A DNA stretch of 64,000 nucleotides from positions 29,854 through 93,853 of the forward strand of contig JAUYIB010000007.1 of assembly GCA_030688425.1 (NCBI GenBank), given 5' to 3'. Each line of letters opens with the position of its first letter. The first letter of the stretch is position 1. Positions 1-64,000 of the stretch are shown here, piece after piece. A model generated the notes under the pieces. The model did no database searches and was not told the origin of the DNA. It saw nothing but the letters and a program-made list of their open reading frames with translations. The position numbers were made by a program, and so were the translations under genes. The DNA is from Candidatus Omnitrophota bacterium. GTDB lineage: Bacteria; Omnitrophota; Gorgyraeia; Zapsychrales; JANLHA01.

Positions 1-462
1 GGCATAAAATTCACACTGGATAGGAATGATAATCGAGTCGCTGGCCACCAAGGCATTCAGCGTAAGCAATCCCAGCGACGGCGGCGAATCAATGAAAATA
101 AAATCATAATTTTCTTTTATTGAGGAAATGGCCTTGCGCAAACGGGTTTCCCGCGACAGAGCTCCGACGAGCTCAATCTCTGCGCCGGTCAAATTGATGT
201 TGCAGGGGATAATATCGAGGTTTGGATAGACGCCGGAAATAATAGCGTCCTCAATGGAACTCTTGCTTAAAATGACGTCGTAGACGGACTTGGAAATTTC
301 GCTTTTGTTAACCCCCACCCCGCTGGTTGCATTTCCTTGGGGATCCGTATCGACGATCAGGACTCTTTTCCCGATTGAAGCAAGGGCATGAGAAAGGTTT
401 ACCGTTGTTGTTGTCTTCCCGGTTCCACCCTTCTGATTACAAATTGCTATAGTTTTTCCCAT
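1..462 (-). CDS. parA: ParA/Soj chromosome-partitioning ATPase (C-terminus cut by window start)
   Basis: The complement of 462..1 translates to MGKTIAICNQKGGTGKTTTTVNLSHALASIGKRVLIVDTDPQGNATSGVGV... It carries the deviant Walker A KGGTGKT and the DTDPQGN motif of ParA/Soj. The frame runs off the window, so it is absent from the ORF track. Confidence 0.9.
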   Translation of the reverse strand, partial: MGKTIAICNQKGGTGKTTTTVNLSHALASIGKRVLIVDTDPQGNATSGVGVNKSEISKSVYDVILSKSSIEDAIISGVYPNLDIIPCNINLTGAEIELVGALSRETRLRKAISSIKENYDFIFIDSPPSLGLLTLNALVASDSIIIPIQCEFYA

Positions 463-476
463 ATCATTTTGTGATG

Positions 477-492
477 GTTTTCACGTGAAACA
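477..492. promoter_or_regulatory. parS: parS-like centromere site
   Basis: GTTTTCACGTGAAACA matches the parS consensus TGTTNCACGTGAAACA at 14 of 16 positions, with the central CACGTG palindrome intact. It lies 15 nt upstream of the parA start codon. Confidence 0.6.
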
Positions 493-645
493 CTTCATAA
501 CACTATTTTCTACGATTTTTATAGTAAATCAAGAAGTTTCTTAAATTTATTATAGCGAATTTATTTTAAAAAATCGAGGTGATTTATGTCTTTTCAAAAA
601 GTGATTTCGACAAAGAATCAGAAAACAGAAATACGGAGGGAAAAT

Positions 646-840
646 TTATTGGTTTTTAACGCTGGCCTTGATTTTTGCAGGCTTTGCTCCGCTCATGCCG
701 AAGAGCCCTTTTTGTTCCTCACAAACAACTTTTATACTAAGGTCCTCTCTCTTCACCCGTAGCGCATCCATGGCCTTTTTTATCGCATCCTCGACCGTGG
801 CCCCCTCAACCTCAATGATGTTTCTTTTCTTTCGCTCCAT
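646..840 (-). CDS. Jag_N-domain protein (truncated Jag/KhpB-like)
   Basis: 64-aa ORF. IEVEGATVEDAIKKAMDALRVKREDLSIKVVCEEQKGLFGM..AKIKA resembles the Jag_N domain. It sits in the conserved position just downstream of yidC. No KH or R3H part is present. Confidence 0.6.
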   Translation of the reverse strand: MERKKRNIIEVEGATVEDAIKKAMDALRVKREDLSIKVVCEEQKGLFGMSGAKPAKIKASVKNQ

Positions 841-841
841 C

Positions 842-2431
842 TTAGCTTGCCTTTGTCATTTTGGACATTTTAAACTGCGTCAGAGTGGACATTAAATAAA
901 AAATCGTAAAATAAAGCGTCAACCCGCTGGCAAATTTATAAAACAAAATTCCCATCATCGGGGGCATGATCATAACCATCATCTTTTGCTGGGCAGCCTG
1001 AGATGGGTCTGTGGTGACCATGTTTTTTGTCGAAAGTTTTTGCTGTACAAACATGATGACCATCATTAAAATCGGCAGAATATTCAATTCGTTTCCAACC
1101 AACGGGAGGCTTGATGAAAATACCACCAGGCGATCCGGCTCCGACAAATCTTTAATCCACAAAAAATGAGCCCCTTTAAAAGAAACAGATCGCCACAAAA
1201 CTTGATACAAACCAAAGAAAATCGGCATTTGTAAAAAAAGCGGCAAACACCCACCAAAAGGATTGACCTTGTTTTCCTTGTATAATTCCATGATTTCTTT
1301 GTTCAATCTCTGTGGATTAGCCTTATATTGCTCCCGAAGGGCATTTATTTTCGGCTGCAAGAATTGAATCTTCTTCATGGATGACATGCCGCTCAGCGTC
1401 AACGGATATAAAGCCAAATAGATGAGCAAACTGACAAGAATTATTGCAACCCCCCAATTAGGAATGAATTTGTAGGACAAGTTTATCATGGAATTGATGG
1501 CTTTTGAAATCGCGTCCAGCCACCTCCAGCTACTGAAAACCATGAGCTGCTCAAAGCCCAGCTCATAGCTTTTCATCAAGTCATACTTCTGCGGGCCAAA
1601 GAATATCTTTGCGCCAATGCCCGCTTCACGTGGAACATCAGATTCATTGATGTGCATCGACAGGGTTAAAACCTCCTCATTTACAGGAATTACCTGAATT
1701 TTGTCTGTTTTAAATTCGGGCTTAATTCCGATACAAAAATATCGATCGCGAAAACCAAGAATCGGATCAACCCCGGTCAAGTCTCTCTGTTCATTAGAAT
1801 GAAATTTACTGGCATTTTCTTTACGAAATGTTTTCCCGCTGGAAATAACAGCATATTCAAACAATCTTTTTTCTTGCTCAGCCTTGCTTGATTTGTCCAA
1901 TCTGGAAATGTCCAATGTGAAGGCTTTGATTTCTTTAAGATTGGACATTTCGCGAAGATTCCGCCACTTTATCCGGGCTTCCATCAAATACCCGCTGTCG
2001 GCCAAAAAATATTCCTTTGTAATCCGGATATCCTGATCTTCATAGACAAGGGAAATTGCTTCATCGGTAAATTCGGACACACGAAAATGCGCATTTTCAT
2101 ATCCGGCAATGGCCATAATATCGCTGACGGGAAGCTGCGCGCCATAATCCTTAATGATGACCTGTTGCAGGGATCCGCCCTGTGAGCTAATTTCAGCGAT
2201 CAGTTTATCATTTTCCAGCCGTTTGGTTTCAACAGGAATTTCCTGGACGGTCGGCAGAGGGGACGGGGGGGACGAAAGAGCCTGATCTACGACAGGGCGG
2301 GAGTCATTAATATCTTCATTATTCACAACGGGTTGTGGCTTGTGCGCGGGCTTGGGGGGCGGGAAAAGAGCGCTCCACAAGAACAGGACAGAAAAGGACA
2401 GCAAAAAGGCGAGTAAAAATCGTTTTTCCAT
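842..2431 (-). CDS. yidC: YidC membrane protein insertase
   Basis: 529-aa ORF with an N-terminal TM, a long periplasmic domain and a C-terminal insertase core (NPFGGCLPLFLQMPIFFGLYQVLW). Synteny with yidD and rpmH supports the call. Confidence 0.95.
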   Translation of the reverse strand: MEKRFLLAFLLSFSVLFLWSALFPPPKPAHKPQPVVNNEDINDSRPVVDQALSSPPSPLPTVQEIPVETKRLENDKLIAEISSQGGSLQQVIIKDYGAQLPVSDIMAIAGYENAHFRVSEFTDEAISLVYEDQDIRITKEYFLADSGYLMEARIKWRNLREMSNLKEIKAFTLDISRLDKSSKAEQEKRLFEYAVISSGKTFRKENASKFHSNEQRDLTGVDPILGFRDRYFCIGIKPEFKTDKIQVIPVNEEVLTLSMHINESDVPREAGIGAKIFFGPQKYDLMKSYELGFEQLMVFSSWRWLDAISKAINSMINLSYKFIPNWGVAIILVSLLIYLALYPLTLSGMSSMKKIQFLQPKINALREQYKANPQRLNKEIMELYKENKVNPFGGCLPLFLQMPIFFGLYQVLWRSVSFKGAHFLWIKDLSEPDRLVVFSSSLPLVGNELNILPILMMVIMFVQQKLSTKNMVTTDPSQAAQQKMMVMIMPPMMGILFYKFASGLTLYFTIFYLMSTLTQFKMSKMTKAS

Positions 2432-2437
2432 GAAATA

Positions 2438-2674
2438 TTACCTTACCGGATCGTGACCCCCCTTAGACAGGGGGGAACAGCGTATAATGCGAAAGAGGGC
2501 CTTCAGAGAGCCTTTGCAGAAGCCGTAGCGCTCAATGGCTTCTTTGGCATAGGAAGAGCACGTTGGATAAAAGCGACAGGTCCTCGGCAAAAAATGCCTG
2601 GCAAAAACCTGATATGCACCTATCAACGATATGGAAATTTTGCCCATGAAGGCGCTGTGACGACCGCCGGCCAT
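2438..2674 (-). CDS. yidD: YidD membrane protein insertion efficiency factor
   Basis: 78-aa ORF with the signature CRFYPTCSSYAKEAIERYG...CSPLSKGGHDPV. Confidence 0.9.
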   Translation of the reverse strand: MAGGRHSAFMGKISISLIGAYQVFARHFLPRTCRFYPTCSSYAKEAIERYGFCKGSLKALFRIIRCSPLSKGGHDPVR

Positions 2675-2811
2675 TAAACCGTCAGGCGTTTTCGTCCCTT
2701 GGCACGGCGACGCTTGAGAATTTTCCGGCCGTCGGAGGTGGACATCCTTTTGCGGAACCCGTGGCGTCTTTTTCCCTTGATGATCGAAGGCGTGTTAAGA
2801 TGCTTTTTCAT
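2674..2811 (-). CDS. rpmH: 50S ribosomal protein L34
   Basis: Too short for the ORF track. The complement of 2811..2674 reads [45 protein letters not shown], the classic L34 pattern. Its stop codon shares one nucleotide (2674) with the yidD start. Confidence 0.9.
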
Positions 2812-3365
2812 AATTTGTAAATTATAACACGCAACTTTCGATAGTCAAGTTTTTTCACCTCACAGAGTTAAAATTTTCTGTGTCGCAAGGGTTTGTGAAA
2901 AAGCGGCTCCGGGCTCGACGGCGAGGGGAGGGGGTGGGCCGGGGAATGCGGCCGCGGCCGCCCCTGCCAGAACGCCGCTGCTGGAGGCCGTCAGAAATTT
3001 GAGTTGAAATACCAGTTTTGTTTGCTATAATAAAAACACTTTTGGCGTGATGAGATCCCATTGCATATGAACCTGCGCTTTTCGTCTTCCTTCGAGAACG
3101 GCAAACTCCTGACGCAAGTTTTTCTGTCCTCTGAATACCAGCGAAGAGAGCGAGCCCTGGCCTTAAAAAGGCCGGACGACCGGATCCTATTTAAACCCAT
3201 GAAATATTAATGGGATTGGCTCCAGCGGAAATCAAAATTCACAGATGTTGAAAACCTGTGGAAAACAATTATACCACAACCCTTTGAATATCATTGATTT
3301 GTGTTATTGCTGGGCCAGGCCACTGATTTCATGACCCCCCGGCAAAAAGATATTCACCCCTGACC

Positions 3366-4703
3366 ATGACCCTATCGACCATTTGGGAAACAGCCAAGCC
3401 TCTCCTTAAAGACAAAATCGGTCCGACAACATACGACACGTGGTTTTCGACTCTCCTCGTCAAGGAGAAAGACTCGGAAACCCTCACGATCATCGCCCCC
3501 GACACGTTTTTCAAAAACTGGATTGTGGATCATTACTTGTCCTCCCTGGAGGCCGTGCTCAAAGATCTGACGCAAAAAAGCGTCCGCGTCGAGTTCGAGA
3601 TCGATCCGCATGTCCTTAAGGAAAAAATCGACGATCCCCTGATCCCGGCGGACAAAAGGGGGGCCGCGCCGGCGGATCGCAGCACCGTAGATCTCAACCC
3701 GCGATTTACGTTCGACAATTTTGTGATCGGCCCGTCCAACCGGTTTGCCTACGCCGCCAGTATGGCGGTCGCCGAATCGCCGGCCAAGGCCTATAATCCG
3801 CTGTTCATTTACGGTCCCGTGGGTCTCGGAAAAACGCATCTCATGCAGGCGATCACCCACCAGATCAAGGTCCATCATCCGGACGTCAAGCATTGTTACA
3901 TCTCATCGGAAAAATTCACCAACGAGCTCATCGACGCCATCCGCCACAGATCGACCAGCCAATTCCGCCAAAAATACCGCCACATCGATGTCTTGCTGAT
4001 TGACGACATTCATTTCATCGCCGGGAAAGAGTCCACCCAGGAGGAATTTTTTCACACCTTCAACGCCCTGCACAACAACCGCAAGCAGATTATTATCTCA
4101 TCGGACAGGCCGCCCAAAGAGATCGCAAACCTGGAAGAACGGCTTGTGTCCCGCTTTGGGTGGGGGCTGGTGGCTGACATTCAGCCGCCGAACTTTGAAA
4201 CCCGGGTCGCCATTCTGCGTAAAAAAATCGAAAAAGAACCCGTGCCGGTTCCTGACGCCGTCATCACGTTTATCGCCGATCAGATCAAGACCAACATCCG
4301 CGAGCTGGAGGGGGCCCTGATCCGCGTGGTGGCATATTCGCTTCTGGAAGACCGTCCGGTTTCCCTGGACATGTCCAAGGCGGTCCTTAAAGACATGGTG
4401 AAGGAAACGATTCCCACCATCAGTATCGAAATGGTCCAGAAAAAGGTTGCCGAATTTTTTAAATTGAGCGTTTCGGACTTGAAAGCCAAGCGCCGGAGTA
4501 AAAACATTTTACTTCCCAGGCAAATCGCCATGCATCTGATCCGCCATTTGACAAATTTTTCATTGCCGGAAATCGGACAGTCGTTTGGGGGGAAGGATCA
4601 CACCACGGTTCTTCATTCTCTTAAAAAGATCGATCGAGATTTACAAACGAACAAAGAGTTGAAAAATACTATTGAACAGCTTATGGTTGCGCTCAAACAG
4701 TAA
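3366..4703 (+). CDS. dnaA: Chromosomal replication initiator DnaA
   Basis: 445-aa ORF with AAA+ Walker A GPVGLGKTHL, Walker B LLIDDIHF and a C-terminal DNA-binding region containing GGKDHTTVLHS. Confidence 0.97.
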   Translation: MTLSTIWETAKPLLKDKIGPTTYDTWFSTLLVKEKDSETLTIIAPDTFFKNWIVDHYLSSLEAVLKDLTQKSVRVEFEIDPHVLKEKIDDPLIPADKRGAAPADRSTVDLNPRFTFDNFVIGPSNRFAYAASMAVAESPAKAYNPLFIYGPVGLGKTHLMQAITHQIKVHHPDVKHCYISSEKFTNELIDAIRHRSTSQFRQKYRHIDVLLIDDIHFIAGKESTQEEFFHTFNALHNNRKQIIISSDRPPKEIANLEERLVSRFGWGLVADIQPPNFETRVAILRKKIEKEPVPVPDAVITFIADQIKTNIRELEGALIRVVAYSLLEDRPVSLDMSKAVLKDMVKETIPTISIEMVQKKVAEFFKLSVSDLKAKRRSKNILLPRQIAMHLIRHLTNFSLPEIGQSFGGKDHTTVLHSLKKIDRDLQTNKELKNTIEQLMVALKQ

Positions 4704-4784
4704 GTGAACAGCAACTTAGCCGGAAATTAACAGGGATTTTATTCATAAACAACGACTTCTTAATGTCTTTCGAATTTGTTCCAC

Positions 4785-4793
4785 TTATCCACA
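4785..4793 (+). promoter_or_regulatory. Perfect DnaA box TTATCCACA
   Basis: Exact 9-mer consensus in the dnaA-dnaN intergenic region. Confidence 0.6.
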
Positions 4794-4875
4794 CCGCCTA
4801 TTAAAACGACGGCGACTATTTGGGGGAGATTTTAAATAAACAACCTGGTTGTGCAAATCGGAGGGCTTGTTAATT

Positions 4876-5964
4876 ATGAAGATAAAACTTTCAAAAGACG
4901 ACCTATTGAACGGGATACAAACAGTACAGAATGTTGTATCCAGCAAGGCGACTTTGCCCATTCTCTCCAATATGTTGGTGGAGACAAAAAGCAACGTGAT
5001 GAAAATGAACACAACAGATTTAGATATCGGTATATCCTGTGAAATACCTGTGAATACCGTTGAAGAAGGTGCTATAACCATTCCGGCGAAACGCTTTAGC
5101 GACATAATTAGAGAACTGCCGTCTGGGGATATCGTGATCAGTGCCAAAAAAAATAACCAGGTGGATATTGAAGGGGAAAAATGCCGGTTCAAACTGATCG
5201 GAATGCCCAAGGAAGAGTTTCCTAAGTTTCCAGAATTTAAAGATAAAGAAGTGGTTAAAATCAACCAGCCGATGTTTAAAGAGATGTTACGGCTGACGTC
5301 GTTTGCGGTTTCGCACGAAGAATCACGGTATGTGCTCAACGGTGTTTTATTGGAAATCTCCGGGGCCGATATCCGTGTGGTGGCCACGGACGGCCGCCGG
5401 CTGGCGAAAAGCGAAAAAAAGCTGGAGACCCCGGCCAAAAAAGACATCTCCGTGATCATCCCGATCAAGGCTGTTCAGGAAATTTTCCGGAATTTGAACG
5501 GGGAAGAGGACATCTCCTTTATTGTGGGGACGAACCAGGTGCTCCTGGATGTCGAAAAAATTCTGATCGCAACCCGGATCATTGAAGGGGAATTCCCGAA
5601 CTATCAGCAGGTCATTCCCAAGCCGGTAATGCCAAAAATCAAAGTGAACACCCAGGCGCTTTTAAGCGCCATCCGCCGCGCCAGCCTTTTGACGACGCCG
5701 GATTTCCAGGCGGTCAAATTCGAGGTTTTTACCAATAAACTTGTCCTTTCAAAGACAACGCCGGATTTGGGAGAATCGCGCGAAGAGGTCCCGATTGAGT
5801 ACGGCGGCAAGGAATTGATCGTCGGATTCAATCCGCAATTTTTCATCGACGCGTTGAAAAACATCGACGCGGAAACGATCGACCTGGAGTTGTTGGGGCC
5901 CGACAAGGCGGGGGTCATCCGCATGCCGGACTATCTTTATCTCGCTCTGCCGATGCGGATTTGA
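4876..5964 (+). CDS. dnaN: DNA polymerase III beta sliding clamp
   Basis: The ORF track frame starts at 4849. I prefer ATG 4876 (MKIKLSKDDLLNGIQTVQNVV), which has GGAGGG about 10 nt upstream. It has typical three-domain clamp length (362 aa) and lies directly after dnaA. Confidence 0.95.
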   Translation: MKIKLSKDDLLNGIQTVQNVVSSKATLPILSNMLVETKSNVMKMNTTDLDIGISCEIPVNTVEEGAITIPAKRFSDIIRELPSGDIVISAKKNNQVDIEGEKCRFKLIGMPKEEFPKFPEFKDKEVVKINQPMFKEMLRLTSFAVSHEESRYVLNGVLLEISGADIRVVATDGRRLAKSEKKLETPAKKDISVIIPIKAVQEIFRNLNGEEDISFIVGTNQVLLDVEKILIATRIIEGEFPNYQQVIPKPVMPKIKVNTQALLSAIRRASLLTTPDFQAVKFEVFTNKLVLSKTTPDLGESREEVPIEYGGKELIVGFNPQFFIDALKNIDAETIDLELLGPDKAGVIRMPDYLYLALPMRI

Positions 5965-6080
5965 AGGCGGGAAGGGGCACAGAGAAATCCTCGCGGAGAC
6001 TGGGGATTTCGTTTCTTTTATGAGGCCGCGATTTTCGGACAAGCGGAAAAGATTCAATTCCCCTATGGACACATCGGGAA

Positions 6081-8821
<2,741 letters not shown>

Positions 8822-8837
8822 TGACGGCTTGACTATC

Positions 8838-8928
8838 GGAGCGAGAGCGAACGCAAGTCAACGCCGGAATTAACCCCGGCCGCCTTGCCCTGCTGCGCGG
8901 TTAGGGCAGCAGGGGATAATGAGCGCAT
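8838..8928. repeat. Intergenic repeat element, copy A (GGAGCGAGAGCGAAC ... GAATTAACCCC ... TAATGAGCGCAT)
   Basis: It shares three words with copy B at 34396-34473: GGAGCGA[GA]AGCGAAC in a hairpin loop, GAATTAACCCC, and TAATGAGCGCAT. It also contains a 9-bp hairpin, CCCTGCTGC (8888-8896) / GCAGCAGGG (8906-8914). Confidence 0.55.
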
Positions 8929-8977
8929 TGTTGGCGCGAGTTCGGATTTTAGCGAAGCAGAGAAAGGCCACCAAGTT

Positions 8978-11452
8978 ATGAAAGATTTAACGACACAGGA
9001 AAAAATTATCCCGGTTTATATCGAAGAAGAGATGAAGCGTTCCTATCTCTCTTATTCGATGAGCGTCATTATCGGCCGCGCTTTGCCGGACGTCCGGGAC
9101 GGCCTTAAGCCTGTCCACCGGCGCATCCTGTACGCCATGAAAGAGCTTAATCTGGAGCACACCAAGCCCTACAAGAAAAGTGCGCGTATCGTCGGGGAGG
9201 TCCTGGGCAAGTATCACCCGCACGGCGATGCCGCGGTGTACGAGACCATGGTGCGCATGGTCCAGGATTTTTCGCTGCGATATCCCCTCGTTGACGGGCA
9301 GGGAAACTTCGGCTCGGTCGACGGCGACGCGGCCGCGGCCATGCGTTACACCGAGGCGCGGCTGGCCGCGGTGTCCGAAAACGTGTTGGGGGACATTGAA
9401 AAAGAGACCGTGGATTTCGGCCCGAACTTTGACGCGTCGCTCCAGGAGCCTCTTCTTCTTCCCGCCACCCTTCCCAATCTTCTGGTCAACGGATCGAGCG
9501 GGATCGCCGTCGGTATGGCGACCAACATGCCGCCGCACAATCTCAGGGAGGTCTGCGCCGGGATCGCGCACCTGCTCGACAACCCCGAGGCCACGATTCA
9601 GGAATTGGCGAAATTTGTGAAAGGGCCGGATTTCCCGACGGGCGGCATCATCTGCGGCCGCGACGGGATCAAGGACGCGTATACCGCGGGCCGCGGCAAG
9701 GTCACCCTGCGCGCCAAGGCGGTCATTGAGCGGCAAAAGGGGAACAAGGACACGATCGTTGTTACCGAGATCCCGTATCAGGTCAACAAGTCCAACCTGA
9801 TCACCGCGATCGCGGACCTGGTCCAGGACAAAAGCGTCGAGGGGATTTCCGACATCCGGGACGAATCGGACAAGGACGGGATCCGCATCGTCATCGAACT
9901 CAAGCGCGAAGTCGAGCCGCAGATCATCCTCAACTACCTCTATAAGCACACCCAGCTGGAGACGACGTTCGGTATCATTAATCTGGCCCTGGTCAACAAC
10001 AGCCCGCGCACGCTCAATCTTAAACAGCTGATGCAGTATTATGTGGCGCACCGGCGCGTCATTATCCGCCGGAGGACCCAGTTTGACCTGGACCGCGCCC
10101 TGAAGCGCGCGCACATCCTCGAGGGGCTGCGCATCGCGATCGACGCGATCGACGAGATCATCCGTGCGATCCGGGCCTCCAAGAGCGCGCCCGAGGCCAA
10201 GGTCAGCTTAATGAAAAAGTTCAAGCTCTCCGAGATCCAGGCCCAGGCGATCCTGGAAATGCAGCTACAGCGCCTGACCGCCCTCGAACGCAGCAAGATC
10301 GAGGAGGAATACAAGGCGCTTTTGAAAGACATCGAAAATTACCGCGCCATCCTGGCCTCGGAAAAAAAAATCGACGGTATCATCAAGGACGAACTGGCCC
10401 TTCTCACGGAAAAATACGGCGACGAGCGCCGCACGGAGATCGCCGGCAAGGCCGAAGAGATCGAGGTCGAGGACCTGATCGCCGAAGAGGACATGGCCAT
10501 CACCATCAGCAACACCGGGTACATCAAGCGCCTTCCGGTGGACGCCTACCGCAAACAGCGGCGGGGCGGCAAGGGGGTCACGGCCATGACCACCAAGGAG
10601 GAAGATTTTGTGAGCCACCTGTTTGTGGCGTCCTCCAAGGATTATCTTCTCATCTTTTCCAATAAAGGGGTCGTGCGATGGCTCAAGGTGTATGAAATTC
10701 CCATCGCGTCCCGCAGCGCCAAGGGCAAGGCCATCGTCAATCTGCTCTCTTTCAGCAACGACGAGAGCATCAGCTCGATCGTGGCCGTCAAGGAATTCAG
10801 CCCCGACCAGTTTGTGGTCATGGTGACCGCCAAAGGCAACATCAAGAAGACCAGCCTGGCGGCGTTCAGCAATCCGCGGAAAGGCGGGATCGTCGGGATC
10901 ACGCTGGACAAGGGCGACTACTTGATCGGGACCGCCCTCAGCGGCGGCAAGAATGACATCCTTCTGGCCACCCGGCAGGGCAAGGCCCTTCGGTTCTCGG
11001 AAAAACAGATCCGCGACATGGGCCGCGGCGCCCGCGGCGTGAGGGGCCTCAATTTGTCCAAGGACGATGTCGTGGTGAGCATGCAGGTCTTCCCGACCGA
11101 CATCTCAAAGACCGGCAGCACGCTTTTGACGGTTTCCTCACTGGGGTTCGCCAAGAGGTCCGCGTTCGACGATTACCGCACTCAGTCCCGCGGCGGCAAG
11201 GGCATCATCAACATGAAGGTGACCGACAGAAACGGGCTCGTGGTCGGCACCCTGGCGGTGATGGCGGATGACGAGATCATGGCCGTCACCAAAAAGGGGA
11301 TGATCGTGCGCTGCTCCATCGGCGACATCCGTGAATCGTCCCGCAGCACCCAGGGCGTCCGGTTGATATCGATGGACAAGGACGACTTGGTCAGCTCGGT
11401 GGCGAACGTTGTGGCCAGGGACGAGGACAACGGCGGCGGGGCCGAGGCGTGA
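8978..11452 (+). CDS. gyrA: DNA gyrase subunit A
   Basis: The start is moved from the track's 8885 to ATG 8978 ([31 protein letters not shown]), the canonical GyrA N-terminus. The active-site Tyr context is [11 protein letters not shown]-terminal pinwheel repeats are present. Confidence 0.97.
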
Positions 11453-11465
11453 GACTTCTTTTCTC

Positions 11466-11493
11466 TTGACCGTCGGGCGTTGTTGTCTATAAT
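11466..11493 (+). promoter_or_regulatory. Sigma70-like promoter for tRNA-Glu (TTGACC-16-TATAAT)
   Basis: TTGACC at 11466-11471 and TATAAT at 11488-11493 are separated by 16 nt. The -10 ends 25 nt before the tRNA 5' end. Confidence 0.5.
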
Positions 11494-11518
11494 AAGGCAT
11501 CTTGCTTACGAATTTCGC

Positions 11519-11595
11519 GACCCCATCGTCTAGCCTGGTCAGGACACAAGCTTTTCAAGCTTGCAGCGCGGGTTCAAATCCCGCTGGGGTCGCCA
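11519..11595 (+). tRNA. tRNA-Glu (anticodon UUC), CCA encoded
   Basis: Manual cloverleaf. The acceptor GACCCCA pairs with TGGGGTC. The anticodon stem is CAAGC/GCTTG with loop TT-TTC-AA. The T arm is GCGGG-TTCAAAT-CCCGC. The discriminator is G, followed by CCA. Confidence 0.9.
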
Positions 11596-11632
11596 TGATT
11601 TTGAGTCCCCGGAAAGGGGACTCAAAATCATG
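11594..11632. repeat. Perfect 17-bp inverted repeat (hairpin) abutting the tRNA 3' end
   Basis: CATGATTTTGAGTCCCC - GGAAA - GGGGACTCAAAATCATG. The left arm starts inside the tRNA CCA. No U-tract follows. Confidence 0.7.
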
Positions 11633-11712
11633 ACGATCTCACGGTTGATCCGCCAGCGGAGATAGCGGGCGACCGAGCGAAGCGAGGAAGTGGTTGAGCG
11701 AAAGCGAGACCA

Positions 11713-11728
11713 TTCAAATCCCGCTGGG
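11713..11728 (+). repeat. Direct duplicate of the tRNA-Glu T-loop/acceptor 3' segment
   Basis: TTCAAATCCCGCTGGG at 11713-11728 is identical to 11573-11588 inside the tRNA. The upstream T-stem half is not duplicated, so this copy cannot fold as a tRNA. Confidence 0.7.
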
Positions 11729-11858
11729 TCATCCGACCCGAGGCCCCGGACCGGGTTGCCGCTTTTCATCAATCATGTTTCCTTCGGGGGGCATGATTTT
11801 ATTTTTTGATGGAGCCGCCGGCGCGGCGAGGGATTTCCAGGAGGCTGCCGTGGACGTC

Positions 11859-12830
11859 ATGTTTTATGAAGTGTTTGACGAAGAAAAGGATTGCCTCCGA
11901 CGGTTACTGCCCCGAAAGATCAAGGCCGGATATACGGCGCGGACCGTTCAGTCGCATTGCGCGAAGACCCCTCCAGCCCCGTTGGTCAGCACCCGCACCC
12001 AATCCCGGATCCCCGAATCCTGGGCCCCTCTTCTTGACGGAATATTGACGCGCAGCACCGGCTATGACCACCTGGCGGATGCGGCTGTTCCCTGCGGTTC
12101 CCTCCCGGAATATTGCTCCCGGGCCGTGGCTGAGCAAGCGATTTTGATGACACTGGCGCTTTTTCGCAAGCTTCCCACGCAGACAAGGAATTTTGAGAAT
12201 TTCCGGCGGGAGGGAATGACCGGCCGCGAGCTCCGGGGAGCGCGCCTGCTTGTCGTCGGGGTCGGCCGGATCGGCCGGAGGGCTGTCGCTCTGGGCCGCG
12301 GCCTGGGGATGGATGTCCGTGGCGTCGATCTTGAAAAGCGCGAGCGGGATCTCAAGTATTTACCGCTGGGGACCGGTCTGTCGTGGGCCGACGCCGTGGT
12401 GTGCGCCCTTCCCCTGACGACCCGGACGAAAGGGATGCTGGGATATCGTTCCCTGAGAAAGGTTCGTCCCGGCGCTGTTTTTGTCAACGTCGGGCGGGGA
12501 GAGGTTTCGCCGATGGCGGACTTGGCCCGGCTTTTGCAGGAACGCCGCCTGGGTGGCGCGGGACTGGATGTTTTTGAAGACGAGGACAGGGTCGCGGAGT
12601 GTCTGCGCGGGAACATCAAGAAATCTCATCCATCCATCGCGGCGCTGGCGCGTCTTCAAAAACTTGACAATGTGATCCTGACACCGCACAACGCGTTCAA
12701 TACCCGGGAATCCGTCGAGCGCAAGTCCGCGGAGACCGTAAAGGCCGTGACAACATTTTTGAAAACAGGGCGATTCCTTTTGCCGGTTCCCGGCGGACGG
12801 AGACCGTCTTCACAGGAGGAGTTATGCTGA
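11859..12830 (+). CDS. D-isomer-specific 2-hydroxyacid dehydrogenase family protein
   Basis: It carries the NAD-binding motif LLVVGVGRIGRRAVALGRGLGMDV and catalytic-region motifs FVNVGRGEV, LGGAGLDVFEDE and LTPHNAF. The start is set at ATG 11859 (MFYEVFDEEKD). The track's 11694 start would run through the tRNA-fragment repeat. Confidence 0.8.
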   Translation: MFYEVFDEEKDCLRRLLPRKIKAGYTARTVQSHCAKTPPAPLVSTRTQSRIPESWAPLLDGILTRSTGYDHLADAAVPCGSLPEYCSRAVAEQAILMTLALFRKLPTQTRNFENFRREGMTGRELRGARLLVVGVGRIGRRAVALGRGLGMDVRGVDLEKRERDLKYLPLGTGLSWADAVVCALPLTTRTKGMLGYRSLRKVRPGAVFVNVGRGEVSPMADLARLLQERRLGGAGLDVFEDEDRVAECLRGNIKKSHPSIAALARLQKLDNVILTPHNAFNTRESVERKSAETVKAVTTFLKTGRFLLPVPGGRRPSSQEELC

Positions 12831-13471
12831 AAATTTACGGAGGCGATCTGTCGGGGCCGTCGAACAAGGTCCGGTTTGTGGCCAATTATTTAAATCTTCC
12901 CTACGAATATCAGTTGGTGAGCATCCGGGATGGAGACAACCGCAAACCGGAATATTTAAAATTGCATCCGGCGGGCAAAATTCCGGCCATTGACGATGGT
13001 GGCTTTGTTTTGTTCGAGAGCAACGCGATCATCAGGTACTTGTCCCATGCGGACGGGGCCGCCATTTATCCGGCGGATCCGCAAAAGCGGGCTGTCGTGG
13101 ACCAATGGGTGGATTTTGTGTCGTTTCACGTCGGCGGCGGGGTTGACCGGGTTTTATACAACCGGGTTTTTGTCAAATTCATCGGGGTTGAGCCGGACGA
13201 GCGTTCCGTCCAGGACGGGCTGTCGTTCCTGGGCCGGTTTCTGCCGATCATCGAGGCGCAGCTGAACAAGCACGCGTATGTGGCCGGCCCGGACATGACG
13301 CTGGCGGACTTTTGTCTCCTGTCGGTGCTGGATCCGGTGGAAATCGCCGGGATCGATGTGTCGAAATACCCGGCGATCGTAAGCTGGCGCAAAAAACTCA
13401 AGGAACAAGAATTTTACACGAAATGTTTTAAGGCATACGGCGAAAGACTGAAACAATTTAACCAGAAATAA
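12824..13471 (+). CDS. Glutathione S-transferase family protein
   Basis: 215-aa ORF with a thioredoxin-like N-domain (KPEYLKLHPAGKIPAIDDGGFVLFESNAIIRYL) and a helical C-domain. Confidence 0.85.
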   Translation: MLKIYGGDLSGPSNKVRFVANYLNLPYEYQLVSIRDGDNRKPEYLKLHPAGKIPAIDDGGFVLFESNAIIRYLSHADGAAIYPADPQKRAVVDQWVDFVSFHVGGGVDRVLYNRVFVKFIGVEPDERSVQDGLSFLGRFLPIIEAQLNKHAYVAGPDMTLADFCLLSVLDPVEIAGIDVSKYPAIVSWRKKLKEQEFYTKCFKAYGERLKQFNQK

Positions 13472-13487
13472 CAGCGGTGGGGTGGCC

Positions 13488-14321
13488 ATGAAAGTCGCTG
13501 CGGTGCAGATGGGGGCCGGGCCGGACAAGGCCGAGAATGTCCGCCGGGCGCTGGCGCTGGTCAGGGAGGCGGCCGGCCGCGGGGCGAGGTTTGTCGCCCT
13601 GCCCGAGGTCTTTTCTTACCGCGGTCCGTTGACCGACGAGACGATGCCGTTTGTGTGCGAAAGGATTCCCGGCGAATCGCTGAAACCGTTGTGTGAGTTT
13701 GCGGCTGCAAAGAAAATTTTTATTCTTGCCGGATCCGTGATTGAAAAAAGCCCTGTCCGGGGCAAGGGGTACAATACATCGGTCCTCATCAATGGCCGCG
13801 GGAAAATCGCGGCGAAATACCGCAAGATCCATCTTTTCGATGCGGCGCTCGGAGGAACGAAGATCCGGGAATCCCTGAGATTTGTCGCCGGCCGGGCTCC
13901 GGCTGCGGCCGCTGCCGGAGGGTTCAAGGTCGGGTTGACCGTGTGTTACGACCTGCGTTTTCCGTGGCTGTATGAGAGATATTCCCGCCTCGGCTGTGAT
14001 CTTTTGACTGTCCCGTCGGCCTTCACCCGCAAGACGGGGCAGGCCCATTGGGAAATCCTTCTCCGGGCACGCGCGATCGAGAACCTGTGTTATGTCCTGG
14101 CGCCGAATCAGGTCGGGGCCGACCACCGCGGCGTTGTCTCGTACGGCAACAGCATGATCGTCAGCCCATGGGGAGAGGTTTTGGCCAGGGCCTCGGGGGA
14201 CAGAGAACAGGTCATTTATGCAGATGTGGACAGCGCCGTCATTAAACAGAGCCGCGATGTTTTGCCTGGTATTGGAAAAACTCATTCGCCAAAACGCCAT
14301 CACAAGGAGTCCTTTTCATGA
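13488..14321 (+). CDS. Carbon-nitrogen hydrolase (nitrilase superfamily)
   Basis: MKVAAVQM..., FVALPEVF (Glu), YRKIHLFD (Lys) and [11 protein letters not shown] (Cys) form the Glu-Lys-Cys triad context. ATG 13488 is preferred over GTG 13482. Confidence 0.85.
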
Positions 14322-15307
14322 GCCAAGAGACGCTGAAAGTCGCTGTGACCGGCGCGGCCGGCCAGATCGGGTATGCTTTACTGTTCAGGATCGCGGCTGG
14401 AGAGATGTTCGGCCGGGACGTCCCCGTCGAGCTCCGTCTTCTCGAACTTGAAGCCGCCCTGCCGGCGCTTAACGGCGTCGGGATGGAACTGGAGGATTGC
14501 GCGTTTTCCCTCTTGCGCGGCGTTGTAAGGACATCGGACCCGAACGTGGCGTTTGAAGGCGCGGATTGGGCGCTTTTGGTGGGGAGCGTGCCGCGCAAGG
14601 CCGGGATGGAACGGTCTGATCTTCTGAAGATCAACGGCGGGATTTTTGTCGGCCAGGGGAAAGCCCTGGACGCGAACGCCAAACCGTCCTGCCGGGTCCT
14701 TGTTGTCGGGAATCCGTGCAACACGAACGCTTATATCGCCAAAGAGACCTGCAAAAAAATTCCTTCCAGAAATTTTTTCGCCATGACCATGCTTGACCAG
14801 AACCGCGCCGTGGCCCAGCTTGCAATCAAATCTGGGGCGCCTGTCACGGCGGTGAAAAACGCTGTGATCTGGGGCAATCATTCCGCGACACAATTTCCGG
14901 ATTTTTACCATGCGGCCATCAACGGTCAGCCGGCCCTGTCTGTGATCAAGGACGAGGCATGGCTGAAGACCGCGTTTATCGAGAGCGTTCAAAAGCGCGG
15001 GGCGGCCATCATCCAGGCACGGGGGCTGTCTTCGGCGGCGTCCGCGGCCAACGCGGTCGTTGACACCGTGAGGGCCCTGACGACCCCGACGCGGCCCGGC
15101 GAATGCTTTTCGGCGGCGGTCGCCTCGGACGGCAGTTACAGGGTGGAGAAAGGCGTGATGTTCGGCTTCCCGTTGCGCAGCAACGGCCGTGACTGGGAGA
15201 TCGTTCAGGGCATCGAACACAACGCTTTTGCCAAAGAAAAATTTGAGGCGACGTATCAGGAGCTGCTGGCCGAGCGCAAGGCGGTTCACGAGCTGGTCCT
15301 CAAGTAA
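14318..15307 (+). CDS. mdh: Malate dehydrogenase
   Basis: 329-aa ORF with [27 protein letters not shown] and [13 protein letters not shown] motifs, typical of the 329-aa class of MDH. Confidence 0.93.
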
Positions 15308-15449
15308 CCCGGGGCCGCGAATTCCGGGTGTTTCCTTCTGGGCTGGATACGTTTTTTTCGCGAGAAGCGAATTTCGATAAAGCCGGGCCTGAGCAAGGAT
15401 TTTTTATTTGTCCTTTGGCCGACAGGAGGTTAAAAAAAGAGTTTTTTTC

Positions 15450-15478
15450 TTGTGTTTTAATGGCCACAAAGGTATACT
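15450..15478 (+). promoter_or_regulatory. Candidate promoter (TTGTGT-17-TATACT) ahead of the parvulin/Tad genes
   Basis: The -35-like TTGTGT at 15450-15455 and TATACT at 15473-15478 are separated by 17 nt, inside an AT-rich intergenic stretch. Confidence 0.4.
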
Positions 15479-15533
15479 TTTAATTATAATTAAAATATTG
15501 TATAAAATCCGACGAGGATTTAAGGAGTTTTCT

Positions 15534-16514
15534 TTGTCCGAAATGCGTCCTTCCAAGCACATGGCATTGATTTGCGTCGGTGTTCTTGCCGCGGCTGTGA
15601 GCGGTTGCGATAAAATTTCAGAGTATAAAGACCGGATATTTTCCAAGCCTTCCCCTGAACAGCGCGTTTCCCTTCCCGCTGCCCCTGATTCGTCTTCCTC
15701 CCCCGAGACGGGATCGTCTGCCCCCGCGCCATCTTCTGCCGTGACGGCCCCCGTTTCATCAGATTTTGTCGCCAAGGTCGGTGACTGGACCCTGACCAGG
15801 GACGGATTTAACGAGCGGCTCACGGCGGTTAAGGAATTTGTCCCGGAGTTCAACGTTGATGACCCACAGTCCCGGCGGCTTGTTCTGGACGAGATTGTCC
15901 GCCAGCAATTGATGGTTGCGGACGCCGAGCGGCAGGGTCTGGCGCAGAAGAAAAATGTCGTGGACGCGGTCGAAGAGTTCCGCCGGACGCTTTTGGTGAG
16001 GGAGATCGCCGTGAATCTGACGCAGAACATCCAGGTGAGCGACCAAGAGGCGGAGGAATATTACAAGGCGAATCAGGCGGACTTTGCCGGCCCGGTGGAG
16101 TGGCGTTTTCGCGAAATTGTGGTGAATGACGAAGATGCCGCCAAGTCGATCCTGGTGGATATCCTCAAGGGGGCTGATTTTGTCCAGACGGCCACAGAAA
16201 AATCAAAGTCCATGACGGCAGCCAAGGGCGGGGATGCCGGCTTTGTTGCCGAGCTTCCGTTTCCCCAGATGGAAAAAGAGCTTGTCTCTCTGGAGGTCGG
16301 GCAGGCCAGCAAGGTTTTCAAGGGGCCCGACGGATTTTATATCGTGAAGCTCGAAGAAAAGCGCGGCGAAGTCCCCAGGGAATTCTCGGAGATCAAAGAA
16401 GAAATCAGGGCGGGGTTGACGCTGGTGAAACAGCAGCAGGCAATCATGGAATATCTTGAGACCCTCCGCCAGAAAACGGTTGTCGAAATCAACGAAAAAG
16501 CATTGGAGGAATAG
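15534..16514 (+). CDS. Parvulin-type peptidyl-prolyl isomerase lipoprotein (SurA/PrsA-like)
   Basis: The lipoprotein signal is ...MALICVGVLAAAVSGC (lipobox VSGC). The PpiC domain reads FREIVVNDEDAA...GGDAGFV...GPDGFYIVKLEEKRG. The start is TTG 15534 (AAGGAG 6 nt upstream) or ATG 15543. The track's 15408 start is unlikely. Confidence 0.8.
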   Translation: MSEMRPSKHMALICVGVLAAAVSGCDKISEYKDRIFSKPSPEQRVSLPAAPDSSSSPETGSSAPAPSSAVTAPVSSDFVAKVGDWTLTRDGFNERLTAVKEFVPEFNVDDPQSRRLVLDEIVRQQLMVADAERQGLAQKKNVVDAVEEFRRTLLVREIAVNLTQNIQVSDQEAEEYYKANQADFAGPVEWRFREIVVNDEDAAKSILVDILKGADFVQTATEKSKSMTAAKGGDAGFVAELPFPQMEKELVSLEVGQASKVFKGPDGFYIVKLEEKRGEVPREFSEIKEEIRAGLTLVKQQQAIMEYLETLRQKTVVEINEKALEE

Positions 16515-16519
16515 TCCAT

Positions 16520-17326
16520 ATGAATTTAGAGAATAAAAAACAGATGGCCATCATCGCCCTGGCTGTGGGGCTCGGTCTCATGGCTGCGGTCTTGACCGGG
16601 AACCATATCCAGGAGAGCATCAAGCAGGAAACGGCCCGCCTTTCCCAGGAATATGAAACCAAAAAAATTGCCCCCCTGGTTAGCGAGATCGATTCCCTGC
16701 GCAAGGAGATGCAGAAGCTGGCGGCCCAGCAACAGCAGATCGCCGCGCAAAAACCTTCAGAGGCGGTCAAGACAGAGACCCCGTCGGTCCCCAAGTCTTC
16801 TTTGGCGCTGCGCACACCGGCCGGCAAGCGTGCCTATACGATCAATCTCGACTCTTTGTCGGCCGTCGGGGGGTTGATCAATCCCGGAGATTACGTAGAC
16901 ATCATTGGCCATTTGGACATGCCGGACCCCGTCAACAGCAAGACGGAAAACATCACGGCCATGGTTTTTCAAAACATTTTGCTCCTGGCGGTTGGAACCA
17001 ATCTTCAGGAGCCGGGCGGCTATGAAACACAGATGGCGTCCGGGGCCCTGAAAGTGACGCTCGCGCTGAGCCCGGAAGAGTGCAGCTTGATGTCTTTTAT
17101 TCAGAAGCATGGCCGGATGCAGTTTATTTTACGGGCCCCGTCCGAGACGGAGACCCAGATGATGCAGGCGGCCAGCTGGAGTTCTCTGGCGGACTATGTG
17201 TTTGAGAAGCAGGGCACGGAGCTTGTGATTCCTCGCGGGAAGGTCAATCTCGAACCGGTCAAGACCGAAGGGAAGGAAGAGGTCAAGCCTTTCATTCAAA
17301 TTTTCAGGGGAGGCCGTGAGCTGTAG
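16520..17326 (+). CDS. cpaB: Flp pilus assembly protein CpaB/RcpC
   Basis: 268-aa ORF with an N-terminal TM, a coiled segment and an RcpC-type region (KRAYTINLDSLSAVGGLINPGDYVDIIGH...NILLLAVGTN). Confidence 0.85.
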   Translation: MNLENKKQMAIIALAVGLGLMAAVLTGNHIQESIKQETARLSQEYETKKIAPLVSEIDSLRKEMQKLAAQQQQIAAQKPSEAVKTETPSVPKSSLALRTPAGKRAYTINLDSLSAVGGLINPGDYVDIIGHLDMPDPVNSKTENITAMVFQNILLLAVGTNLQEPGGYETQMASGALKVTLALSPEECSLMSFIQKHGRMQFILRAPSETETQMMQAASWSSLADYVFEKQGTELVIPRGKVNLEPVKTEGKEEVKPFIQIFRGGREL

Positions 17327-17384
17327 TCGCGGCGGCCTGAACTTCACGCACCTTGAGGATTTTTAAACATTGGAGTCGTTATTT

Positions 17385-19319
17385 ATGAAAAGGAATTTAT
17401 CTTTTTGGAAGGCGCTGACAGGGGCCGTTGTTCTGGGGGGATTTCTTTTTAACGGCGGTTCCCGCCCCGTCCTGAGTTATGCCCAGATGAAAGAGGAGGT
17501 CGACACAAAGACCGAGACGGAGGTCTTTATCTATAAGGGCGACCTCATGGTCGTTAAGGTCTACTCCTTAACCCGGATCGCGGTGGTCAACCCGGAAATC
17601 GTTGATATCGCCAACGCGGACGTCAACGAAATCCTACTGGTTGGACAGACGTTGGGGTCCACTCCGATTTATATTTGGGATGAGCTTGGCAAGCGGCAAA
17701 TCCTGGCTACGGTTTTGAAGGAAGATCTGGATGTTTTGATTTCCAAGCTCAAGCGGATGATGGAAGTGACGAATATCACGGAAGTTTCCCTGGAAAAAAA
17801 TAATTATGAGGGTAAGGTGGTCGCTTCCGGCATGATTCCGGAGCGGAAAAAGTCGGCCTGGGATGAAATTGTCGCCCGGTATAGCGACAGCCTGATCAAT
17901 TTGACAACGGAGGAAAAGAGGGAGGATCTGATCCAGATCGATGTGCAGATCACGGAATTGAGCACCACCCTTGCCAAGGAATATGGGTTTGACTGGGTTT
18001 CCGGAAGCGACAGCGGTTTGGCCATCACCTATCCGGAAACATTGCCGACTTTTAGCGGGGATTATCCGGCGGATTGGTACAGGCTTGGCGATTTTAATCG
18101 GGTAAGCGAGTTGGCCCTAACCGTGAGCATGTTGGAGGCCGAAGGCCGGGCCAGGTCCATATCCAGGCCCAGCTTGGTTGTTCAAAGCGGGCAAAGCGCC
18201 AGCGTGCAAGTCGGCGGCCAGATCCCGACCCGCACCACGACAACGGCTGTCGGCGGCGGCAGCGTCCAGGAGAATGTGGCTTACCAATCTTACGGCGTCA
18301 GTTTCACAGCGGTCCCGACCATCAAGGACGGAAATAAAATTGATTTGACGATCAGCGTTACCGTGAGTGATATCGACGCTTCAAACGCCGTCGGCGATGA
18401 CGTGGCGTTTGTCAGCCGGTCGACCAATACGAAGGTCCTCTTAGACGACCGGCAGACAATTGTTATTGCCGGTTTGATCAAGCAGAACCGCAGCGAGAGC
18501 CTTAAAAAGATCCCGTTTCTGGGGTCCATCCCCATCATCGGGGCATTGTTCCGCAACCGTTCTACGCCATCCGCGGACCTTGACCAGGAACTTGTGATTA
18601 TCATCACCCCGACGATTATTCAGCGGGGGGAAGAAAACCCATTTAAGAAAAAAGATGTGGCGGCTTCGGTGGTCCCGCAACCAGCTGCGGAACCCGCACC
18701 CGCCACCCTTTCTCCTGGGGAGGAAGACCGCTTCTTGGAAGTCAAGCCGGACGTGGTCACTGACGCGGTGGCGGAGGGCGAAGACTTGTCGCCGGAGATG
18801 GGCGAGGAAAATCTCTCCTTGAAAGACGCCGTAAAGCCGGCGGAAGCCCCGGCTTTTGACAAGAAACCCGCTGCGGTTCTTCCTTCCTCTGTCGAGGCCC
18901 CCGCGGCAGGCGATTCTTCTGCGGACGACATGGCCGTTGAACAGGAAGAATGGATGGTTGAAGCCCCGGGCCAGGACCCGGCCGGCCAGAAGGCCGTTAC
19001 CGATTATGTCAAATCCGTCCAGAAGAAAATTTCAGAATCAATTTCTTTTCCGTACGAAGCCAAGGAAAAGGGGTGGGAGGGGACGGTGCACCTGACCATG
19101 ACCCTCTTGAGCGACGGCACCCTGCAGGACGTTGACGTGAAGCAGTCTTCCGGGCACATGATATTTGACAATGACGCGAAAAACACGGCCCAAATCCTGG
19201 CGCCGTTCGATCCGTTTCCCGCCGAAATGGACCTGGAAGAGATCGTTGTGACGGTCCCCATTGTGTACAGCCAGAACGCCATGCTCGACCAGATGGAAGA
19301 ATCTCCTCTCGAGGAATAA
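17385..19319 (+). CDS. cpaC: CpaC/RcpA secretin with C-terminal TonB_C-like domain
   Basis: It has a signal/TM segment and an N-domain (VVKVYSLTRIAVVNPEIVDIANADVNEILLVG). The secretin core reads IPFLGSIPIIGALFRNRS...ELVIIITPTII. A Pro/Ala/Glu-rich linker spans ~18640-18990. The TonB_C-like tail is FPYEAKEKGWEGTVHLTMTLLSDGTLQDVDVKQSSGHMIFDNDA. Confidence 0.85.
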   Translation: MKRNLSFWKALTGAVVLGGFLFNGGSRPVLSYAQMKEEVDTKTETEVFIYKGDLMVVKVYSLTRIAVVNPEIVDIANADVNEILLVGQTLGSTPIYIWDELGKRQILATVLKEDLDVLISKLKRMMEVTNITEVSLEKNNYEGKVVASGMIPERKKSAWDEIVARYSDSLINLTTEEKREDLIQIDVQITELSTTLAKEYGFDWVSGSDSGLAITYPETLPTFSGDYPADWYRLGDFNRVSELALTVSMLEAEGRARSISRPSLVVQSGQSASVQVGGQIPTRTTTTAVGGGSVQENVAYQSYGVSFTAVPTIKDGNKIDLTISVTVSDIDASNAVGDDVAFVSRSTNTKVLLDDRQTIVIAGLIKQNRSESLKKIPFLGSIPIIGALFRNRSTPSADLDQELVIIITPTIIQRGEENPFKKKDVAASVVPQPAAEPAPATLSPGEEDRFLEVKPDVVTDAVAEGEDLSPEMGEENLSLKDAVKPAEAPAFDKKPAAVLPSSVEAPAAGDSSADDMAVEQEEWMVEAPGQDPAGQKAVTDYVKSVQKKISESISFPYEAKEKGWEGTVHLTMTLLSDGTLQDVDVKQSSGHMIFDNDAKNTAQILAPFDPFPAEMDLEEIVVTVPIVYSQNAMLDQMEESPLEE

Positions 19320-19384
19320 GCGGACCTGCGGTTCAACCAAAATCCGCCGCGACGGAAAAGCCGTTGCATTTTTTGAAAGCCCCC

Positions 19385-21550
19385 ATGAGCGCAAGAACCA
19401 TTACGATTTTCGGCAATAAAGGCGGTGTAGGGAAGAGTTTCGTGGCCGTGAACCTGGCCGCCGCCCTGGCCTCTTCCGGACGGAAGGTCCTGCTGGTGGA
19501 CCTTGATCTTCAGGCCGGCCAGGACATGGCGCGGATGCTCAACGTCGCCCCGCCGCATTGCCTGGTCAATCTCCTTTCGGAGATCGAGAAAACCGATGAC
19601 CCGGAGATCATCAAGAAATTTGTCACCTCCCATTCTTCGGGCCTGGATTTTCTTCCCGCCATTCTCCAGACCAAGCAGGTTGGACACATCACCCCGGACA
19701 ACGTCAAACTATTTTTCAAGAAGGCCCCGGCCATCTATGAGTTTATTATCGTGGACGGTGGCAATCTGTTCAGCGAAACCTTGCTGACCGTTCTGGATCA
19801 TTCCAGTTTGATTTTGCTCGTGGCCACCCCGGACATCCTCGCCGTATATCAGTTGAAGTGGTGCCTGGATTTGCTCCAGAGCATGCATTACCCGATGAAA
19901 ATGGTCCAAATGGTCCTTAACCGGGCCGAGAGTTACGGCGGGGTGCGGTGGCAGGAGGTTCACACGGCCCTGTCCGTCGAGATTTTTGCCCGCATTCCGT
20001 CCGACGGCAAGGTGGTCGGCATGGCCCTCAACCGCGGGGTTCCCTGCGTCATCGACAGCCCCAAGAGCAAGGTGGCCGAGGCGTTTTTGAAAATGGTCAC
20101 GGACCTTAAGAGAGAGGATATCTACACTCAGCCGACGGAAATCGCCCGCGTTCGGACGACGGAAAAGATCGACCAGCAGGCGGGGCAGTTCTGGGAAAAA
20201 TTCGGCGTCGGGCAGCAGGGCGTTAACCCCCTGGCCAAGCTTTACGGCAAGGAAGAGGATGATGAAGTCAGCGGCTTGAAAAAGAAAATCCATGAACGTC
20301 TGGTCGCCCGCCTTCATGTCGAGGACATGACCCCGGAAACGCTGAGCGATCCTCAAAAAGCTGCGGAGCTCAAGGCGTCGGCCCAGCAGATCGTCGGCAA
20401 TCTCTTGGCGGAGGAGAAAGGCGGGATCATTTCGTCTCATGAGGAAAGGTCCCGGCTGGTCAAGGAGATCGTCGACGAGGCCCTGGGGCTAGGGCCGCTG
20501 GAAGAATTCCTCGCCGACCCGGACGTGACCGACATCATGGCGAACAACCGTAACGAGATTTACGTTGAGAAGTCCGGTAAACTGATCCTGACCAACCGCC
20601 GATTCATTTCCAATCAGCAGATGCGCTCGATCATTGACCGCATCATCGCTCCCCTGGGCCGCCGCATCGACGAGTCCGTGCCGATGGTCGACGCCCGTTT
20701 GCCCGACGGTTCACGTTTCAACGCGATCATCCCGCCTCTGTCCTTGAACGGACCCATGATCACGATCCGTAAATTTGGCGTGGAGCGCCTGGAGGCGGAG
20801 GAGTTGCTGGAACAATACCAGAGCTTGTCCCGCGCCATGTTTGATTTTTTGAATTGTGCCGTTCTCGGCCGCAAGAACATCATTGTTTCCGGGGGGACCG
20901 GCGCCGGCAAAACCACGCTTTTGAATGTCATCTCTCAATTTATTCCCGATGGCGAACGCATCCTGACCATCGAGGACGCAGCGGAATTGCGATTGAAAAA
21001 AAGTCATTGGGGTCGCCTGGAATCCCGTCCGCCAAACGTCGAAGGCAAGGGCGCCGTCACGATCCGCGACCTGTTTGTCAACTCTCTGCGTATGAGGCCT
21101 GACCGGATCATCATCGGCGAGTGCCGCGGCGGCGAGGTCTTGGACATGCTCCAGGCCATGAACACCGGCCACGACGGGTCCATGACCACCCTGCACGCCA
21201 ACTCCACCAAGGACGCGCTGGTGCGCTTGAGCTCCATGATTCTGCTGAGCGGGATCGAGCTGCCGGTGCGCGCGATCAATGAAATGATCGCCACCGCCAT
21301 CGACGTGCTTGTGCATATCGCTCGTTTTTCCGACGGATCAAGAAAGATCACCGGGATCACCGAGGTGATCGGGCTGACGCCCGATTTCCAGGTGGACGTC
21401 AAGGATATTTTTATGTTCGACCCCAAAGGGCGCGACGAGGACGGGCGCATCCTCGGGGAATACAAGCCGACGGGGTATGTCCCCAAGTGTTATCACGATT
21501 TTGTGTCCATCGGCCTCAAAATCGATAAAAATCTTTTCACCAAGACATAG
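19385..21550 (+). CDS. CpaE(TadZ)-like ParA/MinD ATPase fused to CpaF(TadA) secretion ATPase
   Basis: The N-terminal part reads [31 protein letters not shown], a ParA/MinD fold. The C-terminal part has Walker [21 protein letters not shown] and the His box [14 protein letters not shown], a T2SS-E/VirB11-type ATPase. Both lie in one 721-aa frame from ATG 19385. Confidence 0.9.
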
Positions 21551-21559
21551 TCATTCTCC

Positions 21560-21907
21560 GTGCAGATCCTCAATCAAACCCGCAACACGACCGTCGCCGA
21601 AAACGCCGTGATGGCCGATACCGCTTTCTCCCGCCTGAAAGGACTCCTCGGTCGATCGGAGATCGGGTCTCGCGAAGCCCTGGTCATCACGCAATGCCGC
21701 TCGATTCACATGTTTTTTATGAAGTTTGCAATCGACGTCATTTTTGCCGACAGGCATGACCGCGCGGTGGGGCTTGTTTCCCGGATCAAGCCGTTTTGCA
21801 TGAGTCCGTATTTTTTTCGTGCGAGTTATGCCGTGGAATTGCCGGAAGGGGCTATCGCATCAAGCCGGACCCAGAAGGGCGATCAGCTTGTTTTTGTGAA
21901 GGGGTAA
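21560..21907 (+). CDS. DUF192 domain protein
   Basis: 115-aa ORF with a GTG start. RLKGLLGR...IHMFFMKFAIDVIFADRHDRAVG...YAVELPEG resembles the DUF192 (COG1430) pattern. Confidence 0.7.
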   Translation: MQILNQTRNTTVAENAVMADTAFSRLKGLLGRSEIGSREALVITQCRSIHMFFMKFAIDVIFADRHDRAVGLVSRIKPFCMSPYFFRASYAVELPEGAIASSRTQKGDQLVFVKG

Positions 21908-21916
21908 CGGGAAGGG

Positions 21917-22189
21917 TTAAACCAGATCCTTGGGATCAATGTCTCCGGCGGCGCGATTGACTTCGTCAATCCAGCGGCGGCAAAAGCGGCAGAATTTGGC
22001 TTCCAGCAGAATCTTTTTCCCGCAGAAAATACAACTCTTCTTATCTACGCTTGGGAACTCCATGTTGACTGGTTCGTCGATGATGAACTGGGCGCAATGG
22101 GGGCACTTTAATACCTTTTCGGTTAAAGGTTCGTAGCAGTAGGGGCATTTGAGCATGTTGTTCTCCGCCAAAGCGCGTGGTTTACGCAA
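21917..22189 (-). CDS. Double zinc-ribbon protein
   Basis: 90-aa ORF with CPYC...CPHC and CIFC...CRFC pairs. It is the only minus-strand gene inside the Tad region. Confidence 0.6.
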   Translation of the reverse strand: MRKPRALAENNMLKCPYCYEPLTEKVLKCPHCAQFIIDEPVNMEFPSVDKKSCIFCGKKILLEAKFCRFCRRWIDEVNRAAGDIDPKDLV

Positions 22190-22368
22190 TTGATGTATTC
22201 TTATTTTATTATACTATCCTGTGTCCTGTTTTGTCATGGAAATATCATTTTTCTTTCTGGATGGCGGATGATTTTTCAGGAGATAAATCATTTTTGTAAA
22301 AAAAAGTGTGATATACTGAAGGCGTAAAAATGTCCAAACTGAGTTTTTTCGCAGAAGGATTCCTTTAA

Positions 22369-24123
22369 ATGGGTGTTGTATATAAAGTTACGGAAAACCT
22401 TGTTGCTTTTATCGTTGATCGCAAAAGAAGCAATCCGCGATTGAGTTGCCGTGGCCTCGTGGACATTATCCATGAAAATTTTCAGGTTAAAGTTTCTAAA
22501 TCCTCCGTGAATGCCGTTTTTCAGGAATTTCAGTTGAGCAGCCCCGTGGGACGAACGCCAAGGGGGGGGAAGGGAGGGAAGAAATTTCAGATCCCAGCAG
22601 AGAGGAAAAAGCACCTCTTTGGGCCTGGTTCGCCTCAAAAAGCGGATGCTGTCATAGATATTCCTGCAACAAAGGGTCCTGGCAAGTCAACCGCAAGTGT
22701 CCATGGCCATTCTCCGCAGAAGCCCCCCAGTGCTCTTAAAACGGAAAAAAATTCCGGCATCGTTGTAAAAAGCGAAGGCTTTAGTCAAGTCTGTGATCAC
22801 GCAGGATGCATTTTTCTTAAAGCCGCTGAATGGGCTGTTTTTGACCGGCCGATCCTGGCGCACATTGCCCAAGATGCGGGGTGGGGGACTTCCATCCCGG
22901 AATTCGAAAAGATTTGCGAAATTTTACCATATTTGCAAACATTTGGAATTAATGATGTTGCAGATATTCAAGGCTATGGCGGGCAAGGTTTGTGGGCTCT
23001 CCATGGCTGCAAGTGGCCTATCCCCGCCGAGCAGTTTAAGGAGGCGATTACGGCTTTGGGCGAGCCCAGATCTCTGGCGTTGAAGCTGTCCTGCGACCTC
23101 CCGTATTTCTATACCTCCATATCATCCGTCCGTGTTCAGCTGAAGAATTTAATGGAAATTTACTTGGATGGGGAATTTATTTCCGCGTGGGAACAGCCGA
23201 TGATCCCTCGGCCGGCCACTTTGCCTGTTAACAAAATCTTATCAGATGTCACGGCCCGGTTTTTAAATGCGGCATACCCATGCCTCATTTTCTCTCTTCC
23301 TTGGCAGGCGGCACCCATGGACGCTTTTAGTGCCTTGGTCAAGGCATTTGATCAGGAAGAAGGATACGACATTAGTAGCATTTCTCTAATCGATTCCGCC
23401 AATCAGGAAATCGCGGCATTCAGCATGATTCCGCAAAAGAGACGCATGTTTATTGCGGGAATTTGGCCTTTTCATGAAGATTTTGATGCGCTGTCTTCGT
23501 TGGGTAATTCTGGGACTATGGCACCGTTAACCTTAACGCCCTGGGGACGAAAGGTGTATTATCGGGACGTTTCGGTTGAAAAAAAATCAAAAATTCATCA
23601 AGTCATTGCAAAAAAGAGACTTATGGTTGTTTTTGGCCAATCTGCAGGCGAACCGCTTGTCTTTCTCTTGTCGAATGCTCCCCAAGCCGTTTCCACCAGG
23701 GATATTGTTACTGCATTTCTTCAGCGATGGCCAGAATTGGGTGATAGTTCATTTGTGAAAGACCGTTCGGCGATTTCGTGTCTAACAAACCATATTTGGC
23801 AAAAGGAAATCGAGCACGGCATAACATCATCAATATCAAGTATTTATGAGAGCGCTAGTGTTTATGAGGTTTTTCAACGAATGATGTCTTCGTTCGTTAC
23901 TGTATTTGTAAGGACAGTATTTACAGATGTTTATGATAGGCATGGGTTTGATTTTTCGGCATATTTTTCCCAAAGGGGATCTGTCCGGGAAACAGAAAAT
24001 GAATTTATATTAAAATTTAATGGGGCTCCAGATGATCACTTCCGTTTTGCAGTTAAAAAAATAAATGAGACGGGAATACATAATTATAGGAACAAGAAAT
24101 TAATATTAATACTTCCGGAATAA
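22369..24123 (+). CDS. Hypothetical protein, N-terminal HTH-like segment, degenerate IS4/IS1634-type transposase-like C-terminal signature
   Basis: 584-aa ORF. The N-terminus (LSCRGLVDIIHENFQVKVSKSSVNAVFQE) looks like a transposase-type HTH. LLSNAPQAVSTRDIVTAFLQRWPELGDSSFVK resembles the lvTN...eiv.Y..RW.IE...K motif of DDE transposases, with altered spacing. The gene is visibly more AT-rich at its 3' end. Confidence 0.45.
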   Translation: MGVVYKVTENLVAFIVDRKRSNPRLSCRGLVDIIHENFQVKVSKSSVNAVFQEFQLSSPVGRTPRGGKGGKKFQIPAERKKHLFGPGSPQKADAVIDIPATKGPGKSTASVHGHSPQKPPSALKTEKNSGIVVKSEGFSQVCDHAGCIFLKAAEWAVFDRPILAHIAQDAGWGTSIPEFEKICEILPYLQTFGINDVADIQGYGGQGLWALHGCKWPIPAEQFKEAITALGEPRSLALKLSCDLPYFYTSISSVRVQLKNLMEIYLDGEFISAWEQPMIPRPATLPVNKILSDVTARFLNAAYPCLIFSLPWQAAPMDAFSALVKAFDQEEGYDISSISLIDSANQEIAAFSMIPQKRRMFIAGIWPFHEDFDALSSLGNSGTMAPLTLTPWGRKVYYRDVSVEKKSKIHQVIAKKRLMVVFGQSAGEPLVFLLSNAPQAVSTRDIVTAFLQRWPELGDSSFVKDRSAISCLTNHIWQKEIEHGITSSISSIYESASVYEVFQRMMSSFVTVFVRTVFTDVYDRHGFDFSAYFSQRGSVRETENEFILKFNGAPDDHFRFAVKKINETGIHNYRNKKLILILPE

Positions 24124-24127
24124 AGAC

Positions 24128-24155
24128 TTGACACCAAAGGGTGGCGTGTTATACT
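24128..24155 (+). promoter_or_regulatory. Near-consensus sigma70 promoter (TTGACA-16-TATACT) ahead of the pilin array
   Basis: TTGACA at 24128-24133 and TATACT at 24150-24155, about 225 nt upstream of the first pilin start. Confidence 0.55.
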
Positions 24156-24381
24156 CTTACCTGATGTATTGTGTCCTCACAATACTGTGAGAGTTCTTTT
24201 TCATTTGAAGTTATCCCCGCCTTTGGCGGGGTTCTTCCACAAAAACCCTGAAAGCTGTCCAGGGACCCTGTGGATGCCGGAAAGGAAAACCTTCCGGCAA
24301 TAAAGCCCGATGTGCAGACTCTACTCCAGAGGTTTTTGGGGGTGGGCACGAATCATCTGGGCACGGGAGGTGCAGGCACGA

Positions 24382-24543
24382 ATGAGGCATTTTCAAAATC
24401 CGAAAAATCACGGTCAAAACCTAATCGAATATGCCCTTGTCGTTGCCTTAGTGGCTTCTGCGATGCTGGCCATGAGCACCTACGTGTTTCGGTCTGTCCA
24501 GGCAACCCAGCAGGTGATTCAAAACGAGTACGCAAATCAGTAG
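24382..24543 (+). CDS. flp: Flp-family pilin 1
   Basis: 53 aa from ATG 24382: MRHFQNPKNHG/QNLIEYALVVALVASAMLAM... This is the class III signal G/xxxxEY followed by a hydrophobic helix. GGGAGG lies upstream. Confidence 0.8.
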   Translation: MRHFQNPKNHGQNLIEYALVVALVASAMLAMSTYVFRSVQATQQVIQNEYANQ

Positions 24544-24594
24544 GTTATCATATTCAAGAATTGCTATGAAGAGAACTCTAAGGAGGAGTCTATA

Positions 24595-24804
24595 ATGTTT
24601 AAACACCTGAAAAGAAAGAAGAAAGGGCAAAGCACCCTGGAGTACATCATCTTGGTGACGGGTGTTATTGCCATCCTGATTGTCTTCTTGAATCCAAAAA
24701 CCGGCGTTTTTAACACGGCATTCAACAAGACGCTGTCATCTGGTACAAACGGCATGGAGGACCTTGCCAATCGTTTGGCAAACTCCCGTGCGAAGTCGCC
24801 GTAA
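24595..24804 (+). CDS. Flp-like pilin 2
   Basis: MFKHLKRKKKG/QSTLEYIILVTGVIAILIVF... AAGGAGG lies upstream. Confidence 0.8.
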   Translation: MFKHLKRKKKGQSTLEYIILVTGVIAILIVFLNPKTGVFNTAFNKTLSSGTNGMEDLANRLANSRAKSP

Positions 24805-24860
24805 GCGCCAGGAGCATGATAAGCATAAAATCGTTAAATTGTCATATGGAGGTGTGATCA

Positions 24861-25241
24861 ATGTTTAAAAAATTGCTTAAAAACAAAAAGGCCCAACAGA
24901 CAGCGGAATATGCGCTTTTGATTTCGCTCGTCGTTGCGGCTATTATCGCGATGCAGACGTATGCACAACGTACTATCCAGGGCCGTATCCGCGATGCGTC
25001 GAAATACCTGACGGATCAGACCAGCGCCCTTGGCGCCACGTCGCAGTATGAACCTTATTATCTTGAAACGAACTACCAGGTTCTGCGCGATGATGAAACC
25101 GACGAAATCCAGGACAGGAGAACTGACAACAGCGGGTTGTTCCGGATGGAAGACAACTCCGTCAGAACCCGCGCTAGAGACGGTTTCCAGGAATCGAAAT
25201 ACGGCACACAGTTCGGTAACGGGCTCATTAACGGAATCTAA
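24861..25241 (+). CDS. Long Flp-like pilin 3
   Basis: MFKKLLKNKKA/QQTAEYALLISLVVAAIIAMQTYAQRTIQGRIRD... 126 aa, with GGAGG upstream. Confidence 0.75.
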   Translation: MFKKLLKNKKAQQTAEYALLISLVVAAIIAMQTYAQRTIQGRIRDASKYLTDQTSALGATSQYEPYYLETNYQVLRDDETDEIQDRRTDNSGLFRMEDNSVRTRARDGFQESKYGTQFGNGLINGI

Positions 25242-25298
25242 TGTTCTGTTTGTTAAACAGCAACAGAAGAGCCGTTTATTATTAAGGAGGAAAGGTCA

Positions 25299-25622
25299 AT
25301 GTTTAAATTCTTGAGAAAAAAGAAAGGGCAGAGCACCCTTGAGTATGCTGTCTTGATCATCATTGTCATTGGTGCTCTCCTGTCCATCCAGGTGTACATC
25401 AAGCGCGGCGTGCAAGGCCGCCTGAAGAGCGCCGCCGACGACATCGGCGACCAGTACTCTCCTGGCAACACCAACGTCCGTAAAACCACGAGAGTTCAGA
25501 GCAACACGGCTGAAACTTTCGTCAACGGTGTTACGAAATCCAAGTTGTTAGCGGATGAAAAGACGTATGTGGAGCGCAACTCGGAAATCCTGAATGCTGA
25601 ACAGGAGTTCTGGGGCAAATAA
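25299..25622 (+). CDS. Long Flp-like pilin 4
   Basis: MFKFLRKKKG/QSTLEYAVLIIIVIGALLSIQVYIKRGVQGRLKSAADDIGDQYSP... 107 aa, with AAGGAGG upstream. Confidence 0.8.
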   Translation: MFKFLRKKKGQSTLEYAVLIIIVIGALLSIQVYIKRGVQGRLKSAADDIGDQYSPGNTNVRKTTRVQSNTAETFVNGVTKSKLLADEKTYVERNSEILNAEQEFWGK

Positions 25623-25646
25623 CACGTTGCTGCTGTTGGTTTAAAA

Positions 25647-25689
25647 CATGGCTTGCTTGGAGGAATCTCCAGGCAAGCCATGTTTTTTT
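25647..25689 (+). terminator. Rho-independent terminator after pilin 4
   Basis: A 16-bp stem CATGGCTTGCTTGGAG / CTCCAGGCAAGCCATG with loop GAAT is followed by seven T. Confidence 0.8.
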
Positions 25690-25811
25690 ATAGCCCGTGA
25701 TGGCTGATAATTTATGTTTTTGGAGAGATTGTCTGTCCATAAGCCAATAAAAATGTTATAATTTAATTAGAAATATTATTTATATTGTTATGTAGTCTTT
25801 AGGATAAAACA

Positions 25812-26180
25812 ATGTTCCGGTCGCTTCGCCAAAATAAAGGGCAAGGGTTTGCCGTTCAATACGCCATTACTTTTTTCTTTGTTGTGGGGGTCCTGACGGG
25901 CATGACGGTGTATTTCAAGCGGACGATCCAGGGGCGCATTCGGGACGCCACGCTCTATTCGCTGATGACTGTGGACAATGTTTACAACGGTAGAATGTAT
26001 ACGCAATACGAACCTTATTATACGAACACGACCTATTATCGGTTAACAGATGTCGCAGAAGTCAAAACCTGGACAGGAACCTTTAACACGAGCATTGACG
26101 TTTTCAGCGATGCCGGTAGCGAATCAAGGTCCGCGATGAGCGGGGTTAGCAACCAAGCATCCCCTCGTATGGGCGATTAG
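25812..26180 (+). CDS. Divergent Flp-like pilin 5 (Glu replaced, one-residue insertion)
   Basis: MFRSLRQNKGQGFAVQYAITFFFVVGVLTGMTVYFKRTIQGRIRD... It has the family architecture but reads ..AVQY where the others have ..EY. An extended -10 TGTTATAAT lies upstream in an AT-rich spacer. Confidence 0.7.
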   Translation: MFRSLRQNKGQGFAVQYAITFFFVVGVLTGMTVYFKRTIQGRIRDATLYSLMTVDNVYNGRMYTQYEPYYTNTTYYRLTDVAEVKTWTGTFNTSIDVFSDAGSESRSAMSGVSNQASPRMGD

Positions 26181-26191
26181 TTTAAACGTTT

Positions 26192-26536
26192 ATGACAATG
26201 CGTAAAGCATATCGGAGAGGGCAGACATTCATTGAATATACGCTCCTCCTTGGGGTTCTTGTTTCCATCCTCGTGGCGATGACCCCTTTGGTGCGGCGCG
26301 GGGTTCAGGGGATGGTCAAGATAGTTGTTGATCAGGTGGGGACGCAAAAAGACGCCGAGCAGGTCGGAGGCACATCGGGTTATCTCATCAACACGACGAT
26401 GGAAACAGATTCGTATCGGGAGACCCTGAAGACGGAATATCTGGGAGACACGGGATATTGGACAACGTCGGATTGGACGGCGACAAACTCGGAAGTCCAC
26501 TTGAATTTGGGTTTTACGGAGAAACGCGGGAATTGA
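26192..26536 (+). CDS. Long Flp-like pilin 6
   Basis: MTMRKAYRRG/QTFIEYTLLLGVLVSILVAMTPLVRRGVQGMVK... 114 aa. Confidence 0.75.
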   Translation: MTMRKAYRRGQTFIEYTLLLGVLVSILVAMTPLVRRGVQGMVKIVVDQVGTQKDAEQVGGTSGYLINTTMETDSYRETLKTEYLGDTGYWTTSDWTATNSEVHLNLGFTEKRGN

Positions 26537-26568
26537 CGGGTTTCTCAGATAGACGGGAGAGGTGAGGC

Positions 26569-26889
26569 ATGAACATCCTGAGACGCGGCCGCAGGGGCCA
26601 GAGCACCCTGGAGTTTGTGACTTTACTCATTATTATCATGGGAGTCTTTATCGCGGCCGGAAACTATTTCAAACGAGGCATCCAGGGCCGGTGGAAAGCT
26701 TCCATCGATGAGCTGGGGGATCAGTATGATCCCCGGTTGACCAACACGTCTATCAAGCATATTTTGGTTTCCAATACGGAAACCCGGATTACCACCATCA
26801 GCGCGGAGGGCGGGTTGTGGTCGCTCCGGGACGACATAACCAATTCGCTGGAGATCAAAACCGGGGGAACAACCATCGGCGCTTTTTAA
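26569..26889 (+). CDS. Long Flp-like pilin 7
   Basis: MNILRRGRRG/QSTLEFVTLLIIIMGVFIAAGNYFKRGIQGRWKASIDELGDQYDP... 106 aa. Confidence 0.8.
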   Translation: MNILRRGRRGQSTLEFVTLLIIIMGVFIAAGNYFKRGIQGRWKASIDELGDQYDPRLTNTSIKHILVSNTETRITTISAEGGLWSLRDDITNSLEIKTGGTTIGAF

Positions 26890-26927
26890 TGCAGATTGCA
26901 AAGAAACAGAGATAATCCCGCCAGGTG

Positions 26928-28421
26928 ATGAAGATATTAAAGAAAATTGGATTCACAACTCCCCGCCAAGCGCAAACCGCTTCCGAGCTCGCGATCTTCG
27001 GAGCCGTTCTGCTTTTTGTCATTGGCCTTATCGCCCGCGCCGGCATGAGTACCAGCCAGACCATGAATCACCAGCTCAAGGCCATGCGGACCGCCATGAC
27101 ACAGTCGTTCAATTATTCGATGCGCCGCGAAGCCATGTCCCGGAACACGGCGTCGGTGATCGTTATTGAAGACAGGCTTTCGGTGGACGCCGGCAGCAAG
27201 TTCGGCACGCGGGACCGTATTCCGTTCGTGGCCAGCGGCGGCGCTGCCTTCTCCAATCAGTTTTTTCAAGAATTGGCCTATGGGGAAGAATTTAATCTCC
27301 CGGTCGCGGATATTATCATCAACGGCCAGCGGTTTCCCTTCCGCATGGGGGGGTTCCGGACGGTGGCCACCCACACCTGCAGCACCATCGGCGGTACGGC
27401 TCCACCCAATTGGGAGTCGGCGTGTTACAACATAGGGGCGGGGGATCAAGGCTGCGCGGTGTTTTATAAACAGCAGATCCGGTATGCGTCAAATGCCGCT
27501 TGGCATGATCGTGCCGTTAGACCCTGCGGCGGCGCCTGCTATCCGTATGACGACCGGTTTGATCTGGATCACAATCGCATCCCCGAGAGGAAAACAGACG
27601 TTCCGGATGTTGATGTCCCCGCTGGACAATTCAATCTCGGCCTTCCTTACGTGGAAAGTTTTCGCTCCCACTTCAATTGGCAGTGGGTCCTGGTCCCGGG
27701 GCTTTTCGATGCGGCGAGAACAGGAAGCATTTTGACGGACATTTCACCTGCCAGGAACCGGCTTGACCCGACGGATCAAATGGGGACTCTCGCGAAAGAA
27801 GACAGCTTTGACGTGGACGGCGATCTCAAGGACGAGCTTGTTTATTCATGGACGGTCGCGGGAAAGAATTCGGAGGGCAATGTCATCATTCCCGCGTGCA
27901 CTGCATTTACGGGGGTTGTCACTTCCGTCAATGTCCTGGACAGCCAGAGCGGTGACATTGACGCCACCATCAATGACCGGGACGAACGCATGGGGATGAG
28001 GGCGACCGGGCTGGAGGATGAAATCCAGATGTTTTCTTTCACCCGCGAGGGCACATACTACCAAATCCACGAAGGCAAGCTGTTTGAGGCGTCTCCGCTC
28101 GGCGCGCACGGGGGGCAATTCATCCGGAACACCAGCCGCCAGGACCATGTGGATATCGTTCAAAGGATTTTTAAAATGAGCAACGATACCGGCCGGTTTT
28201 GCAGCGGAGGGGGCCCTGCGAACTGGGCGGCCGCGTGCTCCGCAAGCCGCGGCAAAGACGGGCGGTGCGGCCTTGACAATCCCGTGGAAGCGTGCAACAA
28301 CTGTTTTTCACCGGCCAAGGTTACGCTGACGTGTTTTGACTCGGCCCAAAGGTTGTTGTTTATCCGCAGCCGCATCAGTGATCTTCGCGGGCGACGGTGG
28401 GTTACAAGGATGGATTTGTAA
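26928..28421 (+). CDS. Large TadE/TadG-like pseudopilin
   Basis: 497 aa. The N-terminus ...PRQA/QTASELAIFGAVLLFVIGLI matches the TadE-type prepilin-like leader plus hydrophobic helix. The rest has no motif I recognise. Confidence 0.65.
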   Translation: MKILKKIGFTTPRQAQTASELAIFGAVLLFVIGLIARAGMSTSQTMNHQLKAMRTAMTQSFNYSMRREAMSRNTASVIVIEDRLSVDAGSKFGTRDRIPFVASGGAAFSNQFFQELAYGEEFNLPVADIIINGQRFPFRMGGFRTVATHTCSTIGGTAPPNWESACYNIGAGDQGCAVFYKQQIRYASNAAWHDRAVRPCGGACYPYDDRFDLDHNRIPERKTDVPDVDVPAGQFNLGLPYVESFRSHFNWQWVLVPGLFDAARTGSILTDISPARNRLDPTDQMGTLAKEDSFDVDGDLKDELVYSWTVAGKNSEGNVIIPACTAFTGVVTSVNVLDSQSGDIDATINDRDERMGMRATGLEDEIQMFSFTREGTYYQIHEGKLFEASPLGAHGGQFIRNTSRQDHVDIVQRIFKMSNDTGRFCSGGGPANWAAACSASRGKDGRCGLDNPVEACNNCFSPAKVTLTCFDSAQRLLFIRSRISDLRGRRWVTRMDL

Positions 28422-28473
28422 GGCGGCGGGAAGGCCGGCAACTCATAAAGGACGATGGTAAGGCGGAATTTTT

Positions 28474-28752
28474 ATGTTTAGAGCGCTTCGACGTCAAAGA
28501 CGGTTTTGGAGTTTCCAACCCCGGCATAGCTCAGGCCAAGCCATGCTGGAGTTTTCCTTTTGCATGATCGCGACCGTTATTTTGCTTTTGGGCATGATCA
28601 AAATATTTGTCTGGTGCGGGAAAGACCTTGTGGCCCGCCGTAAGGCGCATGAAAATGTTCTCCGACAGGGGACCCCGGTCGGAATCCGTCCGGTGTTTTA
28701 TTATTCGACGCGCATGGGCGCAGCCGTTGACAGCAACATCTTCGGCAATTGA
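28474..28752 (+). CDS. TadE-like pseudopilin
   Basis: 92 aa. ...HSSG/QAMLEFSFCMIATVILLLGMI carries the same G/Qxx(x)E[FY] leader logic as the pilins. Confidence 0.7.
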   Translation: MFRALRRQRRFWSFQPRHSSGQAMLEFSFCMIATVILLLGMIKIFVWCGKDLVARRKAHENVLRQGTPVGIRPVFYYSTRMGAAVDSNIFGN

Positions 28753-28803
28753 TCTTTGCTCGCTCCCGGCGGATATGTCCGGACTCTACAGAGGAAGAAT
28801 GAC

Positions 28804-31800
28804 GTGATTCAATTCTTTAATTCATGGATCCGTGCCATTAAGCTGCGTTGCCACAATTTTCGCGGCCCCGCTTTTTCCCTCCCCCGCCTCTCTCCGGCCC
28901 GGCGGCTTGATTCCGTCCGCGGCCAGATCGCGATCGTTCTCATTCTTATTATTGCCATCGGACTGATTTTTTATGCCGTTGTCCTGAACCTCGGGCGGGT
29001 TTCGGGGTCCAAGACTATCACCATGATCGCCACCAATTCCGCAGTTACCCAAATGGCCTCATACTATGCCAGCTACGGGCAGAAACTTTTTAAGGAGCAG
29101 CTGGACGGGCATCGTAAGGTGTGCGGGTGGACAGCCCTTTTTTCGGCCCTCATCCTCATCGCCATCATCATCATTATTATTATTATCGTCATCGTGACGT
29201 GGGGGGCAGGCGCGGCAATTGTTGTCCCGCTGCTGGGGGTGGCTGTTCCGATCGTTGTTGTTCTGGGTGTGGCCCTGGCTTTTGCCATCGTTGCCGCCGT
29301 ATTGCAGGCCGTCCTTGTCAACCCGTCCATCACCGCCATGTGGAACAAGATGATCGCCGAATCGCTCACCATTCAGGACCAGTTTGTCGAGCGGGGCCTT
29401 CAGACGGCTTTGCAGACTGTTGTCACGGATCAGGTGCAAATTCCCGATGTTGTCGATCTGGATTCCGATGCGATCTATGGGTGGGGGACAGATCCGGGCA
29501 ATCCCGGCGCGCCCAAGAGTGTGTGGCCGGATCCGGCTCAGGGTTTTAGCCTTGATAATCCGCTGCAGGGTGCGAATGATTTTGTCAGCCGATTCGCTTT
29601 TTATAATACGGAAAGATTGCGCAATGTCGTAAGGCCCGGTGTCGCAAATGTTGATGAATTTATAGCTGGCCTGAAGAATTTTCTGGAAAAGGCAGACGAT
29701 CCAGCCGATTGGGGGTTATGGCATCCGTTCGATTGCAGTGCCCCTCATGCGTGCTGTCCTCAGAACTCAAGCCCTGGCCAAAATACCGACATGCCCGCTG
29801 AATGCGACTCCTGCTGTCTTCCCGACCCGATGGTGAATCCTTCCTGCGGCGCTGTTGCGCCGGCGTGCTGCTCTCTCCCGACGGCAGATCCCAGCTATTG
29901 CGGGGTTTGCGCCGAAGAAGGGCTTCAGGATCCCCAGTGTTGCTGCGGCATTGCCTGGGGAGCGACAGAGGCCTGTGTGGGGCTGCCATTGCCAGTGCCC
30001 TCTTGCCAGAGGATCAAGGTCCGTCCGGATTGTTGCGATTTGCCCGCAGGAGATGCTGATAAATGCGGAGACCCCACGACCTGCAGCCAAAGAACCCCAT
30101 ACGCGCCACCGGTCCCGAACCCCGCAATGACTTATCCCTGGATTTATGACAGATATTATGAGCGGACGGACGACACGATTTGGTCCTTCCGGGAACAGCT
30201 CGGCCGTGACGATGATATTCATACATATCTAAAAAATATCCCGGGCACCACGACCTGCCCTGTGACAGGCCTTGACAACAGCGACAGGCACGGCTGCCAG
30301 GAAGTCGCGACATTTCTGGGGACCTATCAGTCGGAACCCAGGGGGTTCATCATCTCGGATGTTTCCGGTTTTTATAATCCTTTCGATTATCCTGCCGGAT
30401 TTAATCCCCTGGATCCTCCCGCGGAAGGGGCGGATGACCGGGCCGGCCCCATCGGGGCTCCCGATCTACCCGTTGCCTCAACTCTGTTCCCCTTCCTTTA
30501 TAAAGCGCAGGACTGGGAATTCACTCTTTCCGAGCTGACATACAATGAAGCTTCCGACGTTGTCACAAATCCTGACAACCGCATTAAGCAGTGTTTCTGG
30601 TGCGACCAGAGGGGATATCCGAATCCCGTCGCAGGAGCCGTATGCCCCGCGCCGCCCGGGCCCGTGCTGGATCCGAATGAGTTACAGCGTCTTGTCCTCC
30701 CCTTGAATCCGATCGATGCTGTCTTGAATTTGCAGTTTTCCGGAGGGTGGTGCGTGGACAATGCGAACAAGGCTGGAGCTGCCGCCGGGGATCCGCCCGT
30801 GTTGTTGGATTTAGTCAATGACGCGGCGCTGGCGCCGTTGTTTGCCGATTTTAATAATTGTGCCCAAACGACCGGAGGGTGGAAGCGCGGAGCTGACCGG
30901 TATTGCACGACGCAGATAGTCGGAGGCGCGCCAAGATTTCCTTACGGGTCAGGATGTTCCAAGCACGGCGGACTTCAACAGTGCAATGAGTGGGACTGGG
31001 ACGACACGAATGGTGACGGAATTCAAGATGCGGGCGAATTGATTCCAGTTCCCGTGGACTGCGCCTGCGGTGAGCCCGGCGCTTTGGGCGGGAACGCCTG
31101 GCCCGATGACCGGCTCGACGACCTGGTTTATGGACTGGATGAATTCATGGATTGGGCGAAGGGATTTGTGACGTTGACCCCAGCGGCCCTGGCCGGGAGC
31201 ATTGAGGTGTGGTATGAAGACGCGGCTTACTGGGTCGAACCCAATTATTGTCCGGGCGGGAATAATCCTTGTCCGCAGAGCTTTACAAGGAACGCGAACA
31301 CGGCAGACCGCGACTGGGGGATCCTGTATACCTGGCGGGACACCCTGGTGAATACGTGTCAGCCGATCAAGAACTGGGTTTCCCTGGATTCCCCTAACGG
31401 CTGGGATCCCGCCAATCCCGACGATGCGATTCGGGTCAACAAGTATGTTCTTCAGAGTTGTAATCTTTCCGCCGGCCGGGATTCCGCCTGGTGTCCGGCC
31501 TATGATACGCAGGGTCTCGGAGGCCCCTGCAATTGCTCGCCCACCTGGGAGCAGGCGACCATCGATTTTAACAATAACGGCGTCCGGGGGGATGTGGCGG
31601 ATGTGGTGGAGTGTTTGCGGGTGAACACGGATGCCGGCGGCTTGGCGCCGAAGAACGTTGATTTTCCTACATCAGGAGTCCCGGTCACCGTGACCCTTGA
31701 GGGCAATGCTTTAAGATTTCAAAACTGTTTTGACGTGTGCAAGGATCCGGTGAGCACGGATCCGGATAAGATTACGGCCTGCGGGGATCTCCCCCGCTCG

Positions 31801-32922
31801 CCACTCCCGAATACCTGTAATCCTGGGGCGGGCGGGTTTCAAAATTTTGATGTCACGAAATGCTCGAATGGCGCTTTTCTCGCGAACCTTACGGATAGCG
31901 TCAAAGAATCCGTCAACCTGGTGGCGAAAATGAAAAAACGGTACGAATTTCTCAGCCGCCGTTTGCAGGAAGCCGAGAGCTTGATCGGCACGGACTATCA
32001 CCGGGCGTGCAAGGTAAGTTCTTTTGGAGGTGTGGACCAAACCGGGATCTTGACCCGGGCGATCCAGGAATTCACGAGGTTCTTGGATGATAATGACACG
32101 GCCACGGACGACACAGATCCCCTCTATGATCCCCTGGTTGACCCTTTCCATGATCCCGGGCCGATGGATCCCGGTGACCCGCGCACCATCACGGCTCCGG
32201 CGGAGAAACTCGTGAAGGCGCGTCAAGATTATGGCAACATCGGTGACGCTGTGTTGCCAACCGTGGCCATCTATGCCTGGAGGGATGAAATCAAAGATGC
32301 GCGTGTGGATTGGCCATGGCATATTGTGAAAGTGGACGTCCGCGCCCCGTTCCGGTGCAACTACGAGTGCGGTCCTGGGGCTGGCCGGGACCCCGGGTGG
32401 CCAAGGGTCAGGACGTATACAAAATCCTGGGGGCTGGAGCGCTGTTATGAGCTTGTGAACACAGAAGGCCGCGTCAAGGCGAGGGCCATCCGCTTTGATG
32501 AGGATCAATCCACCGGCAGGCTGTTGAAGTTTCCCGGCGGCATGCCGCTGTGGATGTTCCGTTTTGCTCATCCCGACAGGGGCAGCAAGGATGCCTCATT
32601 GCTGGTTGCAGAAGGAGGCCAGGGCGCTTGCTTTGAGCAGGTTCATGAATCTCTGATCAGCCAGCAGGGCTATGGGCTCAACCCTGTCCCCAAGACCCCG
32701 TATCCTTACGGTTATGCGTTTATGTTGAACAGGCGGCCGGATTTAACCCCGATAGACCAGCAAGAGAGAGATTACAGAGACTGCTGGCAGGAAGTACATG
32801 ACTATCTCGATCTTGGCGTCAGCACGGTTTCCTGCGCGGAATATTATTATGCCAATAGAGGTATCGGGGTCAGCATCAAATTTGTAGACTGCGAAGACCG
32901 GTTCAAAAGGTTGTTAAATTGA
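28804..32922 (+). CDS. Giant TadG-like protein with multi-TM segment and Cys-rich region
   Basis: About 1,372 aa from GTG 28804 (GAGGAAG 6 nt upstream; the track start is TTG 28756). The TadG-type N-terminus is VRG/QIAIVLILIIAIGLIFYAVVLNLGRV. A poly-Ile TM cluster spans 29140-29330. About 20 Cys in ~120 aa lie at ~29730-30095. Confidence 0.75.
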   Translation: MIQFFNSWIRAIKLRCHNFRGPAFSLPRLSPARRLDSVRGQIAIVLILIIAIGLIFYAVVLNLGRVSGSKTITMIATNSAVTQMASYYASYGQKLFKEQLDGHRKVCGWTALFSALILIAIIIIIIIIVIVTWGAGAAIVVPLLGVAVPIVVVLGVALAFAIVAAVLQAVLVNPSITAMWNKMIAESLTIQDQFVERGLQTALQTVVTDQVQIPDVVDLDSDAIYGWGTDPGNPGAPKSVWPDPAQGFSLDNPLQGANDFVSRFAFYNTERLRNVVRPGVANVDEFIAGLKNFLEKADDPADWGLWHPFDCSAPHACCPQNSSPGQNTDMPAECDSCCLPDPMVNPSCGAVAPACCSLPTADPSYCGVCAEEGLQDPQCCCGIAWGATEACVGLPLPVPSCQRIKVRPDCCDLPAGDADKCGDPTTCSQRTPYAPPVPNPAMTYPWIYDRYYERTDDTIWSFREQLGRDDDIHTYLKNIPGTTTCPVTGLDNSDRHGCQEVATFLGTYQSEPRGFIISDVSGFYNPFDYPAGFNPLDPPAEGADDRAGPIGAPDLPVASTLFPFLYKAQDWEFTLSELTYNEASDVVTNPDNRIKQCFWCDQRGYPNPVAGAVCPAPPGPVLDPNELQRLVLPLNPIDAVLNLQFSGGWCVDNANKAGAAAGDPPVLLDLVNDAALAPLFADFNNCAQTTGGWKRGADRYCTTQIVGGAPRFPYGSGCSKHGGLQQCNEWDWDDTNGDGIQDAGELIPVPVDCACGEPGALGGNAWPDDRLDDLVYGLDEFMDWAKGFVTLTPAALAGSIEVWYEDAAYWVEPNYCPGGNNPCPQSFTRNANTADRDWGILYTWRDTLVNTCQPIKNWVSLDSPNGWDPANPDDAIRVNKYVLQSCNLSAGRDSAWCPAYDTQGLGGPCNCSPTWEQATIDFNNNGVRGDVADVVECLRVNTDAGGLAPKNVDFPTSGVPVTVTLEGNALRFQNCFDVCKDPVSTDPDKITACGDLPRSPLPNTCNPGAGGFQNFDVTKCSNGAFLANLTDSVKESVNLVAKMKKRYEFLSRRLQEAESLIGTDYHRACKVSSFGGVDQTGILTRAIQEFTRFLDDNDTATDDTDPLYDPLVDPFHDPGPMDPGDPRTITAPAEKLVKARQDYGNIGDAVLPTVAIYAWRDEIKDARVDWPWHIVKVDVRAPFRCNYECGPGAGRDPGWPRVRTYTKSWGLERCYELVNTEGRVKARAIRFDEDQSTGRLLKFPGGMPLWMFRFAHPDRGSKDASLLVAEGGQGACFEQVHESLISQQGYGLNPVPKTPYPYGYAFMLNRRPDLTPIDQQERDYRDCWQEVHDYLDLGVSTVSCAEYYYANRGIGVSIKFVDCEDRFKRLLN

Positions 32923-33023
32923 CGCGACCGGCGGCCCGGGAGGAAGATGTCTCCGGGCGGTAAAATTTTGCGAGCCAGGAATTGATTTGCCGAAAGAATG
33001 AATTTATAATGAAGGGGACGGGA

Positions 33024-33443
33024 ATGATCCTGGTGAGGAAAAAACGATTTTTCGGACGCCATGGGATGTCTCTTCTGGAATACATGGCCGTCCTCATGTT
33101 TATCATCGGGATTTTTGCCGTTTTTCAGGATTATATCAAACGGGGGTTTCTGGGGCGATGGAAGACTGTGGGCGATTCGTTCGGCCACGGCCGGCAGTAT
33201 GACCCCAAACCCTACGGCGTTGCGGGCGCGGGCGGCGGGACGCTGGAATGCATGTACATGCCCGCTGATCTCGCATGCCCGGCGGGTTGTCCGGCGCCGA
33301 CCCATTCCTGGATTTCGGTGAGGGATTTTGACGCCTGTGTAGGTGCGTTGCAGGGTGATAAGACAAAGGAATGTTGTTGCCGGATAACAACGGCACTTAA
33401 CGACTGCCAAAATGTCCCCTTGCCCTTTACTCCTGGCCCGTGA
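33024..33443 (+). CDS. Long Flp-like pilin 8 with Cys-rich C-terminus
   Basis: MILVRKKRFFGRHG/MSLLEYMAVLMFIIGIFAVFQDYIKRGFLGRWKTVGDSFGHGRQYDP... 139 aa from ATG 33024, with AAGGGGA 5 nt upstream. The C-terminal half has 8 Cys. Confidence 0.7.
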   Translation: MILVRKKRFFGRHGMSLLEYMAVLMFIIGIFAVFQDYIKRGFLGRWKTVGDSFGHGRQYDPKPYGVAGAGGGTLECMYMPADLACPAGCPAPTHSWISVRDFDACVGALQGDKTKECCCRITTALNDCQNVPLPFTPGP

Positions 33444-33543
33444 TCGTCTTGAATATTACGGATTCTTGCGTTCAGCCTTTGTTTGTTTTTCCCGGTCCTT
33501 TGTTGTGGTCTCGTCCGTTCGAAAGCCCATAGGATAATCATCC

Positions 33544-34398
33544 ATGCTTTTTGCCCTTTTTCTCGCCTTTTGTACAGCCGCGCTCATCGGGTATGCGGTT
33601 GTCCCGCCTGTTTACAATAAATCCATCGCGTTCAGCCAGAAAAGAACCCATACCCTGACGAGCAAACTGGACCGCGTTCTTCCGAAGACCCAGGTTCAGA
33701 AGCTGGCACAGATTTATATGATCGCCCCGCTGGGCACGGCGGCCCTGATGTATGTCCTGTTTCCTGAAGAATACCGTTTAATCGGCGTCGTGTTCGGTTT
33801 CGTCGGCGGATTTTTTTTCCCGAGCATGTATACCAAGATTTTGATCCTGAAGAATAAGGCCATGTTTGATGACCAGCTGGTCGACGCCCTGATGATCATG
33901 TCCAGCTCGTTCCGGGGCGGGTTGAGCTTGATCCAGGCGATGGAAGCTGTCGTTGAGGAAATGCCGGACCCGATGAACCAGGAGATCCTCACCGTCCTCG
34001 GCGAGAACAAAATGGGCGTTTCCCTTGAGGAATCTCTCACCCATCTTTATAATCGCATGACGTCCACGGCTTTACAGCAGGTCATCACCGCTATCCTGCT
34101 GGCCCGGGAAACCGGCGGGAACCTCCCGGCCATTTTTACGCGGATTGTCAATAACATCCGGGAACAGAAAAAGATTCAGCAGCAGATCGACACCCTGACC
34201 CTGCAGGGCAAAATCCAGGGCGTGGTCATGTCGATGCTGCCCGTCGCTTTCTTCATGGTCATCTACTCGACCAATCCGTATTTTTTTAATCACATGTTTG
34301 AGTCGGACATGGGGCGGGCTCTCCTGATTTATGCGGCGATTTCCGAAGTCGTCGGCGCGTTTATGATTTGGAAAATCAGCACGTTCAGGGATTATTAA
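33544..34398 (+). CDS. tadB: Flp pilus assembly inner-membrane protein TadB
   Basis: 284 aa with a T2SS-F-type domain (FRGGLSLIQAMEAVVEEMPDPM...LLARETGGNLPAIFTRIVNNIRE) and flanking TM helices. Confidence 0.9.
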   Translation: MLFALFLAFCTAALIGYAVVPPVYNKSIAFSQKRTHTLTSKLDRVLPKTQVQKLAQIYMIAPLGTAALMYVLFPEEYRLIGVVFGFVGGFFFPSMYTKILILKNKAMFDDQLVDALMIMSSSFRGGLSLIQAMEAVVEEMPDPMNQEILTVLGENKMGVSLEESLTHLYNRMTSTALQQVITAILLARETGGNLPAIFTRIVNNIREQKKIQQQIDTLTLQGKIQGVVMSMLPVAFFMVIYSTNPYFFNHMFESDMGRALLIYAAISEVVGAFMIWKISTFRDY

Positions 34399-34473
34399 TG
34401 AGCGCATCATTTATGGAGCGAAAGCGAACATAAATGATTTGCGCGAATTAACCCCACTGTGACGTGGGGTTAA
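34396..34473. repeat. Intergenic repeat element, copy B
   Basis: TAATGAGCGCAT lies at 34396-34407. The hairpin GCGCATCATTTAT / ATAAATGATTTGCGC has loop GGAGCGAAAGCGAAC (34415-34429). GAATTAACCCC lies at 34445-34455. A 10-bp hairpin TTAACCCCAC-TGTGAC-GTGGGGTTAA spans 34448-34473. Confidence 0.55.
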
Positions 34474-34580
34474 TGTGGTTCAATGCTTGTTCCCCCGATC
34501 CCCGCAAAAACCATCGGTTTTTTGCGGGATACCGGAACAATCGACGGACATATCCAAAGGGGCTCATCGCCAAACGATTT

Positions 34581-35459
34581 ATGATTTTTCTTGCTCTGAC
34601 ATTGGCTTTTCTGGCTGGATTTTCTTTTATCTTAGGGCTTTTTCCCGCCGAGGAGGAGTATCGCGCCACATTGCAGGCCTTTGGATATGACCTGCGCTCT
34701 GCCAAGAAGAAGAAAAGCCCTTTTGCTTTCATCCGGAAAATCGCCCTTGTCAATAAGCCCATCTGCGCCGGCCCCCTGAGACAGAGAATCGCCAGGGATT
34801 TGTCGATGGCGCACGTGGTCATGACGCCGGAGGAATTCTTTTTCTTGAAGGAGATGGGGGTTGTTTTTACCATGCTCTTGACGTATCCGATGATCCAGCC
34901 GGACATGATGACGTTCTGGTTTTTGATGTCCTTTTCCATCGGATATATGCTCCCCGAGTACTGGCTGAAAGGGAAAATCAAGAAGGTCAAGAACACCATT
35001 ATCAAAGAGTTGCCGGACGCCATCGATCTTTTGGGCCTTTGCGTCAACGCGGGGCTGGACTTCATGCTTGCCCTCAAGTGGGTGGTTGAAAAGTCTCCGA
35101 CGTCTGTCATGACCAATGAGTTGAACGTTCTTTTGCAGGAAATCAACGTTGGGAAAACTCGGAGAGACGCCCTCAAGGACCTTTCGACCAAATATAATCT
35201 TCCGGATCTTTCCAGTTTCTCCCGGACCCTGATCCAGGCCGACAAAATGGGGACATCGGTCTCCGAGGCCTTGAATCTTCTGTCCGAGGACATGCGTCTT
35301 GCGCGTTTCCGCCGGGGCGAGCAGATGGCTATGAAGGCCCCGATGAAGCTGCTGGTCCCCCTGCTGTTTTTTATCTTTCCTGTTGTCGGCATTCTTGTCG
35401 CCGGCCCGATCTTCCTCGATTTTATCGAAAGCAATCCGCTCGAAAATCTGGCACAATAA
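34581..35459 (+). CDS. tadC: Flp pilus assembly inner-membrane protein TadC
   Basis: T2SS-F-type domain (LPDAIDLLGLCVNAGLDFMLALKWV...LIQADKMGTSVSEALNLLSEDMR). The start is uncertain. ATG 34581 (MIFLALTLAFLAGF) is preferred, because the track start 34464 lies inside the intergenic hairpin. Confidence 0.85.
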   Translation: MIFLALTLAFLAGFSFILGLFPAEEEYRATLQAFGYDLRSAKKKKSPFAFIRKIALVNKPICAGPLRQRIARDLSMAHVVMTPEEFFFLKEMGVVFTMLLTYPMIQPDMMTFWFLMSFSIGYMLPEYWLKGKIKKVKNTIIKELPDAIDLLGLCVNAGLDFMLALKWVVEKSPTSVMTNELNVLLQEINVGKTRRDALKDLSTKYNLPDLSSFSRTLIQADKMGTSVSEALNLLSEDMRLARFRRGEQMAMKAPMKLLVPLLFFIFPVVGILVAGPIFLDFIESNPLENLAQ

Positions 35460-36107
35460 CCGGCAGGTTTCCTCGCTCCGGATCGTGTCGTGATGGAAAA
35501 TCCTCAAAGAGGCGATGGATCGTTCTGTCCGGGGCGCCTTTCGTCCAGGCGGAAGCAACGCGAGATTCGCAGTCCGTTACAAAGGTGCGGGCGGTCTTGA
35601 GTGCTTGACGTCTTATGCTTTTCTTACCGACGCCTGGGGCAGTGGGCTTACAGGATTGGTGGAAGGGCGCGCCAAAAAGAAGGTGCCGCAGATGACAAAT
35701 TTTACCTCTGTATTTGCGACATGCGGCGCCCCCTGGTTGTTACAACAATTTCAGGAGTTTTGTGTTAATCTCCGCAAGCGCCGCTGATATCCGCAATCCC
35801 CGCATTTCTTTCCGCTGGGTTCCGTGATCCATCTTTCCAATCAAATCTGATCGCTTTTGAAAGTGCTGTTTTTCTCAGAATTTTCAAGAGCTGTGCCTTG
35901 GGGTGCGTGTCTGGCCATTTTAATTTTCGGAAAAGCGTTCGCGCCTTTTTCGAAGACGCTGTGCTCTTGTGAAGAGGCTGCACATATGGGGTGGCGTGTT
36001 TCATTGGACCTGTTTGTAAGGATTATTTAATTGTGGAGCGGCATTTGATATGGCAGAAATTATTGAGACGCGATGTGACGTTTTTAGTTTGAAGTTGCCG
36101 TTACTAT

Positions 36108-36161
36108 TTAACGTCCAATCTGATTAATGTCCAATCTAATTGTTTTAATGTCCATTCTGGT
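36108..36161 (+). repeat. Three tandem direct copies of TAA[CT]GTCCA[AT]TCT
   Basis: TAACGTCCAATCT starts at 36108, TAATGTCCAATCT at 36124 and TAATGTCCATTCT at 36145. The spacings are 16 and 21 nt, in an AT-rich non-coding region. Confidence 0.65.
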
Positions 36162-36446
36162 GCTATTCCTGGTCGGAGAAAAACTGAAATCAAGCCGTGA
36201 GATATGTTCTTAAATTAATGAATAATTTTGTGGTATCTAATGATTGATCCGATATTTTGCCAGATGGTGCTGGGGCTGTGTGGACAAACCTTCCGTATCT
36301 TTATGGGTGATTTCTCGACGGAAAATGACTGGAAAAAGGAAGCGCTTTCAAAAAAATAAGTAAAAAAAATGCAATAAAAATTTTTAAAATCTGTCCAATT
36401 GAGACGTAAGTCGTTGGTATATAACAGGATATTTTCTAAAAAAAAT

Positions 36447-36475
36447 TTGACACAACCTTGTCCCCTTCGTACTAT
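36447..36475 (+). promoter_or_regulatory. Near-consensus sigma70 promoter (TTGACA-17-TACTAT)
   Basis: TTGACA at 36447-36452 and TACTAT at 36470-36475, preceded by an A/T tract. Confidence 0.5.
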
Positions 36476-36481
36476 ATGTTA

Positions 36482-36610
36482 TACTTGTTGAGCAAGAGGT
36501 AAGAGATTAACTCAACCGAGACTCGGCAAGTAAAAATATGTTGAAAACCGCGAAAATAATCTCGCACCAGTAAATCGAAAAAAGGCTACCATTTCGCGGT
36601 AGTCTTTTTT
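36482..36610 (+). ncRNA. Candidate short structured transcript or attenuator leader upstream of the giant ORF
   Basis: The promoter above is followed ~110-130 nt later by a hairpin plus T-tract. A 5-bp stem CTACC/GGTAG (36586-36602), or alternatively a 9-bp helix ACCGCGAAA (36547-36555) / TTTCGCGGT (36592-36600), precedes TCTTTTTT. An 11-codon mini-ORF (36538-36573) overlaps the left arm of the long helix. Confidence 0.3.
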
Positions 36611-36641
36611 CATTTTACCCTCTTACCTTCTTCGCAGTTTA

Positions 36642-36884
36642 ATGGTCAAATATCAAGTCTCACCTGAAACCCGGCAGATCGTTGTTAACGCGTTGCTGGA
36701 AACAGCGGCGCGTTGGCTGCTTTCTGTGGGCTTTTCTTCTCTGGCGGCTTTTGTGATGAGCAGACGGTTGCGATTGTTCGTTGTGAGGTTGCCTGTCATT
36801 GAGGATGCAGATCCTCGCCGTTTTATTCTTTTCCAGAATGGACATTCTAGAAGAAAAATCAGTCTGGACAATTGCGGGTTTTAA
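36642..36884 (+). CDS. Doubtful 80-codon ORF in the same frame as the giant ORF
   Basis: Listed in the ORF track. It has no clear SD and a basic/hydrophobic composition. It ends at TAA 36882-36884, just one codon before the giant ORF's ATG. Confidence 0.2.
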   Translation: MVKYQVSPETRQIVVNALLETAARWLLSVGFSSLAAFVMSRRLRLFVVRLPVIEDADPRRFILFQNGHSRRKISLDNCGF

Positions 36885-36887
36885 TTT

Positions 36888-39800
36888 ATGACCGACAGAT
36901 TGGACAAAATCGAGGACCAGATCGCTGTTGCTAATGGCAGTAATAGTAATACTGCTATTAGCTCGGAGCTCGCTTTGTCCCCTGAATTTTCTGCCGAACC
37001 AATCCCTTATAAGAGCCGTTTCAAGACCTGGATGAGGGCCGTAGCCCTCCTTGTTGTCATGACGTTTCTGCCCGAGCAGATCAGCTGGGCTTTCAATTAT
37101 AATCCTGCCGTTATTTGGAACATCGAAGATCAGAAATATATTGAACCGGAGTTTTCCAACGTTCAATCCACCTCTGCCGAGCAGATGGTGTCGTTGCGTA
37201 TCGCTGCCGGCATCAAGAATTTCCTGGGCCAAATTGTTGACAAGCAGGACACCCGCGTTCAAATCGCGCTTCCTGGAATTTCTCAGTCCGAAGACCCTTC
37301 CCGCAGCGTTATTGTTGAATCCAAAGTCACGATTTCCCAAGAGCATGTCCGCGATATTGCCGCTTGGTTGCGGGACCCCGCGATCCATCCCCTGAACTGC
37401 GGTGTTTATGCCTTGCGCGACCTTTTGGCGCAGCGCCAGGTGAACGTCAATTTGGAGGATCTTTCCCTGGCCACGCTGCTGGTGGATTTGCTCAATGACA
37501 TTGTCCGCCCCGGAGAGCAAAAGCTCAAAACGTCCCTTTACTCGATTCACCAGATCGTCAATTCCTACGGCCTGGACTTTAAGGCCGTTAAAGTCGACCC
37601 CCAACAGATCCTCAAACTGAACACCCCGTTTATCGCAAATTACGAGTCCGAACATTTTGTCACGGTCAACGCCGTTGATGAAACCAACGTCTATTTCACG
37701 GATATCGGCCGGACAAAAGTTGAGCCCAGGGAAAGTTTTGCCAAGAAATTGAGCGGGTATGTTTTGGCCGCGGATTTGGACAAAACAGATGTGGCTTATG
37801 AGCCGGTATCGGATGCGGCCATGGCGTTTGTCTGGGGGAACAGGTGGGTGAATCATTCTGATGATCTGCCTGGTTTGATGGACGGCGGCGATATCGCGCT
37901 CCAGGTGGGGATGGAGCTTCTCCAATTGGCGATGATCTTCATTTCGCCGATCAGTTTCTTAACATATATCGTTTCGCATATCATGAGCCTCCTGGTGACC
38001 GCCGGTGTCGTGGACCAGGACACGGCGTTTATTGTCACCACGGCCTTTTCCGCGGCGGTGGCGGCCTTCTCAATCATCTCGGCCGGCCTTCAGGCCGCCG
38101 GACAAGCAGGGACAGAAGCGGGGAAGACGGCGGCGACGGAAACAGGGAAAACTGTAGCGACGGAAACGGGAAAAGCGGTGGTCACGGAAACGGGGAAAAC
38201 GGTGGCTGAAAGTGCGGTCGTCACCACCGCTCAGGTTGGCGCACAGACCGCTCTGCAAGCGATCGGGAATATTTTTATCCAAATCGGGAAGGCCATTTGG
38301 GACGCGATCAAGAGCGTGTGGGAGGCGATCAAAGGGATTTTCACGGGCGAGACATTTACGAAGTTGTGGAGCAACATCGCGGACAACTTTACCATGATCG
38401 GGGGAACGTCAGGCGGCGCGGCGGGTGCGGGCGCGCCAGGAGTGACGGGTGCCGTCACAAACGCTGCTTCTTCCAACGCCATGAAGGCCGCGGCCGAAAG
38501 CGCGGCCGCCAAAAGCTTGGCGGGTGCGGCGACTAAATTGACCAGCGGTCAGATCGCGCAGTTGGTGGTGAAGGCTTTGGCCGCAGGCGCGATCAAGGCC
38601 ATTGTGCAGTTGAAATTGCCCGAGATCCTGGAGGAGGCCCTGGGGGATGATTTTGATCCTATCCTGAAGCAGGCGATCGTCGGCATCGCGACTTCGGTGG
38701 GGTCTGAGCTGGCCATGGGGACTTTCGCGGGCATCGCGGACCAGTTCGGTTCGCCGGTCCTGACCCAGGCCATGGGCATGGGCGAGTGGAAATTGGGCGC
38801 GGACGGCAAGACCGGTTATTTTGATCCCAGTTTCGGACAGGGCATTGCCGAGGCGTTAAAATCCATTCCCGAACGTTTCGTGTATGCCGGCATGCGCGCC
38901 TTGGGACAGATCCTTTTGAAAGAAATCGATGAGGAAAAATTTGGTCCTGACACGCTTGCTTCACAGGCATTCGGTGCCATGATCGGTGATCTCGGGGCTC
39001 TCACATTCAGGGCTTTTACGGATGATCTCGGTTTTTCTAATCCGGTGGAAGTGAAAAAGGATGAGAAAGGGTATTACATAGAACACTCCCTCGGCAAGGA
39101 CGCAGAGGGCAAGAGTATAAAAACACAGAAAGAATATATCACAGTTGATCCGGCGAAAGGGGATCACGTCGTCGCGGCCGGGAACACGGGCAGGACGTAT
39201 TTAATGACTGAGAATAAGTTTTTGTCCGCTTTCACGTCCCGGGTGTCCCAGGGGGCGTTTGCTATGGCCGTGGCCTACGGCGTGGATGAGCTCGCGGGCC
39301 GCGACGCCACGGACCAGTTTAAAATGCTTGCCGGCCGCATGATCGGTTTTATGTCGCAACAGGTCGTAACCGCTTTTGGCCCTGTTGTGGTTGATTTCTT
39401 CTCCGGAAAGAATATTGCCGCTCCGGGAAAGAGCGTTGTTGCCGATGGGGAAAACGCACAGTCTGCCCTTCAATACGCAGGCAATAACTTTTTGCATAAC
39501 TTTACGCATTTTGTGGATGACGACCTGGGTTATGGCGGAGCCAGCACTAAGCAGGCCTGGACCAGGAGCGGTTTCTCGAGCCTCCAGCAGTTCTCGCAGT
39601 TTATGGACCATTTTGTGGACGCGACCGGATTCAACCAGCAATGGGCCGAGGGGGTCAAGGATTATCGCAAGCAGCTTGAGAAGCAGAATCAGGAGCGGCC
39701 TGAAGGCGAAAGGTATGACGAAGAAACCATCGACACCATGGTGAATCTCTATGCCATGGAAGCCCATCGGGCTTCTCAAGCCGGATTCTTTAATACCAAA

Positions 39801-42800
39801 TTCGCCGGCGGCATTATCAGCCCCGATCAATATTCCGCCGGCGGTATTGTTGAGGGCATGAAGACCACACTGGAATATATCTTTTCCGCGATCATCTTGA
39901 GCTATTCTCCCACCTCCCGGGTGGAGGACCCCGCAACGGGCCAGATGGTCGCTAATCCGGATTCAAAAGCTGTCAAAATTTTCAGGGATTGGCTTGGGTT
40001 CACATACCGGCCTATTCTGAAGCGGGCATCCAGGGACGGGAAGACCAATGTTGTTGAGGAATATGTATGCGCCCCGGGCCAGCCTTGCCGCGGCCATACG
40101 GCAGGCAACAAAGACGTCCTTTTCCTCTTCACGAAATTCAGCGGCAAGGGGATGAATAACTATTTCTTTAATTTCGAAGCAGATCAAACGGTTATCGATA
40201 CACCGTGGGTCAATCTTGAGACCGGTGAAATGTATGTGATCAGCGGCGAGTATCAGTCATGGTTCGGGGGGGCGGCTGACGAAACGTTCAAGACAGCCGA
40301 CGGGCAGAGCCACCGGTTCATCGGCGGAGGCGGGGAGGCGGAAACGGCCTGGGACAATGACAGGCACGATAAGAAGATTTCCGGTGTTCCGGAGAATATG
40401 TCGAGTCTGGGCATTGCTTCTTACGGCCACAGCGCGCTTTATTCCGAAGGCGCTGTCGCTTACACGGCTGAGAAAGACGGCGACAGGATCGTCACGTCGG
40501 CCGCATCTTCGACGAATTATGTGGGTTCGGATGGCACGATGAACACGCAATTTTCCCAATTCAACCCCTGGAGCGGAAAGAAACCGACGGGCGACGACAG
40601 CTTCCTTCTTGCGCTGGCGGCCGCCCTGTTTGCGGGCGTGGATCCCGCAACCGGCCGGTTCATCGTGGATCAGGACGCCGTCAACCGGGATCCCGCCGGA
40701 GCGGTTGGGGCGCTTTTTGATCTGGCGAGGGGGCTTTTTCCCGATGATGCTAATTTGGCGTATAAGACCACAGATGAGAATGGTAACACAGTTATTCAAA
40801 CGAGTAACAACCTGGTGCTCGCCCTGATCGAAAACACGACACGCGTCATCGATAAATCCAAGAAGTTCATTCAGGACCGCGGCGAGCCGATTATTTATAG
40901 CGATGAGTCGCAAGGGGTCTATGCCATGGCGGCGCCCGCGGATGCGAATGAGACAGCCGGGATCCTTGCAGAGGCAAAAGGAAAGGGGATGTACGCCTGG
41001 GTGGGGAGCGGGCCGGAGGACGAGGGGAAGATCTTTATTTCCAGCCAAGGTCTCAAAGAATCTGTTAACGAGACGGTCATCACCATTGCCCCAAACACGG
41101 AGCTCGGTAAGGCGCTGTCGAGAGCGGTGAGAGGCGTTGAGGGAACTGAGACCCAGTCCGTGCAGACGACGTGGATGAGGCTGGGGACAGACGGCCTTCC
41201 CGACCGCCGATTTATTATCGCCGATCGGCTTTTGCAGAACTCCTGGGAAACCTTCAAGGATGGCCATGAGGAAGCTCCAGTTTTCATCCCTACCATGAAG
41301 GCGGGGGAACTGGCCCTCAGCGCCGGACTGGGAGAGATCCTGCCGTCCTTGCAGAACACGTTGGATTTGATCAAAAAGGAGCCGGGCAAATCCATCGTTT
41401 TTGAGGGAGAGGGTGATTTGGCCCAGAAGCTGCCGGGAACGAAATTGTCGGTTGAGGCACAAGTCGCGGCCTTGAAGAAATTTAAGGAAGCTGTGGCGGC
41501 GCAGTCCGGGGTCGGAGCTTCGCCGGAGGAATGGCCGGAGGGGGATTACAGCACAGATAAGCTCGTTACGGTTTTGCAGGGTGCGAATTATTCTCCAGAA
41601 AAAATTGCCGAAGCGATGGCCAAGCCGCCGGCCGAGCAGGCGGTGATGATAGCGGAGGTTGATGCGAGCTTCCAACTGGAACCGGCTGACCCGAGAGTGA
41701 AGAATGAAAGGTTGGCGGAGTTCCGCAAGGAAGCGATCGATCAGGTTGTGGCGGATACCAGTGTCAAACAAGGATTCGGCGCGGCCCTCAACGACAATCC
41801 TGATCAGGTGAACCTGAAAGTGGCGGACAAGCCGCTGTTCCTGAATGATTACGGGCAGGCTTATTTTGAGGGACAGACGACAATTCTTGATTCCGAGAAT
41901 AGACCCGTGGTCGTGGGTAATGTTAACACGGTGATCTCGCTCTCCGGCAGCCGGGAAACAAGGGGCGAAGACAGCATCCGCACCGTCTTTACGCTGGCCA
42001 ACCCCAACGGCAACCCGACCGTAGTGAATGAAAACGGAGAGATTGTCGATCTGGGTTCCGGCGTCAAGGCCCAGGGGATTGCCCAGGGCGAAGGGGTTAC
42101 GTTCGGCGATCTGTATCAGGGATATTTCGGCGTCAAGCCCAGCGGCGCAAACACGGTGTATCTTGCCGAGGCTTTTTATACAGTGAAGGAAGGGACAGGC
42201 GAGATCGAGGCAGGCCGGGTGTATTCGAAATACGCCAATGGCAGCATTAATAGAGAGGCCTATGGCCTGGTCACCTCTGGGGCGGAAAAAGGCGACTCGT
42301 TCACCTTTTCCATGGTTGGCGAATATATCAACCGGGCCGGCGAAAAATCCGGAACGGAAGGGGCCAGCGGCTCTTCTGTTGTCAAGGCCGAGATCATTGA
42401 TACGAACGTGCAATTGCTGACCGCCCAGGACGGGGCTGCGGTCCTGCTCGACAACCGTCCGAAAGCGGCCGCTAAAGATGGCCAGGCCAGCACTGGCGGT
42501 AACCAGCCGGGGGCGTATGAGATCCATCCGTTCAGCTTGATGGTCAGGGATTTCAACGCCATGCTCGGGCCGGGCAGTGTCATCGTTTACGGCAGCCAGT
42601 TTGGGCAGAGCCCGCGGTCGGACGATGAAAAGATCAAGAATGCCATCGTCAAGGTCAATGACGACGGCCGGGTGACTTTCTATCTGAACGGCAAAGAAGC
42701 GACGCTGGCTTTCGACGGAAAGATTTTCCACGTCACGCCGCCCACGGCGGTCATCCGCGCCGCCAAACCTACGGCGGCCGGCCAGGCGGCTGTGGCAACG

Positions 42801-45800
42801 GCAGAAGTCATTTTCGGAAAAGACAGCCTGGCCGCCATGGCGTTGACCACGGTTTTGGGCACGGAGTATGTGACCCAGGTGGCCAAGCTCGAGGGTATGT
42901 TGCAGGACGCCGAAGTCCTTCTGGGGGATGCCAGCGGCAGGACGCACAGCGGTCCGTTCGCTGTTATGGTCGAAGACCAGGTGAAAACAAAAGTCAGCGG
43001 CAAGGCATTTTACACGGCGTCTCCGGTAATTGAGCAGACAGCGGTCTCCCTGCTGGGCGGCACGAAAAAGGATCAAATGGTGCTGACCGTTGATCCCGAT
43101 TATATTGCGCCAAACGCCGACGCGAGTAAAGTCCACTCCAGCGGTATTTCCGGGACCGGCAGCCAATTGATCTTCACGGAGCAGGGCACCGTTGAAGGGG
43201 TCTTCAGCGGAGTGGTGAACGCCGTCGGCCCGGCCGTCACTACGGCCCCCAACGCCTGGACCATGGAAGCCGCCCCTGTTACCACGGCCGTCTTCCCTAT
43301 ATTTATGATGATTCCGTTGCTTGGTAAAGTGCAAAATCCGGACGATCAGAAAAAGGACCAGTCCATCCTCGCGAAATCAGGCCAAAAGAAGGAGGGGTAC
43401 GATATTGTTGGTATCTTCGATGAGCTTGATCCGGTCGGGACAGAGACAGTCAATGGTCAGGCATGGAATATCTATGAGGTGGATATCTCTCAAAAATCTT
43501 TTTCAGGACAATTGTTTGCGGGAGAAGCCACCGGCAACAACGCCCAGAATTTTGTCGGGGTTGAGGTTGTTCAGAATGCGGACGGGACCATCACGCATAA
43601 AGCGAAACTCATGCCCCAGGGGAAAGACATCGTTTTCAACAGGGAAGGCGCCGGTCAAGGCCGCGTGACCTATCAGGCTGATCCTTTCCAATACGGCTTT
43701 GGGAGCCGGACCACCGGAGAAGACGGCAGGGAGAAAATCACTTACGCGTCCATGACCCAGTCCCTGGACAGCTTTTATCTTGAGAACCGCCAGGAAAGCA
43801 TGATTACCCCGAACGCGACCAATTCCAACGATCGCGTCGTCAAATTGAATGACGAAGGCGACGTGGCCAGCGTGGATGCCGGCCTTTTCAAGAATTCTCT
43901 GTTTGTCGGCGGCGTGAGAAAGGAAGGGCAGGATGCCGCAGCTCCGCTTGTTAATGCTATTAACGCGTTTTTGCCCGGAGGCGCTCAATTGTCTTTGCCG
44001 GAAGGTCTGGAATTTTCTGTCCCGGTTTCCCAGCAGTTGACCTACATGGGCAACGGCGCCATTTCCATCAAAGACGGTCAGTTAGTGGTCTTGGACGGCA
44101 GCGAGACCATGATCGTTTCTGAAGAGGGGACGAAATCGAGCCTGGTGAACGGCGGGCAGGACATGGTCAAGATGCGCCAGACGCGCGTCGGGTATCAGAA
44201 GGACGGCATCCAGGAATATTCTGTTTTGATCCAGACCGAATATCCGGAAGTCTTGTCGGGCGGGGAAGTCACCGGCAGCAAGGCGAAACTGGTTCTTCCG
44301 GCGGCAGCCGGTTTGATGAGGGAAGTTTCTGCGGAAAGAGATTACACCCAGCCGAATCTCAACAACGCGGACGTTCAGCCGGATTTTGATATCGTGAGGG
44401 GCGATGTGAAGGTTTCCGGATCCGACATCTTGCTGGCCGGCCAGGTGTGGGGCAAAGTGACGCCGTTCTGGTCGCAGGACGGAGACATCGCCAGCAGCTA
44501 CATCAAAGTCCAGTTCGGTCAGGTGGCGGACACCTATAATCCTTTTAACGTTGATATCAAGATCGAGCAGCTGGAAAGTTTCATGAAGGCGGTGGATAAG
44601 ACGTATCGCGGTGGCGCAGCGACCGCAGAGCAGCTGCAGTCCGGCATGAAAGAGGCCGGTTACAAGATTTCAAATGACGACGCGACCAAACTGGCCAAGG
44701 TGTTCAACGAAAGCCGTGCAGCCAACACCCCCGAAGCCAGAGAGGCCTTTAAGCAGGCCAGCCAGCAGGTTCTGAATGACAAGAATGAAAATCCCGCCGC
44801 CCAGGGGCAGGGCCCGCCCGGGGAAGTCGCCCTTGTCGGCCATGTTCCTGGCACGGAGTATAATTTCTTTACCGCCGCCGATCCGAGCCAGTTCCGACCC
44901 ACCGGAGACAGTGCAACGAGTCCAACCCAACCGAATGCCCCCGGGATGGATTCCCAAAGCAATACCAATAGACCTCCCTCAAAGATTGAAGCACCAGCCC
45001 CTCAAGCCGCAGATAATCAAGGCCAAATGGACATGCTCGCCTTGGCCAAGCCGACCGTTTTACCGGAACTTCCTCCCGAATCTCCGGTTCAGCCGGAACA
45101 GCAGCCCGATGCTTCTCAAAGTGAGAAATTATTGCGATCCGCCGCAGACATTTTAAAAAACTGGACAAATTCTATGGGCGCCGCGGCGGGCGACAATCTC
45201 GGCGAACCTTTCCCGGCAGAAAGCGATAGGCCGGCGACGTTGATTTTGGGCAATGTCATTTCCAATCGTGCGGCGTTGAAGCCCAGTGCGGACGGTTCAG
45301 GGGTTGATTCTCTGACCATCCAGGGTGACGGTGTTGTGCCGGAAACCAAGGAAACTTCGGAATTCGCCAAAGCCGCGGAAACCGGCCAGCCGTTTTTGAC
45401 CATGCAGATGGAGAAGGATCCTGCGACGGGCCAGAATGTGTTTCGAATCAACGGCAAGAATGTCGACCCTAAGGTCATGAACGAATTCGCCCAAAGCTTC
45501 TCGGAATATGTTTCCAGCCAATCCAAGGGCGACGTGCAGATCCTTGTTTCTAATGATTCTTCCAGCACAACCGTGATTCCGCAGGCCACGGTCACGGGGG
45601 GTGAACTGGCCATGGCTGGTTCTGCTCCTAATGCCGGCGCGGCCCAGAGCGAGGCGCCGTTGACGCCGGAAAAACAGAAACTCATGAATTTCCTGAACAA
45701 TCCGTCGTCCCAACTGACGCCGGCGGTTCCAATAGCAGCGGGAGAACTCACCGAGGTTCCCGGAGGTTCTCCCTCCAGCATGGGAGCGTCGGACAAGGCC

Positions 45801-48800
45801 AGCCCTGACCAGCAGATTCCCGAAGGTGTGGAGGGCGGCCTGGTGTTCCGTCTCGGCCAGTGGGACGCGAAGCGGGGCCGCAATGTCTTTACCGGTTTTG
45901 TCACGCATGCCCCGGGCGGGATCGGCAGCTATTACGGCATTGACAAAAGCGCCGCAGACACGGCGACCGGGATCCCCACAACGCTTTCTTTCCAGAGCAG
46001 CACCTACTCGGACAGCGTCAAGATCAGTCTCTATCGCAAGGACGCCAACAGCACGGATTCCCGGTTTGTCGGTATTTACATCGATGACAAGGGGCAGAAG
46101 ATTCCGTTCAACATGAAAAATTACGCCGGCCTCGGGGTCATCGAGGGGTTGAAGTATGGCCTGACGGATCTGGCGTCCAACCGCCAGGCGCTGGATGAGA
46201 ATTTTGTTTTTGCCGTTAGTGAATTCGCCAAGATTTTCAACTCCTATGGATTTGCCGGCAGCAAAGACGCCCCGTTCGAGGCATTCCTGCAGGGGATGAA
46301 AAACAAACAGGAGGGGCAGACGCCGTATAACTTCGGCGAGAATTTTGTCAACGCCCTGGTGCAGGCCGAGATGACGCACGCGATTGAGCTGTATAAGAAG
46401 GCCTTGAGCTCCAGGGATATGAAGGAATACAACGCGTATAAGAATAAGAAAATCGACGCGTTAGCTCTTCCTCTTGCTGAAGCTCTGGGTCTGAACAGCA
46501 ATGATCAGCTCAAGACCGAGGTCAAGAACTTGGTCTGGCAGCAGTTGCTCGAGCTGGAAGGCCGGATCAGGATGGGCGGCGCGGACGTTGCCGGCTATGC
46601 GTCTGCAGAAGATTCCGTGAAGCCGGGCCTCCAGGAGTTCCGTAATATCCAGTTCGCGAAGACAGAGAAAGAGATCGGCAGCTTCACGACCTCCGGCAGC
46701 GACGGGAGAGATATTCTCGCGGCCATCCCGAAAGAAGAAATGGCAGAGATCAATAAACTGGCCTTGGCCCAGGATGTCCGAGAGATCGCCGCCCAGGCTG
46801 GGGACGAAACCGCCCGGCAGGCGGTCTTGAATAATCCGTCTTTGTCAGAAGATGGCAAAGTCAATCTTGTTAAAGGGATTTTGGACATCTCATCTCCGGC
46901 CAGCCTTGAAGAAGCAAAGCAAAGGGTTTTGAATGATCCGAGTCTTTCTGCCGATCAGAAGGCTGGCCTGGCAAACAAGTCCCCTGAAGAAGTTGCTTTG
47001 GCTCAGCCGGACCTTTGGTTGAAGAACAGCGCTTCCGCCGCGCAAGTTGCGTTGGTCCGTTCCGACCTCTGGGCCGGCATCGGTACCGCAAAATTGGTTT
47101 TGACAGCCGCGGACGGCAGCCCGATCCGCCGCAATCAGACCGATACGAATATGATGGGCGATCTGGCCCTGGTGACGAAGAACGACGAAGGCAAATATGT
47201 GTATCTCAACGATCAGGGCGAAAAAGTCGTGACCGAAACCCTGCCAGCCAACGCCCAGGCCCTGATGTTTTATAATCCGCAGAAAAAATTGAACGGCGCG
47301 CAGACAGGCGAAGGGTTCATCAACTGGCAGTTTGCCGGCGGCGAGGCGCGCGTCCTGAAGGACGGCGTTGACGGCGGAGTCTGGGGCCCGGCCAACTGGA
47401 CGTTCGTGGAAGGCCCGGACGGCAATGCCCTGACAGAAACAAAGACCGGCTTGATTCTGGTGAACGAAAAAGGAACGCCGGTCCTGCAGAACGGTCAATT
47501 TGTTCATCTGACCAAACGCGACGATGGAAACTTTGTGGACGCTGAAGGTAACGTGGTCCCTGGAAATGGCTTTGTCGGGCCGTTGCAGCCCGGCCAGGCT
47601 CTGGCGAAAGTTGCGCCGCTGGGTATTTATTTGACGGGCGCCCAGCAGGGTGTCAGCACGGCGGCGCTGTCTGACGGGTCGGGGTGGAACGAAAACGCCG
47701 GCATCGGGCAGAAGATCCGGTTCAACGACCAGGGCGCCTGGAATCTGCTGTTGGAAAACGGCCGCGTGGTCTTACCGGGCGACTATTCGACAATGAATAA
47801 GGTTGGTGATGCTGGCGCCTTGGGCACGGGTCTCGGGTTCTTCTCCCCGAACACTCCTCAAGGGAAGGGCGGCGCCAATCAAGAGCCAAAACTCTCTTTA
47901 ACGCCCCATGTCGCCAAGGACGGGATTCTTGATAACGGGAATATTGTCGCTGCGTTGGGCCAGGGCATCGCCAACGGCGGCAAAGATTCCACCGCCGGCC
48001 TTGAGTTCGTCGGCCTGAACATGGTCAGGGGACGGGCCCAGTTCGCTTCGACCCTCGGCCAGCAGGGTGTTTCGATCTCTGCGGATCAGAACGAAGTCAA
48101 CGCGGCGAGAAGGTGGCTGACCACCTTAGGCCAGGGCGGCGGCGAAGAGTTGACGATGATGGCCACCGGCCAGAAATTGATTATCATGCCGACCCTGCCG
48201 GTTCTGGAAAGGAAGATCAATCAGATCCGCGCGGCCAAGACGGACGGCGTTGTGGTGGATACGGATACTCAGAGGATGGGTGTGGTTTCCAAGAAAGATT
48301 TTAACGCTGCTCCGGACGCCAAGCTTGGGTTCAAAACGCCTGTCAGAAGCGGGCAGTTGATCGTTCAGGGGACAGTTAAAGGCGAAGATGGCAAGAATAA
48401 AATCGTATTCAAAGTGATCGACGCCGAACGGCTTATGGGCGCTCCGGAGAAGTGGATCCAGGGGACATTTCTGAATCCCAAGTCGGGGAAAACGGAAATT
48501 GTTTATGTCAGGGCCTCGGATTGGGAACAGCGCAATTTGACCGACAGATTGAACATTCCCTACCAGGGGGAATACGGCGGGTTCCGGCACACGCATGCGC
48601 TGGTGACCATCGCGGGGCTCAGCAAGCAGTTTGAGCTGGAAGAAATGAAGGCCGAGTTGGTTTCCGAGGGCGGTATCCGTGCCGGCATGCGCGTTGACCA
48701 GCTGTTATATGCCGCGGAAGACGATGTCACGGGATCGGACAATATCGACATGTATTTAACGGATGCGAAAGGGCACAGGGTCGCCGGAACAAAAGTGTCC

Positions 48801-51800
48801 GTGGATATTGGCGAGATCAAGCTGGGCACGACCGACGCCGAAGTCGCGTTTAACGGGCACCAGGTCGAGCTCGCCAGGGGGGTCTCGCTGGAAGATGTCC
48901 TGGCTGGGCGCGAGGCAACTCAGGCAGAATGGGAGAGGGGCTTTGAAGTTTCCTGGTATCAGAAGCTGTGGAGGAGCGACAACAGAATCGTGCGTGTGCC
49001 CGTGGCCGATGAGAGCGGGAATGTGTCCTATCTTTACCGCGAAGTTGATGACGGGACATTCGAGGGAAAAATCAAAGGCGAGCCCATCGAGATCTCTTCT
49101 TTGGATTATTTTGGCGAGAACGCCAATGTGAGGCTGGCAAATGAGTCGGCCGCGGTCGGGTTCTGGGGCCACCTGTTTGACAGCTTTGACACCGACCGGA
49201 ATGACGACAACATGGTCGCGGCCAGTTTTGACGCCGGAGGCAATGCTCATGTTGGGATCATCGATTTTGAGCCGACCCTGCTCGGCCATCTGGTCACCGA
49301 TGAATATGCGGACTCCAAGACCGGCGATGTGGTTGTCGCCCGCGGGGTTCTGAACAGAGATGACGGCGTGAAGGAATTCTTCAAGACCGGCGATTCCGCG
49401 GACACGATGGCCACATGGATCGGATCGATCGACGCGATCACCGCCCCGATCACCGTGGCGCTGGCGCTGACCGGCGTGGGTAACCTCGCCAACGCCGGCA
49501 AGGAAGGGGCGAAGCAGGCGGGGATCCGCATGGCGACCGAAATGGTCAAACGAAAGCTTGCCACCGACGCAGCCAAGATCCTTTTGAGCGAGACAGGAAA
49601 AGCGGTTGGGAGAGTGGGCTTGAACTATGCGAAAAATTATTTGGTCATTTCCGGCGTTTCCCTGGGGCTGGAAGAAGCGATCACCTACCATTATACCGGC
49701 GGCCTGATGTCCTCCGACAACGTGGTCCGCAGTCTTTTGTTGTCCCACGGGTTCACGGCGGCGGCCCGCGGCCTTAAGACCGTGGCCCTGGCGGAGCAAT
49801 TGAAAACATTGCAGGCCGCTGCACAGACCTCGAAGTTTTTTAACACCCCGGCCCGCGCGGCGGCTTCGAGCTTGGCGATCACGACCGCGGCGACAACCGG
49901 TGTATCCATCGCGGGAGAGATTGTTTCCAAGGGGGGCTGGGACAGGGCGGATGTTAAAACGGCCGCGATCCGCGGCGCCTTGTTGGGGCCGGTTGTTTTC
50001 AGCTCCATTTACGGCGGCAGCAAGCTGGTCGCATTTTCAGGCGGCGGGATCGCGGATTACGGCAAGCTGGCGCTACAAACGGCTGTGTTGCCGGGGGTGA
50101 CGTATGGCGCGTACGGATTTGGAACATCCATCGCGGATGACGTTCAAGCCGGGCGCGAGATCAGCTTTGCCGACGCGGCTTTTAAAGGCGGTAAATACGG
50201 GCTCTGGGCGATGGGGGTCGGCGCAGGGTTGACTCTCGGTTCTCGAGGGGTTCTTGCTTTCAGCAAGAGCGGAAAAAGCCTGGTTGCAGTTGCCAAGACC
50301 GTGAAAACCCCGGCCATGCAGCCGTACAATTCTCTTACATCCGCGCAGAAGTTCGCATATGTGCGCAATGTTATTTTATGGCGGGCAGCGGGAGGGGGGG
50401 CAGGATTGGCGGCAGGGAATGCTTACAGTCTTGCGACTCGCGGGGATTTTCTCCCGACCGACGCGAATATTGCCGCTTTTGCGGCCGGCGCGATTTTCAT
50501 TAAACTCCGCAACCCCAAACAATATTTTGCCGCTGGCATTCAAAGATTGGGCGGCGTCACGGTTGCTGGTGAAGGTGCGGCGGCAAGCAAAATTCCGATT
50601 TTGGCCATTCCCAAAATGGTTTCGCACGGCGCCACCGGTTTCGCCGGCGCCGGCGTTCTTTGGGAGGGGACCAAGGGTGTTATCGGTGGCGTTGCCCGCT
50701 ATATCGACGGAGATCCCGGGATGTATTCCAAGGCCGAGCAGTTCGATTCCAAATTCCAGTTGATGAGCACGTATGCCAACACTATCGGTGGAGGCATGAG
50801 TGCAGGTCTTTGGATGGGGCCGCTCATCGGGTTCGCCATGGCCGGCGCAAAGACGCACTTCGGAAATCTTGTTATGGAGAACCAGGGTTTTGTAGGCACT
50901 ACCTCATTGGTGATCAGGGCGGCCCGCAACGGATTCCGGCCCGGCACGGTGGAGAAGCTCGCCACGCAATATACCAAGACAAATTCCAGCAACTGGCTGC
51001 ACAAAGCTTTGGGGCTGACCAAAACAGCCGCCGGAGAACTGGAAGGAAATTATTTGGCCAAGCAGGTGGCCATGGTCGATCACCTGGCGGTTTTCCTGGG
51101 AGCGACCGATATCCTGAACGCGGTTAATTCCGATGCCCTGACAGCCCTGGCCCTGGAAGATCCGGAGATGGCTAAGAAGATTTCCGGGGACCATCATCCT
51201 TTGAGTCAGAAGGGTCAGGAAGAGATTATGAAGACGGCCGGTGAGATCGCCCTCTGGGAAGCCATCGTGCTCCTGCCCCAGCCGGGCGGCTGGCCGCAGG
51301 CCAAAGGCCCAAGAGCTCCGCCGGAATTGGGTTATCACGATGGTCCCGGTTATCACGATGGCCCCGGCTATCATGGTTCCGGTGAAGGAAAGGGCCAACC
51401 GCGCACTTTCCGCGACGCGTTTGGTTATTTTCGTGAAGGTGAAGACTCCTTTGCATACCGGGAAAGACGTTCTCCCACCCTTTTGCAGGACCCTCAAGCC
51501 CAGCTTGATCCTAAAAAAGAAATTGACCGTTATCTTGGCACGTTGCCTGAAGGCGAAAGGGCGGAGCTGGATAGCTATAGCCAGCAGGCAGGACCAATGC
51601 ATCCTGATACGGAAGCGGTTGTTGCCGTGCCTGTGGCCGGCCATCAGGAGGCCAAGAACATTTACCGCACACTTTCCAATTTTGCCGATCAGCGCGATTC
51701 CCGCGGCAGCAGGATCAATCCCAACTCATTTGAGATCCTGCTTTTTGTCAACCATCCGGAAGGGACCAGCGCCGAGGCGACATTGGCGGAGGTCGCCAGA

Positions 51801-54800
51801 TTCAAACAGGATAATCCGAATGTGAACGTCCGCGTCGTGCATCAGACATTCGGCGCGGGGGAATTCACGATCGGCCGTGTGAGAAAATCAACCACCGACC
51901 TGGTTTTGAAGAGATCTCAGGAGCGCCCGGAAGGATCTGACAAAGAGGTCGTTATTATCAGCAATGACGCGGATATGAAGTCGATGTCCCCGATCTATAT
52001 CAGTTCCGTTGTGGAAGCGTTTAAGGCCAATCCTCGGGCCGATGCCATGCTCGGCAAGATTGATTGGGACAATGCCGCTTATGAGAAGAGTCCGTTTGTG
52101 CACATCGGGACCAGGATGTTCCAATATTTGGATGCCATTTATCGCGGAAAACACAAGAGGATTGGATCCAGCGGCGCCAACTATGCTTTCCGTGGATCGA
52201 CGTATTCAGCGGTCGGGGGTTATTTTAGGTCTGATCGCATCACAGAAGACGTCAGATTGGGTGAGTTGTTCAGATCGGCAAGAGGAGGGAACCGGGACTC
52301 TTATAGAGGAAGATTCCTGTATGGCAGCGCCAAAATGGAAATTCAGACAGATGCCCGCCGCGCCATGGATGCGGTCGCGCGGGGCCTTTCTCCGGCAGAG
52401 CAGTGGAGCGGGGGAAACTTCGGCGCCAACGATGCCTTGAGAATGAAGGACTGGCTTGCCGGCGAAGGTTTTGATTTGGCCCAAATCAGGACCCCCGCCT
52501 TTAGGGCTAAACTGCAGGATATGTTCCGGAGGACTTTGTATGAATATCATCCCAATTTCGGGCCGGCTGAGAGACGGGTTCTCGGATTCATGGGCATTGA
52601 ATACACCCTCGAAAAAGCGTCGAGAGTATCGCCTGAAGGACAGAATGCTGTTAAGCAGCGGATTGCAGAGCTGGATGCTCAACGCCTCGCAGCCTTAGAA
52701 AAGGGGAATACGGAGGGCGCCGGAAAGATTGAAGGGCAGATCAGTGATCTGAGTAATATTGTAAAAAGGATGCAGGAGGTCACCACCCTCCCCGTCTTTA
52801 CTGATGTTTCGAAATTGGCCGCCGGGTTGGAAGGTTGGCATCAGGCCCGCGGCAATAAACCGGCCTCGCCTGAGAGAGGTCCGGCTCCGTCCACCGGCCC
52901 GCCGTCCGGCAAGGGCGGCCGCGAGACCCAAGGCTTTGCCTTCGACAACGGCCAGCAGAAGACCACCCGTTTTGCGGAGGGCAACGGCGAGACCTGGCAG
53001 GGCGTTGTGGACGGGCATACGCAGGGTCTGGATGCCAGTATCCATGCCGGACTGAAGAACGGCACCATCCAGCGCCGGACCGTGACCTATCAGGGCTCGA
53101 AATACCGGACGTATGAATTTTTTGACGTGAAGACCGGCGAAGTGAAGCTCCGCATCTTCCGCGGCAACGGCGTGAACCGTTATGAATATGTTGACCCGTC
53201 CGCGGAAACGACCATGGGCCGCAAGGGCGGCGGGTATGTGTCCCTGGCGCCGAGGGATGCTATCGGGACCCGTCAGGGCAAGGACAAGATCGTCATTGTC
53301 CATGACGGCAGTGAAGCGGTCCGTAACCATGAGATGACCGAAGCCCGCGTCATTCTCCAGCAGAGATCTTTCCGGGACGGCCGCATGAGAGCGTCTTCCG
53401 CCGAGCACGCCCGCAATCTTACCGAAAAAGATTCTCACGATTATGTCGCTGATGTGGTCGGTTTCCGCGGCGAGGAAACGTCCAGATTCTCGGGGATGTT
53501 GAGGCCTGTTGAACCGGCGATGTCCGGCCCGCGGATGGAACGCGTCCAGCCGCCTGCCATGGCCCCCCCTGTGGAAGCGCCGCTGTTCCGTCTGCCTACC
53601 ACGAACGCCCCGCTGTTACCTCCCGGCCTTTCCCGCGGCAGGGCTTCCGAAGGCCGCGAGGTCATCGCCTTCGCGAGCGACAATTTTGACAGCAAGAAAG
53701 AACCCACTAAAGACCGAGCCGATCGCTTGGCGAAAGCCGCGAAGGACCTCTATGCGGGGAAACCGATCCAAGATGCTGGTCTGTCTCCGAAAGAAACGAA
53801 ATATGCCAAAGAAATTCATTCTATTATGCGAACTATGGAGGCGGAGGGAGATGGTAAAGGCGGATCGATATCTCTCAAAGGAAGAGACGAGCAGGTATTC
53901 AACATCGCTTCGTTTTATGTTACAGCAAAGGAAACCGGCAAGATTACCGTCTCCAGCGACACGGGTTCTGGTAAGTCCGAAGCGGCCTTGGGTGTTATCA
54001 AACATTTCCAAAGAAGTGATCCGGATTTGACCATTGTGGCGGCTTTTCCGCAGAAAGTGGTCGGCGAAGTTGTCGGCCGTGCGGACATGGCCGGCGCCAA
54101 TGATGGAAGGGTCAACAAAAAATTCGAGAAAGGCAAAATCAATGTTACGTCTCTCGACGGAGTCTTCGAAGTTTTGCATGAAACGGTGCGGACCGGCGAG
54201 AAGCTCGATTCCAGACGAACCATCCTGCTGGTTGATGAAACGGATAAACTGTTCCGTCATTCTTCTCATGTTACAGGTAGCCGGGAAGAGGGAAGCGCAC
54301 TGTTAGAGTTGCAGAAGGAAGGGAATCCGCAGGCGACCCGGGCTGTTGAATCGTTGGATCGCAACATGCGGCAGTTTCAGCAGGCGAATCAGTCACTGGA
54401 AGAAATGGTCGCGGAAAAAGGATTGCATCAGGTTTTAGTCAATGACGGTTTTAACGTAACGTTCAAGTCGGAATCGGGACGCAAGGAGTTTCTCCAAAGA
54501 TTCCGCTCGAGATTGAGTGGGGAGCAGGAGGCGGTTCCAGAGGCGGAGTTGCTGAAGAGGGCAGATGCGCTTGCCAAAGAGGTTTGGGAGGGGATGTATC
54601 CGGGGCAAAAGCCCGATGCCAATTCTCAGAACGGATTCGTTTTGTATAAGGAGGGAGGGTTTACAGCGCCTAATACTATTCCTTCCGACAGAACAGCCGC
54701 TCAGGCAAAAGTGGTCAGGTCAGGCGGGACATTGGAACATTTTATCAATGCCACTATGTCTGAGACCCGTAATCCGACCACAGCTCATGATGTAGTTAAT

Positions 54801-57800
54801 GCATTTGATCGGTTCCTGGGTGCAACAGCAACCGCAGAATCAACCCGGATGTCCCATGAAATAGAGGGCGTTGAAATTGTCCAGAAAGCGCCGGAAAAAG
54901 ATTATGTGAAAGATGTTAAGCCGGTCTTGGATTCCAGGGCCAGAAAAGGTGAGTCCTATACTGACGCTATTCTGGAGAATTTGTCTAGGCCCGAGTTGAG
55001 CGAGGAAGGGCGGATAACCCTTGCCTCCACATTTTTGGCAAAAGCTGTTGATGATACTGTCAGCCGGCTGCGCTCTAAAGCGCAAGCCGAAGGTCGGGCC
55101 CCTGAGTATATTGAAGGAGAAGAGGCCTATCGGCATCAGCGCGGAGACAAAGAGATTGTTACTCTGGTCGCGCGGGAAGATCCTAATAATCCTGGTTTTC
55201 TGAACGAAGGGAGTGAAAAAGCGGTCAGGTCGTTGATCGAGCGTATTCAGAATAATCCCAATGAAGAAGCGAATATTCTTGTATTGGGGTTGAGCAGCGG
55301 TTCTAACCTGTTGGGTATCGTTGATGCGCTCAAGGTTAAAATCCGGGCAAATCCGGCAGAGGCGCGCAATTTACCTAAAGTCAATGAATTGTTTTTTGGG
55401 ATTGAGGCAGAAGCTGAGATTGGCCAGTTTATGAGCCGCGCTAAAGAAGACCCGCAGACTGGCCGCCTTTCCCCGAGTAAGATTCGGGAAGCGATCATCT
55501 TAATCGAGAATGACCCGCATATACCGAGCGCTGAATATGCTGCTGCAAAAGCTGCTTTGGAAATCGCTGATCCGGCTGCACGAGAGCAGGCTGTGCGCTC
55601 CGCCTTTTCAAGAATGATCCGGGGACATCAAGCCCGGATGGAAGCGAATAGCATCATGGGCAACGTGCATACTACGTCGCAGACTGCTGGAAGAATTTCT
55701 AAGCCGGAATTGCTTGCCAAGCTGGATCAGCATCTCCGTGAAACAGACCAGAGAACAACAAGGGATCATTTGGAGGCGTCTGGGCAGAAGCATGTTCAAG
55801 TGCCGACAACTTCAGGCCAGGGGTATGAAACCTTCGTTCTTTCTTCCTCCAGTCCTGCGGGGATAGAAGCCATCAGCGTCACCAACACGGGCGATGAGAA
55901 CAATAAGCTCATCGGCATCAACCAGACACTGAACTACCGCTCCGGGCTGTTCTATCACAAGGACGACGAAGAGCAGAAGAACCCGATCGCCATGGCCGTC
56001 ACCACCGACGTCGGCGGCAAGCCGCAGACGCAGAAGATGTCGGTCGAGGCGGTGTCCCCGGCCCAGTCTTCGCTCATCGGCGGGACGACAGGGCTGGCCG
56101 TGAAAGTTACCGACGCCAAGATTACCGGGACGCCGGTTTCCCTGGGTGACCAGATTACCTTTACGAAAGGGGTCGGTGTTGTGAGCGCGGCGGGCGCCAG
56201 GGAGCCCAAGACGATTATCGTCGGCGGCCGGTTCGGAGAGCAGATCGGGGCCAATCAGTTCCGCCTGCCGTATGAGGAGGACGGAACCACCACGCTGCAG
56301 CTGGTGCGCAATGACAAGAATGAAATTGCGGATGTCGAACGGGCCACCATTGCGGCCGGCAAAAAAGCTATCGATTTCGGCGGCTTTGTGTTGAGCCCGG
56401 CCCAGACCTGGAACCTCAAAAACAATTTGATCCAGGATGCCAAGGGCCGGAACGTCAAGGCGGTGCGGGCCATTCCGACTGCTCTGGGCGTGACCACCAT
56501 GGCCTTTGATATTGGCGAGACCTATCAGATCGGCAGAGACGTTGTTGACCTCAAAGGAGTGGACGGAGACAAGAGGATCACGGTGGGGATGAGCCCGACC
56601 TATCGGGTGACCGAAAGGGAAGACGGCATGGACGAGCTGGTCCGGCAGGACATTGAACTGCCGCAGGACCGCGTGGAGATCAGGACGCCGGGTGGCGTGT
56701 TAACCTTGAGCAAGGGAGATTATAGGGAAAGCAGCGGCGTTGTCCGCGACAGCAGCGGGAACATCAAGGGGATGATTTTTGACAACGGGCATGCCAGCGC
56801 TGTTTCCAACGGCAAGCTGGTCCTCAGTGATTATTCCAAAGCTGGGGTCGGGCTGAAGATCTCAGCCGGCGTTCAGCAGGCGATCGATAAAGGGAAGGCC
56901 GAGTTTGAAACGATCGAGATGGAAGTCTCTCCGGAGCTCGCGGCGGATAAGCAGTTCGGCGGGCATTTCCTGGATGTTTTAAAAACCGCTAGTGTGAAGG
57001 CAGACGGTACGCGCGTTGTCACAACATCCCCAGTTGCATTGAAATCTTATCTGGACCAGGGCCAGGGTGAGAAATATGTTCAGGAGACATTCCTGGGGGC
57101 TTTGAACAACGCTCCCATCAAGTGGGCTTATAAGGGCCGCGAAGGGCTCAAGGTCACGTCCGTTGCCGATAACCCCGGCAGCCATCCTGTTCTTTCGAAT
57201 GCGGTTCAGACGGCCGCCGCTCATTGGAAAGGCGTGGCCGATAACATGGCGGATGATGAGGTCCTGCCTGTGCAGTTGCGCAGCGGTGAAACGCTGGATC
57301 TGACCCGCGCCCAGATCCAGGCGATGGCGACCCATCTGGCCAAGATGCAGACCGGCGGCGAAACCCTTACGACAGGACAGAAGTCGCACGGCGTGATGAT
57401 GATCGAAGGGTATAGCGCCGAAATCCAGGAAAAGATGGTGGAAGACATCCTGCAGAATCCGGCGGCCTACGAGATCAAGGAAGGATTTACTCCGACACAG
57501 AAACTGCGGATCGCCCATTTTATGGCTGACAAGATGCTCCAGGGACACCAGGGGACCGGCGGCGACGTGACCGGTCGAGAAGGCCGGTACGTGTATCTAT
57601 TCGATGTCGGCCGCCCGGACATCGGAAAGCAGATCTTCAAAGGCAGGGAAGACCTGCTGGGGCGGCTTGAGCAGTCCAAACCGGCCGGGCTTTCCGAAGC
57701 GGATGAAATGGCGATGATCATCGAGCACGAAGCGCTGAGCTTCCTGGGCAAGGAAAGCGACCCGGCCAACAGAGTGACCCTCTCGCACGATGAGGTTGTG

Positions 57801-60800
57801 GACATCCAGAGAGCCCTGGTCGAATTTGATCTCGCTGCCGACAAGTCCGTCTTTAAGAAAAAGGCCGAGCCGGCCGCATACGCTTCCGCGGGCACCGGCA
57901 GAACCATGGGCGCGTCCGAGAAATCAATGTTAAAAAAGCTGACGCCCGTTGCTCCGGCAACTTCCATGGCTGGCCTGCAGACGGCTGCAAAACCTCAGAC
58001 GTTGAGTGTCCAAACAACAACGGCAGATGTCAGTTCCGCCGCCGGCCAGGTGAAGGTGCCGGACATCAAGGCCCCGCCTGCCGGCGTTCAGCCGTCCGCT
58101 GTTCCTCCGGCCGCCCAGATCAAGGCCGCCACCCCGCTTCTTCCTCCGGGTCTGACCCCGGCGATGCTCCCGCTGAATTTAACCCAGGCCCCCAAGTCCG
58201 ACGCGCAGAAGATCGCTTCCGCCCAGCGCCAGGAAAGCCAGAGCCCGTCTTCCTTGCTGATCCGTCCGAGCGTTCCGGAAATTCCGCGCACCCAGTCCCC
58301 TGTTGTGGCCATGGCCTCGGCCGCGCCGCAGATGCAGTCGGTGAAAGGGGCGGCGGTCGCTTCCAGCAACATCTCTGACACGACCGGCCGCGGCAGCCAG
58401 GCGCCTTCGGTGGAACGCCAGACGTCGTTTGTGTCTGCCCAGCTCACCGATCGTTACGGCAACGTTATCGGATCCATGCAGAAGGGCATGAGTTCCACTT
58501 CCGCTCAACCCGGGACGGTCGGCCAGGTCGTCATGGCTTCCCAGAAGGAAGGCGCTCAGCCGCAGCCTGGGATCGACATTTCCAAAGATATGGCCAGCGT
58601 TTTCGGATTGAGACCTGTCGAGCCCGGCGAGCTGTCTTCCATCACGAACCCGCAGGCGTCCAAGGCCACGGCCGCGAGAGACCGGGAGTTGACCTCTCCC
58701 AGAGCCAAGCAGCAGAGAGAGCTGACCAGCGTCCGCGGGAAAGCGAAGACGGCCAAAGATAATTCCATGCTGTCCAAGAAGACAGTCGCCGCCGGAATGT
58801 TGGCCGGGGCTTTGGCGATGAACACACTGGGCGCGGATTTGGATGCCGTCCGTCGCACGACAATTTTTGAGAGACCCACGATCACAAAAGGAACGAATGA
58901 CGCAATCCCGCTGATCGTCAATTTCGGAAGACAAAAAGTCGACGTCTCGGTCATGTACAACTCAAGGAAGAGCATGGATGTTAATGATCCTGCGACCGTC
59001 AAGAAATTGGAGCGTGTCGCCGATGTCTTTGTGCAGGTCCGTGCCTTGGCCCCGGAGGCCTTTCATCTTATTAAGACGATCAGGCTCGATAACACCGATC
59101 TCCAAACCGCACAGGCAGGCCCGGATGACGGTTCCATCGATGTCCATGTGGATGACCTTTTCAAGCTCAACCCCACCAACCGCATGGAACTGGCGATGGG
59201 CCTTAAGGACGGCGAGGAAAAAGCGTTGATCACTGTGATTCATGAATTGGGTCATTTGGTCCAGGGGACCATGACCAAGGCCGAGCAGCGGGAGTGGTCG
59301 AGGTTGTCCTTCCCGAAGGCTACCGCCGGCGATTGGGCCGATGAGGCGTTTGGCCAGGCTTATGCAGATGTTGTGCTGAGAAGAAAAACATCGGTGGATT
59401 ATTATTATCAGCGCGGCAAGCGGGAGATCAAAGATAAAGATCGTGCCAGGGCCGAAAAAGAAAACGCGAAAATGCGCGCTTTCGTTGGCCGCGTCGTTGA
59501 TCGCCGCAAGGCCGCATGGGAAAAACGTTCGGCCTTTAATAATATCCAAAATGATACGGTCGGATTTGTTCAGATCCCGTCGGACATCTCCTGGGGGGAA
59601 GTCAGCCCCCGTATCGGGTCCCCATCGGCTATCGGCGACAAGTCGATGCTGTTGTCAAAGAAGCTGGCCGCCATTAAGAATCCGATATTCGAAGAAGCCG
59701 GGTATCGCATCAATCCGCAGACGCTGTCCATCGAACCGGTTAAATTCAATAGTGATACCGAGAGACGTCAGGCGGTTTCCGCGAAGATTTCCGGCATTTT
59801 GGCCGACCCCAGCCGTTTGACAGCAATTCCAAAGGCCAAGGGCGACGCTGCCAAGGTTGAGACGATCTTAAGGATGGACGGGTATCAACAGCCGTCCGGC
59901 GAAGCTGTCCCGAGTTATATGGAAGTCGTTTCGGTTGACAACACCATGTATGTGCGAATTCCGGCCGTGGACAAGAAAACGGGAGACAGATACGTCAAGG
60001 CGAACGCCGTGGAGCTGGTCGGGTTGTTCAGAAATCTGAGCGGCCAGGAACTCGAAAGCCGTTCGAATTATTCCGGCCGCGAACTTCAGCCCGACACGTA
60101 CTGGGCGCCCAAGAAAGAATACGTCACCAAGCACCAGCCGTATTATCAAGAGAAGATCCACCCCATGGTCGCCCAGGCCATCGGCGCTTCCATCGAAGGC
60201 GGGCAGGTGACATCGCAGGAAGTGGATGTCCTGGATATAGGCGGGCATAACGGTGCGTTTATTGAATCGTTGAACAAGCAGTTGCCGAAAATTTTCCCTG
60301 ACCGGAAATTCAAATTTGAGCTGGTCGAGCGCAATGAGGGCAGTGTCAAGGCCGCCGAGGCCAAATTCAAGGGTGTGAAGAACGTGACCGTCCAGAAGCC
60401 GACGGACTTGACCCAGAAGGGTATTTCCGCCACCGGGCCGAAGGACGTGATCACCGCCATCGGCGTTTTGAACGAGCAGGTCATGTCGGCCGATGATGCA
60501 AGAAGCTTAGCGAAGCAGGCGTATGACACCTTAAAGCCGGGCGGGGTCTTCATCGTGACCGGCGGGACCCGCACGCATTTGACCGTCAGCGACCTGCAGT
60601 CCATGGGCTTTGAGGTCCGCAACACGAGCATCCCGAGCAACGTCGCCATGTTTGAAGGCGTTGAGGATTTGATGATCGCCGTGAAGACCGCCCCCGCTGC
60701 CCGTAGCAGCGCTTTGGCCCGTGCGACAACCAAAGCTGCCGACAAGTCGATGTTGAAGGACATGCGCCTTGCCAATCCGGCGGCGGAAAAGGCGCGCGTT

Positions 60801-63800
60801 GTGAATGTGGTTCGCGCAAATATCCTTGCCAATGGCCGGCTGGTTCAGGACGTGCGGTCCCTGGGCTACACAGCCGACCAGGTCCAGCAGTTTGCCACGC
60901 GCGTGGCCGATCATGTGAGCAATGTTTCCCACACCGAAACGCCGAGTTTCTCCACGACGGGCACTCTGTACCCCTACACCCAGCCGGAAGATCAAATGAA
61001 GCTGTTGCGCGCCGAATTCCGCACGATTATCGAGTCGAAGAAGAACCAGCCGGAGAGGACATTTGATCTTGTGGCGTCCGGGCTCGGCCGCCAGCCGCTT
61101 GAGGCTCAATTGGCGATGAAGGCCTTTTACGACGAATTGAAAGCCGCCGGCCAGAATCCGCAGGATTGGCAGGTCCGGTTCTACGGGATTGATTACAGCG
61201 ATGAATCGCTCAAGGGCGCCATCAAGGAGAACGGAACGAATGTCATTGACGCCTCGACCCGCGGCATGATCAAGATCATGTTCCCCGGACAGAGCATCGG
61301 CGGGAATAACCTCCAGGTCAATATTGTTGCGGCCAACCTGCTGGATGAACAGTCGCTGCGGCAGGCTCTCCCCGGCGTCAAGGCGGATGTGATTCTTGAC
61401 CGCCACACGCATTACGGCAATCATAAGGCCATGTGGGGAGATTTCGACAAGGCCTTGAACGAAGCCGAAGCCCGTAAGCAGCCGGTGAAGAATAATCTGA
61501 ACCTGTTGGGCTTTACGATCGCGGCTGTGCAGTCCAGCAACCTGATCAAGACGGTCGGCCGCGAAGGCACACTGTATGTGACCGAGCCGTATACGACTCA
61601 AAGCGAAGATAACAAATTCGGGGCCGCGGACAACTGGAAGACTGATTTCAAACCGTTTGTGCCGCCGGGGACCGAGCTCATGACCACCAACCGCATCGCC
61701 GCGGAGCTTTCCGCCGTGAATGCCGGAGCGGCTAACAGCCTGGCGTTCTCGACGCGCAATTTCCTGCCGTACGGTACTGGGATAACCCGCGTCGCGGATG
61801 TCAATGCCGTGCGCAACGCGGGTTTAAGAGATTTTCAGAGATCCATGGGTTCGGCTGTTGAAACGGCCCGGATGAGCGATCAGAATTTGAAGCTGGCCAA
61901 GGTCGGCGACAAGAGCCTGCTCACGGCCAAGGTCCAGGAACCGGAGCTTTGGGGCGGGCATGTGCAGACCAGCGTTAAGACTTTGATGAGGGATGGGGAA
62001 AAGATTGGTGAAAAGGTCAGCATGAAGCCCGCGAGCCCGGCTGACGTGACGGCCCACCCGCAGATTGCCGCCAAGAATGTCGTCGCCAATATTGAGCCAG
62101 CCATCACTGCGGGACTCAGGGCCCAGCCGCAGGTGCGCACGCCGGACATCAAAGCGCCTCAGGCGGCCGCAACGAAGATTACGACTACCCCGCTTCTGCC
62201 TCCTGCCGTGGCCACTGCGGCGACATTGAAGCCGGTCACCACCACCTTGCCGCCTGCGCCGGCCACCCTTAAACCTGTGACCACGATTCTGCCGCCCGTG
62301 ATGCCGCAGGCCAAGAAAGACACAGAACAACCCCGGACTGCCGCAATCGCTTCCGCCAGAGCCGGCGATCAGTCGATGTTGCGTAATAAATCCGGCGAAC
62401 CCCGGGAGAAACCGGTCGTGGCCGCAGGATGGAACAAGCTTGTTTCCGATCGGCTGTTGGCCCAGAACAGAAAGATCGCGTGGGAACCCAATGAAACACC
62501 GGAGCAGTTTATCGCGCAAGTCCGGGAGGGGAAGGCGGCGGAAGCCATTAACAGCTTTGTGATACGCAGGAGCGCCGGCGCCGAAGATCATGAAAGAAGG
62601 GATTATCACACGCAGGCCGTCGATTTCGCGGTAACCCAGATGGTCACGGATCGCGATTTCGCGGGGATGGAAAGATTGGTGACCCAATATAACCGGCAAA
62701 ATGTGAACATCAGTCTGCCGACACAACTGATGATCGAATCTTTGGTTGACAATAATCCCGCGCAGGCCTACGGCCGTCTGGCCCAGGCTTCCAGACTCGA
62801 TGAGAACGGCCCTCAACAGATTGTCAGCCTGGATAACATGGTTGGCCATGTCCGTCTGATCAATAAATTCCAGGGTCGGCCGGTCAGCGATCAACAGCTT
62901 GTTCAGGGGATCCGGGAGGGGATTGGGACATTGCCTCAATCCAGGGCCGCCATGGTCGCAGTCCGTGATTTTGACGCCGAGCAAACGCTGGCCCCGGCTG
63001 TCTGGCAATTGCTCAAGCGCCGCGGCCAGGATGCCGATTATCTGCATTTTGAAACCGTGAAAGATAACCTTTATGTGGGGCCGGATCAACAATTGTACTT
63101 GAAAAAAGAGCAGGTGTATCAGACGAAGCCTTTGACGGCCCATATGGACGTCAACAATCCGGTCCGCGAGTATTTTGCCTACAAGATCGGCCGCGCCATC
63201 GGGGCCAACACCACGGAAACAATCATCGCTCCGGAGAAGACCTATTCCAGAATCTCGCTTGATGAGAAAGAGACATTGCCGCAGCCGACGAAAGAACAGG
63301 CGGAGGCGGCTGATTTCGTGCTGAACGTCTTCCTGCGTGTCCCTGATCCTTCGAAAGATTTTGTCCAGAAGTCGAAAGTCGGCGACACCGTCAAGTTCTT
63401 CGATAAGGACCGCGCTTTTGACGATGATTCTGAACCTATGGGCGAAGTGAACGAGCCGCACAGCGGTTATCTGGGTAAGCTCGCTTATTACACCCGGGAA
63501 AATCAGCAGCATTGGAGCGCTCAGGATTTTGACCAGGCCACGATCTGGGAGACGATGGACCGTGTCCAGCAACTGGATATCGAAGACGTCGAGGCAGGAG
63601 CGAAACCCGAAGTCGACAGGCTCGGCACCCACGCCACCAGAGAATTGGCCCAGTATGCGAGCTTCCTGCACCGGACCCGAGGGCCTCAGTTTGAAAATGA
63701 CGTGAGGGCCGCGTTTAAGGCCCTGACCGGCGACGACCTGAAGCCGCGAGAAGTGGCCCTCCGCGAAAGAGCCCTGCGCGAAACCACGCGGCTGGCCTCC

Positions 63801-64000
63801 CAGCCGGTGGATTTGAGGCAGCGCGGCCTTTCCAGCCCCAGGACCGGAGACCAGAGCATATTAAAGGACAAGGCCGAACAGCCGGACTTCTACGGCGGGC
63901 ATTTGTTCACCAGCCGCAGAACCATCAGCCGGATCAGCATCGGCGAGCGTCTCGGGCAGATGTCGAACCTTGAAGCGAAAGTCAACCTGGTCCGGCCGGT
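36888..64000 (+). CDS. Giant multidomain membrane-anchored protein, 3'-partial (>9,037 aa in window)
   Basis: An in-frame TAA at 36882 is followed by ATG 36888. My manual translation of this frame reached 64000 without meeting a stop. All + ORFs in the supplied track within this span lie in the other two frames. The translation is globular-looking and carries several catalytic motifs (see the domain features). No obvious SD is present, so the exact start is uncertain. Confidence 0.9.
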   Translation, partial: MTDRLDKIEDQIAVANGSNSNTAISSELALSPEFSAEPIPYKSRFKTWMRAVALLVVMTFLPEQISWAFNYNPAVIWNIEDQKYIEPEFSNVQSTSAEQMVSLRIAAGIKNFLGQIVDKQDTRVQIALPGISQSEDPSRSVIVESKVTISQEHVRDIAAWLRDPAIHPLNCGVYALRDLLAQRQVNVNLEDLSLATLLVDLLNDIVRPGEQKLKTSLYSIHQIVNSYGLDFKAVKVDPQQILKLNTPFIANYESEHFVTVNAVDETNVYFTDIGRTKVEPRESFAKKLSGYVLAADLDKTDVAYEPVSDAAMAFVWGNRWVNHSDDLPGLMDGGDIALQVGMELLQLAMIFISPISFLTYIVSHIMSLLVTAGVVDQDTAFIVTTAFSAAVAAFSIISAGLQAAGQAGTEAGKTAATETGKTVATETGKAVVTETGKTVAESAVVTTAQVGAQTALQAIGNIFIQIGKAIWDAIKSVWEAIKGIFTGETFTKLWSNIADNFTMIGGTSGGAAGAGAPGVTGAVTNAASSNAMKAAAESAAAKSLAGAATKLTSGQIAQLVVKALAAGAIKAIVQLKLPEILEEALGDDFDPILKQAIVGIATSVGSELAMGTFAGIADQFGSPVLTQAMGMGEWKLGADGKTGYFDPSFGQGIAEALKSIPERFVYAGMRALGQILLKEIDEEKFGPDTLASQAFGAMIGDLGALTFRAFTDDLGFSNPVEVKKDEKGYYIEHSLGKDAEGKSIKTQKEYITVDPAKGDHVVAAGNTGRTYLMTENKFLSAFTSRVSQGAFAMAVAYGVDELAGRDATDQFKMLAGRMIGFMSQQVVTAFGPVVVDFFSGKNIAAPGKSVVADGENAQSALQYAGNNFLHNFTHFVDDDLGYGGASTKQAWTRSGFSSLQQFSQFMDHFVDATGFNQQWAEGVKDYRKQLEKQNQERPEGERYDEETIDTMVNLYAMEAHRASQAGFFNTKFAGGIISPDQYSAGGIVEGMKTTLEYIFSAIILSYSPTSRVEDPATGQMVANPDSKAVKIFRDWLGFTYRPILKRASRDGKTNVVEEYVCAPGQPCRGHTAGNKDVLFLFTKFSGKGMNNYFFNFEADQTVIDTPWVNLETGEMYVISGEYQSWFGGAADETFKTADGQSHRFIGGGGEAETAWDNDRHDKKISGVPENMSSLGIASYGHSALYSEGAVAYTAEKDGDRIVTSAASSTNYVGSDGTMNTQFSQFNPWSGKKPTGDDSFLLALAAALFAGVDPATGRFIVDQDAVNRDPAGAVGALFDLARGLFPDDANLAYKTTDENGNTVIQTSNNLVLALIENTTRVIDKSKKFIQDRGEPIIYSDESQGVYAMAAPADANETAGILAEAKGKGMYAWVGSGPEDEGKIFISSQGLKESVNETVITIAPNTELGKALSRAVRGVEGTETQSVQTTWMRLGTDGLPDRRFIIADRLLQNSWETFKDGHEEAPVFIPTMKAGELALSAGLGEILPSLQNTLDLIKKEPGKSIVFEGEGDLAQKLPGTKLSVEAQVAALKKFKEAVAAQSGVGASPEEWPEGDYSTDKLVTVLQGANYSPEKIAEAMAKPPAEQAVMIAEVDASFQLEPADPRVKNERLAEFRKEAIDQVVADTSVKQGFGAALNDNPDQVNLKVADKPLFLNDYGQAYFEGQTTILDSENRPVVVGNVNTVISLSGSRETRGEDSIRTVFTLANPNGNPTVVNENGEIVDLGSGVKAQGIAQGEGVTFGDLYQGYFGVKPSGANTVYLAEAFYTVKEGTGEIEAGRVYSKYANGSINREAYGLVTSGAEKGDSFTFSMVGEYINRAGEKSGTEGASGSSVVKAEIIDTNVQLLTAQDGAAVLLDNRPKAAAKDGQASTGGNQPGAYEIHPFSLMVRDFNAMLGPGSVIVYGSQFGQSPRSDDEKIKNAIVKVNDDGRVTFYLNGKEATLAFDGKIFHVTPPTAVIRAAKPTAAGQAAVATAEVIFGKDSLAAMALTTVLGTEYVTQVAKLEGMLQDAEVLLGDASGRTHSGPFAVMVEDQVKTKVSGKAFYTASPVIEQTAVSLLGGTKKDQMVLTVDPDYIAPNADASKVHSSGISGTGSQLIFTEQGTVEGVFSGVVNAVGPAVTTAPNAWTMEAAPVTTAVFPIFMMIPLLGKVQNPDDQKKDQSILAKSGQKKEGYDIVGIFDELDPVGTETVNGQAWNIYEVDISQKSFSGQLFAGEATGNNAQNFVGVEVVQNADGTITHKAKLMPQGKDIVFNREGAGQGRVTYQADPFQYGFGSRTTGEDGREKITYASMTQSLDSFYLENRQESMITPNATNSNDRVVKLNDEGDVASVDAGLFKNSLFVGGVRKEGQDAAAPLVNAINAFLPGGAQLSLPEGLEFSVPVSQQLTYMGNGAISIKDGQLVVLDGSETMIVSEEGTKSSLVNGGQDMVKMRQTRVGYQKDGIQEYSVLIQTEYPEVLSGGEVTGSKAKLVLPAAAGLMREVSAERDYTQPNLNNADVQPDFDIVRGDVKVSGSDILLAGQVWGKVTPFWSQDGDIASSYIKVQFGQVADTYNPFNVDIKIEQLESFMKAVDKTYRGGAATAEQLQSGMKEAGYKISNDDATKLAKVFNESRAANTPEAREAFKQASQQVLNDKNENPAAQGQGPPGEVALVGHVPGTEYNFFTAADPSQFRPTGDSATSPTQPNAPGMDSQSNTNRPPSKIEAPAPQAADNQGQMDMLALAKPTVLPELPPESPVQPEQQPDASQSEKLLRSAADILKNWTNSMGAAAGDNLGEPFPAESDRPATLILGNVISNRAALKPSADGSGVDSLTIQGDGVVPETKETSEFAKAAETGQPFLTMQMEKDPATGQNVFRINGKNVDPKVMNEFAQSFSEYVSSQSKGDVQILVSNDSSSTTVIPQATVTGGELAMAGSAPNAGAAQSEAPLTPEKQKLMNFLNNPSSQLTPAVPIAAGELTEVPGGSPSSMGASDKASPDQQIPEGVEGGLVFRLGQWDAKRGRNVFTGFVTHAPGGIGSYYGIDKSAADTATGIPTTLSFQSSTYSDSVKISLYRKDANSTDSRFVGIYIDDKGQKIPFNMKNYAGLGVIEGLKYGLTDLASNRQALDENFVFAVSEFAKIFNSYGFAGSKDAPFEAFLQGMKNKQEGQTPYNFGENFVNALVQAEMTHAIELYKKALSSRDMKEYNAYKNKKIDALALPLAEALGLNSNDQLKTEVKNLVWQQLLELEGRIRMGGADVAGYASAEDSVKPGLQEFRNIQFAKTEKEIGSFTTSGSDGRDILAAIPKEEMAEINKLALAQDVREIAAQAGDETARQAVLNNPSLSEDGKVNLVKGILDISSPASLEEAKQRVLNDPSLSADQKAGLANKSPEEVALAQPDLWLKNSASAAQVALVRSDLWAGIGTAKLVLTAADGSPIRRNQTDTNMMGDLALVTKNDEGKYVYLNDQGEKVVTETLPANAQALMFYNPQKKLNGAQTGEGFINWQFAGGEARVLKDGVDGGVWGPANWTFVEGPDGNALTETKTGLILVNEKGTPVLQNGQFVHLTKRDDGNFVDAEGNVVPGNGFVGPLQPGQALAKVAPLGIYLTGAQQGVSTAALSDGSGWNENAGIGQKIRFNDQGAWNLLLENGRVVLPGDYSTMNKVGDAGALGTGLGFFSPNTPQGKGGANQEPKLSLTPHVAKDGILDNGNIVAALGQGIANGGKDSTAGLEFVGLNMVRGRAQFASTLGQQGVSISADQNEVNAARRWLTTLGQGGGEELTMMATGQKLIIMPTLPVLERKINQIRAAKTDGVVVDTDTQRMGVVSKKDFNAAPDAKLGFKTPVRSGQLIVQGTVKGEDGKNKIVFKVIDAERLMGAPEKWIQGTFLNPKSGKTEIVYVRASDWEQRNLTDRLNIPYQGEYGGFRHTHALVTIAGLSKQFELEEMKAELVSEGGIRAGMRVDQLLYAAEDDVTGSDNIDMYLTDAKGHRVAGTKVSVDIGEIKLGTTDAEVAFNGHQVELARGVSLEDVLAGREATQAEWERGFEVSWYQKLWRSDNRIVRVPVADESGNVSYLYREVDDGTFEGKIKGEPIEISSLDYFGENANVRLANESAAVGFWGHLFDSFDTDRNDDNMVAASFDAGGNAHVGIIDFEPTLLGHLVTDEYADSKTGDVVVARGVLNRDDGVKEFFKTGDSADTMATWIGSIDAITAPITVALALTGVGNLANAGKEGAKQAGIRMATEMVKRKLATDAAKILLSETGKAVGRVGLNYAKNYLVISGVSLGLEEAITYHYTGGLMSSDNVVRSLLLSHGFTAAARGLKTVALAEQLKTLQAAAQTSKFFNTPARAAASSLAITTAATTGVSIAGEIVSKGGWDRADVKTAAIRGALLGPVVFSSIYGGSKLVAFSGGGIADYGKLALQTAVLPGVTYGAYGFGTSIADDVQAGREISFADAAFKGGKYGLWAMGVGAGLTLGSRGVLAFSKSGKSLVAVAKTVKTPAMQPYNSLTSAQKFAYVRNVILWRAAGGGAGLAAGNAYSLATRGDFLPTDANIAAFAAGAIFIKLRNPKQYFAAGIQRLGGVTVAGEGAAASKIPILAIPKMVSHGATGFAGAGVLWEGTKGVIGGVARYIDGDPGMYSKAEQFDSKFQLMSTYANTIGGGMSAGLWMGPLIGFAMAGAKTHFGNLVMENQGFVGTTSLVIRAARNGFRPGTVEKLATQYTKTNSSNWLHKALGLTKTAAGELEGNYLAKQVAMVDHLAVFLGATDILNAVNSDALTALALEDPEMAKKISGDHHPLSQKGQEEIMKTAGEIALWEAIVLLPQPGGWPQAKGPRAPPELGYHDGPGYHDGPGYHGSGEGKGQPRTFRDAFGYFREGEDSFAYRERRSPTLLQDPQAQLDPKKEIDRYLGTLPEGERAELDSYSQQAGPMHPDTEAVVAVPVAGHQEAKNIYRTLSNFADQRDSRGSRINPNSFEILLFVNHPEGTSAEATLAEVARFKQDNPNVNVRVVHQTFGAGEFTIGRVRKSTTDLVLKRSQERPEGSDKEVVIISNDADMKSMSPIYISSVVEAFKANPRADAMLGKIDWDNAAYEKSPFVHIGTRMFQYLDAIYRGKHKRIGSSGANYAFRGSTYSAVGGYFRSDRITEDVRLGELFRSARGGNRDSYRGRFLYGSAKMEIQTDARRAMDAVARGLSPAEQWSGGNFGANDALRMKDWLAGEGFDLAQIRTPAFRAKLQDMFRRTLYEYHPNFGPAERRVLGFMGIEYTLEKASRVSPEGQNAVKQRIAELDAQRLAALEKGNTEGAGKIEGQISDLSNIVKRMQEVTTLPVFTDVSKLAAGLEGWHQARGNKPASPERGPAPSTGPPSGKGGRETQGFAFDNGQQKTTRFAEGNGETWQGVVDGHTQGLDASIHAGLKNGTIQRRTVTYQGSKYRTYEFFDVKTGEVKLRIFRGNGVNRYEYVDPSAETTMGRKGGGYVSLAPRDAIGTRQGKDKIVIVHDGSEAVRNHEMTEARVILQQRSFRDGRMRASSAEHARNLTEKDSHDYVADVVGFRGEETSRFSGMLRPVEPAMSGPRMERVQPPAMAPPVEAPLFRLPTTNAPLLPPGLSRGRASEGREVIAFASDNFDSKKEPTKDRADRLAKAAKDLYAGKPIQDAGLSPKETKYAKEIHSIMRTMEAEGDGKGGSISLKGRDEQVFNIASFYVTAKETGKITVSSDTGSGKSEAALGVIKHFQRSDPDLTIVAAFPQKVVGEVVGRADMAGANDGRVNKKFEKGKINVTSLDGVFEVLHETVRTGEKLDSRRTILLVDETDKLFRHSSHVTGSREEGSALLELQKEGNPQATRAVESLDRNMRQFQQANQSLEEMVAEKGLHQVLVNDGFNVTFKSESGRKEFLQRFRSRLSGEQEAVPEAELLKRADALAKEVWEGMYPGQKPDANSQNGFVLYKEGGFTAPNTIPSDRTAAQAKVVRSGGTLEHFINATMSETRNPTTAHDVVNAFDRFLGATATAESTRMSHEIEGVEIVQKAPEKDYVKDVKPVLDSRARKGESYTDAILENLSRPELSEEGRITLASTFLAKAVDDTVSRLRSKAQAEGRAPEYIEGEEAYRHQRGDKEIVTLVAREDPNNPGFLNEGSEKAVRSLIERIQNNPNEEANILVLGLSSGSNLLGIVDALKVKIRANPAEARNLPKVNELFFGIEAEAEIGQFMSRAKEDPQTGRLSPSKIREAIILIENDPHIPSAEYAAAKAALEIADPAAREQAVRSAFSRMIRGHQARMEANSIMGNVHTTSQTAGRISKPELLAKLDQHLRETDQRTTRDHLEASGQKHVQVPTTSGQGYETFVLSSSSPAGIEAISVTNTGDENNKLIGINQTLNYRSGLFYHKDDEEQKNPIAMAVTTDVGGKPQTQKMSVEAVSPAQSSLIGGTTGLAVKVTDAKITGTPVSLGDQITFTKGVGVVSAAGAREPKTIIVGGRFGEQIGANQFRLPYEEDGTTTLQLVRNDKNEIADVERATIAAGKKAIDFGGFVLSPAQTWNLKNNLIQDAKGRNVKAVRAIPTALGVTTMAFDIGETYQIGRDVVDLKGVDGDKRITVGMSPTYRVTEREDGMDELVRQDIELPQDRVEIRTPGGVLTLSKGDYRESSGVVRDSSGNIKGMIFDNGHASAVSNGKLVLSDYSKAGVGLKISAGVQQAIDKGKAEFETIEMEVSPELAADKQFGGHFLDVLKTASVKADGTRVVTTSPVALKSYLDQGQGEKYVQETFLGALNNAPIKWAYKGREGLKVTSVADNPGSHPVLSNAVQTAAAHWKGVADNMADDEVLPVQLRSGETLDLTRAQIQAMATHLAKMQTGGETLTTGQKSHGVMMIEGYSAEIQEKMVEDILQNPAAYEIKEGFTPTQKLRIAHFMADKMLQGHQGTGGDVTGREGRYVYLFDVGRPDIGKQIFKGREDLLGRLEQSKPAGLSEADEMAMIIEHEALSFLGKESDPANRVTLSHDEVVDIQRALVEFDLAADKSVFKKKAEPAAYASAGTGRTMGASEKSMLKKLTPVAPATSMAGLQTAAKPQTLSVQTTTADVSSAAGQVKVPDIKAPPAGVQPSAVPPAAQIKAATPLLPPGLTPAMLPLNLTQAPKSDAQKIASAQRQESQSPSSLLIRPSVPEIPRTQSPVVAMASAAPQMQSVKGAAVASSNISDTTGRGSQAPSVERQTSFVSAQLTDRYGNVIGSMQKGMSSTSAQPGTVGQVVMASQKEGAQPQPGIDISKDMASVFGLRPVEPGELSSITNPQASKATAARDRELTSPRAKQQRELTSVRGKAKTAKDNSMLSKKTVAAGMLAGALAMNTLGADLDAVRRTTIFERPTITKGTNDAIPLIVNFGRQKVDVSVMYNSRKSMDVNDPATVKKLERVADVFVQVRALAPEAFHLIKTIRLDNTDLQTAQAGPDDGSIDVHVDDLFKLNPTNRMELAMGLKDGEEKALITVIHELGHLVQGTMTKAEQREWSRLSFPKATAGDWADEAFGQAYADVVLRRKTSVDYYYQRGKREIKDKDRARAEKENAKMRAFVGRVVDRRKAAWEKRSAFNNIQNDTVGFVQIPSDISWGEVSPRIGSPSAIGDKSMLLSKKLAAIKNPIFEEAGYRINPQTLSIEPVKFNSDTERRQAVSAKISGILADPSRLTAIPKAKGDAAKVETILRMDGYQQPSGEAVPSYMEVVSVDNTMYVRIPAVDKKTGDRYVKANAVELVGLFRNLSGQELESRSNYSGRELQPDTYWAPKKEYVTKHQPYYQEKIHPMVAQAIGASIEGGQVTSQEVDVLDIGGHNGAFIESLNKQLPKIFPDRKFKFELVERNEGSVKAAEAKFKGVKNVTVQKPTDLTQKGISATGPKDVITAIGVLNEQVMSADDARSLAKQAYDTLKPGGVFIVTGGTRTHLTVSDLQSMGFEVRNTSIPSNVAMFEGVEDLMIAVKTAPAARSSALARATTKAADKSMLKDMRLANPAAEKARVVNVVRANILANGRLVQDVRSLGYTADQVQQFATRVADHVSNVSHTETPSFSTTGTLYPYTQPEDQMKLLRAEFRTIIESKKNQPERTFDLVASGLGRQPLEAQLAMKAFYDELKAAGQNPQDWQVRFYGIDYSDESLKGAIKENGTNVIDASTRGMIKIMFPGQSIGGNNLQVNIVAANLLDEQSLRQALPGVKADVILDRHTHYGNHKAMWGDFDKALNEAEARKQPVKNNLNLLGFTIAAVQSSNLIKTVGREGTLYVTEPYTTQSEDNKFGAADNWKTDFKPFVPPGTELMTTNRIAAELSAVNAGAANSLAFSTRNFLPYGTGITRVADVNAVRNAGLRDFQRSMGSAVETARMSDQNLKLAKVGDKSLLTAKVQEPELWGGHVQTSVKTLMRDGEKIGEKVSMKPASPADVTAHPQIAAKNVVANIEPAITAGLRAQPQVRTPDIKAPQAAATKITTTPLLPPAVATAATLKPVTTTLPPAPATLKPVTTILPPVMPQAKKDTEQPRTAAIASARAGDQSMLRNKSGEPREKPVVAAGWNKLVSDRLLAQNRKIAWEPNETPEQFIAQVREGKAAEAINSFVIRRSAGAEDHERRDYHTQAVDFAVTQMVTDRDFAGMERLVTQYNRQNVNISLPTQLMIESLVDNNPAQAYGRLAQASRLDENGPQQIVSLDNMVGHVRLINKFQGRPVSDQQLVQGIREGIGTLPQSRAAMVAVRDFDAEQTLAPAVWQLLKRRGQDADYLHFETVKDNLYVGPDQQLYLKKEQVYQTKPLTAHMDVNNPVREYFAYKIGRAIGANTTETIIAPEKTYSRISLDEKETLPQPTKEQAEAADFVLNVFLRVPDPSKDFVQKSKVGDTVKFFDKDRAFDDDSEPMGEVNEPHSGYLGKLAYYTRENQQHWSAQDFDQATIWETMDRVQQLDIEDVEAGAKPEVDRLGTHATRELAQYASFLHRTRGPQFENDVRAAFKALTGDDLKPREVALRERALRETTRLASQPVDLRQRGLSSPRTGDQSILKDKAEQPDFYGGHLFTSRRTISRISIGERLGQMSNLEAKVNLVRP
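37330..37780 (+). other. Giant ORF domain: C39-like papain-fold cysteine peptidase
   Basis: HPLNCGVYALRDLL has its Cys codon at 37398-37400. NYESEHFVTVNAV has its His codon at 37653-37655, 85 residues later. YFTDIG supplies an Asp 16 residues after the His. This spacing is as in bacteriocin-processing C39 peptidases. A TM helix (WMRAVALLVVMTFL) precedes it and hydrophobic helices (37890-38100) follow. Confidence 0.55.
38112..38207 (+). repeat. Four tandem 24-nt coding repeats (T-E-[AT]-G-K-x-[AV]-x)
   Basis: The units are ACAGAAGCGGGGAAGACGGCGGCG, ACGGAAACAGGGAAAACTGTAGCG, ACGGAAACGGGAAAAGCGGTGGTC and ACGGAAACGGGGAAAACGGTGGCT. All are in frame in the giant ORF. Confidence 0.85.
49420..50860 (+). 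other. Giant ORF region: Gly/Ala-rich hydrophobic block (about ten candidate membrane helices)
   Basis: Candidate segments include ITAPITVALALTGVGNLA, AAIRGALLGPVVFSSIYGG, YGLWAMGVGAGLTLGSRGVLAF, ILWRAAGGGAGLAAGNAYSLA, IAAFAAGAIFIKL and IGGGMSAGLWMGPLIGFAMAGA. This is judged by eye, not by a TM predictor. Confidence 0.45.
51600..52440 (+). other. Giant ORF domain: GT-A fold (GT2-like) glycosyltransferase with DxD
   Basis: AVVAVPVAGHQEAKNIYRTLSNF is a beta1-type start. VVIISNDADM carries the D-A-D at 51966-51974. GANYAFRGSTYSAVGGY and ITEDVRLG also match conserved GT2-family motifs. Confidence 0.55.
53850..55500 (+). other. Giant ORF domain: SecA-motor-like / SF2 helicase-like P-loop ATPase
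   Basis: Walker A is SSDTGSGKSE (53958-53981). A DExD-like Walker B is ILLVDETD (54225-54245). A motif III-like GATATAES lies at 54819-54842. The order and spacing recall the SecA DEAD motor (..TGEGKT.., ..VDEvDS.., ..GMTGTA.TE..). Confidence 0.5.
58900..59420 (+). other. Giant ORF domain: zincin-like metallopeptidase (HELGH)
   Basis: ALITVIHELGHLVQG has HEXXH at 59241-59255, in a ~170-aa segment bounded by two DxSML motifs. Confidence 0.45.
60190..60700 (+). other. Giant ORF domain: class I SAM-dependent methyltransferase
   Basis: Motif I is VLDIGGHNG (60228-60254). The acidic post-I is FELVERN. LKPGGVFIV is also present. This is the Rossmann methyltransferase order. Confidence 0.6.
61060..61610 (+). 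other. Giant ORF domain: second methyltransferase-like module (CheR-type topology)
   Basis: FDLVASGLGRQPLEAQLAM..., WQVRFYGIDYSDESLKGAIKENG and NIVAANLLDEQSL...ADVILDRHTHYG parallel the CheR pattern (WSAGCSTGEEPYSlAm / I.ATDI....L..A..G / F...NLL....fD.IFCRNV.IYF). The SAM-binding residues are not conserved in an obvious way. Confidence 0.35.

Follow-up and report, generated by a model that had tools for sequence, protein, structure and literature searches.

Do the giant proteins of Omnitrophota act as single chains or in pieces? To our knowledge the longest known proteins are those encoded by Omnitrophota (up to about 147,000 aa), and the question is raised here by one stretch of 64,000 nucleotides of Candidatus Omnitrophota DNA (the window, to which all positions refer), where a single stop-free stretch in frame +3 (36885-63998, ATG at 36888) encodes at least 9,037 aa and is open at the window end. 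Cleavage of the Omnitrophota giants by C39 or S8 domains, the latter heading other giants of the phylum, was proposed previously, and those proteins were not divided for structure prediction because the cleavage points were unknown (West-Roberts et al. 2023, bioRxiv 10.1101/2023.11.21.568195). We found that a short peptide, D-[KQN]-S-[MILV]-[LF], genuinely marks junctions in the distal part of the window protein, where its copies lie in linkers of low hydrophobicity that join unrelated modules. These copies and their counterparts in related proteins are the first specific candidates for cut points in such giants.

With its N-terminal C39 peptidase, the window protein is one of the Omnitrophota C39 giants. 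Nielsen & Lui 2026 (bioRxiv 10.64898/2026.06.07.730766) describe a PF03412 architecture cluster and use a length threshold of at least 10,000 aa, which 5,761 proteins of their corpus reach and against which the window protein counts at least 9,037 aa with its ORF leaving the window; when metagenome contigs were searched for exact matches to the final bases of the window, the downstream remainder of the gene did not turn up. The giant ORF, its membrane and peptidase features and the locus ahead of it are as follows.

17370..35459, + strand: Tad-like pilus/secretion locus, directly upstream of the giant ORF (gene content)
36888..64000, + strand: giant ORF, at least 9,037 aa, running past the window end (stop-free stretch and ATG)
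37032..37085, + strand: candidate first hydrophobic anchor, aa 49-66 (sequence; conserved in the homologue alignment)
37365..37787, + strand: C39-type cysteine peptidase domain (Pfam PF03412, E = 2.4e-9, aa 212-295)
37905..38099, + strand: cluster of two or three transmembrane helices, aa 340-404 (Kyte-Doolittle scan)
43269..43325, + strand: transmembrane helix, aa 2128-2146, 10 aa ahead of the first motif (Kyte-Doolittle scan)

The C39 domain was present in 28/28 N-terminal homologues, those with a named source all being Candidatus Omnitrophica or Omnitrophota, and the 80 GTDB loci of homologues were mostly titled Omnitrophota, the rest being uncultured Planctomycetales and single Elusimicrobia or Caldithrix. 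Cys171 (NCG), His256 (EHFVTV) and Asp272 of the C39 domain were invariant across 19 aligned homologues, and the domain looks catalytically intact; a basic stretch, YKSRFKTWMR, precedes the hydrophobic segment at aa 49-66. Across all 9,037 aa, Pfam recognised only the C39 and methyltransferase families. The protein resembles the known Omnitrophota C39 giants in its N-terminal C39 domain beside transmembrane segments, its few recognisable domains over thousands of residues, scattered methyltransferase modules, secretion-gene neighbours, and homologues that are almost all Omnitrophota-labelled. The context of the giant ORF is chromosomal (yidC, dnaA, dnaN, gyrB, gyrA, tRNA-Glu and the Tad-like locus), so we rejected its assignment as a polyvalent protein of a phage or conjugative element, such proteins being reportedly encoded on phages, plasmids or conjugative elements. 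The Tad-like locus (secretin, CpaE/CpaF-type fusion ATPase, two TadB/TadC-like genes) is a possible export route for the giant protein; three large ORFs in it had no family match, and a look-up of the TadC-like product found none, probably since the called start differs.

The original prediction was that a motif D-[KQN]-S-[MI]-L recurs at module boundaries of this protein, and all eight instances it listed were confirmed at their coordinates in the frame of the one ORF. With a ninth site, absent from that list, the motif copies are:

43356..43370, + strand: DQSIL, aa 2157, in-frame motif next to the membrane
57840..57854, + strand: DKSVF variant, aa 6985, in-frame motif, first of a tandem pair
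57918..57932, + strand: EKSML variant, aa 7011, in-frame motif, second of the tandem pair
58758..58772, + strand: DNSML, aa 7291, in-frame motif
59637..59651, + strand: DKSML, aa 7584, in-frame motif
60741..60755, + strand: DKSML, aa 7952, in-frame motif
61908..61922, + strand: DKSLL, aa 8341, in-frame motif, the ninth site
62367..62381, + strand: DQSML, aa 8494, in-frame motif
63849..63863, + strand: DQSIL, aa 8988, in-frame motif

Measured against 1,000 composition-preserving shuffles of the window protein, the strict form D[KQN]S[MI]L was observed 6 times (0.024 expected) and the loose form [DE][KQN]S[MIV][LF] 8 times (0.20 expected), and the motif is therefore commoner than composition predicts. 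Moreover, S[MI]L never occurs in the protein outside the motif (7/7 occurrences), and 8/9 sites fall in the last 2,053 aa, as against one copy in the first 6,984 aa. Over both strands of the whole window, the strict motif and the variants listed earlier were confined to the giant ORF; a looser pattern, [DE][KQNR][SA][MILV][LFM], adds EQAVM at 41634 (within the giant ORF) and also matches EQAIL at 12132 and ERSLL at 53372 on the minus strand, and an HMM built from the nine sites found no extra weak copies beyond these nine in the window protein. Each site had been described as preceded by A/G/S/T/R-rich sequence, which was borne out at 7/9 sites (fraction 0.40-0.57 vs 0.38 overall) and not at 43356, which follows a transmembrane helix, or at 57840.

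The distal sites delimit the following modules.

57933..58757, + strand: Pro/Thr/Ala/Gln-rich spacer module (self-comparison: aa 7018-7113 resembles aa 8379-8491)
58773..59636, + strand: putative zincin module (sole HExxH of the protein, HELGH at nt 59241-59255)
59652..60740, + strand: methyltransferase module 1, class-I SAM-dependent fold, N-terminal alpha/beta subdomain (Pfam, AlphaFold2, Foldseek, homologues)
60756..61907, + strand: second enzyme-like module, earlier called CheR-like (homologous to P0029 aa 54-395)
61923..62366, + strand: small head with GGH box, then Pro/Thr-rich spacer (self-comparison)
62382..63848, + strand: module of about 490 aa (Pfam scan of the 494-aa interval 62367-63848)

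The original prediction placed exactly one recognisable module (zincin, methyltransferase 1, CheR-like) in each distal interval. Methyltransferase module 1 was identified by Pfam (Methyltransf_12), folded with confidence by AlphaFold2 (pLDDT 84.6) and matched to methyltransferases by Foldseek; the ninth site (DKSLL, 61908) separates the CheR-like interval from the small spacer module. The zincin and CheR-like labels had no database match: the putative zincin module was without Pfam or PDB match, its AlphaFold2 model (pLDDT 37) was uninformative and its similarity to the zincin module of protein P0031 was not significant, and the second enzyme-like module likewise matched neither Pfam nor PDB entries, its homologues all being further copies of this unnamed module. 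The module of about 490 aa had no recognisable family in Pfam and no relatives in a genome scan with aa 8494-9037. A second GGH-box head follows DQSIL at 63849, after which the ORF leaves the window. Self-BLAST in 250-aa chunks yielded no more than two repeats, both weak (7018-7113 with 8379-8491, and 8307-8375 with 8957-9024); this excludes the motif being a piece of a longer internal repeat and indicates that the modules are otherwise unrelated.

In some 20 further multi-module proteins, three of which were traced to Omnitrophota records, the homologous modules are flanked at the same positions by dialects of the motif. These dialects comprise RSE[LVM]R (with as many as 21 copies in one protein), D-x-[SA]-M-[LIMV] (the version of the window), GAMHE, GARL[AS] and RMSE; in shuffle comparisons P0031 has 21 RSELR-type copies (0.12 expected), P0033 has 8 copies of D-x-[SA]-M-[LIMV] (0.24 expected) and P0029 has 7 of GAMH (0.01 expected), and P0143 and P0100 carry 20 and 14 copies, respectively. 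In 129 sites the S/A position is S in 95 and A in 34, with no other residue; the flanks from -6 to +9 are poor in hydrophobic residues, the median motif spacing is 307 aa, and tandem copies are spaced 11-33 aa apart. The motif forms a conservation island inside otherwise variable linkers, and at RSELR sites the preceding positions hold variable residues and no Gly. Judged by sequence, the window pentapeptide is one dialect of a wider junction motif with the core [R/K/G/Q/N]-[S/A]-x-[L/M/V/H]. Over their N-terminal ~3,700 aa, up to 80 homologues of the C39 giant show the motif at roughly the composition-expected rate only; S-L-[LF]-I-D-S ahead of the C39 domain (EKSVLI or DQSLLL in some homologues) was not counted, since its first two positions vary among homologues and it looks like a strand of the fold. 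The original prediction held that no motif like D-[KQN]-S-[MI]-L had been described; we found no description of the junction motif in the literature searched, and that wording proved to cover only one dialect of the family. The motif and its dialects are a new element relative to the published Omnitrophota giants, whose descriptions (West-Roberts et al. 2023; Nielsen & Lui 2026) contain no junction motif.

Word-indexed searches with aa 6900-9037 and aa 2000-2600 found no close orthologues, and an exhaustive search with the distal region reached at most 39% identity, to the two methyltransferase-like modules only; positional equivalence was therefore tested in more distant homologues. When the methyltransferase module is aligned with its relatives, DKSML at 60741 shares its columns with RSELR, RSEMR and RSEVR at the C-terminal junction, and each protein that reaches the N-terminal junction has its own dialect there. 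Projected window junctions lay at most 40 aa from a dialect motif in 34/40 cases (19% by chance), and 0 motifs were inside aligned domain cores, so that homologues do carry an equivalent motif at domain junctions. Among these proteins, BLAST alignments end at the motif: 18/129 crossed a motif site vs 56.5 +/- 12 expected, and these 18 place motif against motif with matching offsets. Among stand-alone homologues of the methyltransferase module the motif was present in 0/15, both junctions projecting outside the protein; as far as these alignments reach, the motif occurs only where modules are concatenated and single-module homologues are without it. The expected position between disorder and a folded domain was also seen at DKSML 59637, where AlphaFold2 gave pLDDT <50 over the 24 residues before the motif and a confident methyltransferase domain after it.

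What the junction signal does can be judged by the readings that compete to explain it. That a very long protein (>9,000 aa, rich in A, G, S, K and L) repeats such a pentapeptide by chance or composition is refuted, as no more than two strict copies arose in any of the 1,000 shuffles, the sites are crowded into the distal chain, and equivalent motifs stand at the same junctions in 20 other proteins. A nucleotide-level signal lying in frame (an internal ribosome-binding site with start codon, a recombination site or an RNA hairpin) could draw on position 4, which is often Met or a residue with alternative start codons, and, as an idea only, on CGCAGCGAACTGCG, one possible coding of RSELR that would be palindromic. 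However, codons at the window motifs vary freely (Ser TCC/TCG/TCA/AGC, Asp GAC/GAT, Leu CTG/TTG/TTA/CTC, with ATC, GTC and ATA among those at position 4), no purine-rich tract lies upstream, synonymous variation recurs in P0031 and P0033, and in P0031 Arg and Leu each use 5 kinds of codon and 8/21 Leu codons are of kinds unable to act as start codons. On the codon variation, the missing purine tract and the non-start codons we rejected the internal start site and other DNA-level signals, a class of explanation that is highly improbable; since the codons vary synonymously, selection acts on the peptide.

A passive structural linker, that is a helix N-cap or hinge which insulates the folds and was copied at module fusion with no specific reader, is distinctly improbable. 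Helix N-caps are often D, S or T, and in the AlphaFold2 model a short helix of low confidence begins exactly at DKSML (model residues 25-34), but the pLDDT at the motif is only ~52-69, five contiguous positions are kept at dozens of junctions of unrelated modules while the surrounding linker varies, and uniformity within a locus together with divergence between sources points to a co-evolving reader. Rather unlikely, though with more in its favour, is an uncleaved docking site, one copy per module being bound by an export or translocation component of the neighbouring Tad-like or secretin system, a chaperone holding modules unfolded, or a host or prey factor while the chain stays whole. At locus L005 one dialect runs throughout five adjacent genes, whose proteins, like P0033, bear Sec-type signal peptides, and a copy sits 33-49 aa from the N-terminus, right behind the signal peptide, with none at the C-terminus; this suggests a tag ahead of each module and also counts against processing, as no module needs release there. 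Secretion genes are neighbours in the window, in L002 (the same TadB/C plus C39-giant arrangement) and in L005 (secretin and CpaE-like ATPase adjoining the GAMHE genes), and conservation of the motif amid variable linkers would suit a bound peptide as well. However, tandem copies fit one tag per module badly, P0033 and P0035 have no copy behind the signal peptide, stand-alone homologues work without the motif, and we know of no secretion system that reads a repeated internal pentapeptide.

The reading we prefer is that the motif is a recognition site, most likely proteolytic, that separates the modules of an exported multi-enzyme polyprotein; we hold the case for it to be evenly balanced. An endoprotease would recognise each copy and cut the exported polyprotein into separate enzymes, the released pieces being spacers, the putative zincin, methyltransferases and others, in a scheme much like the repeated-linker cutting of viral polyproteins or MARTX toxins. 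Export is supported by the Sec-type signal peptides of the L005 proteins and of P0033 and by the Tad or secretin neighbours. Dialects differ from source to source yet stay constant through the genes of a single locus, which makes it probable that the recognising partner co-evolves with what it cuts. With S or A as its only residues, the invariant position would suit a tight subsite of a protease, not a modified or nucleophilic serine, and self-cleavage through an N-to-O acyl shift at Ser is unlikely with Ala in its place at 34/129 sites. Thus, of the original proposal of processing sites or standardised linkers, the module-boundary marker is strongly supported, and the processing half stays an inference. 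With one copy in the first 6,984 aa and a composition-level rate in homologues, processing, if any, would be limited to the distal chain.

Within the window protein the C39 domain is the candidate protease; alternatives are the HELGH module and a protease not linked to the chain. The membrane may separate the C39 domain from the distal modules, which counts against cutting by C39. Immediately ahead of the window motifs stand the pairs KK, AA, AS, AK, IG, AA, VG, AG and TG, with Gly at -1 in 5/9 sites only and at -2 in 0/9; without Gly-Gly, Gly-Ala or Gly-Ser at -2/-1 the sites do not match the double-glycine specificity of characterised C39 peptidases, and 'SEL' of RSELR is excluded as a double-glycine leader since no Gly-Gly lies 6-7 residues downstream. 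Moreover, no peptidase domain was found in P0036, P0033 or P0029 (the L005 neighbours of the last being covered by precomputed Pfam annotations only), and for these a trans-acting protease would be needed.

Among known systems, repeated sites are cut in viral polyproteins by picornavirus 3C (Q|G), coronavirus Mpro (LQ|S/A/G) and alphavirus nsP2. The window protein shares with them unrelated enzymes in one long product, a short lineage-specific motif with a fixed small residue and a cysteine protease in the same polypeptide (its C39 domain, here a candidate only), and, as in a polyprotein, one short motif stands at successive junctions between unrelated domains; it differs in that the gene is cellular, chromosomal and of at least 9,037 codons, that cleavage is only inferred, that the motif is limited to the distal chain and that some carriers are without their own protease. 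The MARTX toxins of Vibrio carry an internal cysteine protease domain that cleaves behind Leu residues in the linkers between effectors, and the likeness extends to a very large, probably exported protein, unrelated effector enzymes, short linkers, a conserved Leu-containing site, a candidate protease in cis and cargo enzymes that would need a cytoplasm, e.g. SAM-dependent methyltransferases. Unlike MARTX, the window protease is C39-type and N-terminal, and the motif has five residues and varies by lineage; no C80 CPD domain was detected by Pfam over all 9,037 aa and no glycine-rich repeat regions were seen. The C39 bacteriocin-processing peptidases (ComA, LahT and HlyB-type domains) cleave double-glycine leaders; they are of the same family with Cys/His/Asp conserved, and Gly or a small residue often precedes the motif in three dialects (xG|D, TG|AMHE, xG|ARLA), but a Gly pair at -2/-1 and an LSxxELxxIxGG leader are absent, RSELR is without Gly, and the window domain is fused to a giant protein, not to an ABC transporter. 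The subtilase SKI-1/S1P recognises R-x-hydrophobic-[L/T/K/F], e.g. RSVL|S, and K-S-M-L, R-A-M-L and R-S-E-L resemble it in pattern only (basic P4, Leu P1), whereas E at P2 of RSELR misfits and no S8 domain was found in the window.

On the widest reading, a phylum-wide, lineage-tuned junction code built on [basic or G]-[S/A]-x-[L/M/V] and a co-evolving protease would have operon-like giants made as single exported polyproteins and then cut into dozens of enzymes or effectors, a possibility we take seriously while leaning slightly against it. If the junction code is true, it would supply the missing rule for dividing giants into functional units; if cleavage is true, polyprotein expression would be a strategy of cellular organisms, the counterpart of viral polyproteins, and the giant genes would be recast as exported-effector arrays. 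The motif offers exact peptide bonds for metaproteome searching and short substrates for C39 and S8 assays, and a simple per-protein k-mer count finds it, which allows principled splitting into modules for annotation and structure prediction.

All eight copies of the D-[KQN]-S-[MI]-L type motif that the original prediction had listed in the giant protein were found at their positions. Frame +3 is stop-free from 36885 to the window end, and the ATG at 36888 gives a protein of at least 9,037 aa, numbered here from this ATG. The strict form D[KQN]S[MI]L was observed 6 times against 0.024 expected and the loose form [DE][KQN]S[MIV][LF] 8 times against 0.20 expected (1,000 shuffles), and all seven S[MI]L tripeptides of the protein lay within a motif. 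A ninth, unlisted copy, DKSLL, was present at aa 8341 (nt 61908), while an HMM built from the nine copies found no additional sites in the giant protein. Across the window, both strands included, only the giant ORF contained the strict motif or its listed variants, and further loosening of the pattern yielded three isolated hits, at nt 12132, nt 41634 and nt 53372 (minus strand). Eight of the nine copies are located within the last 2,053 aa and the remaining one ten residues after the transmembrane helix aa 2128-2146. Internal repeats are nearly absent from the giant protein, so the motif does not belong to a repeated domain. One motif-spanning unit of about 70 aa did recur (aa 8307-8375 with 8957-9024, E = 9e-8; window 61806-62012 and 63756-63959; post-motif part K.QEPE[LF][WY]GGH[VL].TS), so that two junctions have a longer tail-plus-head unit in common. 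A tandem motif pair was seen at 57840 and 57918, and two similar Pro/Thr/Ala-rich spacers (window 57939-58226 and 62022-62360, 35% identity, motif TPLLPP) each fell within an inter-motif interval without an enzyme domain.

Scanning of the giant protein gave only two Pfam matches.

Domains and hydrophobic segments of the giant protein
aa 49-66, 340-404 and 2128-2146: hydrophobic segments
aa 212-295: C39 peptidase domain (Pfam)
near aa 7782-7888: methyltransferase domain (Pfam)

The first 451 aa had 28 homologues, all with the C39 domain (28/28), and the named ones were Candidatus Omnitrophica or Omnitrophota. A genome scan gave 80 loci, of which the majority were titled Omnitrophota and many others 'uncultured Planctomycetales', and Cys171, His256 and Asp272 of the C39 domain were invariant in an alignment of 19 sequences. 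On these grounds, the giant gene is a member of the Omnitrophota giant-protein class with N-terminal C39 peptidase, described in West-Roberts et al. 2023 (bioRxiv 10.1101/2023.11.21.568195) and corresponding to the 24-protein PF03412 architecture cluster in Nielsen & Lui 2026 (bioRxiv 10.64898/2026.06.07.730766). The title 'uncultured Planctomycetales bacterium' stood on many GTDB records with an Omnitrophota-type C39 giant gene (loci L006, L010, L012 and others), and Elusimicrobia or Caldithrix on single records; these titles are probably labelling or binning artefacts. Only three of the 9,037 residues are cysteines (aa 171, 1061, 1067), one of them the predicted catalytic Cys of C39, and short (T/A)ETGK(T/A)V tandem repeats directly follow the transmembrane cluster (window 38100-38220). 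A conserved segment S-L-[LF]-I-D-S just N-terminal to the C39 domain (window 37260-37340, alignment A2 of N-terminal homologues) takes forms similar to the junction motif in some homologues (EKSVLI, ENSVLI, DQSLLL, EKSILI), and may represent either a fold strand or a pseudo-substrate.

The motif lies outside the folded modules. Fifteen stand-alone homologues of methyltransferase 1 (window 59652..60740), of 305-344 aa and with the C-terminal end '...QLYVLRK', all lacked the motif (0/15), and both window junctions projected outside them, at medians of 32 aa upstream of Met1 and 18 aa beyond the C-terminus. In the AlphaFold2 model of aa 7560-7975 (mean pLDDT 84.6), the confident core gave Foldseek matches to class-I SAM methyltransferases, the 24 residues preceding DKSML had pLDDT <50, a low-confidence helix began at the motif, and the tail with the next motif had pLDDT 64-69. 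Among 129 sites in 13 proteins, hydrophobic residues were depleted in the flanks from -6 to +9 (0.13-0.26 vs 0.34), the central position was Ser in 95 and Ala in 34 with no other residue, and sites were spaced at a median of 307 aa, roughly the size of a single enzyme domain.

With aa 7280-8479 as the query, exhaustive phmmer searching gave no close relatives; for the two methyltransferase-like modules there were many distant ones, at most 39% identical. Among the latter, 22 were proteins of 2,000-7,000 aa; strict DKSML occurred in none of them (0/22), and about half had a recurring pentapeptide of their own.

Motif dialects in homologous proteins (P-numbers), with copies
[RK][SA]E[LMV]R: P0031, 21 (0.12 expected); P0143, 20; P0100, 14; P0125, 13; P0179, 13; P0036, 9; P0087, 9; P0050, 5
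[IM][TAS]GAMHE: P0029, 7 (0.01 expected)
GARL[AST]: P0098, 6 (0.07 expected)
D-x-[SA]-M-[LIMV], the type of the window: P0033, 8 (0.24 expected); also P0055, P0064, P0079, P0035, P0049, P0112
RMS[EDV]: P0061, P0153

Two of these proteins, P0087 and P0179, carry the name Candidatus Omnitrophica. P0033, encoded by a complete gene (3,731 aa), has a signal peptide and eight copies of a D-x-A-M-L dialect, and its assembly, GCA_030429765.1, also has a C39-giant homologue (locus L023) 45% identical to the N-terminus of the window protein; within this one comparison, dialect tracks relatedness. Locus L005 (ENA ERZ27247725 k141_2366117, 3214-21877) holds five consecutive same-strand genes of 1104, 1135, 2424, 510 and 977 codons, followed downstream by a CpaE-like ATPase and a secretin. 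All five proteins have a similar Sec-type signal peptide (MIRKLISI..F.LQST.AYAL) and 2-7 copies each of [IM][TAS]GAMHE, the first always 33-49 aa from the start. P0031 is a complete 7,070-aa gene with ordinary neighbours, and carries between two motifs a HEMAH module (L004:20165-21016, aa 3389-3672) with a weak M48 match. This module and the HELGH module of the window (58758-59636) both lie between motifs, measure about 290 aa and have one HExxH close to the middle, and they share no significant sequence similarity. Tandem copies around a conserved 16-residue spacer were seen in P0031 (aa 3180-3205, RAELR-QSERIGTASVLPGHLA-KSELR) and P0125 (aa 4237-4262, RSELR-QSDPIGTASALPGPLA-KSELR); a short conserved peptide would be freed if both sites were cut. 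From each of the 80 loci, the longest open frame on the + strand was scanned (at most about 3,900 aa, mostly the start of the C39-giant gene). Motifs in these frames were only about as frequent as composition predicts, with 13 matches of D-x-S-M-L type in 223,000 aa, in agreement with the single copy in the first 6,984 aa of the window protein; the motif is therefore a feature of the distal enzyme-module chain.

The dialects occupy the same junctions. When methyltransferase 1 was aligned with six homologous modules, DKSML at the C-terminal junction shared columns with RSELR, RSEMR and RSEVR (K~R, S~S, M~E, L~L/M/V, K~R), GARL[AS] of P0098 was a few columns off, and at the N-terminal junction every aligned protein extending that far had its own dialect. 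The second module is bounded by DKSML (7952) and DKSLL (8341) in the window and by GAMHE at 47 and 421 in P0029. Mapping the window junctions 7584, 7952 and 8341 by phmmer coordinates onto 20 multi-module homologues placed a dialect motif within 40 aa in 34/40 cases (median offset 15.5 aa), against 19% and at maximum 45% for random positions (2,000 trials), and no motif fell within the aligned core of these 20. Among 14 motif-bearing proteins, a motif site was crossed by BLAST alignments in 18/129 cases vs 56.5 +/- 12 for random sites, and in those 18 motif stood opposite motif at matching offsets, even across dialects. In P0036, every Pfam methyltransferase domain was inside a single inter-motif interval.

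Codons at the window motifs varied: TCC, TCG, TCA or AGC for Ser, GAC or GAT for Asp, CTG, TTG, TTA or CTC for Leu, and ATC, GTC and ATA among those at position 4. The same picture was seen for RSELR of P0031 and DxAML of P0033, so selection on the motif is at the peptide level. No Shine-Dalgarno-like tract preceded the window motifs, which together with the codon variation rules out M/I/L/V at position 4 as a trace of internal start codons. At the 17 RSELR Ser sites of P0031 (L004:10001-31213), AGY was never used (0/17) vs 32% among the Ser codons of the gene, and Ala (GCN) was the only alternative to Ser, which is compatible with a position able to move only between TCN and GCN.

The original prediction had taken the motif for processing sites or standardised linkers of a polyprotein, and this reading is partly supported: its boundary-marker half is established, the motif being junction-specific with equivalents at the junctions of homologues, and cleavage is a proposal. 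It is a short linear signal, selected as a peptide and absent from single-module homologues, uniform across the five genes of L005 and different between proteins from different sources. We infer that a partner co-evolving with the signal would recognise it, in the simplest case a processing protease cleaving at the junctions, as proposed here by likeness to viral polyproteins and MARTX toxins. An invariant small residue, where Ala can fully stand in for Ser, argues for a tight subsite and makes a serine that is phosphorylated, glycosylated or nucleophilic unlikely. The main rival is an uncleaved docking site, one copy per module. The L005 copy just after the signal peptide favours this rival, and the tandem copies, 11-33 aa from each other, speak for cleavage.

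For a processing protease, the C39 domain is the obvious candidate; the motif sites do not match the double-glycine specificity of C39 peptidases, and membrane topology may separate the enzyme from the substrate modules. The HELGH module is a putative candidate by sequence, and several motif carriers have no protease domain. Many carriers combine a signal peptide with secretin or Tad gene neighbours, and their modules include enzymes needing cytoplasmic cofactors (SAM-dependent methyltransferases, kinases, HTH domains), which speculatively suggests that they are exported effectors with a site of action in a second cell, as would suit the proposed predatory or parasitic lifestyle.

Polyprotein junction motifs as a kind are known from viruses and some toxins. 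The class of the giant protein has been described; the junction motif is new for bacterial giant proteins, and also new in having dialects that vary by lineage. West-Roberts et al. 2023 stated the cleavage points of giant proteins as unknown and described no junction motif, nor did Nielsen & Lui 2026, where 'cleavage', 'processing', 'polyprotein', 'linker' and 'motif' are all absent. Full-text literature on RSELR in Omnitrophota or Archaeovorin gave nothing further on a junction motif.

The surroundings of the giant gene are chromosomal and close to the replication origin.

Genes preceding the giant gene in the window
842-2431, minus strand: yidC
3366-4703: dnaA, then dnaN and a DciA-like gene
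6365-8821: gyrB
8885-11452: gyrA
11519-11595: tRNA-Glu
17370: secretin, Tad-like locus
19364: CpaE/CpaF-type fusion ATPase, Tad-like locus
22369-32922: three large ORFs (584, 498, 1,388 aa) without Pfam match, Tad-like locus
33544 and 34464: two TadB/TadC-like genes, Tad-like locus

Window 1-11600 is the chromosomal origin region. In locus L002, a 1,129-aa ORF without a match precedes TadB/C, similar to the large Tad-locus ORFs of the window. GC was 0.41 in the first 2 kb vs about 0.56 elsewhere, and fell to about 0.45 across 22001-26000.

Follow-up and report, generated by a model that had tools for sequence, protein, structure and literature searches.

The DNA analysed (the window, 64,000 nt) belongs to a Candidatus Omnitrophota bacterium (GCA_030688425.1, contig JAUYIB010000007.1, forward strand, positions 29,854 to 93,853). 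It carries a Tad/Flp pilus locus followed by a giant open reading frame on the same strand (Table 1). The pilus locus comprises RcpC/CpaB, a secretin fused to TonB_C, a TadZ-TadA fusion, small pilin-like ORFs, TadB and TadC, together with conserved ORFs of 498 and 1,388 aa. The stop-free frame of the giant gene spans 9,038 codons (nt 36885-63998) and runs past the end of the window. The gene has at least 22,241 codons according to the called product on Logan contig SRR13727534_7920, where it is still cut at the contig end; about 40% of the giant protein is seen in the window (visible part, 9,038 aa). The DNA recurs without any difference in a second groundwater run and on an independent contig of 82.5 kb. 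Two minus-strand ORFs (48756-49799 and 50904-51644) lie inside this 27-kb plus-strand frame and are without family support. No RNA runs containing the region of the block described below were found.

Table 1. Features of the pilus locus and the giant gene in the window (positions in nt of the window; KD, Kyte-Doolittle hydropathy; aa, residues of the giant protein)
Feature	Position	Strand	Evidence and remarks
Tad/Flp pilus locus	16520..35459	+	Pfam; directly upstream of giant ORF
Giant ORF	36888..63998	+	ATG at 36888; start of gene caller, TTG at 36975; exits window end
Signal-anchor helix AVALLVVMTFLPEQISWAF, aa 52-70	37038..37094	+	KD 1.6
Peptidase C39-like domain (double-glycine protease fold)	37302..37844	+	Pfam PF03412, E 2.4e-9
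Strongly hydrophobic helical hairpin, aa 345-398	37917..38078	+	KD 1.97-2.0, Hessa sum 0.5-1.9
Gly/Ala-rich block, aa ~4179-4659	49420..50860	+	Marginally apolar segments at aa 4184, 4325, 4364, 4397, 4438, 4527, 4575, 4634
S1 AITAPITVALALTGVGNLANAG, aa 4184-4205	49434..49499	+	KD 1.57, GES 1.39; candidate stop-transfer anchor (N-out, C-in)
Basic juxtamembrane stretch KEGAKQAGIRMATEMVKRKLATDAAKILLSETGKA, aa 4206-4240	49500..49604	+	KTIWEGGKKVGGEATKKAIIGGMKDGLKKGLRK at the same place in the homologue
Best-conserved sub-domain, aa 4545-4797	50517..51275	+	phmmer E 7.6e-36, 42% identity to P0001; tblastn 37% identity
Pro/Gly-rich linker	51276..51479	+	18-nt tandem repeat (GYHDGP x2.4, nt 51330-51373; TRF)
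GT-A-like glycosyltransferase signal, weak	51966..52271	+	Pfam Glyco_trans_2_3, E 0.093, below threshold; NDAD at aa 5027-5030
P-loop (DTGSGKSE) and DExD-like (LLVDETD) NTPase motifs	53958..54245	+	Pfam DEAD, E 0.052, below threshold
Class I SAM-dependent methyltransferase domain	60231..60551	+	Pfam Methyltransf_12, E 2.3e-7, 31.9 bits (cutoff 30)

The protein is an Omnitrophota giant of the C39/'Archaeovorin-like' kind in its ORF size, its N-terminal C39 domain and its adjacency to Tad genes. Nineteen homologues match the N-terminal 870 aa, and 13 of the 14 with a source name go under Omnitrophica/Omnitrophota. Among the relatives L004-L007, the gene order TadB-TadC-C39 gene is found on three Omnitrophota contigs; on the fourth (L006) the same genes are adjacent but inverted. 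Shared with the 'Archaeovorins' (West-Roberts et al. 2023) are a giant ORF of at least 22 kaa with Omnitrophota-named N-terminal homologues, a C39 domain next to a hydrophobic helix near the N-terminus, few recognisable domains and, by GES-type calls but not at the KD threshold, internal clusters of predicted transmembrane (TM) segments. The gene adjoins T2SS/Tad genes and lies close to the replication origin, a setting also described for the Tad locus of LiM. So far as its visible 9 kaa go, the protein differs in holding no SecA_DEAD match, only the weak DEAD-like P-loop.

The signal-anchor helix is flanked by basic residues on its N-terminal side and by acidic ones on its C-terminal side; its motif is conserved in 20 homologues and is modelled by AF2 as a helix (pLDDT 73-79). 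In the C39 domain (AF2 pLDDT 85-96; best Foldseek match 6mpz, TM-score 0.60-0.67), the Cys (NCG, aa 172) and the His (EHFV, aa 257) are invariant in 20 sequences. The hairpin at aa 345-398 is followed by a Gly/Ala/Thr-rich region to about aa 620. In the relative P0011, Gly/Ala-rich hydrophobic helices such as LLGAGIGAIAGAALGCGIG (KD 1.77) also follow the N-terminal hairpin. The hydrophobic segment at aa 2129-2147 has KD 1.75.

The Gly/Ala-rich hydrophobic block that the earlier note had placed 4,200 residues into the protein is confirmed in part; it lies about 4,180-4,660 residues from the start. Ala (17.3%) and Gly (14.8%) together reach 0.32, the highest value of the protein, versus about 0.21 and 0.185 on the two sides; Asp and Glu make up 5.2%. 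The 500-residue window aa 4251-4750 has the highest G+A and the lowest DEKR content of the visible protein. Both strings quoted for the block are present: GVGAGLTLGSRGVLAF at aa 4444-4459 (nt 50214-50261) and GGGMSAGLWMGPLIGFAMAGA at aa 4635-4655 (nt 50787-50849). Apolar windows are clustered, with 7 of the 17 most apolar 19-residue windows (summed Hessa scale of at most 7) falling inside the 481 residues of the block (binomial P = 1.5e-5). The claimed number of apolar stretches, roughly ten of 18-22 residues, is on the high side: there are five uncharged runs of at least 18 aa, seven KD peaks of at least 1.0 and eight GES peaks of at least 0.6. The packing motifs are not enriched: GxxxG occurs 13 times versus 10.3 +/- 2.8 in shuffles of the block, and small-xxx-small 77 times versus 71.2 +/- 5.1. 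Like known glycine-zipper/GxxxG membrane motifs, the block has apolar segments rich in small residues and several GxxxG and GxxxA spacings; it differs from them in a motif frequency no higher than composition predicts and in that most Gly are not conserved in the homologue.

Whether the block looks membrane-spanning depends on the hydrophobicity scale. Over 19-residue windows its KD peaks are 1.16-1.57, and the number of windows at the classical threshold of 1.6 is zero, which counts against a membrane anchor. Soluble control proteins of the same window peak at up to 1.58. In YidC, TadB, TadC and ORF1388 of the same genome, KD is 1.6-3.7 for most TM helices and drops to 1.4-1.5 in the weakest ones of YidC; as a set, the block segments are not as hydrophobic as these bona fide TM helices. 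Simplified Hessa sums of the block segments (+4 to +7 kcal/mol) overlap those of the soluble controls, likewise to the disadvantage of an anchor. A GES-type (TopPred-like) scale calls six 'certain' and two putative TM segments in the block; over 4,418 aa of soluble control sequence it makes two false 'certain' calls. In the whole 9,038 aa, five windows reach KD 1.6, none of them in the block and one resembling a nucleotide-binding strand-turn; about 20 reach GES 1.0, six of them in the block. The hydropathy check is divided, soluble or marginal at the KD threshold and six TM helices by GES. No amphipathic helices occur in the block, where helical moments are low, and on this point conditional insertion is not supported. 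AF2 of the block from two sequences only gave pLDDT 31 and no usable model.

An exhaustive phmmer search of 1.84 billion (1.84e9) representatives returned one true homologue (P0001, a singleton cluster, encoded on contig L001) and one low-complexity false match (P0002). The homologue is collinear with the block at 33% identity. Word-indexed searches with the block alone or with a two-sequence profile gave no match and missed P0001 as well, probably because the index is saturated by Gly/Ala-rich words. The block has no match in Pfam (E<=1), NCBIfam (E<=0.01), PHROGs (E<=1) or a PDB profile search (E<=10), and four scans of genome and metagenome contigs gave no relative of it. The Omnitrophota loci compared differ in having no detectable sequence relative of this block. 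The best-conserved sub-domain carries the polar motifs GATGFAxAGxxWEGTK, IGGGxxxGxxxGPxIGFAMA, ENQG, DHLAxFLGATD and HPLSxKGQ, which are typical of a folded soluble domain and so weigh against an anchor. In a ~90-95% relative, 25 codon changes are synonymous and 11 non-synonymous, and indels restore the frame; purifying selection is thereby shown.

Hydropathy profiles of block and homologue are correlated (r = 0.64; shift-control maximum 0.23). Conservation of single segments rests on the one homologue and is a weak test: the block is collinear, but only S1 keeps TM character, the other segments carrying 1-5 charges or falling below KD 1.1. The best GES segment, S12, is replaced by FESGPTLGPIIGFAMAEA, with only 14 uncharged residues and two Pro. 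The corresponding region of the homologue (G+A 0.26, DEKR 0.21) is near protein background; this and its charged segments speak against an anchor.

Four other views of the block were considered and set aside. An end of the homologous protein right after the block was rejected, and the stop on L001 is an assembly artefact, because the terminal 144 nt are the exact reverse complement of nt 2399-2542. Descent of the block from the N-terminal Gly/Ala-rich region as a paralogue is unproven (composition-adjusted BLASTP E 0.11). A chain of bacteriocin-like peptides, released through C39 cleavage at Gly-Gly, is not indicated, as the GG count equals composition expectation and the homologue lacks eight of the nine GG sites. 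An analogous block at similar distance in the relative L004 was rejected; its frames are broken there and the block HMM finds nothing.

S1 is the most hydrophobic segment of the block by KD, and its counterpart in the homologue, GVVDVASAVSMVLGVGVIG, reaches KD 1.92. The N-flank of S1 has no K/R and three D/E; the following 119 residues (loop aa 4206-4324) have 16 K/R and eight D/E. The acidic N-flank and basic C-flank recur in the aligned homologue. A positive-inside pattern is clear at S1, and the later candidate segments show no alternation.

The tandem-repeat linker lies directly C-terminal of the conserved domain (aa 4545-4797). Within it lies the sharpest compositional change of the visible protein, a step in Arg content from 3.1% to 6.7% at aa 4840 (support 4765-4859; logLR 31.7 versus a null maximum of 6.9). 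The region aa 620-4170 has a net charge of -135 and 3.3% Arg, the block a net charge of +20, and the region aa 4800-9038 a net charge of +9 and 6.7% Arg. This switch at the block from acidic to neutral and Arg-rich suggests different environments on the two sides. The step lies at the C-terminal edge of the block and not at S1, which is a point against an anchor there: the chain might cross the membrane further on, or the step might stem from the origin of the modules rather than from compartment. After the block come the linker, a GT-A-like motif, a P-loop/DExD motif (GSGKS and DETD, aa 5692-5787), a HExxH motif and the SAM methyltransferase. Linkers between these modules contain [DE][KQN]S[MIL]L eight times versus 0.11 expected, with none near the block. 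That the block sits between a long N-terminal part and enzyme modules is correct inside the window and does not apply to the whole gene. With at least 22,241 codons in the gene, at least 17,000 residues come after the block, which thus falls within the first fifth of the protein.

Depth in the chain is no argument against ordinary TM helices, which the earlier note had held unlikely so far into a protein. The ryanodine receptor has TM domains near residue 4,500, so co-translational TM helices are possible thousands of residues in; it differs from the block as a eukaryotic ion channel of unrelated sequence with strongly hydrophobic helices. For the present class the premise is contradicted by 42 predicted TM helices in the giant ORF of V. 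archaeovorus LiM (39,678 aa; PMC10066038), a mean of 22 in Omnitrophota proteins of at least 10 kaa (10.64898/2026.06.07.730766) and numerous TM regions in every full-length giant (West-Roberts et al. 2023; 10.1101/2023.11.21.568195). Clusters of internal TM segments have been described in these giants before, and by itself the block adds no new kind of element.

The block is best read, with an even measure of confidence, as a membrane-anchoring region at a topology or module boundary of the giant protein, probably inserted co-translationally, and not as a conditional translocator. The nascent chain would first be tethered by the signal anchor (aa 52-70) and the hydrophobic hairpin (aa 345-398), and the acidic, Arg-poor stretch of about 3,800 residues after the hairpin would be exported. 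S1 would act as a stop-transfer helix, N-out/C-in, fixed by the basic stretch behind it. Residues ~4206-4797 would form a conserved, net-positive, small-residue-rich all-helical domain, from which the Pro/Gly linker would lead into cofactor-dependent enzyme modules that need the cytoplasm. Insertion would probably be co-translational, by the Sec/YidC machinery of the producer itself. From the sequence features we infer the topology, the number of spans (one, or an odd number up to about seven) and Sec-dependent insertion. A membrane role at the boundary, as had been proposed, is thus plausible from the cluster, the S1 signature conserved in the only homologue and the Arg step; the conditional part of the proposal is not upheld.

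The segment aa 2129-2147, if membrane-spanning, would invert the proposed topology.

The block may instead be a fully integral multi-pass domain, with five to seven small-residue-rich helices packed tightly in the membrane of the producer and possibly a transport or channel role. This is unlikely. The GES calls agree with it, as do the GES peak positions, shared by the homologue, the Arg step at aa ~4840, which fits a last crossing near aa 4634-4746, the TM-helix clusters of the published class description and the Gly/Ala-rich helices of P0011. KD and Hessa values are however in the soluble range for every segment but S1, the homologue is charged inside most segments (S12 included) and GxxxG is not enriched. 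K/R are plentiful in loops on both sides, leaving no alternating positive-inside pattern, and six spans would leave the cofactor-dependent modules outside.

That the block crosses no membrane and is a soluble Gly/Ala-rich all-helical domain, hydrophobic merely in composition, is given the same low probability. It agrees with KD values below 1.6 in block and soluble controls alike, with GxxxG at expectation, with low helical moments and with the nearly ordinary composition of the homologue; polar motifs that are conserved (WEGTK, ENQG, DHLAxFLGATD, HPLSxKGQ) look like those of a folded domain, and TM predictions in these giants are cautioned to be unreliable (West-Roberts et al. 2023; 10.1101/2023.11.21.568195). 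It is opposed by the KD of the S1 counterpart and the asymmetric charged flanks in both proteins, by the highly non-random cluster of apolar windows and by the acidic to neutral, Arg-rich switch.

A conditional pore or translocation element, comparable to those of large clostridial toxins, diphtheria toxin and MARTX, would enter the prey membrane on contact and pass the enzyme modules; this is improbable to a slightly greater degree. Marginal hydrophobicity is typical of such elements. The downstream modules need cytoplasmic cofactors, as toxin effectors do (SAM, supported by Pfam; nucleotide sugar and NTP, from two weak matches), the recurrent linker motif could mark processing sites, and a C39 protease, catalytically intact as far as its invariant Cys and His indicate, is part of the same protein. 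Predation or parasitism by means of Tad pili and giant proteins is attributed to Omnitrophota (PMC10066038). Against this, no known translocation family was matched in Pfam, NCBIfam, PHROGs or PDB, amphipathic helices are absent, no processing protease is adjacent and no linker motif is near the block. The flanks of S1 resemble an ordinary stop-transfer signal, the residues that follow the block are far past any known self-translocated cargo, and the depth premise is contradicted by the protein class. The likeness to the TcdA/TcdB hydrophobic region, the diphtheria T domain and the MARTX repeat regions consists of a run of weakly hydrophobic helices, a place between a large non-enzymatic part and modules using cytoplasmic cofactors, and a cysteine protease in the same polypeptide. 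The differences are the lack of sequence or profile similarity, the stop-transfer-like charge asymmetry of S1, a protease 3,900 residues away and of C39 type, not CPD type, and a cargo of more than 17,000 residues. What the earlier note named as refuting is half borne out, the classical hydropathy threshold placing the region as soluble or marginal and a single segment keeping TM character in the homologue. The translocation idea is unsupported rather than refuted, because segments of marginal hydrophobicity could also insert conditionally. Least probable is a contact-dependent 'poly-effector', a doubtful scheme in which the block would insert in the prey membrane and the methyltransferase, GT-like, NTPase-like and zincin-like modules would be freed at G-D-(K/Q)-S-M-L linkers and act in the prey.

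The block, at about 650 residues and with one candidate anchor, a conserved domain, an abrupt change of composition and a defined linker, is a concrete, small test case for how such giants are made, threaded and used. That giants weave through the membrane is a published, purely computational claim, which the block makes testable. In the published giants TM character is assumed; here it was put to the test and is marginal. TM calls in these proteins hinge on the hydrophobicity scale (six helices or none), and this matters for the tens to hundreds of TM helices reported per giant.

The block (nt 49420–50860, aa ~4179–4659 of the giant ORF) is Gly/Ala-rich and weakly apolar; the strings and coordinates quoted for it in the earlier note are correct. 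Its A + G (0.32) and D + E (0.052) contents are both extremes of the whole visible protein, and 7 of the protein's 17 most apolar 19-residue windows fall within it (P = 1.5e-5). Two independent groundwater assemblies carry the block without a single sequence difference. Apolar stretches of 18–22 residues are present, fewer and weaker than the "roughly ten" first described: five uncharged runs of at least 18 residues and seven Kyte-Doolittle (KD) peaks of 1.16–1.57. Most true transmembrane (TM) helices of YidC, TadB, TadC and the 1,388-aa ORF of the same window, used for calibration, have KD values of 1.6–3.7 (weakest YidC helices, 1.4–1.5). Soluble controls (DnaN, GyrA, MDH, TadZ-TadA, others) peak at up to 1.58. 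The KD peaks are marginal, but the TopPred-like GES scale, which favours Ala, Gly, Thr and Ser, gives six 'certain' and two 'putative' helices (controls: two false positives per 4,418 residues). The TM call therefore varies with the scale, echoing the warning of West-Roberts et al. 2023 (10.1101/2023.11.21.568195) that TMHMM and DeepTMHMM disagree on giant proteins. GxxxG and small-xxx-small spacings, formerly taken for packing motifs, are no commoner than in shuffles of the block. Helical hydrophobic moments of the block are low. AF2, run with hardly any alignment, gave a pLDDT of 31.

In sequence searches the block is almost an orphan. Word-indexed homologue searches gave no match; exhaustive phmmer against 1.84 billion cluster representatives gave one true relative, the singleton P0001 (E 7.6e-36, 42% identity to aa 4505–4758), carried on the 3.5-kb JGI contig L001. 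Giant aa 3766–4794 are collinear with L001 at 27–37% identity (33% across the block). The ends of L001 are perfect inverted repeats of 144 nt (2399–2542 / 3336–3479) and 76 nt (3–78 / 188–263). Both pairs are artefacts of fold-back during assembly, which makes the apparent stop beyond the block and P0001's final 25 residues spurious and casts doubt on the frame change at nt ~2400. Four collection scans of genome and metagenome contigs yielded no additional relatives of the block. Other Omnitrophota C39 giants align with this giant only over the first ~750 residues, in agreement with the published remark that such giant ORFs are poorly conserved (PMC10066038), and gave no match to the block profile. 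Fragments of a ~90–95% relative occur in a sediment metagenome. Over nt 49,507–51,269 (block and ~400 nt beyond) it shows 25 synonymous and 11 non-synonymous codon changes, and its indels restore the reading frame; the block is therefore constrained coding sequence. The comparisons cover one distant (P0001/L001) and this one close relative.

The giant and L001 have correlated hydropathy profiles (r = 0.64; shift controls at most 0.23), with weak GES peaks at matching alignment positions. TM strength is kept by the first segment only, S1 (aa 4184–4205, KD 1.57; L001 GVVDVASAVSMVLGVGVIG, KD 1.92). The other segments hold 1–5 charged residues in L001, and the homologous L001 region is close to background (G + A 0.26, DEKR 0.21). 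The second example of the earlier note, GGGMSAGLWMGPLIGFAMAGA, pairs with L001 GGGFESGPTLGPIIGFAMAEA, where an uncharged stretch of 14 residues is bounded by Glu and two prolines; this is too short and too kinked to span a membrane. A fully integral multi-pass domain would suit the GES helices and sits badly with these charged and shortened counterparts; it is considered unlikely. The best-conserved part, aa 4545–4797, carries the polar motifs GATGFAxAGxxWEGTK, ENQG, DHLAxFLGATD and HPLSxKGQ, which look like a folded domain rather than anchor helices. S1 is flanked in both proteins by an acidic N-side and then a strongly basic stretch (in the giant, 16 K/R vs 8 D/E in the 119 residues after S1), the classical stop-transfer signature. 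A purely soluble domain, compatible with the KD peaks and polar motifs and at odds with S1 and its flanks, is just as improbable.

The preferred reading, given an even chance of being correct, is that the block combines S1, as a co-translationally inserted stop-transfer helix, with a conserved, basic helical domain, rich in small residues, that lies at the membrane of the producer or partly within it and marks a module or topology boundary. The topology we infer is that the N-terminal ~3,800 residues would be exported, the membrane would be crossed inside the block, and the modules after it would be kept on the cytoplasmic side. Such export fits the contrast in charge and Arg, the boundary at a linker and the cofactor-dependent downstream modules. 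Net charge is −135 before the block (aa 620–4170, Arg 3.3%), +20 within it and +9 after it (aa 4800–9038, Arg 6.7%). Over all of the visible protein, Arg content has its best change point at aa 4840 (nt ~51402; support 4765–4859; logLR 31.7 vs permutation maximum 6.9), where Arg doubles sharply (3.1% to 6.7%) and GC content is unchanged. The downstream enzymes, if real, require cytoplasmic cofactors. The C39 domain, with catalytic Cys and His invariant across 20 Omnitrophota sequences, would be extracytoplasmic if the helix before it acts as a signal anchor in N-in orientation; location outside the cytoplasm is unusual for C39 domains.

The motif [DE][KQN]S[MIL]L is present in eight copies in the giant ORF (0.11 expected from shuffles), mostly as G-D-(K/Q)-S-M-L followed by Lys. 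The copies appear to sit in inter-module linkers and are candidate processing or docking sites. Two are followed by (E/Q)PxhWGGHhxTS; PLLPP (three times) and PDIKAP (twice) recur in the linkers holding them. An isolated Pro-rich hydrophobic segment, AAPVTTAVFPIFMMIPLLG (aa 2129–2147, window 43269–43325, KD 1.75), lies 11 residues before one copy, KKDQSILAK. If membrane-spanning, it would alter the topology model; this segment and the uncertain span number in the block leave room for other topologies.

The earlier note proposed a conditional translocation element, its key argument being that ordinary TM helices are not expected ~4,200 residues into a protein. This fails for the present protein class: 42 TM helices are predicted in the V. 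archaeovorus giant ORF (PMC10066038), 22 on average in giants of at least 10 kaa (10.64898/2026.06.07.730766) and 331 in a 122-kaa giant protein. Marginal hydrophobicity, cofactor-dependent enzymes downstream, an intact C39 protease and the recurrent linker motif are in favour of conditional translocation. However, similarity to translocation families was absent in Pfam, NCBIfam, PHROGs and PDB, amphipathicity was not found in the block, no processing protease is nearby, and at least 17,000 residues lie C-terminal to the block. This toxin-like reading survives at low probability; the observation behind it is partly confirmed and its interpretation partly supported. The block is chiefly of value as a small system on which the membrane topology claimed for Omnitrophota giants can be tested.

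The giant ORF runs for 9,038 codons without a stop from nt 36885 to the end of the window. Exact look-up of the neighbouring TadB also recovered this locus from an independent groundwater-metagenome contig of 82,550 bp. There the called start of the gene corresponds to window position 36975, and the gene runs off the contig end after at least 22,241 codons; the window covers under half of the protein. Giant aa 1–870 have 19 homologues, 14 with a source name, 13 of these being Candidatus Omnitrophica/Omnitrophota. The TadB-TadC-C39 gene order is found in three of four fetched relatives (in L006 the genes are adjacent but inverted). From the names of the homologues, the Tad synteny and the C39 fold, the gene is therefore an Omnitrophota giant of the kind in West-Roberts et al. 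2023, Seymour et al. 2023 and a 2026 preprint.

Features of the giant gene and its surroundings (window coordinates, nt)
Feature	Position	Location	Remarks
yidC, dnaA, dnaN, dciA, gyrB, gyrA	start of window		chromosomal replication origin close by
Tad/Flp pilus locus	16.5–35.5 kb		RcpC/CpaB, secretin-TonB_C fusion, TadZ-TadA fusion, small pilin-like ORFs, two large ORFs, TadB, TadC
Secretin with C-terminal TonB_C domain	17370–19319 / 19364–21550 pair	Tad locus	unusual fusion
ParA/MinD-like TadZ joined to TadA (T2SSE) ATPase	17370–19319 / 19364–21550 pair	Tad locus	unusual fusion
ORF of 498 aa	26925–28421	between pilin-like genes and TadB	no Pfam match
ORF of 1,388 aa	28756–32922	between pilin-like genes and TadB	no Pfam match
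C39 double-glycine-protease-fold domain	37302–37844	giant ORF N-terminus	Pfam, alignment, AF2, Foldseek
Pro/Gly linker	51276–51479	3' of conserved domain	18-nt tandem repeat encoding GYHDGP x2.4; Arg change point
SAM methyltransferase		C-terminal to block	Pfam-supported
GT-A-like and DEAD-like signals		C-terminal to block	weak matches
P-loop, DExD, HExxH motifs		C-terminal to block	
[DE][KQN]S[MIL]L copies	43356–43370, 57918–57932, 58758–58772, 59637–59651, 60741–60755, 61908–61922, 62367–62381, 63849–63863		

Two helices close to the N-terminus of the 1,388-aa ORF are extremely hydrophobic (KD 3.3–3.7); ORFs of 1,129–1,708 aa occupy the same syntenic place in four relatives. GC content is low (0.45 vs ~0.56) at 22001–26000, comprising a 584-aa ORF (weak HTH_32 match) and small pilin-like ORFs, and at 36001–38000, which includes a ~1.1-kb AT-rich non-coding region 5' of the giant gene. 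In L004, a relative's contig from a long-read assembly, consecutive ORFs of 968, 1,943, 738 and 2,265 aa follow the C39 gene (10001–22907). The changes of frame that separate the last three ORFs resemble assembly errors of the homopolymer type, and assemblies of this kind may under-call giant genes.
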